Origin: a virus
DNA length: 64,000 nucleotides
Strand: one strand, 5' to 3'
IMG/VR virus record: IMGVR_UViG_3300020317_000002
Location: 2,436-66,435 of that record
In this document: piece after piece, positions 1-64,000 of the stretch
Numbering within the stretch: the stretch's first letter is position 1
Layout of the letters: the number at the start of each line of letters is the position of its first letter
Made by a program: the position numbers and the translations under genes
Notes under the pieces: generated by a model
What the model saw: only the letters and a program-made list of their open reading frames with translations
The model's database searches: none
What the model was told of the DNA's origin: nothing

Positions 1-1
1 T

Positions 2-535
2 GTAAGAGAATGGGCAATGAACCATTTAGAATTTACACCTTCTAATTATCATAAAGGTCAAAGGGCAAATGAAAGATTTATCTTAGATGGAACCAAAGAA
101 AAGTTAGAAGAAATTATAGGAAAACCAATATTCAATTGGAATCATGATAGGTATGCTAATGGAATATTTCAGTTTTGTACAGCAGATCAGCAAATCGTTT
201 ATCATGTAGATAATCAAACATATGCAGCAATGGTATATTTAACACCCGATGCTCCACCTACATCTGGAACTGCGTTCTATAGAAGTAAAGTAACGGGTGA
301 TTATACATTCGATGACGATAAAAGAAAAACCCAATCGTATGTTGACGCATTTACGGGTAATAGTAATGAAATGAATTTTTACGATGGATCTAATTTTGAA
401 AAAATAGATGAAGTAGGAAATGTGTATAATAGATTAGTCTTGTTTAATGCTAAGAATATCCATGCAGCTACACAGTATTTTGGAGATGCAATTGGCAATG
501 CTAGATTTTTTCACATGTTCTTTTTTGACGTATAA
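2..535 (+). CDS. 2OG-Fe(II) oxygenase-like protein (DUF6445-like), 5'-truncated by the window edge
   Basis: Frame is open from position 2 (VREWAMNHL...). It has an HxD motif (YHVD), YAAMVYLTP..GT.FY, and YNRLVLF..K.IHAA carrying the distal His. Confidence 0.75.
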   Translation, partial: VREWAMNHLEFTPSNYHKGQRANERFILDGTKEKLEEIIGKPIFNWNHDRYANGIFQFCTADQQIVYHVDNQTYAAMVYLTPDAPPTSGTAFYRSKVTGDYTFDDDKRKTQSYVDAFTGNSNEMNFYDGSNFEKIDEVGNVYNRLVLFNAKNIHAATQYFGDAIGNARFFHMFFFDV

Positions 536-549
536 AAACAAATATAAAT

Positions 550-2424
550 ATGAAGATTAATATTATTACAAGGTGTACCAGAACAAGTAACCTTTTAACA
601 ATTAAAGAAGGAGTATTAAATGCACCTAAAGGAGTAACAGTAAATTGGCACATTGTATTTGATACAGGAGCGTTAAAGGATATTGACGCAGAGGTTCTCT
701 CTAACTTAACAGATACTAGTAATGTCAAATTACATTTCGTAAAAGGTCAAAGGGGAGGATTATTATATCCAGAAGTTTCTGATATTATTAGAACTATTAA
801 ATCAGGCTGGATCTATTTACTAGATGATGATAACATTATACACGAAGACTTTTACAAAACTATCAAAGCGAGCATATCTAACCTTCCAGCTGCGTTAGTT
901 CATATAGTTTCTCAATTAGTAGCAGGCAGAGATTTTACCGGACAGGAAATTAGAGTTGCTAGTCTTGAAAATACCGCCTTTCAGAAAATTGACATTGCAC
1001 AGATGGTTATTAATAGAAGCATATTCGATACACATTCCTTTAGTGCAAATTACGCAGCGGATGGTTTCTTTATAGAAGAAGTATTAAAAACACATGGTGA
1101 TTCATTTGTGTGGATTAATAAGGTTTTATGCCACTATAATTATTTAGAAAAAGTACCAACTGCAAAAATACCTAAAATACTTTATATAGGAAAAACTAAA
1201 CCGGAATTGAAGTCCATAAAATATTTATCATATGAAGCAGATGAATTAGACGTTAAATATCTAGAAGATGACAGCGAAGTAATAAACACTGTTACATCAT
1301 TTAATCCCGATGCAATCATCACAAATGGAGATTCATGGAAAGATTTTCCTAATCTAGCTTCTCTTCCTCTTCAATTTAGAAAAAAGTGGTTTAATTCAGA
1401 GGACATTGAGAACATAGGAAACGCTGCATATTCTGTAGCAATGAATTCTATTTTATCTCCTTCTAACCTAGAAGATGATCAGATGATTTCATTCTTTACG
1501 CCTATATATAATACTGGCGAAAAATTATGGAACACATACAGATCTGTAAGAGATCAGACATATAGTAATTGGGAATGGGTTTTAGTAAATGATTCTACGG
1601 ACGGAGGTAAAACTTTAAAGATAGCAGAAGAAATTGCGCTAGTAGATCCTCGAGTAAAGGTATATGATTTCAGAGAAAAATCAGGAGGATGTATTGGAGA
1701 ATCTAAATATAGATGCTGCTCTCTTGCTAAAGGATATATTCTAGCAGAATTAGATCATGATGATTTATTAGTTAAAACAAGTGCAGAAGATCTACATAAC
1801 GCTGCACAGGCACACCCTGATTGCGGAATGTTTTACGGAGATACAGCAGAAGTAAATGAAGAGTGGGAAAATCAAAAGTATGGAGAAGGATTTGCATTAG
1901 GATATGGTAGCTATAGAGAAGAAGAATATGAAGGTAGAATGCTGTCACCTGCTAATCAACAAAATATTAATCCAAAAACAATCAGACATATCGTAGGAGT
2001 TCCAAACCATATTAGAGCTTGGAGAAGATCTACTTATTTTGAAATAGGAGGACATAATAGAAGTTTAACAATCGCAGATGATTTTGAATTAGTGATCAGA
2101 AGTTTTCTATATTCTAAGATATGTAAAATACCTAAACTAAGTTATATTCAGTTTCTCTATAATAACTCGGGCGGGAGAAACACCCATGATTTATCAAGAG
2201 CAGATATTCAAAGAAGAGTTAGAACAATAGCACAATATTATAATGAGCAAATAAACGCTAGATTTATTGAGCTGGGAATAGAAGATTGGGCATACGACGA
2301 AAGCCCCGGATATCCAATATCTGCAGAATCAAGATTTGGTGATAAAGAAGGAGTTGCTAATGAAACATATGTTGAAAAATCAGGAGTTGAAAAAAAAGTA
2401 ACTAAATTACAAAAAGTAAAATAA
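550..2424 (+). CDS. Tandem GT2-family glycosyltransferase (two GT-A domains)
   Basis: N-terminal domain has YLLDDDN. C-terminal domain has ISFFTPIYN, EWVLVNDSTD, ELDHDD and DDFELVIR. Confidence 0.85.
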   Translation: MKINIITRCTRTSNLLTIKEGVLNAPKGVTVNWHIVFDTGALKDIDAEVLSNLTDTSNVKLHFVKGQRGGLLYPEVSDIIRTIKSGWIYLLDDDNIIHEDFYKTIKASISNLPAALVHIVSQLVAGRDFTGQEIRVASLENTAFQKIDIAQMVINRSIFDTHSFSANYAADGFFIEEVLKTHGDSFVWINKVLCHYNYLEKVPTAKIPKILYIGKTKPELKSIKYLSYEADELDVKYLEDDSEVINTVTSFNPDAIITNGDSWKDFPNLASLPLQFRKKWFNSEDIENIGNAAYSVAMNSILSPSNLEDDQMISFFTPIYNTGEKLWNTYRSVRDQTYSNWEWVLVNDSTDGGKTLKIAEEIALVDPRVKVYDFREKSGGCIGESKYRCCSLAKGYILAELDHDDLLVKTSAEDLHNAAQAHPDCGMFYGDTAEVNEEWENQKYGEGFALGYGSYREEEYEGRMLSPANQQNINPKTIRHIVGVPNHIRAWRRSTYFEIGGHNRSLTIADDFELVIRSFLYSKICKIPKLSYIQFLYNNSGGRNTHDLSRADIQRRVRTIAQYYNEQINARFIELGIEDWAYDESPGYPISAESRFGDKEGVANETYVEKSGVEKKVTKLQKVK

Positions 2425-2469
2425 TGGGAAATGTCATAATTTTCTGCGTGACAAACGGATAAATAGAAT

Positions 2470-3423
2470 ATGAAGCAGATAAAATCATTCAACCAGTTTA
2501 TTAACGAAAACTTAAACGAAGATACTAATGATCTTTTTAAAGTTTATTTAGCCATTGATCCTGATTCAGGTCACAGATGGTGGTCTTATAAAGGATTTGC
2601 GTCTGATAATTTCTTTATACAAATTAATAAAGATAATTATAAAGACATAGATATTAATCCAGACTATCCTATATTAACCTATAATTCAGGAGTGGTTGAA
2701 ACTCTTTTAAAAGAAGGATTAGTTAAAAAAGAAAATGTATATAATAGACCAGAATTTATTAAGCAATCTGGATCTAAAGCAGAGTTTCATAAAATAGTCG
2801 ATGGAGATGAAAACATTCCACGAACGGCACATGACGAGAAAGAAGCTTTAGAAATTGGTTTTCCATTAATAGCAAAACCCGCTGAAGGACATTCAGGTAT
2901 TGGAATTCAGGTTTTTAAATCTCAGGAAGAATGGGATAAAGCAGATCATTCTAAATTCGATGTATATTCAGAATTCGTAGATAAGAAATCAGAACATAGA
3001 ATAATTAACTTTAAAGGAGATGCTTTCTTTTGGATGGAAAGAGAACCATTAAATGATAAAGCAAAATCAGGTGATGGTGATGGAAAGGAACAAATGAATT
3101 TTAAATATATCAAAAGAGATATTAACACTCTTCCTGGAAAATTTAAAACACTAATAGAAAAGTTTTGTGAAAAGTTTAAGGATTTACCATATATATGTTT
3201 TGATATAATGGAAGATCAAGAAGGAAAGCTGTATATCATAGAAAGTAATTCTCAACCAGGAGTTCCTTATGATTCTACTGTACAGATATATCGTAAAGTC
3301 TTTAAAGATTTTTACGGAAGAGAAGTAAATAAAGACACTGATAAAGTTCTAACAAAATTGTCTAATGATTTAGATAAAAAAACAATAGAACTTGATAGTG
3401 AACGATTCGAAATAAAAGAATAA
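2470..3423 (+). CDS. ATP-grasp ligase, RimK-like, with a capsid-targeting-like N-terminus
   Basis: FPLIAKPAEGHSGIGI, SEFV..EHRI and CFDIMED..LYIIESNSQPG (ExN motif). N-terminus is MKQIKSFNQFINE. Confidence 0.8.
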   Translation: MKQIKSFNQFINENLNEDTNDLFKVYLAIDPDSGHRWWSYKGFASDNFFIQINKDNYKDIDINPDYPILTYNSGVVETLLKEGLVKKENVYNRPEFIKQSGSKAEFHKIVDGDENIPRTAHDEKEALEIGFPLIAKPAEGHSGIGIQVFKSQEEWDKADHSKFDVYSEFVDKKSEHRIINFKGDAFFWMEREPLNDKAKSGDGDGKEQMNFKYIKRDINTLPGKFKTLIEKFCEKFKDLPYICFDIMEDQEGKLYIIESNSQPGVPYDSTVQIYRKVFKDFYGREVNKDTDKVLTKLSNDLDKKTIELDSERFEIKE

Positions 3424-3426
3424 ATT

Positions 3427-3654
3427 ATGGCATATCCTGATATGACTTGTATGCATGTGAACCTATGGGTTCATCACATGGACATTGACAAACTGTTTGA
3501 CTTTATAACAGAAAGAATTAAAGAACCACCTGGCTATTGGATTTCTAGAGAATCCTGCCCTTCTACTATCACAGGAGGATATGCAGAAATTAACGTATCA
3601 TATAACACGTATCTTATGATTAGACGCGTTAAAGAACACGGACACTTTAATTGA
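3427..3654 (+). CDS. Hypothetical protein
   Basis: 75-aa ORF packed directly after the ATP-grasp gene. Confidence 0.6.
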   Translation: MAYPDMTCMHVNLWVHHMDIDKLFDFITERIKEPPGYWISRESCPSTITGGYAEINVSYNTYLMIRRVKEHGHFN

Positions 3655-3663
3655 AACAATTCC

Positions 3664-3689
3664 AAACGGAAGTGTATAGTTAAGTATAA
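3664..3689 (+). promoter_or_regulatory. AAAC-N16-GTATAA promoter (class II); a second near-copy overlaps it at 3654-3679
   Basis: Same motif and spacing as the copies at 4173, 8121, 16847, 17604 and 59701. Confidence 0.6.
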
Positions 3690-3706
3690 TTAATAGACTT
3701 CCAAGT

Positions 3707-4174
3707 ATGAATAGATTATGGTTACGATTTGCACTGTGTATTTACGCAATATTATATACAGCATGCCTGCCACTAATTCTGGGCATAGAGGATAGTTATA
3801 GCGATTATCATCAATTAAAACCAATCTTATTTCCTTTATTAACAATAGGAGTTTCATTCGGATTATGGCTTCATCGTTCGATTGAATGGAAAATACCAGC
3901 ATTCTTATTAATAATCATAGCATGCTTTAGTGTTGCAAATTACCCCACAATACATAACATATCTGCTATTCTATTTTTTATGTCATCGACATGGATCATG
4001 ATCTTTGATAAAAGATTTAAAATCTTTGGAATAATATCCGCAATATTATATCCAACCCTATTTATAAACACTGAGCAAAATCTATTCTTATTTGAAGTGT
4101 TACAGATACCTATTCTTTCCTTTTATCATTTCTCTCGAGTAGTGTACTTGATGAGATTAAAGAAGAAAATATAA
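3707..4174 (+). CDS. Multi-pass membrane protein
   Basis: About 5 hydrophobic segments in 155 aa. Confidence 0.7.
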   Translation: MNRLWLRFALCIYAILYTACLPLILGIEDSYSDYHQLKPILFPLLTIGVSFGLWLHRSIEWKIPAFLLIIIACFSVANYPTIHNISAILFFMSSTWIMIFDKRFKIFGIISAILYPTLFINTEQNLFLFEVLQIPILSFYHFSRVVYLMRLKKKI

Positions 4175-4198
4175 ACAATTACACATATTTGAGTATAA
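4173..4198 (+). promoter_or_regulatory. AAAC-N16-GTATAA promoter (class II)
   Basis: aaac-aattacacatatttga-gtataa at a gene junction. Confidence 0.6.
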
Positions 4199-4203
4199 TC
4201 TAT

Positions 4204-4452
4204 ATGGCAAAGAAGAAAACCAAGCTAGAGATTATTCACGTTAAGAAACCTATTATAGGCGAAACTTACTATTTTTATTTCGCCGGAGGATGGGATGTAG
4301 GTGTATTGGATTGCACTGCAGATAAATTAACAGAGTCCTATGGTCATCGATGGTTTACATTTGTTAATGGAAATTATGGAAGACAGATGAGATATCCAGT
4401 CTCTATTTATAATATTAGAAAAGAAAAACCTAAAAAAGAAAGTAATGTATAG
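4204..4452 (+). CDS. Hypothetical protein
   Basis: ATG at 4204 (MAKKKTKL) preferred over the TTG at 4189, which lies inside the promoter. Confidence 0.65.
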   Translation: MAKKKTKLEIIHVKKPIIGETYYFYFAGGWDVGVLDCTADKLTESYGHRWFTFVNGNYGRQMRYPVSIYNIRKEKPKKESNV

Positions 4453-5188
4453 TATTTCAGATTTAAAAAACATGTTATTTATTGACATTGAAACATCAAC
4501 TGCTGCAAAAGACCTAGACGGTTTTGCAGAGATTATTGGAGAAAATGCATACTCACACTGGGAAAAGAAAGCAAAGTATGGTAGACAAAGTAAATCAGAG
4601 TATGAAGGAGTTTCAGATGCTGATATGTATATCAAGGATGCTGCCCTTTATCCTGAATTTGGAAGAGCAGTAGTTATTACAATCGGGCAAGTCACCTTCC
4701 CAGATGGCATTACACCTACTCCTAAAGTAAAATCTTTTTACGGAGATGATGAAAAGAATACATTAAAGGAATTCATGGATACGATGGCATTAATATTCAA
4801 GAAAAATCCTAAAATTCAAATAGTAGGTCATAATATTAAAGGGTTTGATATGCCTTATTTAATTAAAAGATCCATTATTCAAGGTGTAGAAATTCCACAA
4901 CAATTACACTTACAGAAACTTAAGCCATGGGAGAATTGTCTATTAGACACTAATGAAATATGGAAATTCGGTGGATGGAATGGTGCATCTCTTTCTATGA
5001 TTTGTGATTTATTACAGATACCTTCTCCTAAACAAAATATGTATGGTGGTGAAGTATCAGAAGCGTATTATGCCGGAAGATTAGAGGAAATTAAAGACTA
5101 TTGTGAAGATGATGTTATTGGAACTATGAATGTCTTATTGAAAATGTCAGATATGGAACTAGTATCTAAGGTAGTAGCTCCTTTTTAA
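4445..5188 (+). CDS. DnaQ-like 3'-5' exonuclease related to the PolB exonuclease domain
   Basis: DEDDy motifs FIDIET, GHNIKGFDMPYL and YCEDDV; also SL..IC..L.IPSPK. Confidence 0.85.
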   Translation: MYSISDLKNMLFIDIETSTAAKDLDGFAEIIGENAYSHWEKKAKYGRQSKSEYEGVSDADMYIKDAALYPEFGRAVVITIGQVTFPDGITPTPKVKSFYGDDEKNTLKEFMDTMALIFKKNPKIQIVGHNIKGFDMPYLIKRSIIQGVEIPQQLHLQKLKPWENCLLDTNEIWKFGGWNGASLSMICDLLQIPSPKQNMYGGEVSEAYYAGRLEEIKDYCEDDVIGTMNVLLKMSDMELVSKVVAPF

Positions 5189-5195
5189 TTTAAAC

Positions 5196-5261
5196 TTTTT
5201 TGAAAATAAACAGCTAAAAGTTTTTTTATCTCAGAAATTTTGCTTATATTAGTATAGTAAT
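5196..5261 (+). promoter_or_regulatory. Conserved ~65-bp intergenic repeat, putative early host-RNAP promoter (class I), copy 1
   Basis: AAAATAAA..AAAAGTTTTTTTATCTCAGAwwTTTTGCTTATATTAGTAwAGTA, near-identical at 11831 and 12272. TATATTAG resembles the Bacteroidota -7 element TAnnTTTG. Confidence 0.75.
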
Positions 5262-5276
5262 TAAAAATAAAAAAAT

Positions 5277-5570
5277 ATGTTTGACGACTTTGATGGTTTT
5301 GAAGACCAAAACAACGATGAGCACGATGAAATAGCTCAAATACAAAAAAATGCAGATATGGAAAATAACCTTCATGAACTAAAAGATAAACTAGTTAGAA
5401 ATAACTGGGATATGATTTTAGAAAAAGGAGTTGATTTTAAATCGATGCAAGACAATGGTATCGAAATAGAACCAATTGTCAGAACACTACAACAGATGTT
5501 AGATTGGTTTCAAGAATCTGAAGAGTATGAAAAGTGTGCTCATCTTAAAAAGATTTTAGACAATCAATAA
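5277..5570 (+). CDS. Acidic protein with a C-terminal UvrB/UvrC (UVR)-like motif
   Basis: WFQESEEYEKCAHLKKIL. Confidence 0.7.
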   Translation: MFDDFDGFEDQNNDEHDEIAQIQKNADMENNLHELKDKLVRNNWDMILEKGVDFKSMQDNGIEIEPIVRTLQQMLDWFQESEEYEKCAHLKKILDNQ

Positions 5571-5575
5571 ATACG

Positions 5576-5583
5576 TATAAATA
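5576..5583 (+). promoter_or_regulatory. T4-type late promoter TATAAATA, 4 nt before the ATG at 5588
   Basis: Exact T4 late consensus with the same ATG spacing as the GATATATA sites. Confidence 0.55.
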
Positions 5584-5587
5584 TACT

Positions 5588-5782
5588 ATGGAAGAACAAT
5601 TATTAAAAGTCATTGCGGAGCAACTTACGAGAATTGCAGACCTTATGGAAAATCAACAAAAGAGAGATGTTGTTGAAAAAAGAAAAGGCATTAAAGTCGT
5701 TAAGGAAGCCGTAAAGAAAAGAAAGAATGAATTACTACGAACTGCTGCAGATAGAAAAGACAGCAAGCCAAGCCGAGATTAA
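5588..5782 (+). CDS. Small basic hypothetical protein
   Basis: 64 aa; follows a late motif and overlaps dnaJ by 56 nt. Confidence 0.55.
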   Translation: MEEQLLKVIAEQLTRIADLMENQQKRDVVEKRKGIKVVKEAVKKRKNELLRTAADRKDSKPSRD

Positions 5783-6527
5783 GAAGGCGTATCGTAAACT
5801 AGCAAAGCAATATCATCCTGATATTGCCGAAGGGGATGAATCTTCTTTTAAAGAAATAGTTACGGCATACGAGGTTTTATCTGACGAGAACAGGAAAAGA
5901 AAGTATGATATTGAATTAGGATATAAGTCTTCTGATAATCCGTTTCATAGTTGGTTTCAAAACGGAGAAGGATCTTTTAGTGATATGTTTAATGATGCGT
6001 TTGGTTCCTCTTCAAAGGGAAGAGACGTTACGGTTAGAATGTCAATAACGTTAGAAGAATCTTATCATGGAACTCAAAAGAGAGTAGACATAGGTTCTAA
6101 AAAACTAAACGTTAATATACCTAAAGGAGTTTATGAAGGTATGAAGTTAAAGATTAGTGGGAAAGGTCAACCTCATCCTGCTAATTCATCTGCACCTAAA
6201 GGAGATCTAATCATTATAATTAATTTAAGGCTTGATGATAGGATTATACTACACGGTAATGACATCTACATAGATGCAGATGTTCCCTTCTATGATATGA
6301 TTCTAGGAACAGAAATAGAAATCAATACACCCTTTTATAAAATAAAGGTAAATGTGCCTCCAAATTCACAGAATAATAAGATATTAAGAATAAGTGGTAA
6401 AGGATTCCCGATATATAGTATGAATACTTATGGTAACCTCATGGTGAAATTAAATGCATTTAATCCACCCCTTAAAGATTCACAAATAGACTTAATAAAA
6501 AAAATAAAAGAAATAGACAATGAATGA
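5727..6527 (+). CDS. dnaJ: DnaJ/CbpA-type (class B) co-chaperone
   Basis: J-domain YYELL..IKKAYRKLAKQYHPD..AYEVLSD plus a DnaJ C-terminal domain; no zinc finger. Confidence 0.92.
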   Translation: MNYYELLQIEKTASQAEIKKAYRKLAKQYHPDIAEGDESSFKEIVTAYEVLSDENRKRKYDIELGYKSSDNPFHSWFQNGEGSFSDMFNDAFGSSSKGRDVTVRMSITLEESYHGTQKRVDIGSKKLNVNIPKGVYEGMKLKISGKGQPHPANSSAPKGDLIIIINLRLDDRIILHGNDIYIDADVPFYDMILGTEIEINTPFYKIKVNVPPNSQNNKILRISGKGFPIYSMNTYGNLMVKLNAFNPPLKDSQIDLIKKIKEIDNE

Positions 6528-6825
6528 TTTACCAGATTTTGACGAATGGGATAATTCAGATAACAATAGAGATAATCAAGAATTTGAAATTAGCAACAGC
6601 GTGGAATCGATTGCATTTATTGAACAATTGAAATCATCATCAAAGGAAATCATGATGGAATTAATTTATAAAGCTATAGTTGAAAACGAAATGGGAGCAT
6701 TAAACAACAATACTCCTAAAGAAGAAAAAATAGCAGCACTAGAAACGGTTATCAGATTCTTCATAGAAAAGGAAGAATACGAAAGATGCCATGAACTTAA
6801 AAAAATTCAGAGCAATATATGTTAA
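6520..6825 (+). CDS. Acidic protein with a C-terminal UVR-like motif
   Basis: FFIEKEEYERCHELKKI. Confidence 0.7.
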   Translation: MNDLPDFDEWDNSDNNRDNQEFEISNSVESIAFIEQLKSSSKEIMMELIYKAIVENEMGALNNNTPKEEKIAALETVIRFFIEKEEYERCHELKKIQSNIC

Positions 6826-7016
6826 TAATTAACGTAGACAAGGGAAACATAGAAAAAGCTTTAAAACAATATAAGCGCAAGACCATCAGGACTAAACAGA
6901 TGAAAAAGGTTAGAGATGGTAAACAGTATAATAAGCCTTCCGCAGTAAAGAGGCTCAAGTTTCAAAAGGCTGTATATCTTCAAAAGAAATCTGATGCCGA
7001 GAATCCAGATAAGTAA
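6819..7016 (+). CDS. rpsU: 30S ribosomal protein bS21 (phage-encoded, Bacteroidota-type)
   Basis: MLIINV..GNIEKALKQYKRK....KPSAVKR..QKAVYLQ matches the Flavobacterium bS21 pattern. Confidence 0.92.
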   Translation: MLIINVDKGNIEKALKQYKRKTIRTKQMKKVRDGKQYNKPSAVKRLKFQKAVYLQKKSDAENPDK

Positions 7017-7121
7017 AATATAATAACATATCTTTTTACTTCATTTTACCATATAACTTATCGGAATTAAATATATAACATAGAGATTATTAATATCTCT
7101 GTTAAAAAAACATACTTTGTA

Positions 7122-7379
7122 ATGAAGGAATCTTTTGGTGATGACAAGGACGCATTGATGAGATCAAGCTATTATACTATCACAAGAAATTTTACTAAAA
7201 CCATTAATAGATTTATTGTATTCAGCGAAGGCAAGAATACGATAGAAATACCACATGGAGAAGGGCAAAGAAGCAAGTTCATAGATATTATTATAGAATA
7301 TTTTGAGGAACTTGAGGAGTATGAGAAATGTGATACGTTATTACAGCTTAAAAAAACGGTAATAATGGCAGGAGACTAA
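7122..7379 (+). CDS. Small protein with a C-terminal UVR-like motif
   Basis: YFEELEEYEKCDTLLQLKK; AATATATA late-like motif at 7070. Confidence 0.7.
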   Translation: MKESFGDDKDALMRSSYYTITRNFTKTINRFIVFSEGKNTIEIPHGEGQRSKFIDIIIEYFEELEEYEKCDTLLQLKKTVIMAGD

Positions 7380-7393
7380 AAAAATTAAACTCA

Positions 7394-8122
7394 ATGAGCA
7401 AAAACAATTCAAATAATAATTCTTCATCTAGTTCCGATGGACCTAGAAGAAGAAGATACGGAATAAAAGAAGCAGAATTAAAAGGAGTACAATTAAGACA
7501 ATCCCAAAAGAAATATACAAACACAATACTAGAGAATCAGATAACGTTTTGCACAGGACCAGCTGGAACATCCAAAACATTTACAGCATGTTATACTGCA
7601 CTTCTCCTCTTAGCTAGAAAAGAGATTTCACAAATAGTATTATGTAAACCCATCCAAGAAGCAGGTGAAAAGTTAGGATTTTTACCAGGAGATATCGCAG
7701 ATAAGATAGATCCATTTATGCAATCATACATATCTAACATTACAAAAATAGTAGGAGCTGAAATAGCTCGGACCCTTGTCGAGAAAGAAGTCATCGTATT
7801 TAGGCCAATGGCTTATATGAGAGGTGATACATTTGACGGATCATTAATGGTATTAGATGAAGCACAGAACGCTACATTTAAACAACTAATGTTATTTGTA
7901 ACAAGAATGGGTAAAGACTCTAAAGTTATAGTAACCGGAGACGTTAGTCAGCATGATATATCTAAAGCCAATGTTGGTTTACCTTCATTTACCGAATTAA
8001 TGACAGGTATTAGGGGAATAGGTGTTCATGAATTTACAGAAAAAGATATTGTTAGAGCAAAGATCCTTCAGGAAGTTGTAAAGAGATATGACAAGTGGAA
8101 GGAAAACCACGAGCCTAAATAA
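7394..8122 (+). CDS. phoH: PhoH family ATPase
   Basis: GPAGTSKT, EKLGFLPGD, YMRGDTF, LDEAQN, TRMG, GDVSQHD. Confidence 0.93.
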   Translation: MSKNNSNNNSSSSSDGPRRRRYGIKEAELKGVQLRQSQKKYTNTILENQITFCTGPAGTSKTFTACYTALLLLARKEISQIVLCKPIQEAGEKLGFLPGDIADKIDPFMQSYISNITKIVGAEIARTLVEKEVIVFRPMAYMRGDTFDGSLMVLDEAQNATFKQLMLFVTRMGKDSKVIVTGDVSQHDISKANVGLPSFTELMTGIRGIGVHEFTEKDIVRAKILQEVVKRYDKWKENHEPK

Positions 8123-8146
8123 ACATTTCATGAAATGTGTGTATAA
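8121..8146 (+). promoter_or_regulatory. AAAC-N16-GTATAA promoter (class II)
   Basis: aaac-atttcatgaaatgtgt-gtataa upstream of RNase HII. Confidence 0.6.
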
Positions 8147-8163
8147 CTCCTATAAAACTTAAC

Positions 8164-8793
8164 ATGGAGAAAACAAAACACATCTTACTTAAAGGAAGTT
8201 ATCATGATGATAGAAGTATCGTCGAAGTTGGAATAGATGAAGCGGGCCGAGGTGCCTTAGCAGGACCAGTTACGGTATCTGCAGTTATTATGCCACATGG
8301 ATTTAGTCACCCTTTAATAAAAGATTCTAAATTACTAAACGAATCTCAAAGAAAGGAAGCTAGGGAAATAGTATTAGATAACGCAATTGCGTATAGTGTT
8401 CAACATATAGATATTGAAACAATAGAATCCACTAACATATTAAAGGCTACTCTTTTAGGAATGAAAGAATGTCTAAATACTATTGACAATTCATTTAATT
8501 TTATATTAGTAGATGGAGATCAATTTCATGGTTATGAGGGAATACCCTTTAAAACTGTAATTGGCGGAGATAATAGATATAGTTCTATTGCAGCAGCCTC
8601 TATACTTGCTAAAACAAGTAGAGATATGTTAATGAAAGAATTAGATGAAGAAACTCCAGGATATGGATGGAATTCTAATAAAGGATATGGAACTAAACAA
8701 CATATAACTGCAATAAAGGAAATAGGAGCTAGTGACGTACACCGCCCTTCCTTTATATCACATCTATTAACTACTACCAATTCATTATTCTAA
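8164..8793 (+). CDS. rnhB: Ribonuclease HII
   Basis: GIDEAGRGALAGPV, DSKLL, ILVDG, SIAAASILAK, NKGYGTKQH. The ATG at 8164 lies downstream of the promoter. Confidence 0.93.
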   Translation: MEKTKHILLKGSYHDDRSIVEVGIDEAGRGALAGPVTVSAVIMPHGFSHPLIKDSKLLNESQRKEAREIVLDNAIAYSVQHIDIETIESTNILKATLLGMKECLNTIDNSFNFILVDGDQFHGYEGIPFKTVIGGDNRYSSIAAASILAKTSRDMLMKELDEETPGYGWNSNKGYGTKQHITAIKEIGASDVHRPSFISHLLTTTNSLF

Positions 8794-9134
8794 TGAAACT
8801 TTTTTACGGCTTTTTATTATTTCTCCTAGGGCAAGGACTTATTTGGATTCAAACTAATGGACAATTCGTATGGCCTTGGTTTAAGAAAAACCCATGGCCG
8901 GTTGCCATCGGAATGGGTTCTATTATTAGTTACATTTTAATCAGAGCAACGCAGATGGTTGTTGAGCACTTTGATGGTTTACTTTGGCCTGGAAGATTTA
9001 TAGGTTTCGCTAGTGGTATTCTTATATTTACTGCTATGACTTATTACTTCATGAATGAAGGTATCACGGCGAAGACCGGAGTGTCTCTCTTATTAACCCT
9101 TATTTTAATATCGATTCAAATACTATGGAAATAA
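8793..9134 (+). CDS. Small 4-TM membrane protein (DMT/SMR-like)
   Basis: Four hydrophobic helices in 113 aa, with a YYFMNEGI..K loop typical of DMT proteins. Confidence 0.6.
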   Translation: MKLFYGFLLFLLGQGLIWIQTNGQFVWPWFKKNPWPVAIGMGSIISYILIRATQMVVEHFDGLLWPGRFIGFASGILIFTAMTYYFMNEGITAKTGVSLLLTLILISIQILWK

Positions 9135-9850
9135 ATTCAGTCACAGTTGTTCTTACCTCATGTGGAAGAGTTGATCTTTTAGAAAAAACACTAGATTCTT
9201 TTTTTAAATTCAACACATATCCAATCGAAAGATTTATCATAACCGAGGACTCTGCACAGGAAGAAGTATTTGAAGCATGTAATGAGCTTAATAAGAAGTA
9301 TGATAACTCTCTCGAGTTTATGTTTAATGAAAATAAACTAGGACAATCTAAGTCAATAGATAAAGCATACTCTACTGTAACTACTAAATATGTTTTTCAT
9401 TGTGAAGAAGATTGGGAATTCTATAGACATGGATTTATTGAAGATTCTATTAGAATTCTTTCTGCAAGTAAAAAGATATTACAAGCATGGATACGCCCAA
9501 AGAGTGATAGGATTTTAAATAAAATATCTGAAAAGACATTTGAATTAAATGGAATGAAAGTTAGAGCTGTTCTTCCTGCTAGTTTTTCGACAGGAGACAC
9601 GAACGAAGACGGCACTCCTATGATAGTTAGGAACTATATGGGATTTAGCTGGAATCCAGGCCTAAAAAGAATCAGCGACTACAGACTATTAAATAACGGG
9701 TACACGGGAATGGTTAGAGAACATCTAGTAGATCACTGGTATAGAGATCAGGGTTTTATAGTTGTTAGTTTATCAGTTAACGATAATGATGGATATGTTA
9801 AACATATCGGATGGGATAGAAGAGCTGGAGATCCTGGATTTGTAGGATAG
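9125..9850 (+). CDS. GT2-like glycosyltransferase
   Basis: VTVVLTSCGRVDLLEKTLDSF, FHCEEDWEF, FSWNPGL, YVKHIG. Confidence 0.8.
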   Translation: MEINSVTVVLTSCGRVDLLEKTLDSFFKFNTYPIERFIITEDSAQEEVFEACNELNKKYDNSLEFMFNENKLGQSKSIDKAYSTVTTKYVFHCEEDWEFYRHGFIEDSIRILSASKKILQAWIRPKSDRILNKISEKTFELNGMKVRAVLPASFSTGDTNEDGTPMIVRNYMGFSWNPGLKRISDYRLLNNGYTGMVREHLVDHWYRDQGFIVVSLSVNDNDGYVKHIGWDRRAGDPGFVG

Positions 9851-9857
9851 ATATATA
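9850..9857 (+). promoter_or_regulatory. Late promoter GATATATA (class III), 4 nt before the ATG
   Basis: Recurring intergenic octamer similar to T4 TATAAATA. Confidence 0.65.
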
Positions 9858-9861
9858 GAGT

Positions 9862-10419
9862 ATGAAACATCTAATGACATTTGAAAAATATTACGGATAT
9901 GAAGATTTTAACCGTAAATGGGGTTCTCCTGAAGAAATGATGGAAGAAGTAGAATGGGTTCTTTCTCGATTACTACCTAAAAAGGATATGATAAAATCTA
10001 TAGAAGATTCTTCTACTGACAAGGGTATTAAATTTACGGTTACTCTAAAATCCAAAGACATATTACATTTATATAAGATCAGTCAATTTAGATTTCAAGA
10101 AAATCAAGGGTGGGAATATTACTTTAATAAAAAGAAGGTTAGCTTTGACGATTTAAAATCAGATCTTGAAAAGAATAACATGTCAGACTTGGAAGTATTC
10201 TTAAAATACTTTAAGTCATATGATTTCTATTATCAATACATCGACGATGGAGGACAATACAAAGCCGCTCAGAATAACAACAACTCTATCGTTAATAGAT
10301 TTGATAGCTTATCATCTTCTGATAAAAAGAAAGCTAAAAAGGAATTAGTAAAGCATTTCAAAGCTTCCTATAAAGATAAGAAAATTCTTAATTTAGTAAA
10401 CTCTACGTTTAAATCGTAG
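9862..10419 (+). CDS. Putative internal head protein (capsid-targeting-like N-terminus)
   Basis: MKHLMTFEKY N-terminus; has its own late motif and terminator. Confidence 0.6.
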   Translation: MKHLMTFEKYYGYEDFNRKWGSPEEMMEEVEWVLSRLLPKKDMIKSIEDSSTDKGIKFTVTLKSKDILHLYKISQFRFQENQGWEYYFNKKKVSFDDLKSDLEKNNMSDLEVFLKYFKSYDFYYQYIDDGGQYKAAQNNNNSIVNRFDSLSSSDKKKAKKELVKHFKASYKDKKILNLVNSTFKS

Positions 10420-10431
10420 CTCTTTAAAAAT

Positions 10432-10453
10432 AACCCGAACTTATCGGGTTTTT
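10432..10453 (+). terminator. Rho-independent terminator
   Basis: AACCCGA-actta-TCGGGTT followed by TTT. Confidence 0.75.
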
Positions 10454-10456
10454 ACT

Positions 10457-11050
10457 ATGACTATTTACGTAGCACCGCCGAGAGGAATAAAGGAAAAAGA
10501 GGCAATTCGACTCTGGCTTTCTCATTACAATCACGAAATAATATGGTTAGATCTTAGACGCAAGGTCAAGGGTCCTTTGCTACTATGTGGAGGAGCAGAC
10601 ATTGGAAAGGACGAAGAAAGAGATGCTAAAGAATTTATATGGATTAAACAGGCTTTAGATTCTAATAATAGAATATTAGGAATATGTAGAGGAATGCAAA
10701 TCCTAAATCATTATTTTGGAGGAAAGGTAGAAGATTTATCTGATGCAATAGTAGAAGATCATAAATCTGCTGACTTTTCAGAAAACATAGATCATAGTGG
10801 AAAGCCATCCCAGTTTCATGCAGTTGAAGATTTAAATGGAACATTAACTAAGGTTAATTCCAGGCACCATCAACATTGTAATATACTAGCAAATAATTTT
10901 AAAGCAACTCATCTATCATATCCCATATATGGTGTAGTTGAAGGATTTGAAGATTTAGATAAAATGATATGGGCGGTTCAATGGCATCCTGAAAAAATGG
11001 AATCCGAAGACAATGAATATCCTTTAGGTAAACTTACCCAGAAGTTTTAG
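10457..11050 (+). CDS. Class I glutamine amidotransferase / peptidase C26 (gamma-glutamyl hydrolase-like)
   Basis: LLLCGGADI, LGICRGMQILN, VNSRHHQ, AVQWHPE (Cys-His-Glu triad). Confidence 0.88.
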   Translation: MTIYVAPPRGIKEKEAIRLWLSHYNHEIIWLDLRRKVKGPLLLCGGADIGKDEERDAKEFIWIKQALDSNNRILGICRGMQILNHYFGGKVEDLSDAIVEDHKSADFSENIDHSGKPSQFHAVEDLNGTLTKVNSRHHQHCNILANNFKATHLSYPIYGVVEGFEDLDKMIWAVQWHPEKMESEDNEYPLGKLTQKF

Positions 11051-11056
11051 AATAGA

Positions 11057-11779
11057 TTAGATTTCCCAGACATTTCCATGTGGATTATTTAAATGACATA
11101 TAAGATAGAGCCCTTTAAATTCTTCCCATTGTTCCGTAGATTTCATACGGTTTATAAGGTCTTTATCTTCTCCTATAGTTTGTGAATTCTCCCATCTATG
11201 CGGTACGTCTTTGTGATGTACTAATTGATAAGTGCCATTATGCCCCATTGCTTTCGCTAATGCAACCCTAATACCAAGAGACTCATACGGTGTACATGTT
11301 TCAGATGTTTTATTAAACTCGTCCTTTGTCATTCCACAATAAGCTAGCATTAAAGCATTGGGTTCTAGAACCATCGGCATCCCGTAATGTGAGTTTAATA
11401 AAACTGTAGTACCTTGCTTCTTTTTTAAAATAGCCTGTTCCACTTTATGCAAATGCACCTTGAAGATATAATCATCCGTATCCAAATAACTTATCCAATT
11501 ATATTTAGCAAATGCTCTTCCAACTTCTCTAAGTTTTCCAGGCCAAGGTGCTGATAATTTTTCACACTTAATTAGATGAATAATTGGATCCGTTTTCCAA
11601 TTATCTTCATATATTTTATTTGTAATATCACATCCATCTGATACAATTATAAGTTCTTTATATTTAAGTGTTTGTGCACGAAATGATTCGACAGCCCTGA
11701 TAAATTTAATATCAGATTCGACTCGACTTCCATCGTATGGTTTTAGATACGATGGCATTATAACAGATATACCTAGCAT
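11057..11779 (-). CDS. GT2 family glycosyltransferase
   Basis: ISVIMPSY, ELIIVSDGC, ISYLDTDD, GEDKD. The only convincing minus-strand gene in the window. Confidence 0.85.
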   Translation of the reverse strand: MLGISVIMPSYLKPYDGSRVESDIKFIRAVESFRAQTLKYKELIIVSDGCDITNKIYEDNWKTDPIIHLIKCEKLSAPWPGKLREVGRAFAKYNWISYLDTDDYIFKVHLHKVEQAILKKKQGTTVLLNSHYGMPMVLEPNALMLAYCGMTKDEFNKTSETCTPYESLGIRVALAKAMGHNGTYQLVHHKDVPHRWENSQTIGEDKDLINRMKSTEQWEEFKGLYLICHLNNPHGNVWEI

Positions 11780-11783
11780 ACCA

Positions 11784-11791
11784 TATATATC
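11784..11791 (-). promoter_or_regulatory. Late promoter GATATATA on the minus strand, 4 nt before the ATG of the GT2 gene
   Basis: The + strand reads TATATATC; the start codon CAT is at 11777-11779. Confidence 0.65.
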
Positions 11792-11830
11792 TAAAGGTTT
11801 TCATAATAACTTATGGTTATATCTAAAAGT

Positions 11831-11895
11831 TTTTTGAAAATAAATGCCCAAAAGTTTTTTTATCTCAGATTTTTTGCTTATATTAGTATAGTAAT
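11831..11895 (+). promoter_or_regulatory. Class I early-promoter repeat, copy 2
   Basis: Near-identical to 5196-5261. Confidence 0.75.
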
Positions 11896-11911
11896 CAATT
11901 AAACATAAACA

Positions 11912-12136
11912 ATGATCAGAAAGAAACTTCATAAACATCAATCAAATCCTGTAATAATCGACTTAACAGGTCCTGAAGGAAATGCCTTCATGCTATTAGC
12001 TTACGCAAAAAGCTTTTCAAAAGATCTTGGAAAAGATTGGGAAACTCTTTATTCTCAAATGACAGGAGGAGACTATGAAAATCTTATTAAAGTATTTGAC
12101 GAAGCGTTTGGAGATTTCGTAATCTTAGAAAGGTAA
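11912..12136 (+). CDS. Conserved-type phage hypothetical protein
   Basis: IDLTGPEGNAF..L....GDYENL..VFD..FG pattern; follows an early promoter. Confidence 0.75.
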   Translation: MIRKKLHKHQSNPVIIDLTGPEGNAFMLLAYAKSFSKDLGKDWETLYSQMTGGDYENLIKVFDEAFGDFVILER

Positions 12137-12273
12137 TGGAAAACAAGGGTAAGAAATTAAAAGAAGTAAACTTAACACTACAAGAGTGGCTGGATGCCCT
12201 TCGTATGCCTACTCCTGTGAGAAACAAGAAAAAGTATCGAAGAAAGAATAAGCATAAAAACAAAGAAGATTAA
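12136..12273 (+). CDS. 45-aa basic protein, ArfA (alternative ribosome-rescue factor)-like; not in the ORF track
   Basis: MENKGKKLKEVNLTLQEWLDALRMPTPVRNKKKYRRKNKHKNKED. The start overlaps the upstream stop (TAATG) and the ORF fills the gap exactly. Confidence 0.6.
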   Translation: MENKGKKLKEVNLTLQEWLDALRMPTPVRNKKKYRRKNKHKNKED

Positions 12274-12329
12274 AAATAAATGGTAAAAGGTTTTTTTATC
12301 TCAGATTTTTTGCTTATATTAGTAAAGTA
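12272..12329 (+). promoter_or_regulatory. Class I early-promoter repeat, copy 3
   Basis: Near-identical to copies 1 and 2. Confidence 0.75.
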
Positions 12330-12350
12330 TTAATAATTAAAAATAAACAA

Positions 12351-12761
12351 ATGAACTTAGAATCAATCAAAGCAAACGGAATTAGTTGGTATGAACCTGC
12401 TAAATCTATTATCCCACACCTAACTACTCAAATTGGAATCTTTAAAATGAGACATCCAGAAAAAGATATTTTTGAAAAGTTTGGAGATGGTGAATATTTT
12501 TCAGGAAGACGATTTAATGATAACAAAGATGTAGCGATTAGAATTGCGGGTGGTATTGTTAGACAAGCACAGGAAGAGTATGTTTATTCTAACATGGGCC
12601 GTAATTCAATGTCATCTGAGGAAACCCTTCCTCTTTTAGAAGGTATTATTACTGCGTGGTTTGACACTCTCTCCGCTTCTGAAATTGATATACTTATTAT
12701 CGATGGACTTAAGTGTTGTGCAGAAACAGATCATTGGTATGAATTTGAAAAGCAATGGTAA
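12351..12761 (+). CDS. Hypothetical early protein
   Basis: 136-aa ORF with an A-rich leader after the promoter repeat. Confidence 0.75.
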   Translation: MNLESIKANGISWYEPAKSIIPHLTTQIGIFKMRHPEKDIFEKFGDGEYFSGRRFNDNKDVAIRIAGGIVRQAQEEYVYSNMGRNSMSSEETLPLLEGIITAWFDTLSASEIDILIIDGLKCCAETDHWYEFEKQW

Positions 12762-12762
12762 A

Positions 12763-12996
12763 ATGATTTCAATGTATGAGCGCATCGCTAGAATCGAAGG
12801 AACAACTCACGTTGTACGAATAGAAGATAGTGTAGTCTATAGACAAAATGGATATGAAGTAATAGGCGATACCCTATTTGTTCATACCGAGGACCGATTA
12901 CTATTTATGGATTTCGATGTATTTACATTAGAAGAAGCATGCGCAGCTGAACGAACGATCAATGAAGTAAAAAAGAAACTTAATACAAACTCTTAA
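12763..12996 (+). CDS. Hypothetical protein
   Basis: Likely start is the ATG at 12763, just after the upstream stop. Confidence 0.55.
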   Translation: MISMYERIARIEGTTHVVRIEDSVVYRQNGYEVIGDTLFVHTEDRLLFMDFDVFTLEEACAAERTINEVKKKLNTNS

Positions 12997-13006
12997 TATA
13001 AAATGT

Positions 13007-13939
13007 ATGGCAGCAGACTACGGATATTGTTGTATCAACATGACTCTTAAAAAAGAATCGAACATATATGTTGGTAGAAAAATGATTAAAAGAACCTTCA
13101 TGGAAAAAGGTATTAAATACGCATCAGAACTTGCGATATTGAATATCAAAGATATGATAGAAATTATCAAGTGGAATTATAAGAACGACATAACAATGTA
13201 TCGTATGTCAAGTAACCTATTTCCATGGATGTCGGAATACGAATTATCTGAACTTCCTGATTATGACAAGGTGTGTAATCTAATGAAAGGCGCAGGTAAA
13301 CTTGCTAAGCAATATGGACAACGATTGACATTTCATCCAGGTCCATTCAATGTTCTTGCTTCTCCGAATGAAAAGGTAGTTATTAAAGCTATTAAAGATT
13401 TACGTCAACATGGCGAAATAATGGATATGCTAAATTTACCACAAACTCCTTATGCCGCTATCAATATTCACATTGGTGGAACCTACGACGACAAAGAAGC
13501 TACTAAGAAAAGGTTTGCTGAAAATTTCAAGCGACTTACTCCAAGTGCAGCGAATCGTCTAGTTATTGAAAACGATGACAAAACAGCACAGTATTCTGTA
13601 CAGGATTTATATGACATACATCTTCTAACCGGTAAAACTCCAATCACGTTTGACTATCACCATCACTGGTGTTACGAAGATCCAATGCCAGAAAAAGAAG
13701 CTCTAGAAATTGCAGCTAAGTCATGGCCTAAGGGAATTCGTCAACTATGCCACTATTCTTCATGTAAACAAATACACGAAGATGCTACACAGGGCAATAA
13801 ACGTGCACATGCTGATTATGTATATGATCATATTGAAACGTATGGCATGGATCTAGATATCGAACTCGAAGCAAAGGCGAAAGAACTTGCCCTTCAGCGA
13901 TACAAGCAGGAGTTTTTAAAGGAGCTCGTTCTATCATAG
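13007..13939 (+). CDS. uvsE: UV DNA damage endonuclease UvsE/UVDE
   Basis: GYCCIN, MYRMSS.LFPW, RLTFHPGPF, INIHIGG, LVIENDD, FDYHHH, HAD, ELEAKAKE. Confidence 0.93.
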   Translation: MAADYGYCCINMTLKKESNIYVGRKMIKRTFMEKGIKYASELAILNIKDMIEIIKWNYKNDITMYRMSSNLFPWMSEYELSELPDYDKVCNLMKGAGKLAKQYGQRLTFHPGPFNVLASPNEKVVIKAIKDLRQHGEIMDMLNLPQTPYAAINIHIGGTYDDKEATKKRFAENFKRLTPSAANRLVIENDDKTAQYSVQDLYDIHLLTGKTPITFDYHHHWCYEDPMPEKEALEIAAKSWPKGIRQLCHYSSCKQIHEDATQGNKRAHADYVYDHIETYGMDLDIELEAKAKELALQRYKQEFLKELVLS

Positions 13940-13946
13940 ATATATA
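13939..13946 (+). promoter_or_regulatory. Late promoter GATATATA, 4 nt before the ATG
   Basis: Octamer directly before the ATG at 13951. Confidence 0.65.
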
Positions 13947-13950
13947 AGTT

Positions 13951-14490
13951 ATGAAGTTTATAAAGACATTTGAAGATTGGAATGAAGTTTCACCGGAATT
14001 AAAAGCCCACATCGAAGAAGGATTAGATCTTACTAATTCATTCTTTCGTTTAGGAAGTGATGCATATACCGAATTGTTTGAAGAAGTAAAACAATATTGG
14101 GATAAAAACAATATCATCTTAAAGGGTCCTTCAGGATGGATGGCTAAAAACCTAGAAGTAGGAACTAAAGCAGTCTATAAACCCAGAGGAGGAAATCAAA
14201 AGAATGTAAAACTAGATTCACCAACGAGAGGTGGAAATAAGAAATTCATAGTTTACAGAAATAGTGGAAGAACTGATAAAGAAGGAAACATCATTGCTAA
14301 GAAATTAGAATGGGGAGATCCTTCATCTACTATTAAAAACGACGACCCGGGAAGAGCAGCTAACTTTTGGGCAAGACATGGTTGTGATAAAATGGCTAAG
14401 ATGGATCCGACTAAGGCAGGATTCTGGGCATGTTACGGACCTACTCTTTTTGGAAAACAACTCGGTATAAAGAGCGACCAACCATGGTAG
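13951..14490 (+). CDS. Putative virion protein with a capsid-targeting-like N-terminus and an RHxC..FWAC domain
   Basis: MKFIKTFEDWNE; C-terminal FWARHGCD...AGFWAC. Confidence 0.65.
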   Translation: MKFIKTFEDWNEVSPELKAHIEEGLDLTNSFFRLGSDAYTELFEEVKQYWDKNNIILKGPSGWMAKNLEVGTKAVYKPRGGNQKNVKLDSPTRGGNKKFIVYRNSGRTDKEGNIIAKKLEWGDPSSTIKNDDPGRAANFWARHGCDKMAKMDPTKAGFWACYGPTLFGKQLGIKSDQPW

Positions 14491-14828
14491 ATAAAGATTG
14501 TAAATGTAAAAGTTGCGGATGTAAAGACATGACAATGGATGAAATGATATCCATGGTTGATGATAAAACCCTACCATTTACAGAGACAATTGTTTCAGAA
14601 AATGAAATCATTAGAGAATTTCTACCAAATCAACCTGAACATCTTTTTAAATGGCACTTCGACGAAGAAGATAGAATTATAGAAGCCTTAAACGAAAACG
14701 ATTGGAAGTTCCAATATGACAATAAGCTTCCTATAGAATTAAAGGGATATATAGAAGTACAGGCTGGAGTATATCATAGAATTATACAGGGTAAAACTCC
14801 GCTAAAGGTCCTGATTAAAAAGAATTAA
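14484..14828 (+). CDS. Cupin-like hypothetical protein
   Basis: WHFDEEDR...WKFQYDN.LP...YHRIIQG; Cys-rich N-terminus CKCKSCGC. Confidence 0.6.
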   Translation: MVDKDCKCKSCGCKDMTMDEMISMVDDKTLPFTETIVSENEIIREFLPNQPEHLFKWHFDEEDRIIEALNENDWKFQYDNKLPIELKGYIEVQAGVYHRIIQGKTPLKVLIKKN

Positions 14829-14836
14829 ATTTGGCA

Positions 14837-15295
14837 ATGAAGCATGTAAAATTATTCGAAGACTTTTTAAATGAGATTGGTGACGGTGGTGCTAAAAAAT
14901 ATAAAACAGTATTTAGCGAAGAAACTAGTGACCACGAAATTCATACATTCAAGACAGAGACACAAGACTATCAGGTCTATTTTGAGTTTCAAGAAGACTG
15001 GACAAGAGAAGGAGAATCACTTGAAATGGTTATAGAATTTTCAGTAAATGGAGGCTCTGACTCACATGTCGTTACGAACAAAGGTGAAATGTATCGAGTT
15101 ATGGCTACAATAGTAGATCTATCAAAAAAGATTCTTAAAAGGAGAAAGAATATAAATGTAATATCCTTTACTGGTTCTAAAAATAAAGGAACTAACGACA
15201 CACGAAGAAACAATCTCTATATGGCATATATGAAAAAACAATTAAAGCCAAAAAACATAGAAGATGACGGAAATACAATAAGAATAGAACTATGA
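14837..15295 (+). CDS. Putative internal head protein
   Basis: MKHVKLFEDFLNE N-terminus. Confidence 0.65.
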   Translation: MKHVKLFEDFLNEIGDGGAKKYKTVFSEETSDHEIHTFKTETQDYQVYFEFQEDWTREGESLEMVIEFSVNGGSDSHVVTNKGEMYRVMATIVDLSKKILKRRKNINVISFTGSKNKGTNDTRRNNLYMAYMKKQLKPKNIEDDGNTIRIEL

Positions 15296-15774
15296 AACGT
15301 ATAAAATTATTCGAATCCTTTGTAAACGACAAAGAAATTTCTACATGGGAAAAAGAGTTTGGTAAATTACCAATTCCTAAAAAGATTAAAGATATATCTA
15401 AAGAAATGGCGAAAGCCGGTTTTATTAGAAAAGCTACAAAGTCTGTTCAAGCTAAATTATGGATTGGATTAGAAGGAATTTCATGGATAGAAATGAAAGA
15501 TAAATTTGGAGAGAATGTAGGTAAATTTTACGGTGGAACATTCTATCAGGCAATGACAAATCCTATGGCAGAAAAAGCTGCATACTATGCATATGAAGTT
15601 TCAAAACATGTAGAAGACTTAGTAGCAAATGATGAAAGTATCGAGCCTGCATATTACATGATGAAAAATTATTTCAATTCATTCGGATTAAAAATTGATA
15701 GGAGCGTCATATTCGACAGGGCAGTCAAAGAGCTCGAGTCTTGGATGGAACAAAATAAGATTAAAACCCTATAA
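15292..15774 (+). CDS. Putative internal head protein
   Basis: MKRIKLFESFVND N-terminus. Confidence 0.65.
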   Translation: MKRIKLFESFVNDKEISTWEKEFGKLPIPKKIKDISKEMAKAGFIRKATKSVQAKLWIGLEGISWIEMKDKFGENVGKFYGGTFYQAMTNPMAEKAAYYAYEVSKHVEDLVANDESIEPAYYMMKNYFNSFGLKIDRSVIFDRAVKELESWMEQNKIKTL

Positions 15775-15779
15775 AAAGG

Positions 15780-15787
15780 GATATATA
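15780..15787 (+). promoter_or_regulatory. Late promoter GATATATA
   Basis: Intergenic, 40 nt upstream of 15828. Confidence 0.6.
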
Positions 15788-15827
15788 GATAGTAATTAAC
15801 ACAATAAAACAAATAAAATAAAAAATT

Positions 15828-16829
15828 ATGGCAAAATTAAAATCATTTGAACAGTTTTTATCTGAGATGGATAGAACTGAGGAGGTGCAACAAGACGTAG
15901 TTGCGACAGCTGAGCCAGTTGAACAATCTGAAGAAAAAGCGGAAGAAGTTCAAGGAAACGGTGATGCTGTAGAAGAATCTACTGAAGAATCTACTGAAGA
16001 ATTAAATGAAGTAAACGCATCCGGTTATATTAAAGCTGGTAAATTAGGTTACAATGATCAGTTTATAGGAAGACAATCTCTTTCTATGACTTTATCATTA
16101 GATTTAGGCTTCAATAAAAAACACCAATATGGTACTGGTAACTGGGTCGGATTTGACCACATATCAATGTACGGTACTGGAGTAGAAGGAACTATCTTAC
16201 AAGATGCATTAAAGGACAAGTACACCTATGACGAATTAAAAGCTGCAGCTGCTGCTCATTTCGGAATTAAAGAATCTGAAGAAGTAATAGAAGATGAAAT
16301 AGTTGAAAACATCGAAGTAGTAACTGAATCTGGAGAAGAAGCTGGTTTACCTGCTGAGGATTTAAAAGATGAAACTGAAGTAGTTGACAACGACGTTGAA
16401 GCTGCTGAAGATAAGTCAAAGGAATTAGAAGCTGAACTAGAAGACACTGTCGATGGAGCTGGAGATGAAGAAATTTCTGAAGCTGAAGAAGCTGAAGAAG
16501 TTAAATCTGAAGAAGTTGAAGAAGTTGAAGAAGAGGAAGAAGCACAAGCCGTTTCTGATATGCTAAGTGAGGTTTACGAAGCATGTAAGAATGAAGCTAA
16601 AGCATGGGCAGACGATGCACATGACGAGCATACTGTTGAAACTTATATGAAAGAAAACGCTGCATTAGTTGGAGCGCTAGCTGCTAAATCTCTTAAAGAA
16701 ATGAAAGAAGATTATTCAGTTGAAGCTTATGAAGCTGCTTGCAATGAAATGATTGAAGCATATTCTAAGAAAGTGAATGAGATGAAAGAATCTGATTCAG
16801 CTGTTGGTGAGGAAACTCCTGAAGCTTAA
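15828..16829 (+). CDS. Highly acidic prohead-core/internal protein candidate
   Basis: MAKLKSFEQFLSE; Glu-rich with many (L/I/V)xE sites. Confidence 0.65.
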   Translation: MAKLKSFEQFLSEMDRTEEVQQDVVATAEPVEQSEEKAEEVQGNGDAVEESTEESTEELNEVNASGYIKAGKLGYNDQFIGRQSLSMTLSLDLGFNKKHQYGTGNWVGFDHISMYGTGVEGTILQDALKDKYTYDELKAAAAAHFGIKESEEVIEDEIVENIEVVTESGEEAGLPAEDLKDETEVVDNDVEAAEDKSKELEAELEDTVDGAGDEEISEAEEAEEVKSEEVEEVEEEEEAQAVSDMLSEVYEACKNEAKAWADDAHDEHTVETYMKENAALVGALAAKSLKEMKEDYSVEAYEAACNEMIEAYSKKVNEMKESDSAVGEETPEA

Positions 16830-16846
16830 TATTAAATTAACAATAT

Positions 16847-16872
16847 AAACTTTTTAAAGGGTTCATGTATAA
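16847..16872 (+). promoter_or_regulatory. AAAC-N16-GTATAA promoter (class II) overlapping a terminator
   Basis: aaac-tttttaaagggttcat-gtataa. Confidence 0.6.
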
Positions 16873-16889
16873 TACATGGACCCTTTTTT
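16856..16889 (+). terminator. Rho-independent terminator
   Basis: AAAGGGTTCATGTA-taa-TACATGGACCCTTT followed by TTT (14-bp stem with one G-U pair). Confidence 0.75.
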
Positions 16890-16903
16890 ATTTATAAAGT
16901 ACT

Positions 16904-17410
16904 ATGCCAAGAATTTCAGTAGACGTAATATACATGCAGATAGCATATCAAATTTCTAAACTTAGTTATGCTGAGAGAAGAAAGGTTGGATGTATTGTAG
17001 TTAAAGACGAGCAGATTGTTTCGTTTGGATATAATGGAACTCCACATGGATTTAATAATCAATGTGAAGAAACTCAAATTAGAGATATAGACAATCCTGA
17101 TCATAAAGAAATCCTAATAGAAAAAGGATATGAGTGTGAAGATACTTGTTGTTCCAAACAAGTTACTAAACAAGAAGTCTTACATGCAGAATCAAATGCG
17201 CTGATGAAGATTTCAAAATCTACACTTACTTCGAAAGGATCGATCTTATATACTACTACTTCTCCATGTTTTGAATGTGCTAAGTTAATTATACAGGCAG
17301 GTGTAGAGAAAGTATTCTACTGTGAAGGATATAGAGATTTGTCAGGTATTTCTTTATTAAAAAAGGCAGGAATTATTGTTGAACAAGTAATCGTATGGAA
17401 TGAGCATTAA
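16904..17410 (+). CDS. dCMP deaminase
   Basis: KVGCIVV, GYNGTP.G, LHAESNAL, SPCFECAKLIIQAG. Confidence 0.92.
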   Translation: MPRISVDVIYMQIAYQISKLSYAERRKVGCIVVKDEQIVSFGYNGTPHGFNNQCEETQIRDIDNPDHKEILIEKGYECEDTCCSKQVTKQEVLHAESNALMKISKSTLTSKGSILYTTTSPCFECAKLIIQAGVEKVFYCEGYRDLSGISLLKKAGIIVEQVIVWNEH

Positions 17411-17615
17411 TAGAATAAACTTACCGGAAGTAAACCGCCTAGAAGACTATTTAAAAGAACATGGAAGCCATGAGTTTTTTAGAAGGTATATTAAAAAGAC
17501 AGAGGCAATGATAGGACCATCTACATCCCATGCCTTTATAAACGACTTTATAAAGTTCTATCAAGAAGGAGAATCTAATACCTTCTATATTATACCACAG
17601 CTTAAACTTTTCTAA
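17400..17615 (+). CDS. Hypothetical protein
   Basis: 71-aa ORF overlapping the end of the deaminase gene. Confidence 0.55.
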   Translation: MSINRINLPEVNRLEDYLKEHGSHEFFRRYIKKTEAMIGPSTSHAFINDFIKFYQEGESNTFYIIPQLKLF

Positions 17616-17629
17616 GTTTAGGTGTATAA
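17604..17629 (+). promoter_or_regulatory. AAAC-N16-GTATAA promoter (class II)
   Basis: aaac-ttttctaagtttaggt-gtataa. Confidence 0.6.
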
Positions 17630-17648
17630 TAATAAAATAGGTTAAATC

Positions 17649-18161
17649 ATGCAAACAACTAAAGAAAAAGATATTGTAAAATATCAGTGGAAAAAGGGAG
17701 ATAATTTTGGTAAAGTAGTTGAGGTGGAATCTAAAGATTCTGAATTTACTCACTTTAAGGATGGATCTAAAATATTCAACAACGTATTACCTGAGTTTTT
17801 AGAAATAGTAACTGCTGAAGGATTACCTTTTCCTGGAGCTGAACGTATTGGATCTAAGCCAACGGCTACTCCTGTTAAAGAAATAGAGAAAAAAGTAGAA
17901 GTTAAAGAAACTTCTTCTCCACTTGGTCAATTAATTAAAACTTTATCTGCTAAGAATGTTGAATCATTTCAATTAAGCGTAGGAATTAATCTTCCTAAGA
18001 AAGAAATATTTAACATGTTAGTTGAAAACTCTGAAGAAGAAAAGGAGCAAATACTAGAAGAGATCTCTAAATCAGCTGTTTCTCAAATAGAGATAAATAA
18101 CCTACAAGAATTTTTAAACGAACAAATAACTGAATTTGTAACTAATTATTATAAAATATGA
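17649..18161 (+). CDS. Hypothetical protein
   Basis: 170-aa ORF, first gene of a coupled operon. Confidence 0.75.
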   Translation: MQTTKEKDIVKYQWKKGDNFGKVVEVESKDSEFTHFKDGSKIFNNVLPEFLEIVTAEGLPFPGAERIGSKPTATPVKEIEKKVEVKETSSPLGQLIKTLSAKNVESFQLSVGINLPKKEIFNMLVENSEEEKEQILEEISKSAVSQIEINNLQEFLNEQITEFVTNYYKI

Positions 18162-18544
18162 GTCAAGCAAGAAAATACAGAAGAGATACTTACAGGAGAG
18201 CTGGATTACTAAAAGCTAAAAACGAATGGGGAAGATTCTCTGAAAAAGGAATAGCATGGTACGCTATGAAACAGGATGAAGGTAGACAATTTCAAGAGGC
18301 TCAGCAAAAAAGAGTCAATGATCAAATTGAAGAACAATTGGGTTCGAAGCTTAATTCATTAAAAGAAACATGGACTAAGGTCGGTTATAACAAAGAAGAG
18401 ATCGATTTATTGGAAGAAGCCTTCGCTATGACTACAATCAAGGATAAAGAAACATATAGAGCTGATAGAAAAGCCGCAAGGAAAATATACAAAAAAGTTC
18501 AAGAATCCTTAGAAGAAAGACTAAATGCAGGAGATAATTCTTAA
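18158..18544 (+). CDS. Hypothetical protein
   Basis: 128 aa; ATGA overlap with the upstream gene. Confidence 0.75.
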   Translation: MSQARKYRRDTYRRAGLLKAKNEWGRFSEKGIAWYAMKQDEGRQFQEAQQKRVNDQIEEQLGSKLNSLKETWTKVGYNKEEIDLLEEAFAMTTIKDKETYRADRKAARKIYKKVQESLEERLNAGDNS

Positions 18545-18839
18545 GATAGCAGATAACGGTGTAATTAAAACCGTAACAGACGATAACATTAATGCGGGCG
18601 GTGAAAAATACGAGTCAGTTATCGTCTATGATTTTGATAAAGGTATCGATGATAAGGTTAGTTTTATCAAAGATGTTTGTATCGATGTCGGATTAGACTT
18701 TGGTAATTCAAAACAATCTAATCAAATACAGGTGGTCGCAGAATGGGGAACTAATTACAGTCCCTCTACCATCGAAACAAAACATAAAATCCAAACTTTA
18801 CAAACTAAAATTAAAGAGTTGGAGAAATTGATAAGATGA
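18525..18839 (+). CDS. Hypothetical protein
   Basis: 104 aa; coupled ORF. Confidence 0.7.
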   Translation: MQEIILKIADNGVIKTVTDDNINAGGEKYESVIVYDFDKGIDDKVSFIKDVCIDVGLDFGNSKQSNQIQVVAEWGTNYSPSTIETKHKIQTLQTKIKELEKLIR

Positions 18840-19237
18840 CAACAACGACCGAGATTACAATAGAATGTGTATGGTGTAACAGTAGAAAGGAATTTAATAA
18901 ATTCTGTAGAAACAACCCAGGAGAAACAGTTATAGATTTTTATAGCATTAGAAATAAGCTAGTTAAATCAGATCCGTATGACACTGAACCGCATCGTTCT
19001 GTAATTGGTCTTGCAATAAGAGATTCTTTCATTAATGTTCTAAATAAGAATGAAGACTTAGAAAAAATCATTTACTTATTCAAAAATTTAGATGCAGAAA
19101 CCATTGACAACTTTAAATTATTTTTACAAGAAACAATAGAACCTACTGCATCACTAAACTTAACAGTCATTAATAGAGATGATTATCCTAAAGGCGTTCT
19201 TAAAAGATTCGAAAGCGTCAAGATAATAGATCTATAA
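18836..19237 (+). CDS. Hypothetical protein
   Basis: 133 aa; ATGA overlap. Confidence 0.7.
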   Translation: MTTTTEITIECVWCNSRKEFNKFCRNNPGETVIDFYSIRNKLVKSDPYDTEPHRSVIGLAIRDSFINVLNKNEDLEKIIYLFKNLDAETIDNFKLFLQETIEPTASLNLTVINRDDYPKGVLKRFESVKIIDL

Positions 19238-19827
19238 TGATAAGACATAAGTTATTTTCAAAGGGTGAAAGAATTCATGCCCTTATATCCAACACTAGAC
19301 ATTCTCATATCGTATTTCCTGTTTATGCAATAATTCATGACGTTAAGTTCGACGAGGATATGCCAAGGTATCAAGTAAGAATTACTAAGTTTCATGACAA
19401 CATAGATTTCTTAAAACGATATCTCTTCGGTATGAAGTTTTCAAAGGACTTTAATAATAGAACTACTTCTTTCGCCCTTTCTAGAAAGAATTATAAATCC
19501 ATGAAAGATTTTCAGAATCAAATAGATTCTAAATGGGAGTCTTATATGATCTCAGTTGATTCCGTAATGTGTGTTAAAACCAAATCGGAGGTAATAGATC
19601 TATTTAACAATATACAAGATTTCTTAATCGAAAAGAATTTTAAAGACATATTTGAACTCTCAAGCAGAAGTGTATATTCTTCTGGCAATTATTATTATCA
19701 ATCAAGAGGAGTATTCGCAGCCCATCTCAAGAAGTTTCTAGGAGATAGAGAATCAAAGACGGATAAATATTATGATAAGCTTTTATATAGACCACAGTCA
19801 GACGATCTGGATGACATAGAATTGTGA
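19237..19827 (+). CDS. Hypothetical protein
   Basis: 196 aa; TAATG overlap. Confidence 0.75.
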   Translation: MIRHKLFSKGERIHALISNTRHSHIVFPVYAIIHDVKFDEDMPRYQVRITKFHDNIDFLKRYLFGMKFSKDFNNRTTSFALSRKNYKSMKDFQNQIDSKWESYMISVDSVMCVKTKSEVIDLFNNIQDFLIEKNFKDIFELSSRSVYSSGNYYYQSRGVFAAHLKKFLGDRESKTDKYYDKLLYRPQSDDLDDIEL

Positions 19828-19862
19828 ATATATAAAACCTAGTAAAAACATAATATTAAAAT

Positions 19863-21623
19863 ATGCCATTATTTGGATTAGTATCTAGCGCAACTGCTAC
19901 AAGTTTAAAATCTTCTGTTTCTGGGTTTGGAGATAAAGTCGACAACATGTTTGATTTTTCAAGCCCCGATGGTAAAGGAGTATCTGCACAGAATGCAGAT
20001 CCACAGAATACAATACTCGGAACATATGATAATCCTAATTCTAGGAGTAGAGCCCTTTTAGTGGGTTCGCCTTTAACTAACGTGGTGGTTGGTGGAAAAG
20101 AATCATATTATAAGCAAGAAGCTGAATCAGTAATATACTATAAAAGAGGTAAAGATGGTAAAGATACTAAAGAAGAAATAACCGACGGTAAGCATGCATA
20201 TTCTACATTTAATAAATACTCTTTAGTAAATTATAGAGGTAGTTTCTTTACACCCGGTGGTTCTGCTAAGTCCAAGGGAGTAGATGCTATTGAATATAAT
20301 AAAATAGACGAGAGAACATTAGATAATCCTACTGTTTCTAAAATAGTAGAAGTTACTAAAAATAATGCAGCTGGTTCAAGTGGATATGGATATATGTACA
20401 ATTATGCTGACTTTGCAATGTGTAGATATAATGGTAAAATACCTAATAATTATCTATTAACTTTAAGAAGATTTCCATATCCAGTACAAGATGACATTAT
20501 TACGCCGATGGACATCGATAAAGATGGTAAAGTTCGCGAAACAGATCAGCCAGACATTGCGAGAGCAGTAACGTGGATGAGCGAAGCTACGGGTAATAGC
20601 ATGTCAGATATTATTAAATGGTCACATGGATATAACTGGAAAGATGAATCCGCATCGATGCAAACGGTACAATCTAATAACTCTTCTAGGAGAGGTGCAT
20701 TCGGACAATTCTTAGATTCTAGTGTAATAGGTACAGCAGCAGCTAATGCAGCTGCCGGTGTAGATGGTATAACAGCACAGAGAAAAAAAAACGGAGGTTC
20801 CGGTTTTGATGCAATGGCTACTACATACCCTAACCATGTATTCGGCCCGGTTAACGTAATTAAAGATGTTTCCTTTAGAGAACAGGGTTTAACGTTTAGT
20901 CAAGAATTCAAACTTAAATTTGAATATGAATTAAGATCTTTCGGTGGAGCAAATCCTAAGGTTTTAATGTTAGATCAATTAGCAAATATAATGGTATTAA
21001 CTTCTAGCCAAGCTCCCTTCTGGGGAGGATCTGTTAGATATGTAGGAAACGGATCCGCTGGTAAGCCACTAGGTGATCTTTCTTTAATTAAATCAGGTAA
21101 CTATAGTGGATTTATTAAAAGTGTTGCATCTGGTTTAGGTGACATGTTTAAAGGAGTTGCTAATGACATAAAAGGATTAGCTAATGGAAAAGATTCTAAA
21201 TTCTTAAATAACATATTAGGAGGTACTTTAATGAAAATGTTTAATTCTCCATCAGGTGGACAGGCCGCAGCCTCTTTATTGACTGGAGATCCAACTGGAT
21301 CATGGCACCTTACTGTTGGTAATCCTTTAAATCCTATTATGTTAGTAGGTAATTTAACATGTAGAGAAACTAACGTAACCTTTGAAGGTGGTATGGGAGT
21401 TCAGGATTTTCCGGAAAGAATGGTAGTTGAAATTACGCTAAAACCCGGTAGAGGTAGAGATAAATTAGATATCGAATCTATGTTTAATATGGGTAGAGGT
21501 AGATTTTATTTACAGCCCGAAGAAGGTGTTGATATTAATAAAACGTATATTGAAACCGCCTATGGTGGTAAGGATAAGAGAAAATCTCTTAATAGAGAAT
21601 TTAGAAAAATAGCTAACGGGTAA
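19863..21623 (+). CDS. Putative baseplate/tail-tube initiator protein (gp48/gp54-like)
   Basis: First gene of the structural operon, after AATATATA at 19827. Tube-like C-terminus WHLTVGNP...DFPE.M.VEITLKP; precedes the gp53-like gene. Confidence 0.5.
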   Translation: MPLFGLVSSATATSLKSSVSGFGDKVDNMFDFSSPDGKGVSAQNADPQNTILGTYDNPNSRSRALLVGSPLTNVVVGGKESYYKQEAESVIYYKRGKDGKDTKEEITDGKHAYSTFNKYSLVNYRGSFFTPGGSAKSKGVDAIEYNKIDERTLDNPTVSKIVEVTKNNAAGSSGYGYMYNYADFAMCRYNGKIPNNYLLTLRRFPYPVQDDIITPMDIDKDGKVRETDQPDIARAVTWMSEATGNSMSDIIKWSHGYNWKDESASMQTVQSNNSSRRGAFGQFLDSSVIGTAAANAAAGVDGITAQRKKNGGSGFDAMATTYPNHVFGPVNVIKDVSFREQGLTFSQEFKLKFEYELRSFGGANPKVLMLDQLANIMVLTSSQAPFWGGSVRYVGNGSAGKPLGDLSLIKSGNYSGFIKSVASGLGDMFKGVANDIKGLANGKDSKFLNNILGGTLMKMFNSPSGGQAAASLLTGDPTGSWHLTVGNPLNPIMLVGNLTCRETNVTFEGGMGVQDFPERMVVEITLKPGRGRDKLDIESMFNMGRGRFYLQPEEGVDINKTYIETAYGGKDKRKSLNREFRKIANG

Positions 21624-22099
21624 TGATAAAATTATATAGTATAGATAAAAAGAAATTATCTGAGAATAAATTATCAATGGCTCCACCTTCGTTTATTTTT
21701 CTAGATATGACGGAAAGTGCAGTGCAATCGATACATGTCGTTGAAGAAGATGAGACGGGTAGAATAGATCTAGTATCTTTATCAGAATATGGAACCCATG
21801 ACGAAATAGATAAGATTCTAAAGTTTAATGGAATTTCAAATCCATTTTCTATTAAAGAAGGAGATGTACTATTGATTCCTAAACACGATGCAGGTAAGAA
21901 GACATGGAAATTGATGCTTAATTCGACTTATAAAAATCCTATTAGAGAACAATTCATAAATACGAAAAGGCTTCCAGTAAAGGATGCAAATAGAATAGCA
22001 TATTTAAGTAAGAAATATAATAAAGAAATATTACCTCCAAACATTATAAGATCTGGAGAACAAAATATTGATGTTAGTAACGGAAAAATTAAAACCTAG
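21623..22099 (+). CDS. Baseplate wedge protein, gp53/LysM-like
   Basis: RIDLVSLSEYG...ILKFNGISNPFSIKEGDVLLIP. Confidence 0.7.
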   Translation: MIKLYSIDKKKLSENKLSMAPPSFIFLDMTESAVQSIHVVEEDETGRIDLVSLSEYGTHDEIDKILKFNGISNPFSIKEGDVLLIPKHDAGKKTWKLMLNSTYKNPIREQFINTKRLPVKDANRIAYLSKKYNKEILPPNIIRSGEQNIDVSNGKIKT

Positions 22100-22104
22100 G
22101 GATA

Positions 22105-24309
22105 ATGCCATTAAGTAATCACATTTTAAATGTAATAGAACACTCACTGGAATTAGACGGAATAGAGTTTAATTCGTTTGATGAAGAAGAAGGCGCACAG
22201 AAAATAAGCCATGAAATAGGAGGTCCTATTCCAATGGTAGTTATTAACCATGCCAATTTTACGGGACAGGACATTAGGAGATTTGAAATTGATTGTACTG
22301 CTAAAATTCCTAAATTATCAGTTTCTATAATCGATACTAAGGGAACATTCGACGCAGATCAAATCCCCAGAGATGGCGATGTGGTTTCAATAAGAATAGC
22401 CTCAAGGCAACAAGACACATTTAAGGATATCAGAATAGATTTTGATATAGATGAAATATCAGGTCCTCCTGCTGGTTCTTTAGAAAAAGCAACAAACGGA
22501 TCCAAATATTCTATACAGGGTACTATGAAAGTACCAACTCTTTATTCAGAAGGTTGCGCATCTTATGAAGGAACTTCAAGAGAACAGGTTGAAGAATTTG
22601 CAAACAATTTAAAATTAGGATTAGCCACTAATGTTGATTCATCGGATGATGCAATGAAAGCTCTTAATGCATGTCAACCTAATATAGAATTTTTAAATAA
22701 TTTAGTAGAACATTCATATATCGGTGAAAACAGTTTTCAAACATATTGTATTGATCCTTATTATAACTTATGTTTCGTAGATGTCAATGCTCTTTTGAAT
22801 TCAGAAGAAGGATTAGATGAAACTCTTATTAATTTTGAAATAGATTTCGACGAAGACGGAGAAGAACAATCTTCTAATAAAATAGAAATACCTAACCTAT
22901 TAACTAATGCTGAATCAATGAATTCCACGAATTCCTTTATACAGAGTTTTAATTTAGTTAACAATAGTGGAGGCCTTTCGAAAAAGAATGGCTATAAAAG
23001 AAAAATGATGTATTATGAGAACGATTCCATCGGAGTTGTCTCTCATGAACTTGAGCCACTTGCAAGCGATAACATGAAGGATATTGAGGAGCCACTTAAA
23101 GGAAGAAGAGGCGAGGACAGATATACCAAAGAAGTGAAGTCAAAGTACATGGGAAGGCTTCCTATTCAAGAAGGAGATCTACCGAATGTACATCTGAATT
23201 ATTCGTATTCTTCAATTAGTAATCAACAAAACCTTGATGAAATGAATAAAATGAAGTTAGAAATAACTTTGAAAACATTTAACCCGGGAATTCATCTATG
23301 GCAAAAAATACCCGTTCAAATACTGAAAGGTGGATTTACCCAAATCTCTGCACAACAGGCAACAGTTGAGGGTAAAGATGAAAAGGGATTCGACACAGTT
23401 CAAAATGAAGAAGAAGTTGAAAGTGTAAATGATTTAAATACAGATCAGGTTAAAGATGAATTTTTAACAGGGTATTATGTAATAGGAGGAATTAAATACC
23501 TATATAACCAATCTACTGGGATTATTCAAAAACTTACACTATTAAGAAGAGAATGGCCAAGTAGACTTAGAGAGATAACCGAAGAGAAGCTAAAGGATGA
23601 AACTCCACCGGCTCCTTCTCCGCCACCTCCTCCACCTCCGCCTCCACCGCCACCTCCCCCACCACCGGAGCCAGAACCTCCAGTGAAACCTGTCTTTTCA
23701 TTAGAGACAATAGATTGGAGAAGCAGCTATGGCGGATGGTTAGATCAGACTAGACTATTCACATGGAGTGTTGACAATGAAGATTTAATATCAGGTGTTC
23801 CAGCTATTGAGGTAAAAATAGATGTAGGTGGGCCCGATGAAATGGTACTAACCGCTGATGTTTTCGAAGAACTAAAACAACAAGAGGGTCCATATCCAAT
23901 GATGATGCCGAAATATAATGCAGAAGTATTTGTTGAAGGTGGGTTATTTGAAGGTAAAGAAGATACTGAAAAACAGGTCGAGATTACACTAACATACGAG
24001 GATGAAATAGTTACGGTAAATGAAAAAATAAAATTCTTACCATGGGAACCTGGTAAAGAAATTAAAACACGATCGATTTTTGCCGGCAAGGGTAAAAATA
24101 AGAAAATGTGGACATATAATGTTAAAAATGGTGAGGAAGTTTCTAAATATAAGGGTAGATGGACATTAAATAATGAAGCCATAGCAAATAACAAATCCGG
24201 AGGAAATCCGTTTATAACGTCAGGTGAATTAACAGCAGATGATATACAGAGTGCTATAAGCCAGACTGAGTCTAGTTGGCAATCCGAATATCAATCAGAT
24301 AACTCTTAA
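22105..24309 (+). CDS. Putative baseplate hub protein (gp27/gpD-like) with a polyproline linker and extra C-terminal domain
   Basis: Lies between the LysM and gp5 genes. Hub-like ending LTGYYVI..IKY...QKLTLLRREW, then 16 prolines. Confidence 0.55.
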   Translation: MPLSNHILNVIEHSLELDGIEFNSFDEEEGAQKISHEIGGPIPMVVINHANFTGQDIRRFEIDCTAKIPKLSVSIIDTKGTFDADQIPRDGDVVSIRIASRQQDTFKDIRIDFDIDEISGPPAGSLEKATNGSKYSIQGTMKVPTLYSEGCASYEGTSREQVEEFANNLKLGLATNVDSSDDAMKALNACQPNIEFLNNLVEHSYIGENSFQTYCIDPYYNLCFVDVNALLNSEEGLDETLINFEIDFDEDGEEQSSNKIEIPNLLTNAESMNSTNSFIQSFNLVNNSGGLSKKNGYKRKMMYYENDSIGVVSHELEPLASDNMKDIEEPLKGRRGEDRYTKEVKSKYMGRLPIQEGDLPNVHLNYSYSSISNQQNLDEMNKMKLEITLKTFNPGIHLWQKIPVQILKGGFTQISAQQATVEGKDEKGFDTVQNEEEVESVNDLNTDQVKDEFLTGYYVIGGIKYLYNQSTGIIQKLTLLRREWPSRLREITEEKLKDETPPAPSPPPPPPPPPPPPPPPPEPEPPVKPVFSLETIDWRSSYGGWLDQTRLFTWSVDNEDLISGVPAIEVKIDVGGPDEMVLTADVFEELKQQEGPYPMMMPKYNAEVFVEGGLFEGKEDTEKQVEITLTYEDEIVTVNEKIKFLPWEPGKEIKTRSIFAGKGKNKKMWTYNVKNGEEVSKYKGRWTLNNEAIANNKSGGNPFITSGELTADDIQSAISQTESSWQSEYQSDNS
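23620..23667 (+). repeat. (CCN)16 polyproline tract
   Basis: 16 consecutive Pro codons using all four synonymous codons. Confidence 0.95.
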
Positions 24310-24333
24310 AGAATTAAATAGAATATATACTAT

Positions 24334-25503
24334 ATGTCAGATTTTAAAAATAAATTAGATTTTCAAAAAGGTAAATTAGCACAGTCGCCGTATCAGGATC
24401 CGACTTTTTTATCGTTCGTTATATTATTTAATACAAGCGATCATACTAATTCACCTTTATTATCTGGAGCAGCTGAAGAATTTTACAAAAAGCAATTTGG
24501 AGGTACTAAGTTTTACAAAGAAAGACTTGATGCCTTAACTAAGTTTAAAACAGCATTATTAGATATTAATAGAAATACCCCATGGTTCTTTCAAGGATTA
24601 CAGGGTGTTGATAGAGCAATTACAAATTTTAATCCCGGCGTTCCATATCTTGGAGGAGATGATGCAAAGTTAACGTTAAGTTGCTTAGAATCTATTAACC
24701 TTAGAGTTTCCGGTCTTATGCACTTATATAGAAAAGCAGTGTTTGACGAAATTAAATGGAATTGGATTTTACCTGAAAACTTAAGAAAGTTTTCGATGAT
24801 AGTATACGTTACTGAAGTTAGAAAGATTCAGAACATGTCTAAAATTACATTATCAGGTGTTCCTAAAAAGATAGACTTAGCTGCTATTAAGGGTTTTCCT
24901 GGAAATATGAAACCAAGCTTAGGCGTTGATAATTCAAATGCGGGTATATCTGGATCTAGTAATAGACCTTTCTTTATGTTTAGATTTGGTGAATGTGAAT
25001 TTGCTTTAAATACAGGTTCTGAAATATTTGCAGATCTTACTAAAAATCCAAGCGAACAAGCACGACAAACTATTGAAATGAAATATGAAGTCATAGATAG
25101 TATGGATGCAAGAGTATTAAATGGCATAGTTGCCGACACTATACCCAATGCATTATCCCCTGCACATGATTCAGAAGATTATGAAGCAGACGGAATATTA
25201 GGTCTTTTAGGAGATAAGCTTAAAGGAAAACTTAAAGAATTAGGAGAAAGAGGCCTCGATGATCTTAATAGATTAGCAAGAGAAAAGAAAGATGAATTAA
25301 TTCAAAGCGCAAGAGACGGCATTAGAGGCAGGGTTCCTAATTTTGAAAACATTTACCAAGACGCATTAAAAGGCGTTTCGGACGGAGTAGACAATATAGG
25401 TTCTAATATCGCTGAAAATGTATTTAATGTAGATACTAGTTCAACGGTAGGAGCTGCGCTAGACAATGCCGCTGCTCAATCTCTTGGTAATATAAACGAT
25501 TAA
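24334..25503 (+). CDS. Putative baseplate/tail structural protein
   Basis: 389 aa in the baseplate cluster; AATATATA 4 nt before the ATG. Confidence 0.55.
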   Translation: MSDFKNKLDFQKGKLAQSPYQDPTFLSFVILFNTSDHTNSPLLSGAAEEFYKKQFGGTKFYKERLDALTKFKTALLDINRNTPWFFQGLQGVDRAITNFNPGVPYLGGDDAKLTLSCLESINLRVSGLMHLYRKAVFDEIKWNWILPENLRKFSMIVYVTEVRKIQNMSKITLSGVPKKIDLAAIKGFPGNMKPSLGVDNSNAGISGSSNRPFFMFRFGECEFALNTGSEIFADLTKNPSEQARQTIEMKYEVIDSMDARVLNGIVADTIPNALSPAHDSEDYEADGILGLLGDKLKGKLKELGERGLDDLNRLAREKKDELIQSARDGIRGRVPNFENIYQDALKGVSDGVDNIGSNIAENVFNVDTSSTVGAALDNAAAQSLGNIND

Positions 25504-25506
25504 CGT

Positions 25507-26208
25507 ATGTCAACTGAAAAAGAATTAAATACTGATAATCTTAGAGACACTCATTGGTTAGGAGAAGTTATCGATAATGTCGATCCTCTTAAAATGGGTA
25601 GATGTAAGGTTAAGGTTTTGGGTAAATATGACAATTTACCAGATGATGCAATTCCATGGGCAACTCCTATGAATAGAAACGCAGTAGGTTCACACCTTGT
25701 TCCTAGAATAGGAGATATAGTTTCAGCTAGATTTGATAATGGTAATTTATATCATCCTGAATATTGGTTTCATATAGATCAAAATCTTGATCTTAAAGAA
25801 GACATATTAGACGGAGCTGGAAATGCTGAAAATGTAATCAGCTTAATATATGATGCTGAAAGAAACTTAAGAATTTATCACTCAGAAGAAGATGGCCTTG
25901 TAATTACTAGAGGCCTTGGCGCAAAGGAAAGACCTATAATTCAAATAGACGAAGCCGGCGATATTAAAATTTCAACAGGTGATAGGATATTTTTAGATGC
26001 AGGTAACATATTTTTAAGTAATACTGGAGAACCTGGAGAAGACACTGAACAACCCGCTGTGAGAGGATTATCTTTAGAAGATTTCCTAGCAAATTTTATC
26101 GCAGACTATAAGGCACATATTCATCCGACAGGTGTTGGTCCTTCTGGAACTTTACAGGTTCCATTTGTAGAAGGAGATCACAAGTCATATCAACAAGAAA
26201 ATAAATAA
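25507..26208 (+). CDS. Baseplate central spike (gp5/gpV-like OB fold)
   Basis: WLGEVIDNVDPLKMGRCKVKV.G...IPWATP...VP.IGD.V; C-terminal HIHPTGVGPS (HxH metal-binding tip). Confidence 0.85.
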   Translation: MSTEKELNTDNLRDTHWLGEVIDNVDPLKMGRCKVKVLGKYDNLPDDAIPWATPMNRNAVGSHLVPRIGDIVSARFDNGNLYHPEYWFHIDQNLDLKEDILDGAGNAENVISLIYDAERNLRIYHSEEDGLVITRGLGAKERPIIQIDEAGDIKISTGDRIFLDAGNIFLSNTGEPGEDTEQPAVRGLSLEDFLANFIADYKAHIHPTGVGPSGTLQVPFVEGDHKSYQQENK

Positions 26209-26210
26209 CT

Positions 26211-27902
26211 ATGCCTGCAAAATGGTCACCTTTCATAGATGAAGTATCTGATATTCTTGAAAATAGAGGATCTTTGGATGCAAAAGATTTCGGAAAGAAA
26301 TTGGCAAATGCATATTTAACAGCTATCAAGGGTAATGCAACATGTGTTCCGGGAATGGCTGCCCATGAAACATCTGCCGGAGAGGCTGCATTTGTAGCAA
26401 GTTACGAACAATGGTTTCATGACCTTTATGAAAAGGGTGAACCTACGATGCTAACCCCCGATAATGAAAAACCTCTCGTAAATCAAAAAGATAATTTAAT
26501 AGCATATTTAGCGACGGAAGCTGGTTCAGAAACTAGACTAACTATTGCCGGAAAGGACAACGATCCAGAATATAATAAATTAGAAGGTGAAATAGGAGAA
26601 GGTATACAGTATGAACCTACCGAAGAACTCGACAAGTATTTAGAAGAGTATAAGGATGACGGAACAGAAAGTCTATATAGATTTAAATTCTTCGAGTTTC
26701 ATCGCTTAGATGGTAAAGAAACCCCTGATGAATTGGCTAGAATATTTGCAACGAGATTATTAATGCAATTTGAAGATATTTCTGACGGAGATAAAAGATG
26801 GGATTTTTGGCACTGGGCCACGTGGATGGGAACTAACAAAATTACACAAAGTACAGTGGGAGGATATACTCTATGGGAGATTAATGATATGAACGATAAC
26901 AGGGATGCGGCTATATCTACCCTAATGGGATTAGATTGGAGTTGGCAATCATTTAAATCTTCCTCTAATGTGACGGTAACTAATACCAGTGGAAATTATA
27001 ATGGTGAATTTTATTTACTGGTTTCTAAATATGTAATTGATGAAATAAAAAAGTGCCATCCTATAGTAGATAGCAACGGAGAGTTTTTATACAATGAAGA
27101 AACTGCAATAAAGAAAGATTCTATAAAGGCTATTGAATATCCATGGCCCTTTGATACTACATTACCCGTAGGATATGAAGAAATGGAACCTGCTGAAAAA
27201 TTAAAAGTAAGATATCCATTCAAATTAACTAATTTAAAAATACAGGAACCTTTTAATGAAAATAAGAAAATGCCACCTGTATTAACTCAAAACGTTATTA
27301 CAGAATTTACATGGAACGGTAAAAAAGACTATGGTTTTAAAAAGACCAAAGTTAAACCGGTTTTTATAGAAGATGAATTAAGAAAAAAGTGGCAAGGATG
27401 TCCTCTTACTGAAAGTGACGAAACACAGAATTCTATTGTGAATATAGATATGTCTAAGACGGGAACTTTAGCTAAGCAAATTAGAAATACTTTAATAGTA
27501 GAAATGGGAATTGAAGCTGCAATGTTAGCAGAAGGCGGAAGTAAAGATGATCCATATAAAGAACTTGCAAAGGCAACTCTTAAATATTGGAAAGACGCGA
27601 CAATACAGCCATTTGCTACAGATCCCCCTACCCCACCATGTTTATCTGTTCCGGTTCTTTTAGGAAAATACATAGGTGTTAGTTATGGAAATCAGAAGAA
27701 ATTAGCAGACAATATTAGAAGAGCCCTTAATTCCGGAAAGGATTCTGATAACGCACATGAAGCAGCTGAAATAGTGGCAAAGGCACTTGCATATTCTTAT
27801 TTTACACATCTTAGCCAAATGAAATTTATTTACATGGGTGGAATCCCGGTTCCTTTAGTTCCATACATCCCGATGATAGGATTTGACGCCACCGTAATTT
27901 GA
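26211..27902 (+). CDS. Spike-associated hypothetical structural protein
   Basis: 563 aa directly after gp5. Confidence 0.6.
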   Translation: MPAKWSPFIDEVSDILENRGSLDAKDFGKKLANAYLTAIKGNATCVPGMAAHETSAGEAAFVASYEQWFHDLYEKGEPTMLTPDNEKPLVNQKDNLIAYLATEAGSETRLTIAGKDNDPEYNKLEGEIGEGIQYEPTEELDKYLEEYKDDGTESLYRFKFFEFHRLDGKETPDELARIFATRLLMQFEDISDGDKRWDFWHWATWMGTNKITQSTVGGYTLWEINDMNDNRDAAISTLMGLDWSWQSFKSSSNVTVTNTSGNYNGEFYLLVSKYVIDEIKKCHPIVDSNGEFLYNEETAIKKDSIKAIEYPWPFDTTLPVGYEEMEPAEKLKVRYPFKLTNLKIQEPFNENKKMPPVLTQNVITEFTWNGKKDYGFKKTKVKPVFIEDELRKKWQGCPLTESDETQNSIVNIDMSKTGTLAKQIRNTLIVEMGIEAAMLAEGGSKDDPYKELAKATLKYWKDATIQPFATDPPTPPCLSVPVLLGKYIGVSYGNQKKLADNIRRALNSGKDSDNAHEAAEIVAKALAYSYFTHLSQMKFIYMGGIPVPLVPYIPMIGFDATVI

Positions 27903-27908
27903 TATATA
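27901..27908 (+). promoter_or_regulatory. Late promoter GATATATA upstream of bS1
   Basis: Octamer at the gene junction. Confidence 0.6.
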
Positions 27909-27947
27909 GCTAGTAAACATACATTAACCCTTTTAAAAACAAAGTAA

Positions 27948-29276
27948 ATGTCAACAAAGACAACTCAAAAACAAAAGAGAGCTAGACTCTCAGCGACAAC
28001 CCAACTAGTTGAAGCAAATCAAGAAACAGAAGTTAAAGTAGAAACTTCACTAAACTCACCAACCCCAGAAAAGGCCGTTCCTGGCCCAGACACAAATTAT
28101 CTAGATGATAATGGAGAATTCATGTGGGACGAATACGAGGCAACTTGTGTAACTAAACTCAGAAAACCTAACCCACATATTAAAACACCTAAAGGTGTAA
28201 AAGTATATAGTAGAGAGTCATATGCTCAAGAACTATTCGATATAATGGAAGGTCATTCACTGACTTCTAATACGATATATTCTTTACAATTAGGAGCAAG
28301 CTACACTGGAAAGGTATACGCAGTAGATTCCGAATGGGCATCAATTGATGTAGGATATAGGGAATTAATTTATGTAGATTTATCAAGAGAAGCAGAGGAA
28401 GTTCTAGAACTTCTAAAACAAGGAGCAGAGGTTGACGTTCAGTTAATTGCAGACACTTCGATGAATGTTAAGAAGTATATGATAGGTTCTGTAACTGAAG
28501 GTCTTAAGACTAAGGTTGTTAAAGAGATCATATCGTCGATTGACGATGGAAATACAGCATATAGCGGTGTTGTTTCTAAAATGATTCCAGGCGGAGGATA
28601 TATTGTAAAAGTTCAAGGTATTGAGTGCTTTATGCCTGGCTCATTAGCAGGTGTAAATAAATTACACGACTTTGAATCAATAATTGACACTGAAATGTAT
28701 GTAGTACCTGTAAGTTTTTCAGAAGAAAAAGGAACTGTTGTAGTTTCTCACAGAGCATACCTAAGAGCTCTTATTCCTAATACGCTTAAAGTGATACAGG
28801 AAGAAACTGCAACCGAAAGAACAGGACATGTTACTGGTTCTGCAAAATACGGTGTATTCGTTGAATTCGAAGGATGCTTAACTGGTATGATTCATGTTAA
28901 TGACCTGGACACTGAAACTGCAAAGGCACATAGAGACAGATCTTTAGAGCCAGGGACAGAGATTAAATTCTACGTCAAGGAAGTTATTAATGAAAGAAAA
29001 ATTACACTGGTCCAGGGTTCTCCTGCTGAAAAGAAAGTAGATCCGTGGGAAGGTATTTCCGAAAGATACACTAAGAAAACTGAAGTAGTAGGAACTGTAA
29101 AATCTACCAAAGATTATGGTCTATTTGTAGAAATAGAAGAAGGTGTAGTAGGCCTCTTACATATATCTGAATTCCCTGATAATATAGAAATTAAAGACAT
29201 ATCGAAAGGAGCAGATATTACAGTCCAAGTAATCAGAGTTGAAGAAGATACTAGAAAAGTATTTCTTAAACTATAA
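27948..29276 (+). CDS. rpsA: Ribosomal protein bS1-like (four S1 domains plus N-terminal extension)
   Basis: S1 repeats GGYIVKVQGIECFMPGS..VVVSHRAYL, YGVFVEFEG.LTGMIHVNDL and DPW...YGLFVEIEEGVVGLLHISE. Confidence 0.85.
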   Translation: MSTKTTQKQKRARLSATTQLVEANQETEVKVETSLNSPTPEKAVPGPDTNYLDDNGEFMWDEYEATCVTKLRKPNPHIKTPKGVKVYSRESYAQELFDIMEGHSLTSNTIYSLQLGASYTGKVYAVDSEWASIDVGYRELIYVDLSREAEEVLELLKQGAEVDVQLIADTSMNVKKYMIGSVTEGLKTKVVKEIISSIDDGNTAYSGVVSKMIPGGGYIVKVQGIECFMPGSLAGVNKLHDFESIIDTEMYVVPVSFSEEKGTVVVSHRAYLRALIPNTLKVIQEETATERTGHVTGSAKYGVFVEFEGCLTGMIHVNDLDTETAKAHRDRSLEPGTEIKFYVKEVINERKITLVQGSPAEKKVDPWEGISERYTKKTEVVGTVKSTKDYGLFVEIEEGVVGLLHISEFPDNIEIKDISKGADITVQVIRVEEDTRKVFLKL

Positions 29277-29295
29277 TCAAATCTATAATTTAGTT

Positions 29296-29323
29296 GAAAG
29301 AGCCCGATCACTCGGGCTTTTTC
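29296..29323 (+). terminator. Rho-independent terminator after bS1
   Basis: GAAAGAGCCCGA-tcac-TCGGGCTTTTTC. Confidence 0.8.
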
Positions 29324-29345
29324 ACGTTATAGTGTATCTAACAGA

Positions 29346-29353
29346 GATATATA
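29346..29353 (+). promoter_or_regulatory. Late promoter GATATATA
   Basis: Intergenic, upstream of the amidoligase/neck operon. Confidence 0.6.
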
Positions 29354-29381
29354 AACCAACTTAAGTTATATAATTACGTAA

Positions 29382-30677
29382 ATGAATAATATTAATAATT
29401 CAGACATATTAAAGAACGCACTGGTAGGTGTTGAATTTGAATTTTATTCTAATAAGGATATCGATACGACTGCTAAGGAATTAGCGGGTCTTTTAGGTAA
29501 AAAGATTAGAGTAGAAGCAAAGGCACATAGTGATTTTGAAGTTACAAGAGATGAGTTTAAAATCGAACCTGATATGTCAGGAGGTGAAAAACTAATGGAA
29601 CTTGTAACAGGTGCACAACCATATTATGCTGCAAGGATGATGATTATTAAAGTATGTAAATGGATAGAAGAGAATGGGTATACTAATGATAGAAGTTCTA
29701 TTCACTTAAACCTTTCTTTCGATACTGATAAAATAGAGAATAAGCACAGAATATCTAAAATGAATGTTCTTAAATTTATTTTAGATTTTAAAGAAAGTCA
29801 AGTCTTTAAGTTTTTCCCAGAAAGAAAAGATTCTGCATACGCAAAATCAATTAAATTCATTTTACCTAAATCAGATACCTATTTCTTTGACGGAGCAAAT
29901 ATTACTCCTAGTAATTTCGTATATCCTGATTCTAAATATTATGGAATTAACTTTGAAAAGAGACATAAAAATTATTTAGAATTCAGATATCTAGGTGGAG
30001 AAGATTGGGAAAAGAAAACTTCTAAGATTCTACAGATGCTAGATCTTTTTATAACTCAGCTGTGGAATAGCACGTCCGGAGTTAACTTCAATAATCTTAA
30101 TTCAATAGAGCTTAGAAAAATTCTTGCGGAGAATGAAAGAATTATAAAGGCTAGAAAAGATTGGAGATCGATTAATACAAGTTGGAATCAAGATGTTAAA
30201 TTAACTGTTGATCTGAATGATAATGAAAAGATAATAGATTTACACTGGCCTAATATTAGAGAAAGAGTTCTTAGATTATTTACACATGGTGAATTAACTA
30301 AAGGACATATTAACTATGATGCAGATAATGGAACTATTCAAGTAGAAAGCGGTAGGTTATCCTATTGTGTAGAATTAGAAGGCTATGAGTTTATAAGATG
30401 TTCTCTAAGAGGAGAATTTACAAACTGTGATTTCTTTGGATGTGATGTAAATGGATCAGATATACACACATGTAATTTCTATCAATCTACTCAATTAAAT
30501 TCATCTAAATTAGAAAGTTCTTACGTTCATCAGTCATGTGTTTTAAAGGACTGTTATATATACGGAAATGGGATAATGAAAGGTAGTATGCAAGGTGGTA
30601 TATTTAGAGAGGGTAAATACGATAAAAGAACTGCAAGGTTTGACAACACTGAAAAAATACTTTACACAGAAGTTTAA
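29382..30677 (+). CDS. Putative amidoligase (COOH-NH2 ligase) with a C-terminal beta-helix-like repeat region
   Basis: VGVEFEF, FKIEPDMS, ELVT, SSIHLNLS, KYYGINF, YLEFRYLGG. C-terminus has pentapeptide-like C/S-rich repeats. Confidence 0.78.
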   Translation: MNNINNSDILKNALVGVEFEFYSNKDIDTTAKELAGLLGKKIRVEAKAHSDFEVTRDEFKIEPDMSGGEKLMELVTGAQPYYAARMMIIKVCKWIEENGYTNDRSSIHLNLSFDTDKIENKHRISKMNVLKFILDFKESQVFKFFPERKDSAYAKSIKFILPKSDTYFFDGANITPSNFVYPDSKYYGINFEKRHKNYLEFRYLGGEDWEKKTSKILQMLDLFITQLWNSTSGVNFNNLNSIELRKILAENERIIKARKDWRSINTSWNQDVKLTVDLNDNEKIIDLHWPNIRERVLRLFTHGELTKGHINYDADNGTIQVESGRLSYCVELEGYEFIRCSLRGEFTNCDFFGCDVNGSDIHTCNFYQSTQLNSSKLESSYVHQSCVLKDCYIYGNGIMKGSMQGGIFREGKYDKRTARFDNTEKILYTEV

Positions 30678-30693
30678 AAATAACTAAAATAAA

Positions 30694-31533
30694 ATGAGTG
30701 ATAATATAATAGGTAATGATGGCAATTTAAACAAGCCAACCTGGGATACTGATGGCAACAAATGCTTTAATGATTTTGTGAATGAACTGGCATCAGAAGT
30801 AACAGGATCATGTATGATTCCTATGAATCTTCCAAAGGCAGAAGTTCAAAATATTGTTAAAAGAGCAAAGAAATGGTTCTATAAGAATTACGAGTATTCG
30901 ATGAAAGAGAACTTTATGGTTTTACCTAAAGAACTTTTTAATTCTAATCTTTTTAAATCTAGAAGATGCTTTACTCTTCCAACAATGGATCCAGTTACTG
31001 GAGGTGGAGAAGTTTATTCAGTGTATGGGTGTTTCGAAACAGGATCAAAGTATGCAGGTGGAACAGATATTAGGTTTTCACAAGGTGATTTTGCTATTGA
31101 GAGAATGATGTATACTGGGATGTTCGGTGGAGATGGTGTAGTAGATGCTGCGGAAAACCTACAATATTATGTAGTTAATGAAAGTTTCTTCGATATGGCT
31201 AGACAAATTCTAGAAAACCCTATTGGCTTTCACTATAATCAATTAACACATGAGATTAAATTTACTGGAGAAACTCCTAACAGAGATATTATATTAGAAG
31301 TATATGAAACAATTCCAGAGTGTGCATTGTTTGAAGATGAAGCATTCTTTAGATACTGTGCTGCAAAGATTAAAATTTCATTAGGACAAAAGTTAAGTAT
31401 ATTCGGCTTTGCTTTACCTGGAAATATTGAAGTTAATGCCGATGCAATTCAAGGTTTAGGTGAAGGAGAACTAGAGGCGGTTATTGAAGAAATAAAAACA
31501 GATGAAGGCACTGATTGGATGATGCATTCTTAA
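30694..31533 (+). CDS. Neck/head-completion protein (T4 gp13-like)
   Basis: FFRYCAAKIK..LG.KL..F...LPGNIEVNADAI...GE.EL matches the gp13 C-terminus. Confidence 0.75.
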   Translation: MSDNIIGNDGNLNKPTWDTDGNKCFNDFVNELASEVTGSCMIPMNLPKAEVQNIVKRAKKWFYKNYEYSMKENFMVLPKELFNSNLFKSRRCFTLPTMDPVTGGGEVYSVYGCFETGSKYAGGTDIRFSQGDFAIERMMYTGMFGGDGVVDAAENLQYYVVNESFFDMARQILENPIGFHYNQLTHEIKFTGETPNRDIILEVYETIPECALFEDEAFFRYCAAKIKISLGQKLSIFGFALPGNIEVNADAIQGLGEGELEAVIEEIKTDEGTDWMMHS

Positions 31534-31549
31534 TGGAATATATAGTTAA

Positions 31550-31903
31550 ATGGAATTTTATATAAAAGCAAAAGGTGACCCTGGATTTGATCCAACTAAA
31601 TTAGAGATTAGCTCTGAATTAGGTAGGCTAATGACACAGATAGAAACAGTTCTTTTCACAAGAAGAGGAGATGTTCTAGGTGATCCGGAATTTGGTGCGA
31701 ACCTAGAAGACTATGTATATTCTTTAAGTTATAATGATTACTTATTAAAAAAAGTAGTAGCTGAGCAAATTTACAAATACGTTCCTTTAGCTAGAAAATT
31801 TAATGTAACTGTTGATGTTGATTTCACAAAAGAAATCGATAGGCATGCGGTGTTCGTGGATATACGAATCGATAATAGATATCAACTCGGGGTCTATGTA
31901 TAA
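31550..31903 (+). CDS. Baseplate wedge subunit gp25-like
   Basis: IETVLFTRRGDVLGDPEFGANLEDYVY...IYKYVP. Confidence 0.85.
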   Translation: MEFYIKAKGDPGFDPTKLEISSELGRLMTQIETVLFTRRGDVLGDPEFGANLEDYVYSLSYNDYLLKKVVAEQIYKYVPLARKFNVTVDVDFTKEIDRHAVFVDIRIDNRYQLGVYV

Positions 31904-31920
31904 TAAAACTAAAAATAAAC

Positions 31921-33741
31921 ATGGCAGATAACAAATTTTTATCAACTTCCAGAATAAAGGCTGGAGAAATGATTGACGACATCAGGTCCTATATAGGTAG
32001 GATATATGGTGAAGTGGAAGGAGCATTTACATCAGCTTCTCCATTTTCACAAATACTAGATGTTATTTCAGAAATAGGGAGACTAATATTCTTCTACATT
32101 GAAGATTCGACAGTAGAGCAAAATATTCTTACTGCCCAAAACCCGGAATCAATATATGGTCTTGCAAGATTGGCAGGGCATGATTCATTTAGAGGAGCTG
32201 CCGCTTCGGGTGAATTAAAACTAAGATTAGGTGTACAGGGATTAGATGATATTGCAGGAGATGCTTTAAACATTCCATCTAATGCTATTATAGAATGCAA
32301 AGACAATGGTCTTAAATACACTCTGAGAACAAGTAACGACCAATTTAGATTAGAAAAATCAAACTCAAATTATATTTACATTCCTGTAATTCAAGGAGAA
32401 TATGAATCTCAAACATTAACGTCAACTGGAGAGGCATTCCAATCCTTTAACGTTATAACTAAACACATGATAGACCATGGTCAAATCCGTGTTAAGATTA
32501 ATTCAAATCTATGGACTAAGTATGATTCCCTATATGACATGAAAAAAGGAACTAATGGCTATATAGTAAAAACGGGAATAACCGGAGGATTAGATCTTTA
32601 TTTTGGTAACGGTTCTTTTGGAGAAATTCCACAAACAGGTGCCTCGATCGAAATTGAATATTTAAAAATAGGCGGTACGATGGGTAACCTAAACGGTAGA
32701 GCTGATTTATCCTTTGAATTTAAAACAGAAGGAACGGATTCATTAGGAAATACACATGACCTTAATGAATTATTAGAATCTGAATTTACAGTTGCTCCTA
32801 AAATGGGAGCAAACCCTGAAGATATTGAACTAACAAAGTTAATAGCACCGCTACAGTCACATTCATTTGTATTAGCAACGCCTGATAATTATGAACACTT
32901 TCTTTCAAGGTACGGTATGTTTTCATATTTAGATGCATATAATACTACTGATGATGGATATTTAGACGATGATAACGTTATCTATCTTTTTATGTTACCT
33001 AATACTCTTAAGAAATTACAAAACAATAAAGATTATTTTAGCTTAGACACTTCTGAATTCTTTTTTACTGAAATAGAAAAAGAAGGAATTATGGGATTAT
33101 TAGAAAAATCAGGAAGACAAATGGTAACAACTGAAGTCAAAATCGTAGATCCATCTCCACAATATTTTAGAATGGATATTAAGGTAAGATATTTTGAAGG
33201 ATATCACAAAGCTAATCTTTCAACTGAAATCAGATCTAAGGTAGCAGAATATTTAATTAACATTACGAGAAGAGATAGATTACCAAAGTCTGATATTGTT
33301 GCAATTGTTGAAGGTATTGAAGGTATAGACTCAGTTAACGTTAAATTTACTTCTGAAAAAGAAGAAACAGCTAGAAGACTAGGGTATTATACATCTAATA
33401 CAGTAACCGTAACACCGTCAACACCCCTACTAGAAGATATCGGTAATGGTAAACAAAAAATGGTATTCTTTAAAAGAAGAGTAACTTCATCACAGGTTAA
33501 CTTTGAAAAAGACGCTGCTCTTCCAGAAAATGTAATTAATTTAGATTCATTTGGAGATATTATTCTTGAAAAAGAAGAAGTAGCTCTATTCAGAGGAGGT
33601 TGGCGAGATAGAAAAAATATAATGGTAGCTGATGAGGTGAAAACAGGAGAAATGGCAGCACTGTCTATTTACTTCGATGAACCTGCAGTAAAGAACACTG
33701 TGTTTGCAAAGATTCAAGCTAAAAATAGAAAAGCTATATAA
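31921..33741 (+). CDS. Baseplate wedge subunit gp6/gpJ-like
   Basis: ILTAQNPESIYGLARLAGH, LYFGNGSFGEIP..G..I.IEY, TPDNYE. Confidence 0.82.
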   Translation: MADNKFLSTSRIKAGEMIDDIRSYIGRIYGEVEGAFTSASPFSQILDVISEIGRLIFFYIEDSTVEQNILTAQNPESIYGLARLAGHDSFRGAAASGELKLRLGVQGLDDIAGDALNIPSNAIIECKDNGLKYTLRTSNDQFRLEKSNSNYIYIPVIQGEYESQTLTSTGEAFQSFNVITKHMIDHGQIRVKINSNLWTKYDSLYDMKKGTNGYIVKTGITGGLDLYFGNGSFGEIPQTGASIEIEYLKIGGTMGNLNGRADLSFEFKTEGTDSLGNTHDLNELLESEFTVAPKMGANPEDIELTKLIAPLQSHSFVLATPDNYEHFLSRYGMFSYLDAYNTTDDGYLDDDNVIYLFMLPNTLKKLQNNKDYFSLDTSEFFFTEIEKEGIMGLLEKSGRQMVTTEVKIVDPSPQYFRMDIKVRYFEGYHKANLSTEIRSKVAEYLINITRRDRLPKSDIVAIVEGIEGIDSVNVKFTSEKEETARRLGYYTSNTVTVTPSTPLLEDIGNGKQKMVFFKRRVTSSQVNFEKDAALPENVINLDSFGDIILEKEEVALFRGGWRDRKNIMVADEVKTGEMAALSIYFDEPAVKNTVFAKIQAKNRKAI

Positions 33742-34010
33742 TGAGTATTTTTAGTAACCTTTTTAAAAGTAGAAAGAAAAGATTATATTCTGTCAGAGAA
33801 AATGCGTTCGATGATAGAAAAAACTTAGGAAATGATTACAGGAGTAATATTTTGAAAAATTCAATATCTTCACATATTTGGAGAAATAATCAAATGAACG
33901 ACTTTATTAATCTTATTCAAGATACGATTGCCGATTGGGTAGATTCTGTAAACTATTTAAAAATTTACAAATCTTACACTATGAAAAAAGATGATAAAAA
34001 AATTAGATAA
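33741..34010 (+). CDS. Small baseplate-associated hypothetical protein
   Basis: 89 aa, coupled to gp6. Confidence 0.6.
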   Translation: MSIFSNLFKSRKKRLYSVRENAFDDRKNLGNDYRSNILKNSISSHIWRNNQMNDFINLIQDTIADWVDSVNYLKIYKSYTMKKDDKKIR

Positions 34011-34012
34011 TA

Positions 34013-36790
34013 ATGTCATATCAAAATCTTAGATTCTTTGATAATAATTCTAACGAATTAAATTTAACTTACGACAATGTTTTAGGTTATTCTAAGGGCA
34101 CTATATTTCTACCTGAAATATCAACAGGCCTTTATGAAACCATAAATTTATATGCGCTAGAAGAAGTTAGAGATGAATTAGATAATCAAAGGTTCGTACA
34201 TCCTATATCGGTCGATTCCGATATCAATTCTCTAAAATTTGAATTTGTTTCAGAATATGGAGATAGTGATGACATTTTCCTCTACAGTGGAATCATGAAA
34301 AACGGAGAATACGAGGTAATAGTAGATTCTTCCCAGGTTTCGAAAATGAGAGATAATAGCTTTTATACTGGAATAGATTCGGAAGGTTTCAAGATAGTTC
34401 CACTGAATTCAGCGGCAATACAACCCCAAGCCTGTCTTGCTAATATGGCATTAAGTTCAGATAAAGAAGGTTTTCACATTAGAACACTGAACGTGTATGC
34501 AACTGAAAATAGTAACAAGGTAAAGGTTGCAGAAATTAAAGTGTATGGTGAAGTAGTAGCAGAAGATGAAAGATTGAAAGATCTTTTAACTAACATGGCT
34601 TTAAATCTAGACGAAATGGACTATTTAATATTTAGAGATTCTGATATTAAAGATCTTGGAGTAGATTATAAGTTATTAAATAGAAAAAGAAAAGAGCTCT
34701 TATTACAGGCTTCTACTATTAAACCCTTTATAGGAACATATAAAGCTCTATTAGGTATTATAGATTTCTTTGGATATAGTAACGTAAGTCTTAGAGAATA
34801 TTGGTTAAATATAAATGAAAAGTCTGAAGGATTTGGAAAAATGATGGTAGTTCCTGTTGCTAATCAAACTGAAGTTGGTTTTTTAGCAAAGAAAAGTAAG
34901 AATACTAATCTTCCTAATTCTAATCAAAAGAAAACTTCTAGATTTTCATTAGCATATAGATTGAATGTTCCGACTGGAAAATTAAATGAATTTGATTTAC
35001 CGGAAGTGGAAGAAATATCTGACTTTTCACCTGATGAAATCTTAATAAAATTATATGCTTTAAAGCGTAAACTACAAAGAGAATATTTACCGCTTAACGC
35101 AAAGATTGTAGATATCACAGCGGAAGGTGATTACTTCGACGGAGTAAATCAGAGAGTTTGGAATAATCAACACCAAATACATGCACAATTTGCAGGACAT
35201 GATGTCCATTATGATATTTTTCCGGATGTTAAATCTATTTATATAGAAGATCTTAGAAAAGTAGACTATAGGTTAGAAGGTCGTAATCAGAAAATAGAAG
35301 TTTTTAATAAAACAGAAAGAAATGAACTGGAAGATTCTATTAGATCCTTTTATACAGAATGGCATGATGAAGATATGTCTTCGCATAATACAATGGCAGG
35401 AATTCCAATAGGAGCTCCTATTATTTTAACAGGAACTTCCCTTAAAGATACATGGGATGATGCCGAGTTTACGTTTATTGATGCAAATGATACTGATGAC
35501 GATGCTAATGTTTTACATTCTGACGGCCAAACCACTTTACAGGATCCTTATTTAACATGGGATGATTGGTGGAAAAGAAGTGTATATGAAATTGAATGGA
35601 TAATTAAAGGTCCTAGGGGTTACTCTAAATCTATTAGAGGATCTATTGATGATTGGTATACATTGCCAATAATACTTCCGTATACCGGTGAGTATACAAT
35701 TGATGTTGCTTTTTGGGATTTATATAATGTAAGAAGTATTAGCCACAATGAAAAGATAACTGTTAAATCTAAGAATGTTGAAGTGTATGGAATGTATCAG
35801 AAACTTACACCTGAATTAGATTGGGCGAATTATAAGTATCAATGGGACGAAGCAGGTTCTTCATGGGAATGGGGTAGAGAAAACCTAAACACTGTTGAAG
35901 AAAGTATTGCTACATATTACCTAACCCTTGATAGGGCTAATTATTTACATGAAGATGAAGACGGCAAAGAATTTTCAATAGTAAGAAGATTTGCAGATTC
36001 TACAACTCCAACTGGATTTAATGAAACAACAGGACCATATCAATGGAAATCATTAAGAAAACAGGTATGGAACGATGGCCCTGAAATATGCTGGGATCAA
36101 ACTAGAGTCGGACCTGATTTAAATTCTTCTTTTAAATTTGAATTAAATGGAGACTTAAACGGAACTATAACTCTTTCTCAAATAGATCCATATACTGATC
36201 TAGAAATAATGGAATCGTATACACCGACTACATTATATCCTACGAACGTATTAGATTTAACTGCATGGAATAGTTTACAGCAAGAGTTAAACAATTTAAA
36301 TCCAAATCAATACCCTATTTTTACTAAATTTAATTGGAATCCAATTTATTTTGATTCTGATGGAAATGTATCTACTGGAATTGATGGAGTGGACGAATGC
36401 ACATACATGTTAGTTGTATCTAAGCAACCTAATCAAGTATATGATTTTCATGAAGCTACGACAACAACGGGAACTATAGATCCAGCTAGTTTTGTTAAAT
36501 ATCAAGCATACAATCCTAGCTTTAATGACTCCTATGTAATAGACGATCATAGCACTATAAATCTATTAAATCACATGACTTTTTCATATGACTTGACTAA
36601 AATACCAGGTATAACGGATCAGAAATGGCGATTGATAAATAATAGTGTAAAAAAAGAAGATATATATTATGATAATCAGTGGCTGACATACTTATTTGAC
36701 ACTAAGGGAGAATATACTATTGAGCTTGAATTAACTGATTTGAACGGAAATAAAAACATAACAAGAAAAAACATCTTAACAATTAAATAA
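34013..36790 (+). CDS. Large baseplate wedge-like structural protein (gp7/tail protein I-like) with PKD-like C-terminus
   Basis: IGTYKAL...IDFFGY..V.LREYW motif; YLFDTKGEYTIELELTD.NGN. Confidence 0.55.
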   Translation: MSYQNLRFFDNNSNELNLTYDNVLGYSKGTIFLPEISTGLYETINLYALEEVRDELDNQRFVHPISVDSDINSLKFEFVSEYGDSDDIFLYSGIMKNGEYEVIVDSSQVSKMRDNSFYTGIDSEGFKIVPLNSAAIQPQACLANMALSSDKEGFHIRTLNVYATENSNKVKVAEIKVYGEVVAEDERLKDLLTNMALNLDEMDYLIFRDSDIKDLGVDYKLLNRKRKELLLQASTIKPFIGTYKALLGIIDFFGYSNVSLREYWLNINEKSEGFGKMMVVPVANQTEVGFLAKKSKNTNLPNSNQKKTSRFSLAYRLNVPTGKLNEFDLPEVEEISDFSPDEILIKLYALKRKLQREYLPLNAKIVDITAEGDYFDGVNQRVWNNQHQIHAQFAGHDVHYDIFPDVKSIYIEDLRKVDYRLEGRNQKIEVFNKTERNELEDSIRSFYTEWHDEDMSSHNTMAGIPIGAPIILTGTSLKDTWDDAEFTFIDANDTDDDANVLHSDGQTTLQDPYLTWDDWWKRSVYEIEWIIKGPRGYSKSIRGSIDDWYTLPIILPYTGEYTIDVAFWDLYNVRSISHNEKITVKSKNVEVYGMYQKLTPELDWANYKYQWDEAGSSWEWGRENLNTVEESIATYYLTLDRANYLHEDEDGKEFSIVRRFADSTTPTGFNETTGPYQWKSLRKQVWNDGPEICWDQTRVGPDLNSSFKFELNGDLNGTITLSQIDPYTDLEIMESYTPTTLYPTNVLDLTAWNSLQQELNNLNPNQYPIFTKFNWNPIYFDSDGNVSTGIDGVDECTYMLVVSKQPNQVYDFHEATTTTGTIDPASFVKYQAYNPSFNDSYVIDDHSTINLLNHMTFSYDLTKIPGITDQKWRLINNSVKKEDIYYDNQWLTYLFDTKGEYTIELELTDLNGNKNITRKNILTIK

Positions 36791-36791
36791 A

Positions 36792-37343
36792 ATGGCAAGT
36801 ATTACAACAATTTTAGGAACGCATTCTCTTTCTTCTTCAAGACTTACTATCAATAACAATTTTGATAACGTAAATGATGAATTAGGATTAATTGCAAATG
36901 TTCTAGACACGACAAGTTCTACGTTATCTTTAACTGGAGCTATTACGGCAGGTACACTGTCTTTAAACACTGGTTCTTTAACTACATTCAACGTAACTGC
37001 ATCTTCATTAGAAGCATCAGTTGAAGCTACGTTTAAAGAAAATGTTCTTTTGGAAAAATCATTACAGGTTTCTATAGCAGATACTGTTACTCTTCCAACA
37101 GGCACACCGGCACTGGGTTCATATATCTTTACAGGTACAGCAGGTAGCACAGTAACACTAGGAGCATCTGCACCTGGTCAACTATTAACACTAATCGCAT
37201 CAAATGCATTTGATATAGACGGAGCAATGGTAAACGGAGTTCCTACTGATATTCAAATTGCACAGAATGGTAGTGTTAGTTTAATAGGAGATTTGTCACA
37301 GAAATGGTATATAGCAGCTGTATATAACGCTGTAATTTCGTAA
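36792..37343 (+). CDS. Small fibre-like structural protein
   Basis: S/T-rich beta structure; SLSSSRLTINNNF baseplate-attachment-like N-terminus. Confidence 0.6.
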   Translation: MASITTILGTHSLSSSRLTINNNFDNVNDELGLIANVLDTTSSTLSLTGAITAGTLSLNTGSLTTFNVTASSLEASVEATFKENVLLEKSLQVSIADTVTLPTGTPALGSYIFTGTAGSTVTLGASAPGQLLTLIASNAFDIDGAMVNGVPTDIQIAQNGSVSLIGDLSQKWYIAAVYNAVIS

Positions 37344-37364
37344 TAAAAAATAAAAATTAATTAG

Positions 37365-39359
37365 ATGGCTACACCGCTAATAAGGATTCCACAAGAACAG
37401 GGAGGCACAATGTATGCCTTTGCTAATGCAGCAAGGGATTTGACACGTGCATATTATAACCCGGACGTTAATTTTGAATTCTCAAAATTTGCATTACTTG
37501 ACTTGCCAGTATATGCTGATTCTATTCAAAGTGATTCTAATGACCCTCAATCAGGACCTAACTATATTAACTATACGAGGTTATTTGAAGGAGGCCCTGC
37601 AGTGGCTGGAGCTGTACCAGATAATTATGATGATACTACATACGACGGTAACGGTAATGTACATTTCGCCCAGACCTTTCAAAGCTATGCTCTTAATTTA
37701 GAGAACATGCTTCTTAACCCAGAGGCTAATGACGATTTTGATGATGTTTTATTTCAAAGTGATGCAGAAAAAATATTCTTTAAATACCTATATCATATCA
37801 ATGCGATAAGAGTAAGAGCTGCGACTTCACAAGAGGTTTCAACAGGATATTCTAGAATGATAGAGCTAGATGATTCTACTCAAGCAGGTTCTGAATATAG
37901 CCAAGTTATAAAATACATTGGAAATATCGATGTAACTAATGACAAGAATTATAAAGGACAACAATATAACGAAATATTCGTTAATGTTCCTTCTTCGGTA
38001 GGATATACACCTGAAGTTTTATTAGAAACTTCTAAATTTAATACTAATAATATTAAGTTTGTACCTGGTTCAGAAATCGAAGGAAGAAATAGTGATGATA
38101 TTCATCCAGATCCTTTCTTAAATTTAGAGTCCTATGCTGATCAATCAGACGGAACTTACAATACTGACGAAAATGAAATTCCAACATTTGGAATTGATTT
38201 CAATACAAGTGCATATTCAAAAATAATAAATGATCCTAAATTAAGCTCAGTATTAGATTACTCTAAGCGAGGTGGAGATTTTAGATTCAATGCTATTCTA
38301 GTATATTATGACATATATTCTAAGTCTAACATCGGGAATAAAGCTACTAACTTATATGGTATAATTTTATTAGATAACTGGAAAGAAGATACATCTAACG
38401 ATGGATGGTATATTCCTGAATTGACAAAATACAAACCGAATGAGGTTACAGGTCTTAATGGTAATGCGTTTGCTCTTAAATTAAATCTTAAATTTAATTC
38501 AGCACTAGATAATGTAGGAATAGAAAAGAATGTTAATGATTATTCTACTTTCTCAATGGATATTTTCTTAGACACCACAAGTGCTCTAGAAAATGCAGTT
38601 CAATTATTAAAAGATGCTAATAAAAGATATAATAGTATTTCTAAAAAAGTTGAAATGTTAGAAAGTTTCTTTTTAAGTTCTGAGAGTTTACAGGGAATTG
38701 CTAAAAGATTAGATGGTATAGAAAAAGATGTTGAAAATGCCACTATTAATTTCCAAGATGAAAGAAGTCTTTTAGATCTAATAACAAACACTAACTCTAG
38801 ATTAAATCAGGTTATTTCTGGTGAAGTTCCAGCAGAGATACAATATAATACAGACGTTCTGGAATCAGGTAATCCAGGAGTGTCTATTGATAAATCAAGT
38901 AACGGTAAAGTTAAAATTAGTTGTGTTAATTATGGATATTCTTTAGGACAAGCTTATGTCTATGATACCGTAACTTCTACTAATGAAAGAGAGTTATCTG
39001 CTGATTCTATGTTTTTACCGGATGAGGCTGGAACAAAGGCAGTATGGCAAAGACTTAAAGAATTTGATAACTTAGTTAGAATTTATACAGACCAATCACA
39101 GGGATTTGATTCTAATCTGAATATATACTTAGATGATACAATAACAAGTTGGAAAAAAGGCCAAGTAGTTAGAGTAACTTTTAAAAATAAAATAAAAAAC
39201 TTATCAACACATTATATAACGTTGTGGACTGATAAGAGTAATGGATGGTCGCAAAAACTTTCTATTTCTTTATCGGATTTATTATCTAATAAACCATATA
39301 TAGAAATAGTATGTGTAGATCCAGTAAATAAAACGTTTGAATACGATATCTTAAGATAA
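37365..39359 (+). CDS. Virion structural protein (baseplate/tail)
   Basis: 664 aa in the structural operon, with a central coiled coil. Confidence 0.6.
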   Translation: MATPLIRIPQEQGGTMYAFANAARDLTRAYYNPDVNFEFSKFALLDLPVYADSIQSDSNDPQSGPNYINYTRLFEGGPAVAGAVPDNYDDTTYDGNGNVHFAQTFQSYALNLENMLLNPEANDDFDDVLFQSDAEKIFFKYLYHINAIRVRAATSQEVSTGYSRMIELDDSTQAGSEYSQVIKYIGNIDVTNDKNYKGQQYNEIFVNVPSSVGYTPEVLLETSKFNTNNIKFVPGSEIEGRNSDDIHPDPFLNLESYADQSDGTYNTDENEIPTFGIDFNTSAYSKIINDPKLSSVLDYSKRGGDFRFNAILVYYDIYSKSNIGNKATNLYGIILLDNWKEDTSNDGWYIPELTKYKPNEVTGLNGNAFALKLNLKFNSALDNVGIEKNVNDYSTFSMDIFLDTTSALENAVQLLKDANKRYNSISKKVEMLESFFLSSESLQGIAKRLDGIEKDVENATINFQDERSLLDLITNTNSRLNQVISGEVPAEIQYNTDVLESGNPGVSIDKSSNGKVKISCVNYGYSLGQAYVYDTVTSTNERELSADSMFLPDEAGTKAVWQRLKEFDNLVRIYTDQSQGFDSNLNIYLDDTITSWKKGQVVRVTFKNKIKNLSTHYITLWTDKSNGWSQKLSISLSDLLSNKPYIEIVCVDPVNKTFEYDILR

Positions 39360-39360
39360 T

Positions 39361-42300
39361 ATGAGCGCTAGCAATTCTATATCACATTTACTCGAACAGT
39401 TTCTAGAATTAAATACTAATTCACTAGAAACTTTCGAACGTATCAATGAGGCAATTTCAACCGACAAAGAAACGGTTACAATAGATCTATTTGATAGTCG
39501 CACCGGAGAAATGACCGCGATTCAAATTCCTGCATTTGGATTTTTGAAAAGAGAAATCGAAAGAATTGATAAAAATCTAACCGCGATAAGTGGTTTAGAT
39601 ACTTCTAGTGCAAATGTAAAACTTAAAGATGGTTCTTATAGAAAAATACACACTTCTAAATTAAAGGGACCTTCGTTACCTATAAAATCATTAGCGACTC
39701 CTAAGGAATTTAATACTCAATTAAATGATTTCTTTGAAGATTTCTTAAATCCTTTGTTAACTATTAGCTTAGATGTTAAAGGACAAATTCCAGTAGATAC
39801 TGAGAGAGTGTATACTGAAAGATTTATATTTAATCATGAAGACCTAGCTTCTACTGAATCATTTGATGAAATTTATAAAGGTTCTAACGATATTGATTAT
39901 TCTAAATTTATTTCTAGAATTAAAGAAGGTGGTTTAACATATAGAATAGACGCTGAAACGGTAGATATGCCGATAAGATCTATTCAATATAATGGACAAT
40001 TAGATGTATTAAAGGTAGAAAATGTTGAGAAAACACAGTTAATAGACGGAGTTAGTCAAACTAAAACAGTAAAGGTTTATACCTTAAATAAATTAACATA
40101 TTCGGACTCTGATAAAGAGATGAAAGATACTGAAACTCTAAAAATTGGAGATTCATTAGTAGTAAACACATCCGAATATAATACAAGATATAGAGTAACC
40201 TCTATTGATTCTTCAACTACACAAGTTGAACTATCTCTTTTAGAAGGTTATTCACCAATTAAAATAGCAGCGAACGCCCTAGCTATTTACAAAGATATTG
40301 ATGCTTCTGTTTCTATAGAAGTTAAGGTTGGATTTAATGAAAGACAGGTTGTTTTTGTTAAACCAATTGATCCTATTTCTAAATTACCAGCTACTGATTT
40401 CTCACCGGGTGTTGCATTCTTTTCGAATGAACTTACTATTCAAAATGAAGATGGTATAGTTACTACACTTGCTAAATATTATAAAGAAGAAGTTGCTGAC
40501 TTTGGTCAATTTATTAAAGCACTTAAAGTTGATTACATTCCACCTGCATCAGAAGGTCTTATACCAGATGCGCCGATTGTAGAAGTAGATAACTTTAAAG
40601 TAACACAAATTAATAAACACCTTACGCAGAATTCAGCAGTTACACAGGTAAAAAAGATTAAGGCCGATAAACTTAAAGCCAAGGAAGTAATTAAGAAGCT
40701 CGATACTACTATTCAAAAGAAAAGAAAGTTAATTGCTACTAAGAAGTTTTCATCTAAAATAGAAAGAAATAGAGAGAAAAACGAATTATCTTCTATGATT
40801 AGAGAAAAGGCATCTGAAACAAAGGTGTTTTCTTCTAGCGTTAGTCAAATTAAAGCTATTGCAGAATCAAATGAATTACCTAAAGTCAATCCTAAATATA
40901 GGGTAAGAGGTTTTTGGTCTATTCCAGATGCTAAAAGAGTTGGAGATGAAATTTCACAGGAAGTAGTTCAGTTTATTTCTCGATATAGATATGTTTCTTC
41001 TACTGGGAAAACATCAGTAATAGAGCAGATTAAATTTAATAAGAAAACAGCTGCATTCTCAAACTGGGTTGAAGTTAAAGGCCCTATTAGAAAAAGAGAA
41101 AAACAAGCAGATGGCGGATATAGATGGATTATAGAATCTGAAGAAGATTCACAAGCTATTAATTTTAACTCAATAGATTTATCTATTCAACCTGGTGAAA
41201 AAATAGAGATGATGATAAAATCTGTTTCTGAAGCAGGTTTCCCACAAACTCCAGTAGAATCAGAATGGTCAGATATTATTACTATTCCTTTCCCTGATGG
41301 AGAAATAGCAACGGACGGAGCAAACACCCTAGTAAATCAAAATGATTTAGATAATGTTAAGGTTGAAATAAATGATGATTTAGAATCACAGGGATTATTT
41401 GCACACCTTGATACAGGGTTTACGGCAGGAGATACTTATTATGCACATGCTGCTGATTCTTTAGCTTCTGGTTTCTTAACTGGAGAACAGAATCCTATTA
41501 GCGTTTATGATAAATTATTAGAATTACAAAATCAATTAGAAAGATTACAAGCTAAAGTTGAAGGTGCCGTTGGAGAATTACAAATCAAGATCGTCGATGA
41601 AGATGGTGAAGTAACTCTAGTTAAAAATAACTCCACTGCTAAAATATTCGCAGGATATTATGTAGATGAAGCTCCTACCGATGAAACCAAAGGATATATT
41701 GTTACTAAAAATTATAGAGTAGAACTTCACAATACCAAAGCATCTGATTTAGAATTATGTGCAAGAATTAACGGAGATCTTAAGCAACCTGCCTACGTAT
41801 CTTCGACTCAACAGGAGTTCGGATTGGGTATAATAGATCTAGAGACAGGTAACCAGAAAGCTGAGGCGGATGCCGCAGTAGACACAAAGGTATCTAACGA
41901 TACGTATTATATGACAGAGGCTCAATATGACTTAGTTCCTGTAGTTTATCAGAATTTAGTCGGAGACGGAAATTCATATAATCATTTTGCAGCTGCGCCT
42001 GATCAATCATCTCAATTAAATGGACAATTCATTTATTCCAGATTTATAAATGTAGCTAGTAAAGGAAATCTTTATTCAACTGTAAATCCGGATACGGATA
42101 CTGCTAGAGAATCAAATCTAACAGGAGTGACTAGTTCAGAATATGGATTATCATTTACACATAATATTAATAATGCTATAGGTGATATAACAGATAGAGA
42201 GCACTTAAGAGATTTTACCAGTGTTGAATTTCCAGGATATGCTGCAACTGCCGCCGATCTTGGTGACACAACAGCCGATTTTATATGGAATGGAACATAT

Positions 42301-43134
42301 AACCTATTAACAGGCCCCAACTCAACGACCAATGTTCCTGATGTTGTTGATATTTCTGCAATAACCGCAGCTAAATATGATTCTGGTCTTTTTCTATCTA
42401 AATTCCACCCCCTAATAAGTGAAGATGAAAACGTAAATGCATTATTAGAGGATATAATAACAACCGGACAAGTATCAATGCCTAAGTACGCAGTTAAAAG
42501 ATCTAATGATAAAGACGGTACTGTTCAAACTGCATATCAGCCTCTAACAGTTACATTTAGAAATGGAGATGAGTCTGGTCCCTTAGATCACACAGGTACA
42601 GTGGTTGCTCGAAAGTCTATAAAAAATTCGTTTACGGAAGAAGATCAATTTTTACTAGGTGGTCTTTCATGCGGATCTTTCTTATATCTTTCCCCTATTA
42701 ACCAGGAAAGCCTATCAGTAGATGGACCTACTAAATACGGTAAGAAACTCGTAGAAGGAGGAAGTCAAAATGCAGTATCAGTTGATATGGTGTTTCAATA
42801 CAGAATGACGGATTTCTTTGGGAAAGATAAATCAGGTAAAGGTAGAGTTGCTGGAATATATGGAAATTCATTTAGCAATTTAACATATTCAAAGAAAATA
42901 GGGCTAGACATCATAGATTCATATAAAGCTGAATTCAGTTTCGATATAGAAGTTTACGCTAAATACAGAGCCGTTGGAACAAATAAAAATAGTATCAACA
43001 AAGTGATGTTGGCTAACTATAGAAATTCAAACAGCGGTGGTAACTGGTGGTGGAATAGAAGAAGATTCTTCAGCGGATATAATGATTTTAGTTCATCTCA
43101 ACTATACGATTTCGATGCTCGCCCATATAGGTAA
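39361..43134 (+). CDS. Large virion structural protein
   Basis: 1257 aa with coiled-coil segments; structural context. Confidence 0.6.
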   Translation: MSASNSISHLLEQFLELNTNSLETFERINEAISTDKETVTIDLFDSRTGEMTAIQIPAFGFLKREIERIDKNLTAISGLDTSSANVKLKDGSYRKIHTSKLKGPSLPIKSLATPKEFNTQLNDFFEDFLNPLLTISLDVKGQIPVDTERVYTERFIFNHEDLASTESFDEIYKGSNDIDYSKFISRIKEGGLTYRIDAETVDMPIRSIQYNGQLDVLKVENVEKTQLIDGVSQTKTVKVYTLNKLTYSDSDKEMKDTETLKIGDSLVVNTSEYNTRYRVTSIDSSTTQVELSLLEGYSPIKIAANALAIYKDIDASVSIEVKVGFNERQVVFVKPIDPISKLPATDFSPGVAFFSNELTIQNEDGIVTTLAKYYKEEVADFGQFIKALKVDYIPPASEGLIPDAPIVEVDNFKVTQINKHLTQNSAVTQVKKIKADKLKAKEVIKKLDTTIQKKRKLIATKKFSSKIERNREKNELSSMIREKASETKVFSSSVSQIKAIAESNELPKVNPKYRVRGFWSIPDAKRVGDEISQEVVQFISRYRYVSSTGKTSVIEQIKFNKKTAAFSNWVEVKGPIRKREKQADGGYRWIIESEEDSQAINFNSIDLSIQPGEKIEMMIKSVSEAGFPQTPVESEWSDIITIPFPDGEIATDGANTLVNQNDLDNVKVEINDDLESQGLFAHLDTGFTAGDTYYAHAADSLASGFLTGEQNPISVYDKLLELQNQLERLQAKVEGAVGELQIKIVDEDGEVTLVKNNSTAKIFAGYYVDEAPTDETKGYIVTKNYRVELHNTKASDLELCARINGDLKQPAYVSSTQQEFGLGIIDLETGNQKAEADAAVDTKVSNDTYYMTEAQYDLVPVVYQNLVGDGNSYNHFAAAPDQSSQLNGQFIYSRFINVASKGNLYSTVNPDTDTARESNLTGVTSSEYGLSFTHNINNAIGDITDREHLRDFTSVEFPGYAATAADLGDTTADFIWNGTYNLLTGPNSTTNVPDVVDISAITAAKYDSGLFLSKFHPLISEDENVNALLEDIITTGQVSMPKYAVKRSNDKDGTVQTAYQPLTVTFRNGDESGPLDHTGTVVARKSIKNSFTEEDQFLLGGLSCGSFLYLSPINQESLSVDGPTKYGKKLVEGGSQNAVSVDMVFQYRMTDFFGKDKSGKGRVAGIYGNSFSNLTYSKKIGLDIIDSYKAEFSFDIEVYAKYRAVGTNKNSINKVMLANYRNSNSGGNWWWNRRRFFSGYNDFSSSQLYDFDARPYR

Positions 43135-43155
43135 TATCTCGCCTTAAATAAGCAA

Positions 43156-43163
43156 GATATATA
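43156..43163 (+). promoter_or_regulatory. Late promoter GATATATA
   Basis: Intergenic octamer. Confidence 0.6.
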
Positions 43164-43191
43164 CTCTAACAAAAATAGAGTCTATTTATAA

Positions 43192-46100
43192 ATGGCGAAA
43201 ATTATTAACAACAATATAGAGGGTAGTTCAGATAAAAGTAGGTCATTTGCCCTATTAAGAACTAACCCTAAGTTAACCTCTAATGTTAAGTTAATTACTG
43301 ACGAAGGTGGAGATATCTATTTAAGCTCTATCAAGGCTAGTAGAACCCTAGCACAATCCGAATATCAGAAATATCCTATCTCAGATTCAGGCGAATATTG
43401 TAGAGATATTGCTCAATTTTACGGAAGATTAAGCAAGGATGAAAGATATCAGGTTGGTAGAGAATTTACAGACTTAGGTATTTCTGCAGATTATTCTGCA
43501 CAATATGAAAATTTATACAACTATGGTGCCTCTTTTAATTACACTAAAGTCTATGACGAACAGTATAGAATATTTGCACCAATATGGTTAGAGGGCAATG
43601 TTCCTGAAAAGTTTGTAATTTATAGAATTAAGGATGTAGACTTTAAAGAGCAAACGCTAGAAGGAGCCACTGGTCAGAATTCTAGAATTCAAGAAATGTT
43701 ATCTAATGCGACTTTAATAAAATCGTATGACATGACTAATAATTCTAAATTAGGAAGATATTTAAATAGCCATGTACTTGATCCTTTGTTACCTACTTCA
43801 CATATTGATTTTAACTTTGAGTTAGATGATCCTACTTCCTTTAATGGAATAGACGTGATGATAGGTGGATTTTCAGAAAAAGCAGACTACATAGACGATG
43901 ACTATATTAAAGAAGATCTTCCTGAAATTTTAGCTAACAACACCTTAACATCTAGCTTTGAGAGAAACGGAATTGTTTCTCACAATATAATTAATCTAGA
44001 GTTTTTATTTGATGATAACGAGGCTGATGATTATAATATCTATAGATATTTTGGAATATTCGTAGATGAACATTTCGAAGGGAGCGTCGTCGTTGATTCA
44101 GTTAATTCTTTAGGATATTTAAATATAGACCCGACTAATGCCTCAACTGATCTTTTAGATAGATTACCTACCACATATGAATATACACAGCCTATATTAG
44201 GTTGGGTTAAAGATATTAATAGCAATTATCATAATATTTTAAATAGATTTAGAAAAACTAGAATAGCAAAAAATCAAATATTAACCTCATACACTGGTGA
44301 TTCTTCGATTTTTGTAAATAAAAACATAACTGAATTTAACACACCAGTGTTAAGTAAGAATTCATTCAACGGGTTTATAGAATTAGATATAATAAATACT
44401 CCTTCTGATAATGACAAGATATTTTTAGGAGATTTATTAGAAATAAGCATTGAGAACTTTAATCTAGGTGATTTTGTTTTAATAGCAGATGATACACTTC
44501 CAATTGGAACTTATCAAGAAAATAGATATTCATCCCTTGGAAATACTTCACAGGTAGCAGCTGCACTTTCAGCTGCCATTAGAAATGCTGAAGTTATACC
44601 ATATATGGCTAGTTCCAGAAAGAACAGGGTGATCATAGATGACTATTCGCAGGGAAGAAATAAGAATACTACTGTGTTAGGAATTAACTCCTCTAATCCT
44701 TACACATTTATTAACATGCAGAGTTCAACCGATGCCAATGTTGTATTTTCTAAAAAGTACAATGATTTTGTAAATGAAGGAGGAACGGTCAGCGGAGGTT
44801 TATTAATAGGAGATTATGATATTTACACAATGACAGGTGGATGTTCTGTTAACCAGGGTGTATTGGTGGCTGCTAATGAAATAGGAAATTTAGAAGTAGG
44901 TTATTTTGTGAAGGAACTTAATAAAGATAGGTATGTTAGAATCATAGAAATAGTAAAAGATCCTTATTCTGAAAATTTTAGAGTTATTTTTGAAAAACCT
45001 ATAATTTTCTCTATGGATAATGTACTTACATGTTATGAAAAATACGACACTCCATTCGGAAAGTTTTCTGCATATGATTTTAAAGATTTTAATTTTGATT
45101 TTTACGATACTTCAAATGCCAGGACTGATTTCCTAGATCTAGAAAGTATGCAATATAAGAATGATGAATCTTCATTTGGAGTTTCATCAGCAACTAGCGT
45201 AACGGTGTTCAGTGCCGGAGCTAACGGATATACATTCGATGGAGTAAATCCATACATACTAATAGGAGGAATGGATGCGACACCATTTATCAAAAAGGGA
45301 GACTTTGTAAAGGGCATTGATGTAGTGGGTAATGTAGGTGATGTGAATTGGATTGAAGTAATGACAGTCCAGTGGCTTGAAGAGCATAACACTACAAAAA
45401 TAACTACTAGAGAGATAGCGAATACTAACTATACCTGGACATCTAATTTTAACTATGAAGACTTCATATTTAAACCAGGTACTGCAAGTGATTTATTTAA
45501 ATTTAAATCTTTATCTAGTGTCATCAGGGATGATGTAGTCGACAGGGATTATATAGATATAGAAATTACTAATGAATATGATAGACTGAAAGAGAATTCA
45601 TTAAAGGAAACCAGCCTTAATTCTAGAATAGTACCTACTATATGTAAGTTTAATTTAAAGGATTCTACCAATTCTAGAAATCTAGCATATATTTTAAATA
45701 GCAACGAAGCATTTGGCGTAAATAACCTTTCAGCTGATATTACTAAATTCTCAGAAAGATCTTCTGAAAAATTAAATATGGAGCATTTTTATATACACAA
45801 TGTTCCTAATTATCTATTACAGTCTAGTAGTATTCCATTGCTTATGGATTATGTTTATACTGGAGATAAAACACAGTATTCGGATTTATCTCTTTACTTA
45901 AAGGATATTGGATTTGATTATTTTTCAACTATGTTGAATTATACAGGTGCACATTCTACTAGTATCGGTAGTATCGGTAGTTGGATTAATTCAACTCCAC
46001 ATGTAATGTATACTAAAATGCAAGGAGGAGATTCTCTCAATTTTTCTTCTACTGTTTTTAAAGGATTAAGATATGTTTATAAAGACAGAAGTGAATTTAT

Positions 46101-47982
46101 ATCTGAGACACCGATATCATTTAAACCTTCATCAAATGTAAACGGTTTTAAAACTGCAACAATTTTGAGCTATACTTCAAATGATGATGTAGACAATGCA
46201 GGCGTAAATATAGAGGTTATAAAGAATAATAAATTCAAAACTATTAGTATTCTTATAGATTTACAAATTCCGGAAAACGACGTAACAGAAATAGACAGAT
46301 ACCTATTGTATAATTTAGAAGATATTACAACGGCCGGCGAGATCAGCGATAGCGGTATTAGAGGTTTCCTAGAGTTTGCAGGTTTAACTACATTTAGCGC
46401 CACTGGTGAAGGTGTTACAATGGAAGCGTCCGTCCAATCCGTTGGAGAAGACGCTCCTAAATTTACACAAGACATTTTTAAAATAGATGAACAATATTCC
46501 TATGTATTATTTGAACATGCAGGTGACGTATGGGCAATTCAGGTTGTTTCCGTAATAGACGATTCTACGATAATTATCAAAGGACAACCATATTTATGGA
46601 GCCAAGACGGAGATGGTGAATATTTTGCAGATACTAATAATGCCCATCCATCCCCATCGACAATACCAAATAATACTGAAATAACATATTTCAACGGTGG
46701 TAAAAAAGCATGGAACAACACCTTACAAGATGTTTCCTCATTCGGATTAGCAGATAGAATAAATACAAACAGAGACATTTTATACACTACTATTCTAGAA
46801 AACGGAGAAATAGAATATGGAAAATTTTGTTTAGAAATACAAAGCGGTGTTGAATTTGTTAAAACATCTATATTAGATATTGAAATTGATGATAATAAAC
46901 CTAAGGCGTTTAAATTAAATAATAAAGAAATAGGATATACCCTTGTAGCAAGAGAAGATGGTGGATATTACACTACTCTCAAAAGAATGAACGGTGGCTA
47001 TAACCCCCTGTTTAAGGATATTATAACTTTCTCATCACCCTATGGAAATTACAAATTCATAGATGATAATGATTCTTTAAATGAAGAACAGGAAAATAAG
47101 ATGAAAAAATATAATAGACTTGCCGGTGTGAATTGTATGTTTAATTCTAATTTAGGAGTTGACGAAAATTACGGTATTATTAATAACTTCTTCTTTCATA
47201 AAGTAAATGAACTAGGAGGTGAGGTTATTAAATTAAGCCAAGAATCAGATAAATTACCGCTATACCCTCTCATTGGTGAAATAGCAATAGATAAAAAGGA
47301 TTTAAACCTATTTAAGAGTAAATATTCTAGAGATTATTATACAAGGTCGTATGGTGCAAATAGGTCAGAAGAAGTTCATGGAACGCTAAGTCCTATAGAG
47401 GAAAGATCTTTCTTTGCATCAACTATAATGAAAGTTAAAAACGAATATGACATAACTTCATATAATTTAAAAACGGTAAGTTCTCTCCAAGCTCTAGATT
47501 TAATAAGATACGACGAAAAAGAAGATGAAGGTGCATATTTATATGAAGATATGCAAAAAATTTACATAGACTTTTATATTGCTAATTCCGTTGTAAAGAA
47601 ATTAAAAGCTGAAAAGATAACTTCGTATTACTCGAAGTATGCAACTGCTGAAAACTCATATGGAGATAAAACAACACTAGAGGATGATACTACAATATAT
47701 GTTGAAGAGAATATCATTCCTAGATTTATAATAGACTATATAAAGGTATATGGAATTGAAAAGGCAGGATATATTAAATCCAATTCTTTAGATTCGCTTG
47801 CACCATATAGTACACTGAGTAGCGTAACGGACATAGATGACATAACATCTGATGGGTTTTTTGAACTTACTAATTTTGAAATTAGAAGTTTTGCTGAAAG
47901 GCCTTTAAATTTCAGATTAATATATAATAAAAAACCAGGGTATCGATATAATTTGAGAGTCCATTCTAAAATAATTGCGTAA
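43192..47982 (+). CDS. Large virion structural protein
   Basis: 1596 aa, beta-rich, upstream of the tail fibres. Confidence 0.6.
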   Translation: MAKIINNNIEGSSDKSRSFALLRTNPKLTSNVKLITDEGGDIYLSSIKASRTLAQSEYQKYPISDSGEYCRDIAQFYGRLSKDERYQVGREFTDLGISADYSAQYENLYNYGASFNYTKVYDEQYRIFAPIWLEGNVPEKFVIYRIKDVDFKEQTLEGATGQNSRIQEMLSNATLIKSYDMTNNSKLGRYLNSHVLDPLLPTSHIDFNFELDDPTSFNGIDVMIGGFSEKADYIDDDYIKEDLPEILANNTLTSSFERNGIVSHNIINLEFLFDDNEADDYNIYRYFGIFVDEHFEGSVVVDSVNSLGYLNIDPTNASTDLLDRLPTTYEYTQPILGWVKDINSNYHNILNRFRKTRIAKNQILTSYTGDSSIFVNKNITEFNTPVLSKNSFNGFIELDIINTPSDNDKIFLGDLLEISIENFNLGDFVLIADDTLPIGTYQENRYSSLGNTSQVAAALSAAIRNAEVIPYMASSRKNRVIIDDYSQGRNKNTTVLGINSSNPYTFINMQSSTDANVVFSKKYNDFVNEGGTVSGGLLIGDYDIYTMTGGCSVNQGVLVAANEIGNLEVGYFVKELNKDRYVRIIEIVKDPYSENFRVIFEKPIIFSMDNVLTCYEKYDTPFGKFSAYDFKDFNFDFYDTSNARTDFLDLESMQYKNDESSFGVSSATSVTVFSAGANGYTFDGVNPYILIGGMDATPFIKKGDFVKGIDVVGNVGDVNWIEVMTVQWLEEHNTTKITTREIANTNYTWTSNFNYEDFIFKPGTASDLFKFKSLSSVIRDDVVDRDYIDIEITNEYDRLKENSLKETSLNSRIVPTICKFNLKDSTNSRNLAYILNSNEAFGVNNLSADITKFSERSSEKLNMEHFYIHNVPNYLLQSSSIPLLMDYVYTGDKTQYSDLSLYLKDIGFDYFSTMLNYTGAHSTSIGSIGSWINSTPHVMYTKMQGGDSLNFSSTVFKGLRYVYKDRSEFISETPISFKPSSNVNGFKTATILSYTSNDDVDNAGVNIEVIKNNKFKTISILIDLQIPENDVTEIDRYLLYNLEDITTAGEISDSGIRGFLEFAGLTTFSATGEGVTMEASVQSVGEDAPKFTQDIFKIDEQYSYVLFEHAGDVWAIQVVSVIDDSTIIIKGQPYLWSQDGDGEYFADTNNAHPSPSTIPNNTEITYFNGGKKAWNNTLQDVSSFGLADRINTNRDILYTTILENGEIEYGKFCLEIQSGVEFVKTSILDIEIDDNKPKAFKLNNKEIGYTLVAREDGGYYTTLKRMNGGYNPLFKDIITFSSPYGNYKFIDDNDSLNEEQENKMKKYNRLAGVNCMFNSNLGVDENYGIINNFFFHKVNELGGEVIKLSQESDKLPLYPLIGEIAIDKKDLNLFKSKYSRDYYTRSYGANRSEEVHGTLSPIEERSFFASTIMKVKNEYDITSYNLKTVSSLQALDLIRYDEKEDEGAYLYEDMQKIYIDFYIANSVVKKLKAEKITSYYSKYATAENSYGDKTTLEDDTTIYVEENIIPRFIIDYIKVYGIEKAGYIKSNSLDSLAPYSTLSSVTDIDDITSDGFFELTNFEIRSFAERPLNFRLIYNKKPGYRYNLRVHSKIIA

Positions 47983-47985
47983 AAC

Positions 47986-50900
47986 ATGAACATAAGAATC
48001 AAAGAACTTTTCAAGAGTGATCTAGATCCTAACAGCAATGAATGGTGGTCAAAGGATAAACTTGATAAAATTAATTTCAATTTTAAGTTAATGAGAAACG
48101 GAGGACCATCTGGTCCTACTGGGATTGAAGGTGTAAATGGAGCCGAAGGTGAAAAGGGTGATCAAGGTCCACAAGGCCCTGACGGTCCTCAAGGTCCACA
48201 GGGTATGATTGGCCCTGAATCAAGTGGAACATGGAAGTCAGCCATGTTAGCGTCAGACCAGAAACTAATTTATCCATCGGTACCGTTCAACGGGACCATT
48301 GTATCTATATTAGGTGCCTCTGCCCATGTTGATCAAAATGGAGATTTATTAAGTCCATATTATAAAGAAACATCAACAAGTCCCGTAAATGCCCAAGGAC
48401 CGGGAGCACTTAATATTATAACAGAAGCTCCTGCATCAACAGATCCAGGATCACCTAGCGTTCCTCTAATTTCTGATCAAAAGTCTATTACACTAATGCA
48501 GGATAATGATTTATCTAGAGCATTTGATATGGGATTAGAATCGTATACCAATAATAACACAAATGACAGTGTTTTTTTAGGAATTGGACCACACGACAAT
48601 ACGGTTTTTAATTCTAATAAATTTCATATAAAATTCGATAGTGATAATATTTTTAATTTTGGATCTTCGGAAGTTTTTACTAATATATTAGGAGTAGACT
48701 CTAATATTAAATGGAATCTTACAGTAGATGCATCTACTAATCCATCACATACTATTGAATTTAAAGTAGGAGAAATAAAATACATGAACCATTCCCCTTC
48801 TTTAAATAAAATATTAAAGTCGATCGATACACAAGGAACAGTTGAATGGGAGAATGTTTCAAGCATGTTTCAGGTATTACCAATAGGATCAATAATAAGA
48901 ATACCTAGAAATACTTTTTTTAGTGAAGATAATTTTTATTTAGCAGATCCAATTACGTCATTTAATTCGTTATCAACCAATAATGATGTCAGAACAAATT
49001 TCGGAGCAGGTAAACCGGATGGAGGGTTTGCCGGATGGTATTTATGTAATGGTGAAAAATGGGGAGATGGTGGACAGCTAGAATACGATACCCCTAACTT
49101 AAATGGATTTTCATGGAGTATTACGAACATACCTGGAAATACAGGAGGTATATCTACCCTGGAAATGGGTGGCGATACAACTTACAATGGAAACATAGTT
49201 TTTTCAGGAGGAGTTAGTTCTCTAGGACCTGCTCCGGGATTTTCAGCTAACACGATTGGACATACAAACAGTAGTCCCTCTCCCGAGGTATTTCTTATGA
49301 GCGCCGAGGCTGAGCCGACTGATGATAACCATATTATAATGGGAGAACAAATTAGTATAATATATTTACAAAAATATGATCATGAATGGCGTACTTATGA
49401 TAGCAATAATAGCTATTCCCCTATAGATTTACAATATCATGCAATGACGGGCGATATAGATACAAATACTGTTGCATCAGGTTCATATACCAACATAGAT
49501 ATTGCAATGCAATATGCAACTACACTAGATCCAGAAACAATACAATGGTCTGCCGACGGTGCTCCAAGTGATGGCGCTCAATTAGATGCTTATTGGAACA
49601 CTGATAGCAATTTCACAGCGGGTGATATACGATGTTATAAAAACGGGCAAGAATTGAGTGATGGATGGTTAGCTAGAAACTCCGGAGGACCAAATGGATG
49701 GGGTTATGCAAGACAATATATTAATGGTGTTGGAATATCTCCATTACCACCTCTACTAACTGAACCTAGAGAATGCTGGATGCTTTATACCGAAGACGTG
49801 AATGGTGTTGATGGAACTTTAGCATCTCTCAATATTGCACAGGGAGGAGGGCAAACCATAACGGTTCCGGAATCCGTTGTCGAAAATAATACTGATGCAG
49901 CACTGGATCTTCAAAAAGTTTATATCTCTAATAGCATAATAAATCATGAAAATGTAGGATCCAGTTTTGGAGTAACTTCTACTGAGTTTCAAGATTATGA
50001 ATCAACTTCCCATATATGGAAAAAAAATAATGGGAGCAATACTATAAATCAATTAACGAATGGATGGTATAGAAGTTTACCATATACTGCGTCATACGCC
50101 GACGACCTTGGCACAATTATACCGGCTGGTCTTTTCCTTGCATATAGGAAATACTGGTCAGCCAATGCAAATGAGTTTAAAGGAGATGTCATAAAGAGTA
50201 AGTATGTGCCATGGTCTACTAACGATCTTGCACTTGCTTCGGGTAGTGGATCGACATCTGCTGCATGTACAGCAAATGGAGGAAATGATATATTCTTTTC
50301 TTCTGACATGTTCTCGATTGGTGATAACACGAGTGCATACGCTGTTACGAATCTTAGTAGCATAGGTACACCGAATTCATCAAACGGACAAATTGATTGG
50401 AGTACTAATCAAATATATGTAAGAGAAGATCAATCATCATACTCGAATTCTATGTTTAATGACGATAAGGGAGAATATCCCCTAAGGCTTGTAAAATCCG
50501 ACACATATATTCCGGGAACTGCTTCTAGTTTAAAAATAGCCGATTGGACGGGAGATGCTACAATAAACTATAGCGGACCACACTATAAGACCGTTAATCA
50601 GAATAGTACAGCTCCGGCACTTACACCTGTCGAATGCCCAAGCACCGGTAATCTAAATGGATTACCTATATTTGACTGGGATGATACTAATTCTAGTAAT
50701 ACTTTAACTTATAATGGTATAGACACAGGCCAGATTTACTTTAATGTGACAAACATATCTTTAATTTCACTAGATAATACTAACTTTAGTGTAGAAGATC
50801 CAGCTGGGCTTAATACCTCGAATACCTCTTATACTGCTGGAGATGATTACGTAACAGTAAATACACTAGGCGGATTCACCGGGTCTACGGAGACGTTAAC

Positions 50901-51450
50901 GGTCGATTTCACCTATAGCCAATTATTGAGTTCCTCAAGTGATGATAGCATAAATATATCGTTTAATCCATGTCATGTTGAAGGTACTGTAATTAGCATG
51001 GTAAATGGAACTACTAAATTTGTTGAAAACTTAAAAGTTGGAGATGTATTAGATTCATTTGATATAAAGGGATTAAGCGATAGTGGTGAATGGAGAAATT
51101 TTAAAACCAATGCAATGGAATTTAGAGCTCCTAAATCATCTGCTAAAATAGTTAGAATAATAAAAGGAACTTATAAGAACTATCAGGATATTAATGACGG
51201 ATTAACTAAAATAACAAACGAACACCCCATATTAATTAAAAGACCAGATGGAGAAATATTCTTTAAACAGGCTCTTTATATTGATACAACTGACATGATA
51301 TATGTTAATGAAAAATGGACAAGGGTCGAATCAAACGAAACTGTTAATAAAAACGTTAATACATATTCGATTGATGTCGAAAATGAAGATGTCTATGTAG
51401 CAGACGGTATTTTATGCCATAACATTGAAGAAGAGAAAATATCTGGTTAA
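47986..51450 (+). CDS. Tail fibre: collagen repeats, collar domain and C-terminal Hint (BIL-like) domain
   Basis: (GXY)n near the N-terminus; LPIGSII...GWYLCNG..W..TPNL collar; CHVEGT...TNEHP...LCHN Hint domain. Confidence 0.8.
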   Translation: MNIRIKELFKSDLDPNSNEWWSKDKLDKINFNFKLMRNGGPSGPTGIEGVNGAEGEKGDQGPQGPDGPQGPQGMIGPESSGTWKSAMLASDQKLIYPSVPFNGTIVSILGASAHVDQNGDLLSPYYKETSTSPVNAQGPGALNIITEAPASTDPGSPSVPLISDQKSITLMQDNDLSRAFDMGLESYTNNNTNDSVFLGIGPHDNTVFNSNKFHIKFDSDNIFNFGSSEVFTNILGVDSNIKWNLTVDASTNPSHTIEFKVGEIKYMNHSPSLNKILKSIDTQGTVEWENVSSMFQVLPIGSIIRIPRNTFFSEDNFYLADPITSFNSLSTNNDVRTNFGAGKPDGGFAGWYLCNGEKWGDGGQLEYDTPNLNGFSWSITNIPGNTGGISTLEMGGDTTYNGNIVFSGGVSSLGPAPGFSANTIGHTNSSPSPEVFLMSAEAEPTDDNHIIMGEQISIIYLQKYDHEWRTYDSNNSYSPIDLQYHAMTGDIDTNTVASGSYTNIDIAMQYATTLDPETIQWSADGAPSDGAQLDAYWNTDSNFTAGDIRCYKNGQELSDGWLARNSGGPNGWGYARQYINGVGISPLPPLLTEPRECWMLYTEDVNGVDGTLASLNIAQGGGQTITVPESVVENNTDAALDLQKVYISNSIINHENVGSSFGVTSTEFQDYESTSHIWKKNNGSNTINQLTNGWYRSLPYTASYADDLGTIIPAGLFLAYRKYWSANANEFKGDVIKSKYVPWSTNDLALASGSGSTSAACTANGGNDIFFSSDMFSIGDNTSAYAVTNLSSIGTPNSSNGQIDWSTNQIYVREDQSSYSNSMFNDDKGEYPLRLVKSDTYIPGTASSLKIADWTGDATINYSGPHYKTVNQNSTAPALTPVECPSTGNLNGLPIFDWDDTNSSNTLTYNGIDTGQIYFNVTNISLISLDNTNFSVEDPAGLNTSNTSYTAGDDYVTVNTLGGFTGSTETLTVDFTYSQLLSSSSDDSINISFNPCHVEGTVISMVNGTTKFVENLKVGDVLDSFDIKGLSDSGEWRNFKTNAMEFRAPKSSAKIVRIIKGTYKNYQDINDGLTKITNEHPILIKRPDGEIFFKQALYIDTTDMIYVNEKWTRVESNETVNKNVNTYSIDVENEDVYVADGILCHNIEEEKISG
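50971..51423 (+). other. Hint/intein-like autoprocessing domain (151 aa, no homing endonuclease)
   Basis: Block A CHVEGTVI..V.L.VGD, block B ITNEHP, blocks F/G TYSIDVE..YVADGILCHN; the +1 residue is Ile. Confidence 0.88.
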
Positions 51451-51471
51451 TAACCGGTTCTAGAAATTAAA

Positions 51472-51479
51472 GATATATA
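51472..51479 (+). promoter_or_regulatory. Late promoter GATATATA
   Basis: Intergenic octamer. Confidence 0.6.
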
Positions 51480-51502
51480 GTAAATAAATAAAGATTTAAA
51501 TA

Positions 51503-54500
51503 ATGCCGATACCTATTAATTTAAAGCAGATTTTACAATCTGATACGCAGCAGGAAAAGCTAGATAAGGTTAATTATAACTTTGATCAATTAGTTGCCAA
51601 TGGAGGTGGACCCATGGGAGTCGCTGGAGATATTGGTGAAACGGGATTACAAGGTGTTACCGGAGATCAGGGCCCACAGGGTATACTCGGTACACAAGGT
51701 ACACAAGGACCGGCTGATGAGTCAAATGAATCTCTATGGAAAGCCGGTGGTAGCTGGAGTATTGGTAGCCTTAATGTCAAAACCATAATTCCTATTCATG
51801 ACGTTACATCAACCAACAATAATCCTCCCACGAATATAATATTAGGATTAGCAAACAATGACGCCGAATATGCTGACCCGGCACAACAGTCCGCATTTTC
51901 ACATGGTGTTTTATTAATTAATAGGAATTCTAACTATCACAATTCCAATATTAGATTATTCGCTGAAGCAAATTTTAATGACTATTTAGATATAATACTA
52001 ACACATGAAGCGGGCCTGGCTGCCGGAACCGATAAGAGTGTACTTGAATTTAAATTTAACAATTCTACCCAGAATTCAGAATACAGATGGAATGCAGATA
52101 AGTATATAATTAACGATGTCAATGGAAATGAAATGATGTCAATGGATTCTATCGTTGGAACTACATTTACTGGATCCTTTCTTTCTAATAGCGATGCAGT
52201 GTTTACTGGTAGTATTTTTAGAATTAACAATGGAACGGGAACCCCGGCAATTGATCCGGATGTAGATAAGATCGCGGTAGCATTAGATACTGACGGGACA
52301 ATAGGTTTTAAAACAGCTGTAGAAATAGGAGCAGGTGTTCCGGTTGGAACAATAATATCTTTTCATCATGACACATATATTGACGTTAGTAACTTTACAC
52401 AAACTCAAACAATAGATTTAAATGTTGATCCAAGTACAATAAATATCACAGTTGGAAGAGGAATTGCAGGTACACAATATGAAGGATGGTATTTATGTAA
52501 TGGCCAAACTTGGAAAAATAACGATAGGCAATATACGGTTCCTAACTTAAATTCATTTTCAGTTAATTTTTCAACAAGTATAGGTTCGATAACTTCACCG
52601 CCTAGCGTTGCAACTCCTAATTTATTAGGAGGAGGCGAATTTGAATTTAGCCAAAACGCTACAACGGTTTCATATACAATAGATGTTGATTCAACAAATG
52701 CATGGCTTCATACGGCCCCAATGGGACCAGGTTCAGACTATAAAGTAATTAAAACTCCTCAATTAATATATTTAGGAGACATTGATCTATGGTATAATGT
52801 TTTGCCACATCCACCTGTTTCAGTTGGATTCTATAGCGCTGGCAAGGCTGATATTTTAGCAGTCAATAATAGCTGGAACAGCTGGGCCAAACCATCATCA
52901 GCCCCTGTTAATAGCCAGTTTGAGTTCGTGAACACTCAATTGAGAATGGACACATTTGATAGTAACTTAACATATCCCGGACTGACCAAAAATCTAATTA
53001 ACAGAATAGATCCAGTCCTTATATTGGATGATGATGAATTAGATTTTAGCGCAAGTGGTGTTAATATAATAGGAGAAAATGAGCTGGTATACGGACAAGA
53101 TGCCGTTTTAACAATTCAAGTAAAGGCGAAACCATACTATGTTGCCCCGAGTGGACAGAATCAAATACAATCACAATATGCATCGCTTTATCACTATTCG
53201 TGGTTCGTTAATTGGAATGAATATAGATTGCCGAACCCCGCTCAACCTACGGGAGGTAGCTATACTCCACCAGATCCTCTATTCGTGACAGGTGAATGGA
53301 ATGATAGAGGTGAATGGGATGCATCAGCTGTCTATTACGCCGGTGATGTTTTTTGGTATGCCTATGATTGGTATACTATAAATCCAATGTTAGCGTATGT
53401 TGGTGGATTTGGAAGCGGAACCGCAATAGTAGGTGATATATACGGAAATACAGGGACTCCCAATTACAACGTTACTAATCCTATTGGGAGCCAGTTATCC
53501 CATTCGTCATGGGCAGGTATGGCTAATTATGAAGGCATTGTGGGCTATTACGTAAAATTACCGGATTCTAGTGAATTTACTACACCGACGACACCATATT
53601 CTTCTTTCATGAACGCGAGTCCATTTGGAAATAGTGGCACATCTACTCACCCTAACCAAAATGGATACGGAATGGGATTAAGCAAGTTTGAAGGATGCTA
53701 CGATAAATATAGAACGAGCGTCCCGCCACAAGGATCTACTACAGATGAATGGTACGATACCGAAACCGGAACACCAATATACCCACCTGGAATACAATGG
53801 CAGACGGGAGACCCTTTAAATAGTCGTAAGGGAATATATACACAGCCGATGCAGGTTGCAATCGATCCTGTTGCGAATGACGGGATTTCGGCAGCAAATC
53901 AGGTATTGTTACCTGTAGTGAATACGTTTAATATATCAGAGATTCAATCACAATATCCCGGCTTAAATATTACAGCCAATGATACAGTACAATACCTAGA
54001 TCCATATTCTTATGATGAAACATCTGATCACTGGACGGCAATTCAATACACGGGAGCAAAGACAACAAATGGAGTTACATCGAATCCAAAGGGACCTTAT
54101 TATTATGGTTTTAAAACAAACACGGGAAATCCTTCTACTGACAAATATATGGCAACACAAGGAGGATATGATGTAAATCTTAGTGGTACAAATGCTACAT
54201 CTCCATCGAATGGAGCCTTAAATGTACATGCATGGAGATATGGACAAGAAGATACTATGTTTAGAAGATACCAGACAATTGAGTTTAAAGTTATTTTAGA
54301 TTCATCTGTGGTTGATCAAATTCTAAATTATAGTGATGCGAACCCCGGCGAAAATATAAAACTTCTATTAGGACACTATTTATATGCCGTTGGAGATGGA
54401 CAAGAACAGGACTATTGGGATTATGCTCCTGGTAATATACAACCGCTCGGTGGAAATAATAAACGCAATACACAAGCCACGGTCAACCCAAATTTTGGCA

Positions 54501-54835
54501 CACCAAACGCTCTAACTACAACCTCAAGTGGCACCGCTGCTTTTCTAGTAAGTGATTATGTTGGAGGCGCAGGAAGTGGTTCCGACACCGTACCGTATAA
54601 CATATCTCCAAATACTGCAGCACCTACTGTTGTAGCGGGTACTTGGGCTTTGTATTTTACGATTACAGTAGGTGCCCCTGATGCTAATGGAAATGGAATT
54701 ATTACTTTAAATAGTGTTATGCCATGTACTAATAACAACGCATTCAGTAATCCTATAAGCTTTACAATAGAACATCCTTCTGATTCTAGTTTAACAGTAA
54801 CATATAACGGGTATTATACTAAGGCTCCATGTTAA
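51503..54835 (+). CDS. Tail fibre with collagen repeats and collar domain (paralogue of 47986)
   Basis: Shared KLDK.N.NF..L..NGG N-terminus, (GXY)n, and VPVGTII...GWYLCNG.TW...VPNLNSF. Confidence 0.8.
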   Translation: MPIPINLKQILQSDTQQEKLDKVNYNFDQLVANGGGPMGVAGDIGETGLQGVTGDQGPQGILGTQGTQGPADESNESLWKAGGSWSIGSLNVKTIIPIHDVTSTNNNPPTNIILGLANNDAEYADPAQQSAFSHGVLLINRNSNYHNSNIRLFAEANFNDYLDIILTHEAGLAAGTDKSVLEFKFNNSTQNSEYRWNADKYIINDVNGNEMMSMDSIVGTTFTGSFLSNSDAVFTGSIFRINNGTGTPAIDPDVDKIAVALDTDGTIGFKTAVEIGAGVPVGTIISFHHDTYIDVSNFTQTQTIDLNVDPSTINITVGRGIAGTQYEGWYLCNGQTWKNNDRQYTVPNLNSFSVNFSTSIGSITSPPSVATPNLLGGGEFEFSQNATTVSYTIDVDSTNAWLHTAPMGPGSDYKVIKTPQLIYLGDIDLWYNVLPHPPVSVGFYSAGKADILAVNNSWNSWAKPSSAPVNSQFEFVNTQLRMDTFDSNLTYPGLTKNLINRIDPVLILDDDELDFSASGVNIIGENELVYGQDAVLTIQVKAKPYYVAPSGQNQIQSQYASLYHYSWFVNWNEYRLPNPAQPTGGSYTPPDPLFVTGEWNDRGEWDASAVYYAGDVFWYAYDWYTINPMLAYVGGFGSGTAIVGDIYGNTGTPNYNVTNPIGSQLSHSSWAGMANYEGIVGYYVKLPDSSEFTTPTTPYSSFMNASPFGNSGTSTHPNQNGYGMGLSKFEGCYDKYRTSVPPQGSTTDEWYDTETGTPIYPPGIQWQTGDPLNSRKGIYTQPMQVAIDPVANDGISAANQVLLPVVNTFNISEIQSQYPGLNITANDTVQYLDPYSYDETSDHWTAIQYTGAKTTNGVTSNPKGPYYYGFKTNTGNPSTDKYMATQGGYDVNLSGTNATSPSNGALNVHAWRYGQEDTMFRRYQTIEFKVILDSSVVDQILNYSDANPGENIKLLLGHYLYAVGDGQEQDYWDYAPGNIQPLGGNNKRNTQATVNPNFGTPNALTTTSSGTAAFLVSDYVGGAGSGSDTVPYNISPNTAAPTVVAGTWALYFTITVGAPDANGNGIITLNSVMPCTNNNAFSNPISFTIEHPSDSSLTVTYNGYYTKAPC

Positions 54836-54847
54836 TAATATAAAAAT

Positions 54848-55669
54848 ATGAATATAATAAACACATATAAACTTTACAAAAACGCAATTCTTTTCGGAGG
54901 ACTTGCGATTTTGGTGTTCTGTCTTTTACAACAGTGTAACTCTAACCAAAACTTAAAAAGAGAAATTATACAAGTTCAGAAGGTTTCTGATAGGAATCTT
55001 AATAATTATAAGGCAACGCAAGATACTATTATAATTGAAAAGAATAAAAATGAAGAACTAGTTTCTAGTATAAGATCCTTTGAGTACGATGTAAATACTT
55101 TAACTGAAAGCAATAAAAAACTAGTTTCTAAGTATGCTAATCAATTAAACATTAATAACGAATTAGAAAATGTTAATAGTTTACTTTCAACAACGTTAAA
55201 CGTAAAAGACTCTATAATAAACGCAAATGGAGTTGTAACAGTAGATACTGATTCTATAAACAATATAGATACAATAACAGTAGACGTCGATGACAAATAT
55301 GAATTTGATAAATATAATTGGAGAAGATTCCAAGGAAGTATCTCTATTTTAAGGGATAGTACAAATTATAATTTATTTTCATCAAGATTCGATATTGTAC
55401 AGGGAATAGGATTAAGTGCTGCGATAATCAACGAAGAAGGATTTGACATACTTAAAATTACAACTCCATATAAGGGAGTAACTTTTACTAATATAGAAAA
55501 TATAAACTTAGTTAACGATAGATTAAATAATAAATATGAGAAAAAAGCAGGGTGGTCTATTGGTATCGGATTTCAGTATGGAATTAATTTGAATAATAAT
55601 CAGGTTATAAGTACAGGTCCTGCAATAGGTATAGGAGTATACTGGTCCCCTAAATTTCTTAGATTTTAA
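54848..55669 (+). CDS. Membrane-anchored coiled-coil protein, spanin-like candidate
   Basis: N-terminal TM segment, coiled coil, and a C-terminal amphipathic beta-hairpin ending in Phe. Confidence 0.5.
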   Translation: MNIINTYKLYKNAILFGGLAILVFCLLQQCNSNQNLKREIIQVQKVSDRNLNNYKATQDTIIIEKNKNEELVSSIRSFEYDVNTLTESNKKLVSKYANQLNINNELENVNSLLSTTLNVKDSIINANGVVTVDTDSINNIDTITVDVDDKYEFDKYNWRRFQGSISILRDSTNYNLFSSRFDIVQGIGLSAAIINEEGFDILKITTPYKGVTFTNIENINLVNDRLNNKYEKKAGWSIGIGFQYGINLNNNQVISTGPAIGIGVYWSPKFLRF

Positions 55670-55684
55670 AATAATAAATAAACA

Positions 55685-57745
55685 ATGGCACAATCATCCA
55701 AATTCTTAAGACTAGATGACGACATTCTAATGGAGTTCATGTATCATGATCAAAATGTTGATTATGTAGATGATGCAAAAATAGAAAACGACGACAACGG
55801 AAGTCAATTTAAATTTTTAAACACAGAGGCGTCTAATGATTCAGCCTCTAGATTCTTAATTCATGAATTAGGAGCAGACGTTGTTAACTTCAGTGTAAAG
55901 GTACAAGATGGTTATGTTTTTATTAATGACTTTGCATCCAGACAATTAGTTCTTAAAAACGGCAAAACTTATAAATTTAATTTATCAGATTCTACAATAG
56001 ACAATATAGCTGGATTCACAATAAACGGTTCAACTACTCAATTAATCGGTAACACATACATATATACTCCTGGTGCTAATGGGAGATTTGAATATAAATA
56101 TGAAAATTTAGCAGGTGATGATGCTAGAGGTGGAGAAATAAATGTAGGAAATAGAGCTAATCCTTTATTTGCTGAACCGGAACAAGAAACTGGAAATAGT
56201 ATTAAAACAGCTGTCGGAGAGGTAGGAAGATATTATGGAGTTCCATCTGTATACGAAGGAAAATGGGCTCTATTGAAAAATGATTTAGCATATTTAGATA
56301 ACTCGGAATGGAATGGAACTGATTCTTCGTTAGCAAACGTAAGCGACAATATAGTCGGAGATGTATGGTATGATACGATTAGGTTACATTTAAAAACAGG
56401 ATTTTCATTTGCCGCAAGAGGTAAAGAAGGTTTCATGTTTCAAGTTAAAGTTAAAAGAGAAACAGGTGTTTATAATTATTTTACATCGATAGTATACTTA
56501 AATCATTCTAATTTTGAAATAAGTAATCCTAATTCATTTGTATTAGGAGATACTTCATATTCTAAATACATACAAATCAAAGTGCCTTCTTTAATTCATT
56601 TTGATGATTCTACTAAAAACGAAGATTTTCACGATGCTTTCTTTGGAACAAATGAAGATGCAATACTTAATTCAGCGAACTATGAAATAAGTTTAAAACT
56701 CATTAATACTATTTCTGAAGAAAACGGAATTGAATATATTAATGTAGAAGATACTATAGATACTACCGTTGCAAGAGAAGATGAATATCTGGATATAGCG
56801 GCTAATATAGAGGAAGTAGAAGATATGGATTATTTTCAAGTGTATGGAACCAAGGATGGTTCTAAACAGGGTTTTGAAAATTACATAAATGGAAGAATAC
56901 AAACTTCAAGTGATGATATTATTATCTTTCATGATATAGAAGTTAGTGAACAGATAGGTTTAGATTTCCTAGATACATCTTCTATGACGTTTACTCAAAC
57001 TGCGAATTATGAAGCTCCAATTCCATTTAGACCTATAATATTTAATGCTGATATATCTAGTTCTTTTTATATTAGACATACGATGAGAATTTATAACGAA
57101 ACTGATAATACCCAAATTATTAAGGTTGCTACAATGACAGCATATAACCCTAAGAAATATGGAACCAGGATGGAAAAGATTAATCTTAGAAACGTAGATC
57201 CCACTATCATTTATAATAAATTACCTAACACTACGGTAAATAGAGAATTAAATCAATTTGTTAATTCTATTAGACCAAGTGTCGGAGAAACTAAATATGT
57301 TCCAGTCGCCTTAGATACTTATGGTATATTAGCGTCTGCAACTAATGTTTCAACTGATTTAACGGAAGCAGGTGAATTAGATAATATTAAATTCTTTAAA
57401 GAAGGTGAAGCTATTATAAAATTATCAATAGTATCTGATAACTTTGTAAAATTTAATATTGCACAAGCATACGGAGATGATAAAAAAGCAGTGTCACTGG
57501 TAAGTGCAGAAAATATAGTATTGATAATTAAGAGCAGATCCAACGAAAAAAGAATATTCCATGATCCATCGTTTCCTAATATAGATTTAGGATTAGGAGA
57601 AGTATTCTTCAAAATACCTAAAGCGACGGCAGTCAGTTTTGATAAAAAAGATGGGCAAATGTATTTTCAAGATAAATTTTATATTAATATAAAGAACGGA
57701 GAAAGCGAATCTTTATTGTATCACGGAAAAGTAGAAATTGTATAA
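55685..57745 (+). CDS. Virion structural protein
   Basis: 686 aa, beta-rich, coupled to the gp3-like gene. Confidence 0.55.
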   Translation: MAQSSKFLRLDDDILMEFMYHDQNVDYVDDAKIENDDNGSQFKFLNTEASNDSASRFLIHELGADVVNFSVKVQDGYVFINDFASRQLVLKNGKTYKFNLSDSTIDNIAGFTINGSTTQLIGNTYIYTPGANGRFEYKYENLAGDDARGGEINVGNRANPLFAEPEQETGNSIKTAVGEVGRYYGVPSVYEGKWALLKNDLAYLDNSEWNGTDSSLANVSDNIVGDVWYDTIRLHLKTGFSFAARGKEGFMFQVKVKRETGVYNYFTSIVYLNHSNFEISNPNSFVLGDTSYSKYIQIKVPSLIHFDDSTKNEDFHDAFFGTNEDAILNSANYEISLKLINTISEENGIEYINVEDTIDTTVAREDEYLDIAANIEEVEDMDYFQVYGTKDGSKQGFENYINGRIQTSSDDIIIFHDIEVSEQIGLDFLDTSSMTFTQTANYEAPIPFRPIIFNADISSSFYIRHTMRIYNETDNTQIIKVATMTAYNPKKYGTRMEKINLRNVDPTIIYNKLPNTTVNRELNQFVNSIRPSVGETKYVPVALDTYGILASATNVSTDLTEAGELDNIKFFKEGEAIIKLSIVSDNFVKFNIAQAYGDDKKAVSLVSAENIVLIIKSRSNEKRIFHDPSFPNIDLGLGEVFFKIPKATAVSFDKKDGQMYFQDKFYINIKNGESESLLYHGKVEIV

Positions 57746-58302
57746 TGATATTAAATAGCAGAAATAATTTATTTAACTTTAAGTTTCCTAGAACCTTTAT
57801 TCCAAAGGAAGTAGCTGACAAGTACAGATCATATCTTGGCAAAATGCCAGGTAACATAATTGAAGAACCTATTGATTTTGTCAATTATTCTATACAGGGT
57901 TTAAGTTTGCCGGGAATCAATTTTGATCCAATATCGCAATCCCCGAATGATGGAACTATTACATATCATAGAGGATCGATCCCTATTCAAAATACGATTG
58001 AACGTCAATTCTCTATAGAACTTCAATTATTAGACGGATATATTAATTATTGGATAATGCAAGATACTTTATTGTATTATTATTCTAAACAAGTCAGAGA
58101 TCCATTTATTAATGATCTTAAGCTTCAAATAATGGATGCTGAGGGTATTCATTTGATGAGTGCAGTTTTCGAAAAACCTATTCTTAATTCGATATCAGAG
58201 TTAGAATTAAATATGTCTAGTAACATCGCAGATTTCTCTACATTTACGCTTAATTTTTACTATAATAAATTTAATATCATCTCAGAGATAGACGGTAAAT
58301 AA
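57745..58302 (+). CDS. Tail tube terminator/tube-fold protein (T4 gp3/gp19-like)
   Basis: IQGLSLPG....F.IEL.L.DGYINY..M...L.I.D...FE.P...SISELE....FTLNFYY. Confidence 0.65.
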   Translation: MILNSRNNLFNFKFPRTFIPKEVADKYRSYLGKMPGNIIEEPIDFVNYSIQGLSLPGINFDPISQSPNDGTITYHRGSIPIQNTIERQFSIELQLLDGYINYWIMQDTLLYYYSKQVRDPFINDLKLQIMDAEGIHLMSAVFEKPILNSISELELNMSSNIADFSTFTLNFYYNKFNIISEIDGK

Positions 58303-58306
58303 ACGA

Positions 58307-58314
58307 GATATATA
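58307..58314 (+). promoter_or_regulatory. Late promoter GATATATA
   Basis: Intergenic octamer. Confidence 0.6.
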
Positions 58315-58339
58315 ATCCATAACAATATAGACCAATATA

Positions 58340-58708
58340 ATGAAAACATTTTTTGAATACCTAAGTGAAGAGAATATAACTAAAGAGGAAATTACTCTAT
58401 TAGAAGAATCTCTACAGTCTGAATGGACTGACGAATTAGAACAAAAGGTTGATGCTGCATTAGAAGAATTTACTAAACAATATGCAAACGAAGACGGAAC
58501 GTTTGATTTTGATAGATTCAATGAGGAATTAACAAATGAAGGTTTCTTAGGTTCTATATTCGGTGGCCTTACAGGATTTGCTTTAGGTAAAACAATTGGT
58601 AAAACAGTTGCTAAAGTTCTAGGAATTCAAAGGGGTATTTTTTACGATTTATTAACCTCAAGATTAGTTGGTGCCGGATTGGGTGCTGCTATCGGAAAAT
58701 CATTCTAA
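58340..58708 (+). CDS. Putative internal virion protein: acidic pro-region plus glycine-zipper hydrophobic C-terminus
   Basis: MKTFFEYLSE resembles T4 IP MKTYxEFIxE; the C-terminal half starts GFLGSIFGG. Confidence 0.65.
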   Translation: MKTFFEYLSEENITKEEITLLEESLQSEWTDELEQKVDAALEEFTKQYANEDGTFDFDRFNEELTNEGFLGSIFGGLTGFALGKTIGKTVAKVLGIQRGIFYDLLTSRLVGAGLGAAIGKSF

Positions 58709-58709
58709 T

Positions 58710-59375
58710 TTGAATTACGTATCAGTAGACTTCTCATTAAACTCACCCGGTATTTGTATATACCAGGACGACACTAACGAATATCATTTCATATCTTATA
58801 TAAAGGAAGGACAGGGCACGAAGAAAGAGCGTGCATGGCAGGAAGATATATCACACCTCAAAGGAGTAACCTTATTGCATCAGCCAGATTGGCCTAAATC
58901 TTCAGAATATTCTAATGGAGAACTCTTAAAGATTAGAAGGTACATAGCAACTGCTGATACCCTAGTACAACTTATAATAGACATAACGCAAACTAAACAG
59001 GATTATATTATTTCTTTCGAAGGATCTTCTTATGGTTCTGCTATGGGAACTAATAATATTATAGACATGGCAGCAGGTGCGGCTATTCTTAAAGAAAGAA
59101 TGCTTTCAGACCTTGATGTACATGATATATTTACAATAGCTCCTACTTCTTTAAAGAAACATGCCGGTAAAGGTAACATGAATAAGTCTGCCCTATGGGA
59201 TGTCTTTTTAAATAATGTTTTAGAAGATAAAATTTTAACTAAACACCCTATACATAATTTTTGTGTTAACGAAATTGGCCCATCTAAAAAGATACCCAAA
59301 CCGTTTGACGACTTAGTCGACGCTTACTTTCTAACAGACTATGTAAGGACCCTTAAAGCTAACACTGTGGAATAG
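58710..59375 (+). CDS. RuvC-like Holliday junction resolvase/nuclease
   Basis: VSVDFSLNSPGICI, FEGSSYG, APTSLKKHAGKGNMNK, DDLVDAY. TTG start at 58710. Confidence 0.8.
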   Translation: MNYVSVDFSLNSPGICIYQDDTNEYHFISYIKEGQGTKKERAWQEDISHLKGVTLLHQPDWPKSSEYSNGELLKIRRYIATADTLVQLIIDITQTKQDYIISFEGSSYGSAMGTNNIIDMAAGAAILKERMLSDLDVHDIFTIAPTSLKKHAGKGNMNKSALWDVFLNNVLEDKILTKHPIHNFCVNEIGPSKKIPKPFDDLVDAYFLTDYVRTLKANTVE

Positions 59376-59403
59376 ATTTACCACTGAGGCTTAAAGACTT
59401 AAA

Positions 59404-59432
59404 TTATACTGCCTTTGGCCCATAAAGTTTCA
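59404..59432 (-). promoter_or_regulatory. Minus-strand GAAAC-N17-GTATAA promoter-like site, antisense to the RuvC-like gene
   Basis: Reverse complement reads tgaaac-tttatgggccaaaggca-gtataat. Confidence 0.4.
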
Positions 59433-59457
59433 TAATAATAAAAAAAGATAGAATACA

Positions 59458-59649
59458 ATGAAAAATAATACAATAGCATCAGGTAGATTACTATCCCTTA
59501 AGACTATTCTTACAGAGATGTTACACCAAGATAGAATAACAGAAACAGAAATGTTAGATATTTTAAGAAAGGCCGGCCTCGCTCGCCTTCCTGAATCCTC
59601 TTCCAAATGGATAGATGAAGAAGGTTCTACATATACTTCATTAGATTAA
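59458..59649 (+). CDS. Hypothetical protein
   Basis: 63-aa ORF with an A-rich leader. Confidence 0.55.
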   Translation: MKNNTIASGRLLSLKTILTEMLHQDRITETEMLDILRKAGLARLPESSSKWIDEEGSTYTSLD

Positions 59650-59675
59650 TATAGAAAGCCTGCCTGCCCGATACG

Positions 59676-59726
59676 GATATATAGAATAGTTATTATTGTG
59701 AAACCTTTTGGGAATTGCATGTATAA
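59676..59726 (+). promoter_or_regulatory. Tandem late (GATATATA, 59676) and class II (AAAC-N16-GTATAA, 59701) promoters for gp32
   Basis: Both motifs lie in the intergenic region upstream of the SSB gene. Confidence 0.6.
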
Positions 59727-59783
59727 CTATTGAAAGTTTTTTAAAGATTAAAGACATTAACGTAAATTAAAGCAATTAAAGAC

Positions 59784-60734
59784 ATGGCAGATTTTGACAT
59801 TTTTAACCTCAGCGTATCAGACGTTGAAACTCATGAAACAAAGAGCTCAAGCTCTACAAATGAGATCTACAAACCATCAGCAGACGATGGTAAAGACGGA
59901 ACCTATAAAGCACTTATTCGCTTTGTTCCAAACCCAGCAAACCCAAGAAATTCATTAGTTAAAAAGTATGTACACTGGCTAACTGATGCTAACGGCGACG
60001 GAAGACTTGTTGATTCACCTTCAACGGTGGGAGATAAGTGTCCAATTGCAGATGCATTCTTCAAACTTCGTAAGAGTGATTCAGCAGTAGACCGTAAGAT
60101 GAGCGACAAGCTTAAGCGAAGAGAACAGTATTACTCACTTATTAAAGTAGTGAAAGATCCTCAAAATCCTGAATTAGAAGGAACTTACAAGATTTTCAAA
60201 TTTGGTTACAAGATTAAAGAGAAGATTGAAGAAGAAACTAAACCTGCGTTCGGTGAACCAACTCAGATTTATGACTTATTCGAAGGAAAGAACTTTGAAC
60301 TTATTATTACTCGCCAAGGTGAATATAATAATTATGATAAGTCTAAATTCTCTGCAACTAGATCTGCAATCGCAGTAGCTGGAAAACCAGCTGAAAGAAA
60401 CCAAGAAGCTATGACAGCTATTAAAGGTGAATTAGACACAGCACCATCATTAGATCCTTATGGATATAAGAAATGGGATGCTGAAACTCTTGACTTTGTT
60501 AACGCAATCTTAAGACAGTACCTTAACCCTGGTTCTTCAATGGATTCTGTAATTTCTACTCCAAAACCAGCAGCTAAAAAGGCAGCTGTAAAAGAAGCGG
60601 CAACAGGAAATGATACTAACTTTGAATTCCCTGAAACAATGACAGCTACACCAAGTGCAGCTGAAACAAAATCTTCAACTGCACCAGCGGATAGCGATGA
60701 TCTAGATTCTTTCTTAGATGAAATCGGAATCTAA
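59784..60734 (+). CDS. Single-stranded DNA-binding protein, T4 gp32-like
   Basis: YKP..D....ALIRFVP, CPI, VVKDPQNPELEG...IFKFG.KI, D.FEGKNF.L, NYDKSKF; acidic tail DLDSFLDEI. Confidence 0.9.
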   Translation: MADFDIFNLSVSDVETHETKSSSSTNEIYKPSADDGKDGTYKALIRFVPNPANPRNSLVKKYVHWLTDANGDGRLVDSPSTVGDKCPIADAFFKLRKSDSAVDRKMSDKLKRREQYYSLIKVVKDPQNPELEGTYKIFKFGYKIKEKIEEETKPAFGEPTQIYDLFEGKNFELIITRQGEYNNYDKSKFSATRSAIAVAGKPAERNQEAMTAIKGELDTAPSLDPYGYKKWDAETLDFVNAILRQYLNPGSSMDSVISTPKPAAKKAAVKEAATGNDTNFEFPETMTATPSAAETKSSTAPADSDDLDSFLDEIGI

Positions 60735-61800
60735 AAAAATCACAGAAGATTTAAAGCAGAAGGTCAGAAGTTTAGTTAAACAAGTTTGTGTAAAAGAGCA
60801 CGCTGACCCTAATAAACACATGATTAAGGAAATGCCAGGTCGTTTAAACCTGGCATGCCCTTATTGTGGTGACTCCCATGGTGAAACTCATAAGAAAAGA
60901 GGTAATCTATACTGGGCAACGTTACAATTCCACTGCTTTAATTGTGGACAACACTCAGATTTATATGGATTTTTAAAAGATCATCACCTAAAATTCCAAG
61001 ATACTCAGGATTCTATTACAATTATAGAATATATCAAAGACCATAAGGTATCTGTTAATGAAGTGGAAACGCTTCAACATGGTGTATTTAAAACCCTATA
61101 TGATTTGTCTCCTACTAGAAAAGAACTTAAAGAAGCTTTTAAGTTAGTAGAAATAGAACCAGGTGATCCGGCTTTCTTTTATTTAAAGAATAGATTTCTA
61201 CATAAAAAACTAAGACACTTCTTATATTCTCCTAGAGATAAAAGAATTCTAGTTTTAAATTTAGCACCTGAAGATAAGATCATAGGGTTTCAAAGTAGAT
61301 CTTTAAGGAAAGATAAAAATACAAGATATTTGACCTATGATATAGAAAAGATATATCAAGAAATGAATAAAGAATTACCTCTCCAGGAAGAACAGATGAT
61401 ATCATGTAAGAAACTATCTACTTTGTTTGGTATTATGACTGCAAACTTTCAAATGCCATGTACGGTATTCGAAGGACCCTTAGATGCTTTATTTATGCCT
61501 AACTCTATAGCACTTGCATCTGTTACTCGATCAACCGAAGAGTTAGATGAAATTCCAACAATAAGATATATGTTTGATAACGACGAAGCAGGAAAATCAA
61601 AGATGATGCAAAAATTAAAAAGAGGTAAAGAAGTATTTACATGGGACAAATTTCTGTCTGAATCGAAGATGGATAAATATCCTAGCAAGATTAAAGATCT
61701 AAATGATCTAGTTATCGCTGCTTGGAAAACAAAAAATAAATGTTTATCTACGATGGATAAGTATTTTAGTAATTCACGACTAGATGCTTATTACATATGA
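60718..61800 (+). CDS. DNA primase, T4 gp61-like
   Basis: Zn ribbon CPYCGDS..KKRG..FHCFNC, GFQSRSL, and TOPRIM motifs FEGPLDALF and FDNDEAG, KDLND. Confidence 0.9.
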   Translation: MKSESKKITEDLKQKVRSLVKQVCVKEHADPNKHMIKEMPGRLNLACPYCGDSHGETHKKRGNLYWATLQFHCFNCGQHSDLYGFLKDHHLKFQDTQDSITIIEYIKDHKVSVNEVETLQHGVFKTLYDLSPTRKELKEAFKLVEIEPGDPAFFYLKNRFLHKKLRHFLYSPRDKRILVLNLAPEDKIIGFQSRSLRKDKNTRYLTYDIEKIYQEMNKELPLQEEQMISCKKLSTLFGIMTANFQMPCTVFEGPLDALFMPNSIALASVTRSTEELDEIPTIRYMFDNDEAGKSKMMQKLKRGKEVFTWDKFLSESKMDKYPSKIKDLNDLVIAAWKTKNKCLSTMDKYFSNSRLDAYYI

Positions 61801-62009
61801 TAGACGATTACATACAAATGGTAAATGACGAATTAGATCAATTCGAAGAAGATGGAAAAAGACACAAAAATCTAAAAATGATTATTGGGTTTAATGCAGC
61901 CGATTTATCACACAATGAAAAAGAAATTAAAATAACTCCTAAATACAAAAAGAAATTTAAGAGCCAAGTTTATATTAAGAAGAATACTAATAATAACTCA
62001 TTATTCTAA
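61797..62009 (+). CDS. Hypothetical protein
   Basis: 70 aa; ATGA overlap. Confidence 0.6.
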   Translation: MIDDYIQMVNDELDQFEEDGKRHKNLKMIIGFNAADLSHNEKEIKITPKYKKKFKSQVYIKKNTNNNSLF

Positions 62010-62019
62010 ATAACACCAC

Positions 62020-62454
62020 ATGACAGAACAATCAAATAAATCTAAGATTGTACAATTAGACGAATATTTAGCAAAGCAAAGATCAGAATGGACTTTAAAA
62101 ATTAAAGAACTTACTGAAAACTTAAAAGAAGGTGTTAACCTAGAAGAAGTCAGCGCATATACGCTAAGCTATAGACAGATATTAGTTGAAAATTTAGCAA
62201 CCATTGGTGGTAAGATTAGAACACAGAAAGGATCAGTAGACAAGTTATATAAACAGAAATGGATTGAATATTATAAGTTTGATTATAAGATAACAGATAA
62301 ACAAAGAGAACGTTTTATCGATGCAGATCTTTCAGACGATAAACAGATTTTGGATTTACTTGAAAGCCAAAAAGCCTTTATTGAAGGCTCAGTAAAAACT
62401 CTCGACAATATGGGCTTTGCAATAAAGAATCGCCTTGATATTTCGAGACTGTAA
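62020..62454 (+). CDS. uvsY: Recombination mediator UvsY-like
   Basis: Helical protein with EYY, FIDADL and K.LDNMGFAIKN.LD; adjacent to UvsW. Confidence 0.65.
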   Translation: MTEQSNKSKIVQLDEYLAKQRSEWTLKIKELTENLKEGVNLEEVSAYTLSYRQILVENLATIGGKIRTQKGSVDKLYKQKWIEYYKFDYKITDKQRERFIDADLSDDKQILDLLESQKAFIEGSVKTLDNMGFAIKNRLDISRL

Positions 62455-62471
62455 AAAAAGTTAAATGAAAA

Positions 62472-63980
62472 TTGATTTTAACTCTAACGGATGATAATCA
62501 ATTCTTACGAATTGATGAAGCAGAGGAACTTGAACTAGAGCAGATTAAAATATCTTTAACTAAAAGAATTGATAGTTGGAGATTTAATCCTTTAGTCAAG
62601 AAAGGAATATGGGACGGATATGTCTCATATATCAAGGACGATAAGTGGATTCCCGCTGGTCTTTGGAGATATGTTATGCTCACTTGTAAGGAATATAATT
62701 ATGATCTTAAACTTAATGGAATTCAAAGATTATTTGATAGAAACATAGGAGCCGAATCATTTGAAGCATGGGCTTTAGAATTTTTTGAGGGTAGTAAATT
62801 TGTTCCAAGAGATTATCAAATAGAAACAGCATTTAACATTTTAAAATTTAGAAGGTGCCTAGCTGAATTAGCAACGTCTGCTGGAAAAACACTTATTAGT
62901 TTTTTAACAGTGGCATATATGTTAGAAAAAGAAAAGGCTGAAAAGATATTATTTATAGTTCCTAACGTTTCTTTAGTTGTTCAGGCCCATGAAGATTTCC
63001 ACGAATACAATAATAAGAATAGAATAAAACTAAAGATACAGCAGATATATGCTGGTCAGAAAATAAAGTCAGATAGGAATGTAGTGATAGGTACGTATCA
63101 GTCCTTAGTTAAAAAGCCTAAAGAATACTTTCAACAATTCGATGCTGTTATCGTAGATGAAACCCATAAGGCGAAATCTAATTCTATCAAGACTATATTG
63201 CAAAAATGTACAAGTGCACAATATAAGTATGGGTTATCAGGTACGATTCCTAAAGACGGAACACTAGATAAATTAACACTAATGAGTCAAACTGGTCCTG
63301 TAATTAGTGAAGTTAAGGCTGCATTCTTACAAAGTCAAGGGCATATTGCTAAATGTAAAGTAAAGGTAATTGAAATGAATTACGCACCTGATTCGGCTAA
63401 AAAGGCATTCGAAGAATTAGCGTTTAATAAGTATGACAGAAAGGATGTTTTTCAACTAGAACAAAACTATATTATTAATTCCTTTGGTAGGCTTAATTTT
63501 ATATGTAATGTGATAGGAAAGGTTCCTAGGAACTCTTTAGTTCTGTTTCACAGGATAGAACATGGTAAAAAAATATACGAACAACTTCGTCAGAACTCAG
63601 ATAAAAGAGTTTTTTATGTAGATGGAGGAACAGATAAAGATATTAGAGAAGAATATAAGAAGAAAATGGAAGCAGGAGATGAAGTAGTTATCGTAGCAAG
63701 TTACGGTACATTCTCAACCGGTATTTCCATTAAGAAAATTCATAACATATTCTTCACGGAATCATTTAAGTCCGAGGTGATCATCAGGCAATCAATTGGT
63801 AGAGGTCTAAGGCAACATGAGTCTAAAGAAGCGGTATTAATTATCGATTTTGTAGATGACATTAGAACTGACGAATGGGACAATTACCTATACAAACACA
63901 GTAGGGCAAGGCAGAAAATTTACAAACAAGAGAAATTTGAGTATAGTATTAAGAAAGTCAAATTTGACGGAGATATATAG
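62472..63980 (+). CDS. uvsW: SF2 DNA helicase UvsW-like
   Basis: WDGY, PRDYQ, ATSAGKT, VDETH, GLSGT, ASYGTFSTGISIK.IHN, QSIGRGLR. Confidence 0.92.
   Translation: MILTLTDDNQFLRIDEAEELELEQIKISLTKRIDSWRFNPLVKKGIWDGYVSYIKDDKWIPAGLWRYVMLTCKEYNYDLKLNGIQRLFDRNIGAESFEAWALEFFEGSKFVPRDYQIETAFNILKFRRCLAELATSAGKTLISFLTVAYMLEKEKAEKILFIVPNVSLVVQAHEDFHEYNNKNRIKLKIQQIYAGQKIKSDRNVVIGTYQSLVKKPKEYFQQFDAVIVDETHKAKSNSIKTILQKCTSAQYKYGLSGTIPKDGTLDKLTLMSQTGPVISEVKAAFLQSQGHIAKCKVKVIEMNYAPDSAKKAFEELAFNKYDRKDVFQLEQNYIINSFGRLNFICNVIGKVPRNSLVLFHRIEHGKKIYEQLRQNSDKRVFYVDGGTDKDIREEYKKKMEAGDEVVIVASYGTFSTGISIKKIHNIFFTESFKSEVIIRQSIGRGLRQHESKEAVLIIDFVDDIRTDEWDNYLYKHSRARQKIYKQEKFEYSIKKVKFDGDI
63972..63979 (+). promoter_or_regulatory. 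Late promoter GATATATA for the next gene beyond the window
   Basis: Octamer overlapping the uvsW stop codon. Confidence 0.5.
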
Positions 63981-64000
63981 AATAACGAAACTAAATTAAA

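Follow-up and report, generated by a model that had tools for sequence, protein, structure and literature searches.

Ribosomal-protein homologues, a putative leader-bearing ATP-grasp ligase and an early-type peptide operon in a probable marine jumbo myovirus

The stretch of DNA considered here (the window: 64,000 nt, positions 2,436-66,435 of the virus record IMGVR_UViG_3300020317_000002, whose whole contig has 66,435 bp) carries genes for a bS21 homologue, a bS1-like protein, a putative ATP-grasp ligase, several proteins that share an N-terminal leader with this ligase, and a short basic peptide (Table 1). The record is 26% complete according to CheckV, and the window covers roughly one fourth of a ~250-kb genome. 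The source is best explained as a marine jumbo myovirus of this size with translation signals of the Bacteroidia type. An SD-like sequence is found at just 2 of the 62 start codons in the window, and the leaders are rich in A (0.43-0.67 at positions -19 to -1, versus 0.375 overall), which is the normal initiation signal of Bacteroidia and no phage speciality (PMC13000457). A tRNA scan of the window finds none, and there are no head genes on the window's contig. A preliminary description had placed four ribosome-directed candidates in one staged system, in a region that does run from the ATP-grasp start (2470) to the end of the S1-like gene (29276).

Table 1. Features of the window, in order of position
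Feature	Position	Strand	Remarks
Late-type motif, one-mismatch copy (GATAAATAG)	2458..2466	+	3 nt before ATP-grasp ATG
Putative ATP-grasp ligase, 317 aa, distinct phage family, N-terminal leader MKQIKSFNQFINE	2470..3423	+	profiles, fold, conserved residues
Early-type 33-nt element, copy 1	5222..5254	+	upstream of operon 5277-7016
Late-type motif GATATATAG	6410..6418	+	inside DnaJ gene; 101 nt before ORF 6520, 400 nt before bS21
bS21 homologue, Bacteroidia type, 65 aa	6819..7016	+	Pfam, NCBIfam and PDB matches
Leader-bearing protein, 185 aa	9862..10419	+	exact late-type motif 3 nt before ATG
Early-type element, copy 2	11856..11888	+	
74-aa protein, no Pfam family	11912..12136	+	first gene of small early-type operon
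45-aa peptide, K/R-rich tail	12136..12273	+	presumed 'ArfA-like' candidate
Early-type element, copy 3	12292..12324	+	
Leader-bearing protein, 179 aa	13951..14490	+	exact late-type motif 3 nt before ATG
Leader-bearing protein, 152 aa	14837..15295	+	
Leader-bearing protein, 160 aa	15292..15774	+	
Leader-bearing, very acidic protein, 333 aa	15828..16829	+	late-type motif 39 nt upstream
Phage_base_V protein	25507-26208		one flank of bS1-like position
Late-type motif	27901..27909	+	38 nt before bS1-like gene
bS1-like protein, 442 aa	27948..29276	+	unique N-terminal region, conserved pre-domain segment (residues 58-103), four S1 domains
Amidoligase_2 protein, pentapeptide-like C-terminus	29382..30677	+	PF12224 27.4 vs 22; conserved bS1 neighbour
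gp25-like protein	31550-31903		other flank of bS1-like position

Two kinds of promoter-like motif are present, for which we infer the 'early' or 'late' timing and the 'leaderless' state. The late-type motif, RATATATAV, has 20 copies in the window, all 20 on the + strand, and 13 of them fall in intergenic DNA, which makes up 2.4% of the bases (binomial 7e-17). It occurs in two spacing classes, with either 3-4 nt or 22-43 nt between motif and ATG, and motifs of this TATATA type also precede the tail and baseplate genes. The early-type 33-nt element is found three times with none expected. Of the suggestion that late genes split into leaderless and A-rich-leader classes, the two motif spacings are borne out; A-rich leaders as such are the norm in Bacteroidia. 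A scan for sigma-70 promoters and terminators over 2000-16000 gives no enrichment (60 found versus 67.8 expected), a result that says nothing on the phage motifs.

The RNA contigs over the window come from four libraries of two samples in one study; the libraries may contain DNA, and contigs cannot show RNA starts. Among the 32 contig pieces listed, with 143 more beside them, six have their first base 0-7 nt beyond a late-type motif, and these 5' ends near motif copies give a weak hint. The contigs over bS21 begin at 6422, 6475 and 6515, and neither of those listed over the ATP-grasp gene (2557-3228 and 2655-3036) extends to its start. Differences in contig depth between genes and gaps in cover (e.g., the part of the DnaJ gene upstream of 6410 and the bin 19076-19742) are unusable as evidence.

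The bS21 homologue is above the curated cut-offs of both PF01165 (36.4 bits vs 27) and the equivalog model TIGR00030 (36.4 vs 28.95). Its best PDB match, chain 7jil_z (E=5.6e-10), is full-length (residues 1-60 against 1-61), and it is closest to the bS21 of Flavobacterium johnsoniae. Both features by which PMC7797042 defines the Bacteroidia type are found: an aromatic residue where F. johnsoniae has Tyr54 (Y53, aligned to Tyr54 of 7jil_z) and a C-terminus of weakly basic character. A search for bS21 homologues returns 53 proteins. Two related loci (L044 and L045) have a comparable late-type motif 343 nt upstream of bS21. The phage bS21 would most likely be made late and enter the host 30S subunits.

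Phage-encoded bS21 and bS1 are already published for huge phages. The lake phages of Chen et al. 2022 (PMC9723584) encode bS21 and are similar to the present one in that they have large genomes of 293-331 kb with a GC of 31-34%, have predicted Bacteroidetes hosts, share the aromatic residue at the Tyr54 position, and have a bS21 that is tied to late-stage expression, with PhoH and chaperone genes nearby. Their bS21, however, is on the reverse strand amid TerL, portal, protease and capsid genes, whereas that of the window lies on the forward strand, follows a DnaJ gene and is ~13 kb upstream of the tail module; S1 is also absent from the main text of that paper, unlike in our phage with its bS1-like gene. 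The huge phages of Al-Shayeb et al. 2020 (PMC7162821) likewise have no Shine-Dalgarno signals and encode S1-domain proteins together with bS21, and those authors propose that the phage S1 and bS21 replace the host proteins and redirect initiation. They describe an N-terminal extension on phage bS21; the protein of the window, with its plain 65 residues and an alignment to the F. johnsoniae bS21 that begins at residue 1, does not have it.

S1 domains are ubiquitous, and a true rpS1 is hard to confirm, as Al-Shayeb et al. (PMC7162821) warn. The bS1-like protein matches NF004952 in a single alignment (E=1.1e-40; residues 89-440 on positions 26-371 of the 580-position model), residues 21-344 of E. 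coli bS1 match it with E=1.3e-37, and its tandem S1 domains are collinear with domains 1-4 of bS1. The best score (139.6 bits) is far under the NCBIfam equivalog cut-off of 524, which refers to the full six-domain protein, and domains 5-6 are absent. PHROGs has no family for this protein or for the neighbouring amidoligase. Ahead of domain 1, residues F58, W60, C67, N75, E90, Y92 and A93 are invariant in the family alignment. A complex model with RS2_FLAJ1, used as a stand-in for the host uS2, reaches an ipSAE of 0.71 (best control 0.00); in calibration, 58 of 80 solved complexes and 2 of 110 mismatched pairs attained this mark. The contact agreement between runs is at least 91%, the partner pLDDT is at least 77, and the modelled interface is formed mainly by residues 83-103 and 124-142. 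Complexes of S1 with uS2 have already been solved, and therefore a pass of the model shows likeness, not binding. The modelling supports the view that the bS1-like protein keeps a uS2-docking N-terminal segment.

Among the bS1 genes of 17 relatives, 11 have an exact late-type motif 25-42 nt upstream, five have the TATATATA variant and one (L053) has none. The placing of bS21 and bS1 behind late motifs is borne out: both are real homologues, and their motif is the one that also precedes the tail and baseplate genes. Of the 50 related records, 45 contain the bS1 gene, and in each of these it lies 6.4-10.4 kb downstream from the marker. Its region (17649-33741 of the window) is collinear with LR756500, where the bS1-like gene is homologous (35.7% identity) and syntenic, and the neighbourhood of bS1 and Amidoligase_2 is collinear in LR756500 and in one related locus (L039). 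Within the baseplate module of the relatives, bS1 is a core gene in conserved synteny. This fixed membership, together with the conserved pre-domain segment modelled on uS2, goes beyond the account of Al-Shayeb et al. (PMC7162821). As earlier proposed for huge phages, the four-domain protein would most likely be made late and enter the host 30S subunits.

The ATP-grasp protein has weak matches to several ATP-grasp Pfam families, and its AF2 model has a pLDDT of 93.8, with residues 1-20 at 60-64. In the family alignment K136, E175, D245, E258 and N260 are invariant or near-invariant; K136 is invariant, and E258 and N260 occur in at least 90% of the sequences, which gives the catalytic Lys and the E-x-N site, a mark of the superfamily that is not specific to RimK when taken with the fold. 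The top Foldseek matches are LysX/ArgX (E=1.5e-11), Ddl and RimK (5zct_C, TM 0.59/0.64), of which RimK 5zct_C and LysX/ArgX are the nearest solved folds by TM-score. RimK, LysX and ArgX, with which the enzyme has the fold, the E-x-N metal site and the conserved Lys in common, ligate amino acids to a protein C-terminal carboxylate. Identification as RimK fails at both family cut-offs (PF08443, 11.9 vs 21; TIGR00768, 16.7 vs 143.4), and PF08443 has no match in a six-frame search of the contig. D-Ala-D-Ala ligases are as good a match or a better one: the family profile hits them at 2.6e-9 and RimK at ~1.3e-3. Weak RimK matches are seen in 18 of 61 family members.

The R2K-clade phage ligases (Burroughs et al. 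2015, PMC4431377; Iyer et al. 2021, PMC7824862) are ATP-grasp enzymes too and are predicted to tag host proteins, possibly translation components. R2K_2 is matched by 21 and R2K_3 by 13 of the 61 family members, but the enzyme of the window itself matches no R2K model at E<=1, and, unlike for this enzyme, no N-terminal packaging leader is described in the accounts of the clade in those two papers. PHROGs has no family for the protein, which forms part of a family of its own (243 representative clusters) and has 403 relatives in the protein collection. Among the literature titles and abstracts listed, none deals with a packaged ATP-grasp enzyme and none with RimK in phages. The protein is best explained as a putative amino-acid or peptide ligase of a phage-specific family. 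A ribosomal target for it is unsupported, and nothing links the enzyme to bS6.

The leader of ~13 residues, MKxIKxFExF(L/I/V)xE, is shared by the ATP-grasp protein and five unrelated neighbouring proteins, i.e., by 6 of the 65 proteins of the window, compared with a mean of 0.009 in 2000 random sets. The six leaders end in INE, LNE, LSE, WNE, GYE and VND, and their codons vary synonymously. In relatives, the leader is found on non-orthologous proteins, on the 343-aa ATP-grasp protein of the ~50% clade and on the LR756500 homologue; among the representatives of the ATP-grasp family it is present in 26 of 61, versus 0-1 of 61 at internal control offsets. PF03420, the T4 gp21 family, is over its cut-off in three of the five large relatives searched and has no match in the other two, which are incomplete records. 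For phage T4, PMC9026906 describes a capsid-targeting sequence, cleavage behind L/I-x-E and Alt, an enzyme that is injected. As in T4 (PMC9026906, PMC3012670), a short conserved N-terminal leader is carried by several unrelated, clustered proteins, its end resembles the hydrophobic-x-E form of gp21 sites, a gp21-family protease exists in the lineage, and the cargo includes an enzyme. Unlike in T4, the leader is ~13 residues long with another sequence, and the cargo is an ATP-grasp ligase and not an ADP-ribosyltransferase. The shared leader and the T4 gp21-type prohead protease in relatives make virion packaging of the leader-bearing proteins plausible by analogy: the leader would probably direct the ATP-grasp protein and its five neighbours into the prohead, as the T4 sequence does together with gp21 cleavage, and the packaged ligase would be delivered with the DNA. 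Alternatively, the leader helix could be a part of the fold of the enzyme itself or a signal of some other type. From the idea of an injected RimK-like ligase, carriage in the virion is kept as plausible and the RimK identity is dropped.

In the small early-type operon, we take the 'ArfA-like' peptide of the preliminary description to be the 45-aa product, the sole short basic-tailed ORF in an operon behind an early-type motif. With the ArfA family (PF03889) it has in common a small size and a lysine/arginine-rich C-terminal tail, but PF03889 does not match the peptide at E<=1, nor any of the six frames of the 66,435-bp contig at E<=10, and therefore the result holds whichever ORF was meant. 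No ArfA chain is found for the peptide in the PDB at E<=10, and its best ArfA assignment in the Protein Atlas (a rank-19 cluster at 0.90, with ArfA on 23% of the members) is at noise level. The ArfA-like reading is accordingly abandoned. The peptide is 100% conserved in 22 records, and in each of five near-clade loci its gene has four nucleotide differences from the window, all four synonymous; unlike ArfA, it is found solely in the near clade of relatives. The operon is best read as a separate module that encodes a conserved basic non-ArfA peptide. A homologue of the 74-aa protein is found just downstream of bS1 in a distant clade.

Of the 55 related loci, 50 were searched, leaving out five contigs of 8-20 kb (L001, L012, L043, L046, L047). 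All related records are fragments (6-74% complete), and for this reason the only reliable absences are those at a syntenic position or from LR756500 as a whole record. The combinations seen are bS1 with bS21 and ATP-grasp, bS1 with bS21 only, and bS1 with ATP-grasp only, the last including a phage of 462 kb without bS21. Thus bS21, ATP-grasp and the peptide are each missing from some lineages that keep the others, and bS1 is core. Every near-clade record that covers the positions of the four genes has all of them, which is simple synteny among phages that are 71-92% identical.

It is conceivable, though improbable, that the bS1-like protein acts off the ribosome, where it might chaperone RNA, protect mRNA, serve a phage RNA enzyme as cofactor or have a baseplate-linked assembly role. 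The slot between the Phage_base_V and gp25-like genes, kept in 45 of 50 relatives and in LR756500, the constant pairing with Amidoligase_2, the missing domains and the low equivalog score would fit such a role, but the strong conservation ahead of domain 1 with its uS2 model and the domain order of bS1 D1-D4 point to the ribosome, and because of its own conserved late-type motif the gene looks like an inserted late gene, not a structural one. A stronger, still minority, possibility is that the ATP-grasp protein is an unpackaged cytoplasmic biosynthetic enzyme working on a glycan, peptide or metabolite, whose shared N-terminus is a signal for translation, folding or some other kind of sorting. 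A two-domain glycosyltransferase gene (550-2424) precedes it, the window encodes four GT2 proteins, and the best single Pfam match is 'sugar-transfer associated ATP-grasp' (E=1.6e-5, under the cut-off), which 33 of the 61 family members also match. This neighbourhood, however, varies: in the ~50% clade the gene is inside a leader-bearing cluster 4-5 kb upstream of the marker, and in G042 and LR756500 it is ~68-69 kb away. A leader that is common to unrelated proteins, conserved at the amino-acid level and ended by hydrophobic-x-E in a lineage with a gp21-type protease also argues for packaging.

We somewhat favour the reading of the features as three independent modules (the ribosomal-protein homologues, the leader-bearing ATP-grasp protein and the early-type peptide operon) over one system. 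In the staged alternative, the 30S platform would be rebuilt step by step: a RimK-like ligase injected with the DNA acts on bS6, stalled ribosomes are released by an ArfA-like peptide made early, and the phage bS21 and bS1, made late, take the place of their host counterparts. Of its four ribosome-directed candidates, two stand as confirmed homologues behind late-type motifs, the ligase is probably packaged and its nearest folds all ligate amino acids to a protein C-terminus, and in Bacteroidia bS21, bS18 and bS6 jointly sequester the anti-SD, with a phylum-specific C-terminal helix of bS6 contacting the 16S 3' end (PMC7797042). The ligase as RimK and the peptide as ArfA do not stand, and the four genes lie in separate transcription units spread over 27 kb, with ~40 unrelated genes among them (exonuclease, DnaJ, PhoH, RNase HII, glycosyltransferase, UvdE, deaminase). 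Their distribution is uncoupled across relatives, so that the independence by which the proposal was to be judged is found in part, and their co-presence in the near clade reflects synteny. All this weakens the staged reading, which we regard as very unlikely; the evidence falls short of a coordinated system that remodels ribosomes. Hardly any weight goes to a version in which the packaged ligase adds amino acids to a 30S platform protein (e.g., the C-terminal helix of bS6) and loosens the bS21/bS18/bS6 anti-Shine-Dalgarno pocket, to be refilled late by the phage bS21 and bS1; if true, the ribosomes would be biased to leaderless and A-rich-leadered phage late mRNAs.

The lineage offers three handles. 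Phage bS21 and bS1 are a published, proposed route to the hijacking of translation, to which the window adds a fixed late-gene bS1 that, according to the model, keeps the uS2-docking segment. The spacing of the promoter-like motif predicts which late mRNAs are leaderless and which are leadered. The T4-like packaging leader would place an ATP-grasp ligase among the DNA-injected proteins and, if its packaging is true, would add a new enzyme class to the injected proteins of host takeover. The lineage is abundant in marine metagenomes, and the protein collection contains 2498 relatives of the bS1-like protein.

The four genes that the preliminary description joined into a coordinated, staged system of ribosome remodelling (for an ATP-grasp ligase, bS21, a 45-aa peptide and a bS1-like protein) lie in different units, among exonuclease, DnaJ, PhoH, RNase HII, glycosyltransferase, GATase, UvdE and dCMP-deaminase genes. 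We examine their co-occurrence in related IMG/VR records, all of them fragments in which a gene absence is firm at syntenic positions only. Every near-clade record spanning the positions (marker gene 71-92% identical) contains all four, and this co-presence is plain synteny. Where the marker is about 50% identical, five records (G032, G033, G035, G036, G037) have bS1, bS21 and ATP-grasp, the peptide not being found, and three (G040, G041, G044) have bS1 and bS21, with neither ATP-grasp nor peptide found. At 54% marker identity, G042 (199.7 kb, 74% complete) has bS1 and a distant ATP-grasp copy 68 kb away, bS21 and peptide not being found, and in G045 bS1 is found and the other three are not. 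The whole 462,018-bp record of phage LR756500 (marker 37% identical in a BLAST segment) has bS1 and, 69 kb from it, an ATP-grasp gene (E=6e-102), and no PF01165 match. The four genes are found together in the near clade and in differing combinations elsewhere: genomes that keep bS1 can do without bS21, and likewise without ATP-grasp. With separate units and an uncoupled distribution, the evidence does not carry a staged system. bS21 and the bS1-like protein stand as ribosomal-protein homologues, but the RimK and ArfA identities do not.

Features of the window, with the late-type motif (RATATATAV, exact unless stated; distance before ATG) and the N-terminal leader; single positions are gene starts
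Position	Feature	Late-type motif	Leader
17-2424, 9125-9850, 11057-11779 (-)	DUF6445 protein and four GT2 glycosyltransferase domains		
2470-3423	ATP-grasp	one mismatch, 3 nt	yes
5277-7016	tight gene run		
5727-6527	DnaJ		
6819-7016	bS21		
7122	gene	22-43 nt	
9862	gene	3-4 nt	yes
10457-11050	GATase		
12136-12273	45-aa peptide		
13951	gene	3-4 nt	yes
14837	gene		yes
15292	gene		yes
15828-16829	333-aa acidic protein	22-43 nt	yes
19863-21623	marker gene	22-43 nt	
22105-24309	734-aa tail-module protein		
24334	gene	3-4 nt	
26211	gene		loose pattern
27948-29276	bS1-like	22-43 nt (38 nt)	
29382-30677	Amidoligase_2	22-43 nt	
31550	gene	3-4 nt	
43192, 51503	genes	22-43 nt	
58340	gene	22-43 nt	loose pattern

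The bS1-like protein matches twelve NCBIfam bS1 models (best E=1.1e-40, residues 89-440 against model positions 26-371 of 580) with a score of 139.6, far under the cut-off of 524, and residues 21-344 of E. coli bS1 (domains 1-4) align with it at E=1.3e-37. It is matched by 2498 proteins at E<=0.001, the best 120 of which have 303-442 aa and at least 49% identity. An alignment of 27 among the best matches has an almost invariant domain 2 and, before domain 1, invariant F58, W60, C67, N75, E90, Y92 and A93. We model residues 50-200 together with F. johnsoniae uS2 as a stand-in host partner, which gives an ipSAE of 0.71 against 0.00 for the best control (in calibration, 58 of 80 solved complexes attained this mark, as did 2 of 110 mismatched pairs). 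At least 91% of contacts are shared between the runs, the partner has a pLDDT of at least 77, and the interface is centred on residues 83-103 and 124-142. Because S1-uS2 structures are already solved and this uS2 is a stand-in, the model points to likeness to bS1 docking rather than to binding.

The gene for this protein is flanked by those of a Phage_base_V protein and a weak gp25-like protein and has its own late-type motif. Relatives' bS1 genes (n=17) carry the exact motif 25-42 nt upstream in 11 cases, a TATATATA variant in 5 and none in 1. Of 50 related records, 45 have bS1 at 6.4-10.4 kb downstream of the marker gene; four of the remaining five are on contigs that stop 1.8-6.0 kb beyond the marker, and G049 (marker 33% identical) has no bS1 match in 14.1 kb downstream. 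LR756500 is collinear with window positions 17649-33741, including the bS1-like gene and the Amidoligase_2 gene that follows it. This Amidoligase_2 protein (PF12224, 27.4 bits against 22) has a pentapeptide-repeat-like C-terminus, keeps its pairing with bS1 in locus L039 and in LR756500, and is one of three amide-bond enzymes in the window, with ATP-grasp and GATase.

For bS21 the identification is firm: it lies above both curated cut-offs (Pfam, NCBIfam) and also matches the PHROG of ribosomal protein S21. Among solved structures it is closest to F. johnsoniae bS21 (7jil_z, E=5.6e-10), in an end-to-end alignment that puts Y53 at the position of Tyr54, which is described as stacking on A1534 in the pocket that hides the anti-SD (PMC7797042). 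bS21 is the final gene of a tight run that starts after an early-type element. The "late motif" assigned to it is defensible, since an exact copy stands at 6410 within the upstream DnaJ gene, RNA-library contigs over bS21 start at 6422, 6475 and 6515, and in relatives L044 and L045 a motif copy precedes bS21 by 343 nt. The DnaJ protein (J domain E=5e-23, C-terminal domain E=1e-34) is encoded two genes upstream of bS21 in the same run, and PhoH two genes downstream; Chen et al. (PMC9723584) report that bS21 has chaperone neighbours in other phages.

The 20 copies of the late-type motif are confined to the + strand, 13 of them being intergenic, and the 33-nt early-type element has 3 copies against 0 expected. 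Six of the 32 listed RNA contig pieces start 0-7 nt past a motif copy (6422, 7082, 7085, 9858 twice, 15792), where rough arithmetic expects about 0.1. Starts cannot be read from contigs, the four runs come from two samples in a single study, and the 32 are part of 175 pieces, so the link between the motif and RNA 5' ends is only a weak hint. At the early-type element, contigs also fork or connect (joint 12342 to 5203; loose ends at 5200-5254 and 11903), as expected of a repeat that has further copies outside this stretch of the genome. At start codons, SD-like sequence is present in 2 of 62, and the A fraction at -19 to -1 is 0.43-0.67 against 0.375 overall; these signals are in the Bacteroidia style of initiation, low in SD and A-rich before the start (PMC13000457).

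We turn to the ATP-grasp protein, described as an injected RimK-like ligase. Single-sequence Pfam matches are weak and scattered across many ATP-grasp families, with RimK at E=0.17; TIGR00768 gives 16.7 against a cut-off of 143.4, and a six-frame search has no PF08443 match. An exhaustive search at E<=0.001 yields no more than 243 representative clusters of relatives. Tallied over 61 diverse family members, the Pfam matches are Dala_Dala_lig_C in 42, YheCD in 39, ATPgrasp_ST in 33, R2K_2 in 21, RimK in 18, TTL in 14 and R2K_3 in 13. With the family profile, D-Ala-D-Ala ligases come out best (2.6e-9), whereas RimK chains score about 1.3e-3. AF2 models the protein with high confidence (pLDDT 93.8), and Foldseek ranks LysX/ArgX first (1.5e-11), followed by Ddl, synapsin and PsnB; RimK 5zct_C is only rank 23, yet has the top TM-scores (0.59/0.64). 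The structural matches among viruses are to unnamed phage ATP-grasp proteins. The catalytic residues are intact. Given these matches, we take the enzyme to be an amino-acid/peptide-ligase-type ATP-grasp, RimK/LysX-like in fold and outside the RimK family.

The argument for injection comes from a leader, M-K-x-[ILV]-[KM]-x-F-[EN]-x-[FWY], that opens six window proteins (0.009 expected by chance per 65) and in most runs on to hydrophobic-x-E. The copies differ by synonymous codons, so the constraint acts on the protein. In relatives at about 50% identity, the leader is found on non-orthologous proteins and also on their own 343-aa ATP-grasp, which is 27-29% identical and lies inside the cluster of leader-bearing genes; a distant homologue of the window's ATP-grasp has an exact late-type motif about 21 nt upstream. 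The LR756500 homologue has the same kind of N-terminal start. Among family representatives, aromatic-x-x-aromatic-hydrophobic-x-E/D falls within the first ~20 residues in 26 of 61, against 0-1 of 61 at internal offsets, and residues 1-20 of the ATP-grasp model have a pLDDT of 60-64. A T4 gp21-family protease (PF03420) is over cut-off in 3 of 5 large relatives. T4 itself, as reviewed in PMC9026906, targets internal proteins to the prohead by their first 10 residues, cleaves with gp21 after L/I-x-E, and removes a short propeptide from the injected enzyme Alt. The analogy is close and makes injection a reasonable inference at about even chances. The very acidic (E/D-rich) protein at 15828 keeps the leader in homologues of all clades, and in each of the four RNA libraries word depth peaks in the contigs over it, a depth that cannot rank genes. 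The loose patterns at 26211 and 58340 may be chance.

An early-type element precedes a two-gene unit in which the peptide comes second. The peptide is unchanged in 22 records, and 3 others have it at 78-89% identity. The gene is real, because in each of five near-clade loci all 4 nucleotide differences from the window are synonymous. Its "ArfA-like" label falls away: no ArfA signal appears in Pfam, in a six-frame search at E<=10 or in the PDB, and a Protein Atlas lead to ArfA is at noise level. Searches of 19 records with a marker 33-54% identical do not find the peptide. The 74-aa partner gene (11912-12136; L039:19540-19788) lies between bS1 and the amidoligase in the ~50% clade, without the peptide gene.

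Phage bS21 and bS1 are ordinary parts. Al-Shayeb et al. 2020 (PMC7162821) describe rpS1 and rpS21 in huge phages without SD, with a model of redirected translation; Chen et al. 2022 associate the bS21 of Bacteroidetes lake phages with late expression; and Burroughs et al. 2015 (PMC4431377) and Iyer et al. 2021 (PMC7824862) predict host proteins as the targets of phage ATP-grasp peptide ligases. Among the titles and abstracts listed in searches on these topics, none concerns a packaged ATP-grasp or a phage RimK. What may be new is bS1, carrying a uS2-type docking segment, as a fixed late gene of the baseplate module, the late motif with two spacings, and the T4-like leader on an ATP-grasp ligase; the interesting part is the probable packaging of this ligase.

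The window covers 64,000 of the 66,435 bases of its IMG/VR virus record, and the CheckV completeness of 26% implies a genome of ~250 kb. GC is 30-39%, and the + strand carries nearly all genes. GenBank matches of the tail and baseplate genes are to huge phages only (LR756500 and Lak phages), and close relatives are abundant in marine and other aquatic metagenomes. The tail-module protein at 22105 has a run of ~20 prolines followed by EPEPP. The GATase is class-I glutamine amidotransferase/gamma-glutamyl hydrolase-like (phrog_7218, E=1.8e-16), with a weak match to gamma-glutamyl-CDP-amidate hydrolase, and the GT2 gene next to it, at 11057, is the sole clear minus-strand gene within the first 32 kb.
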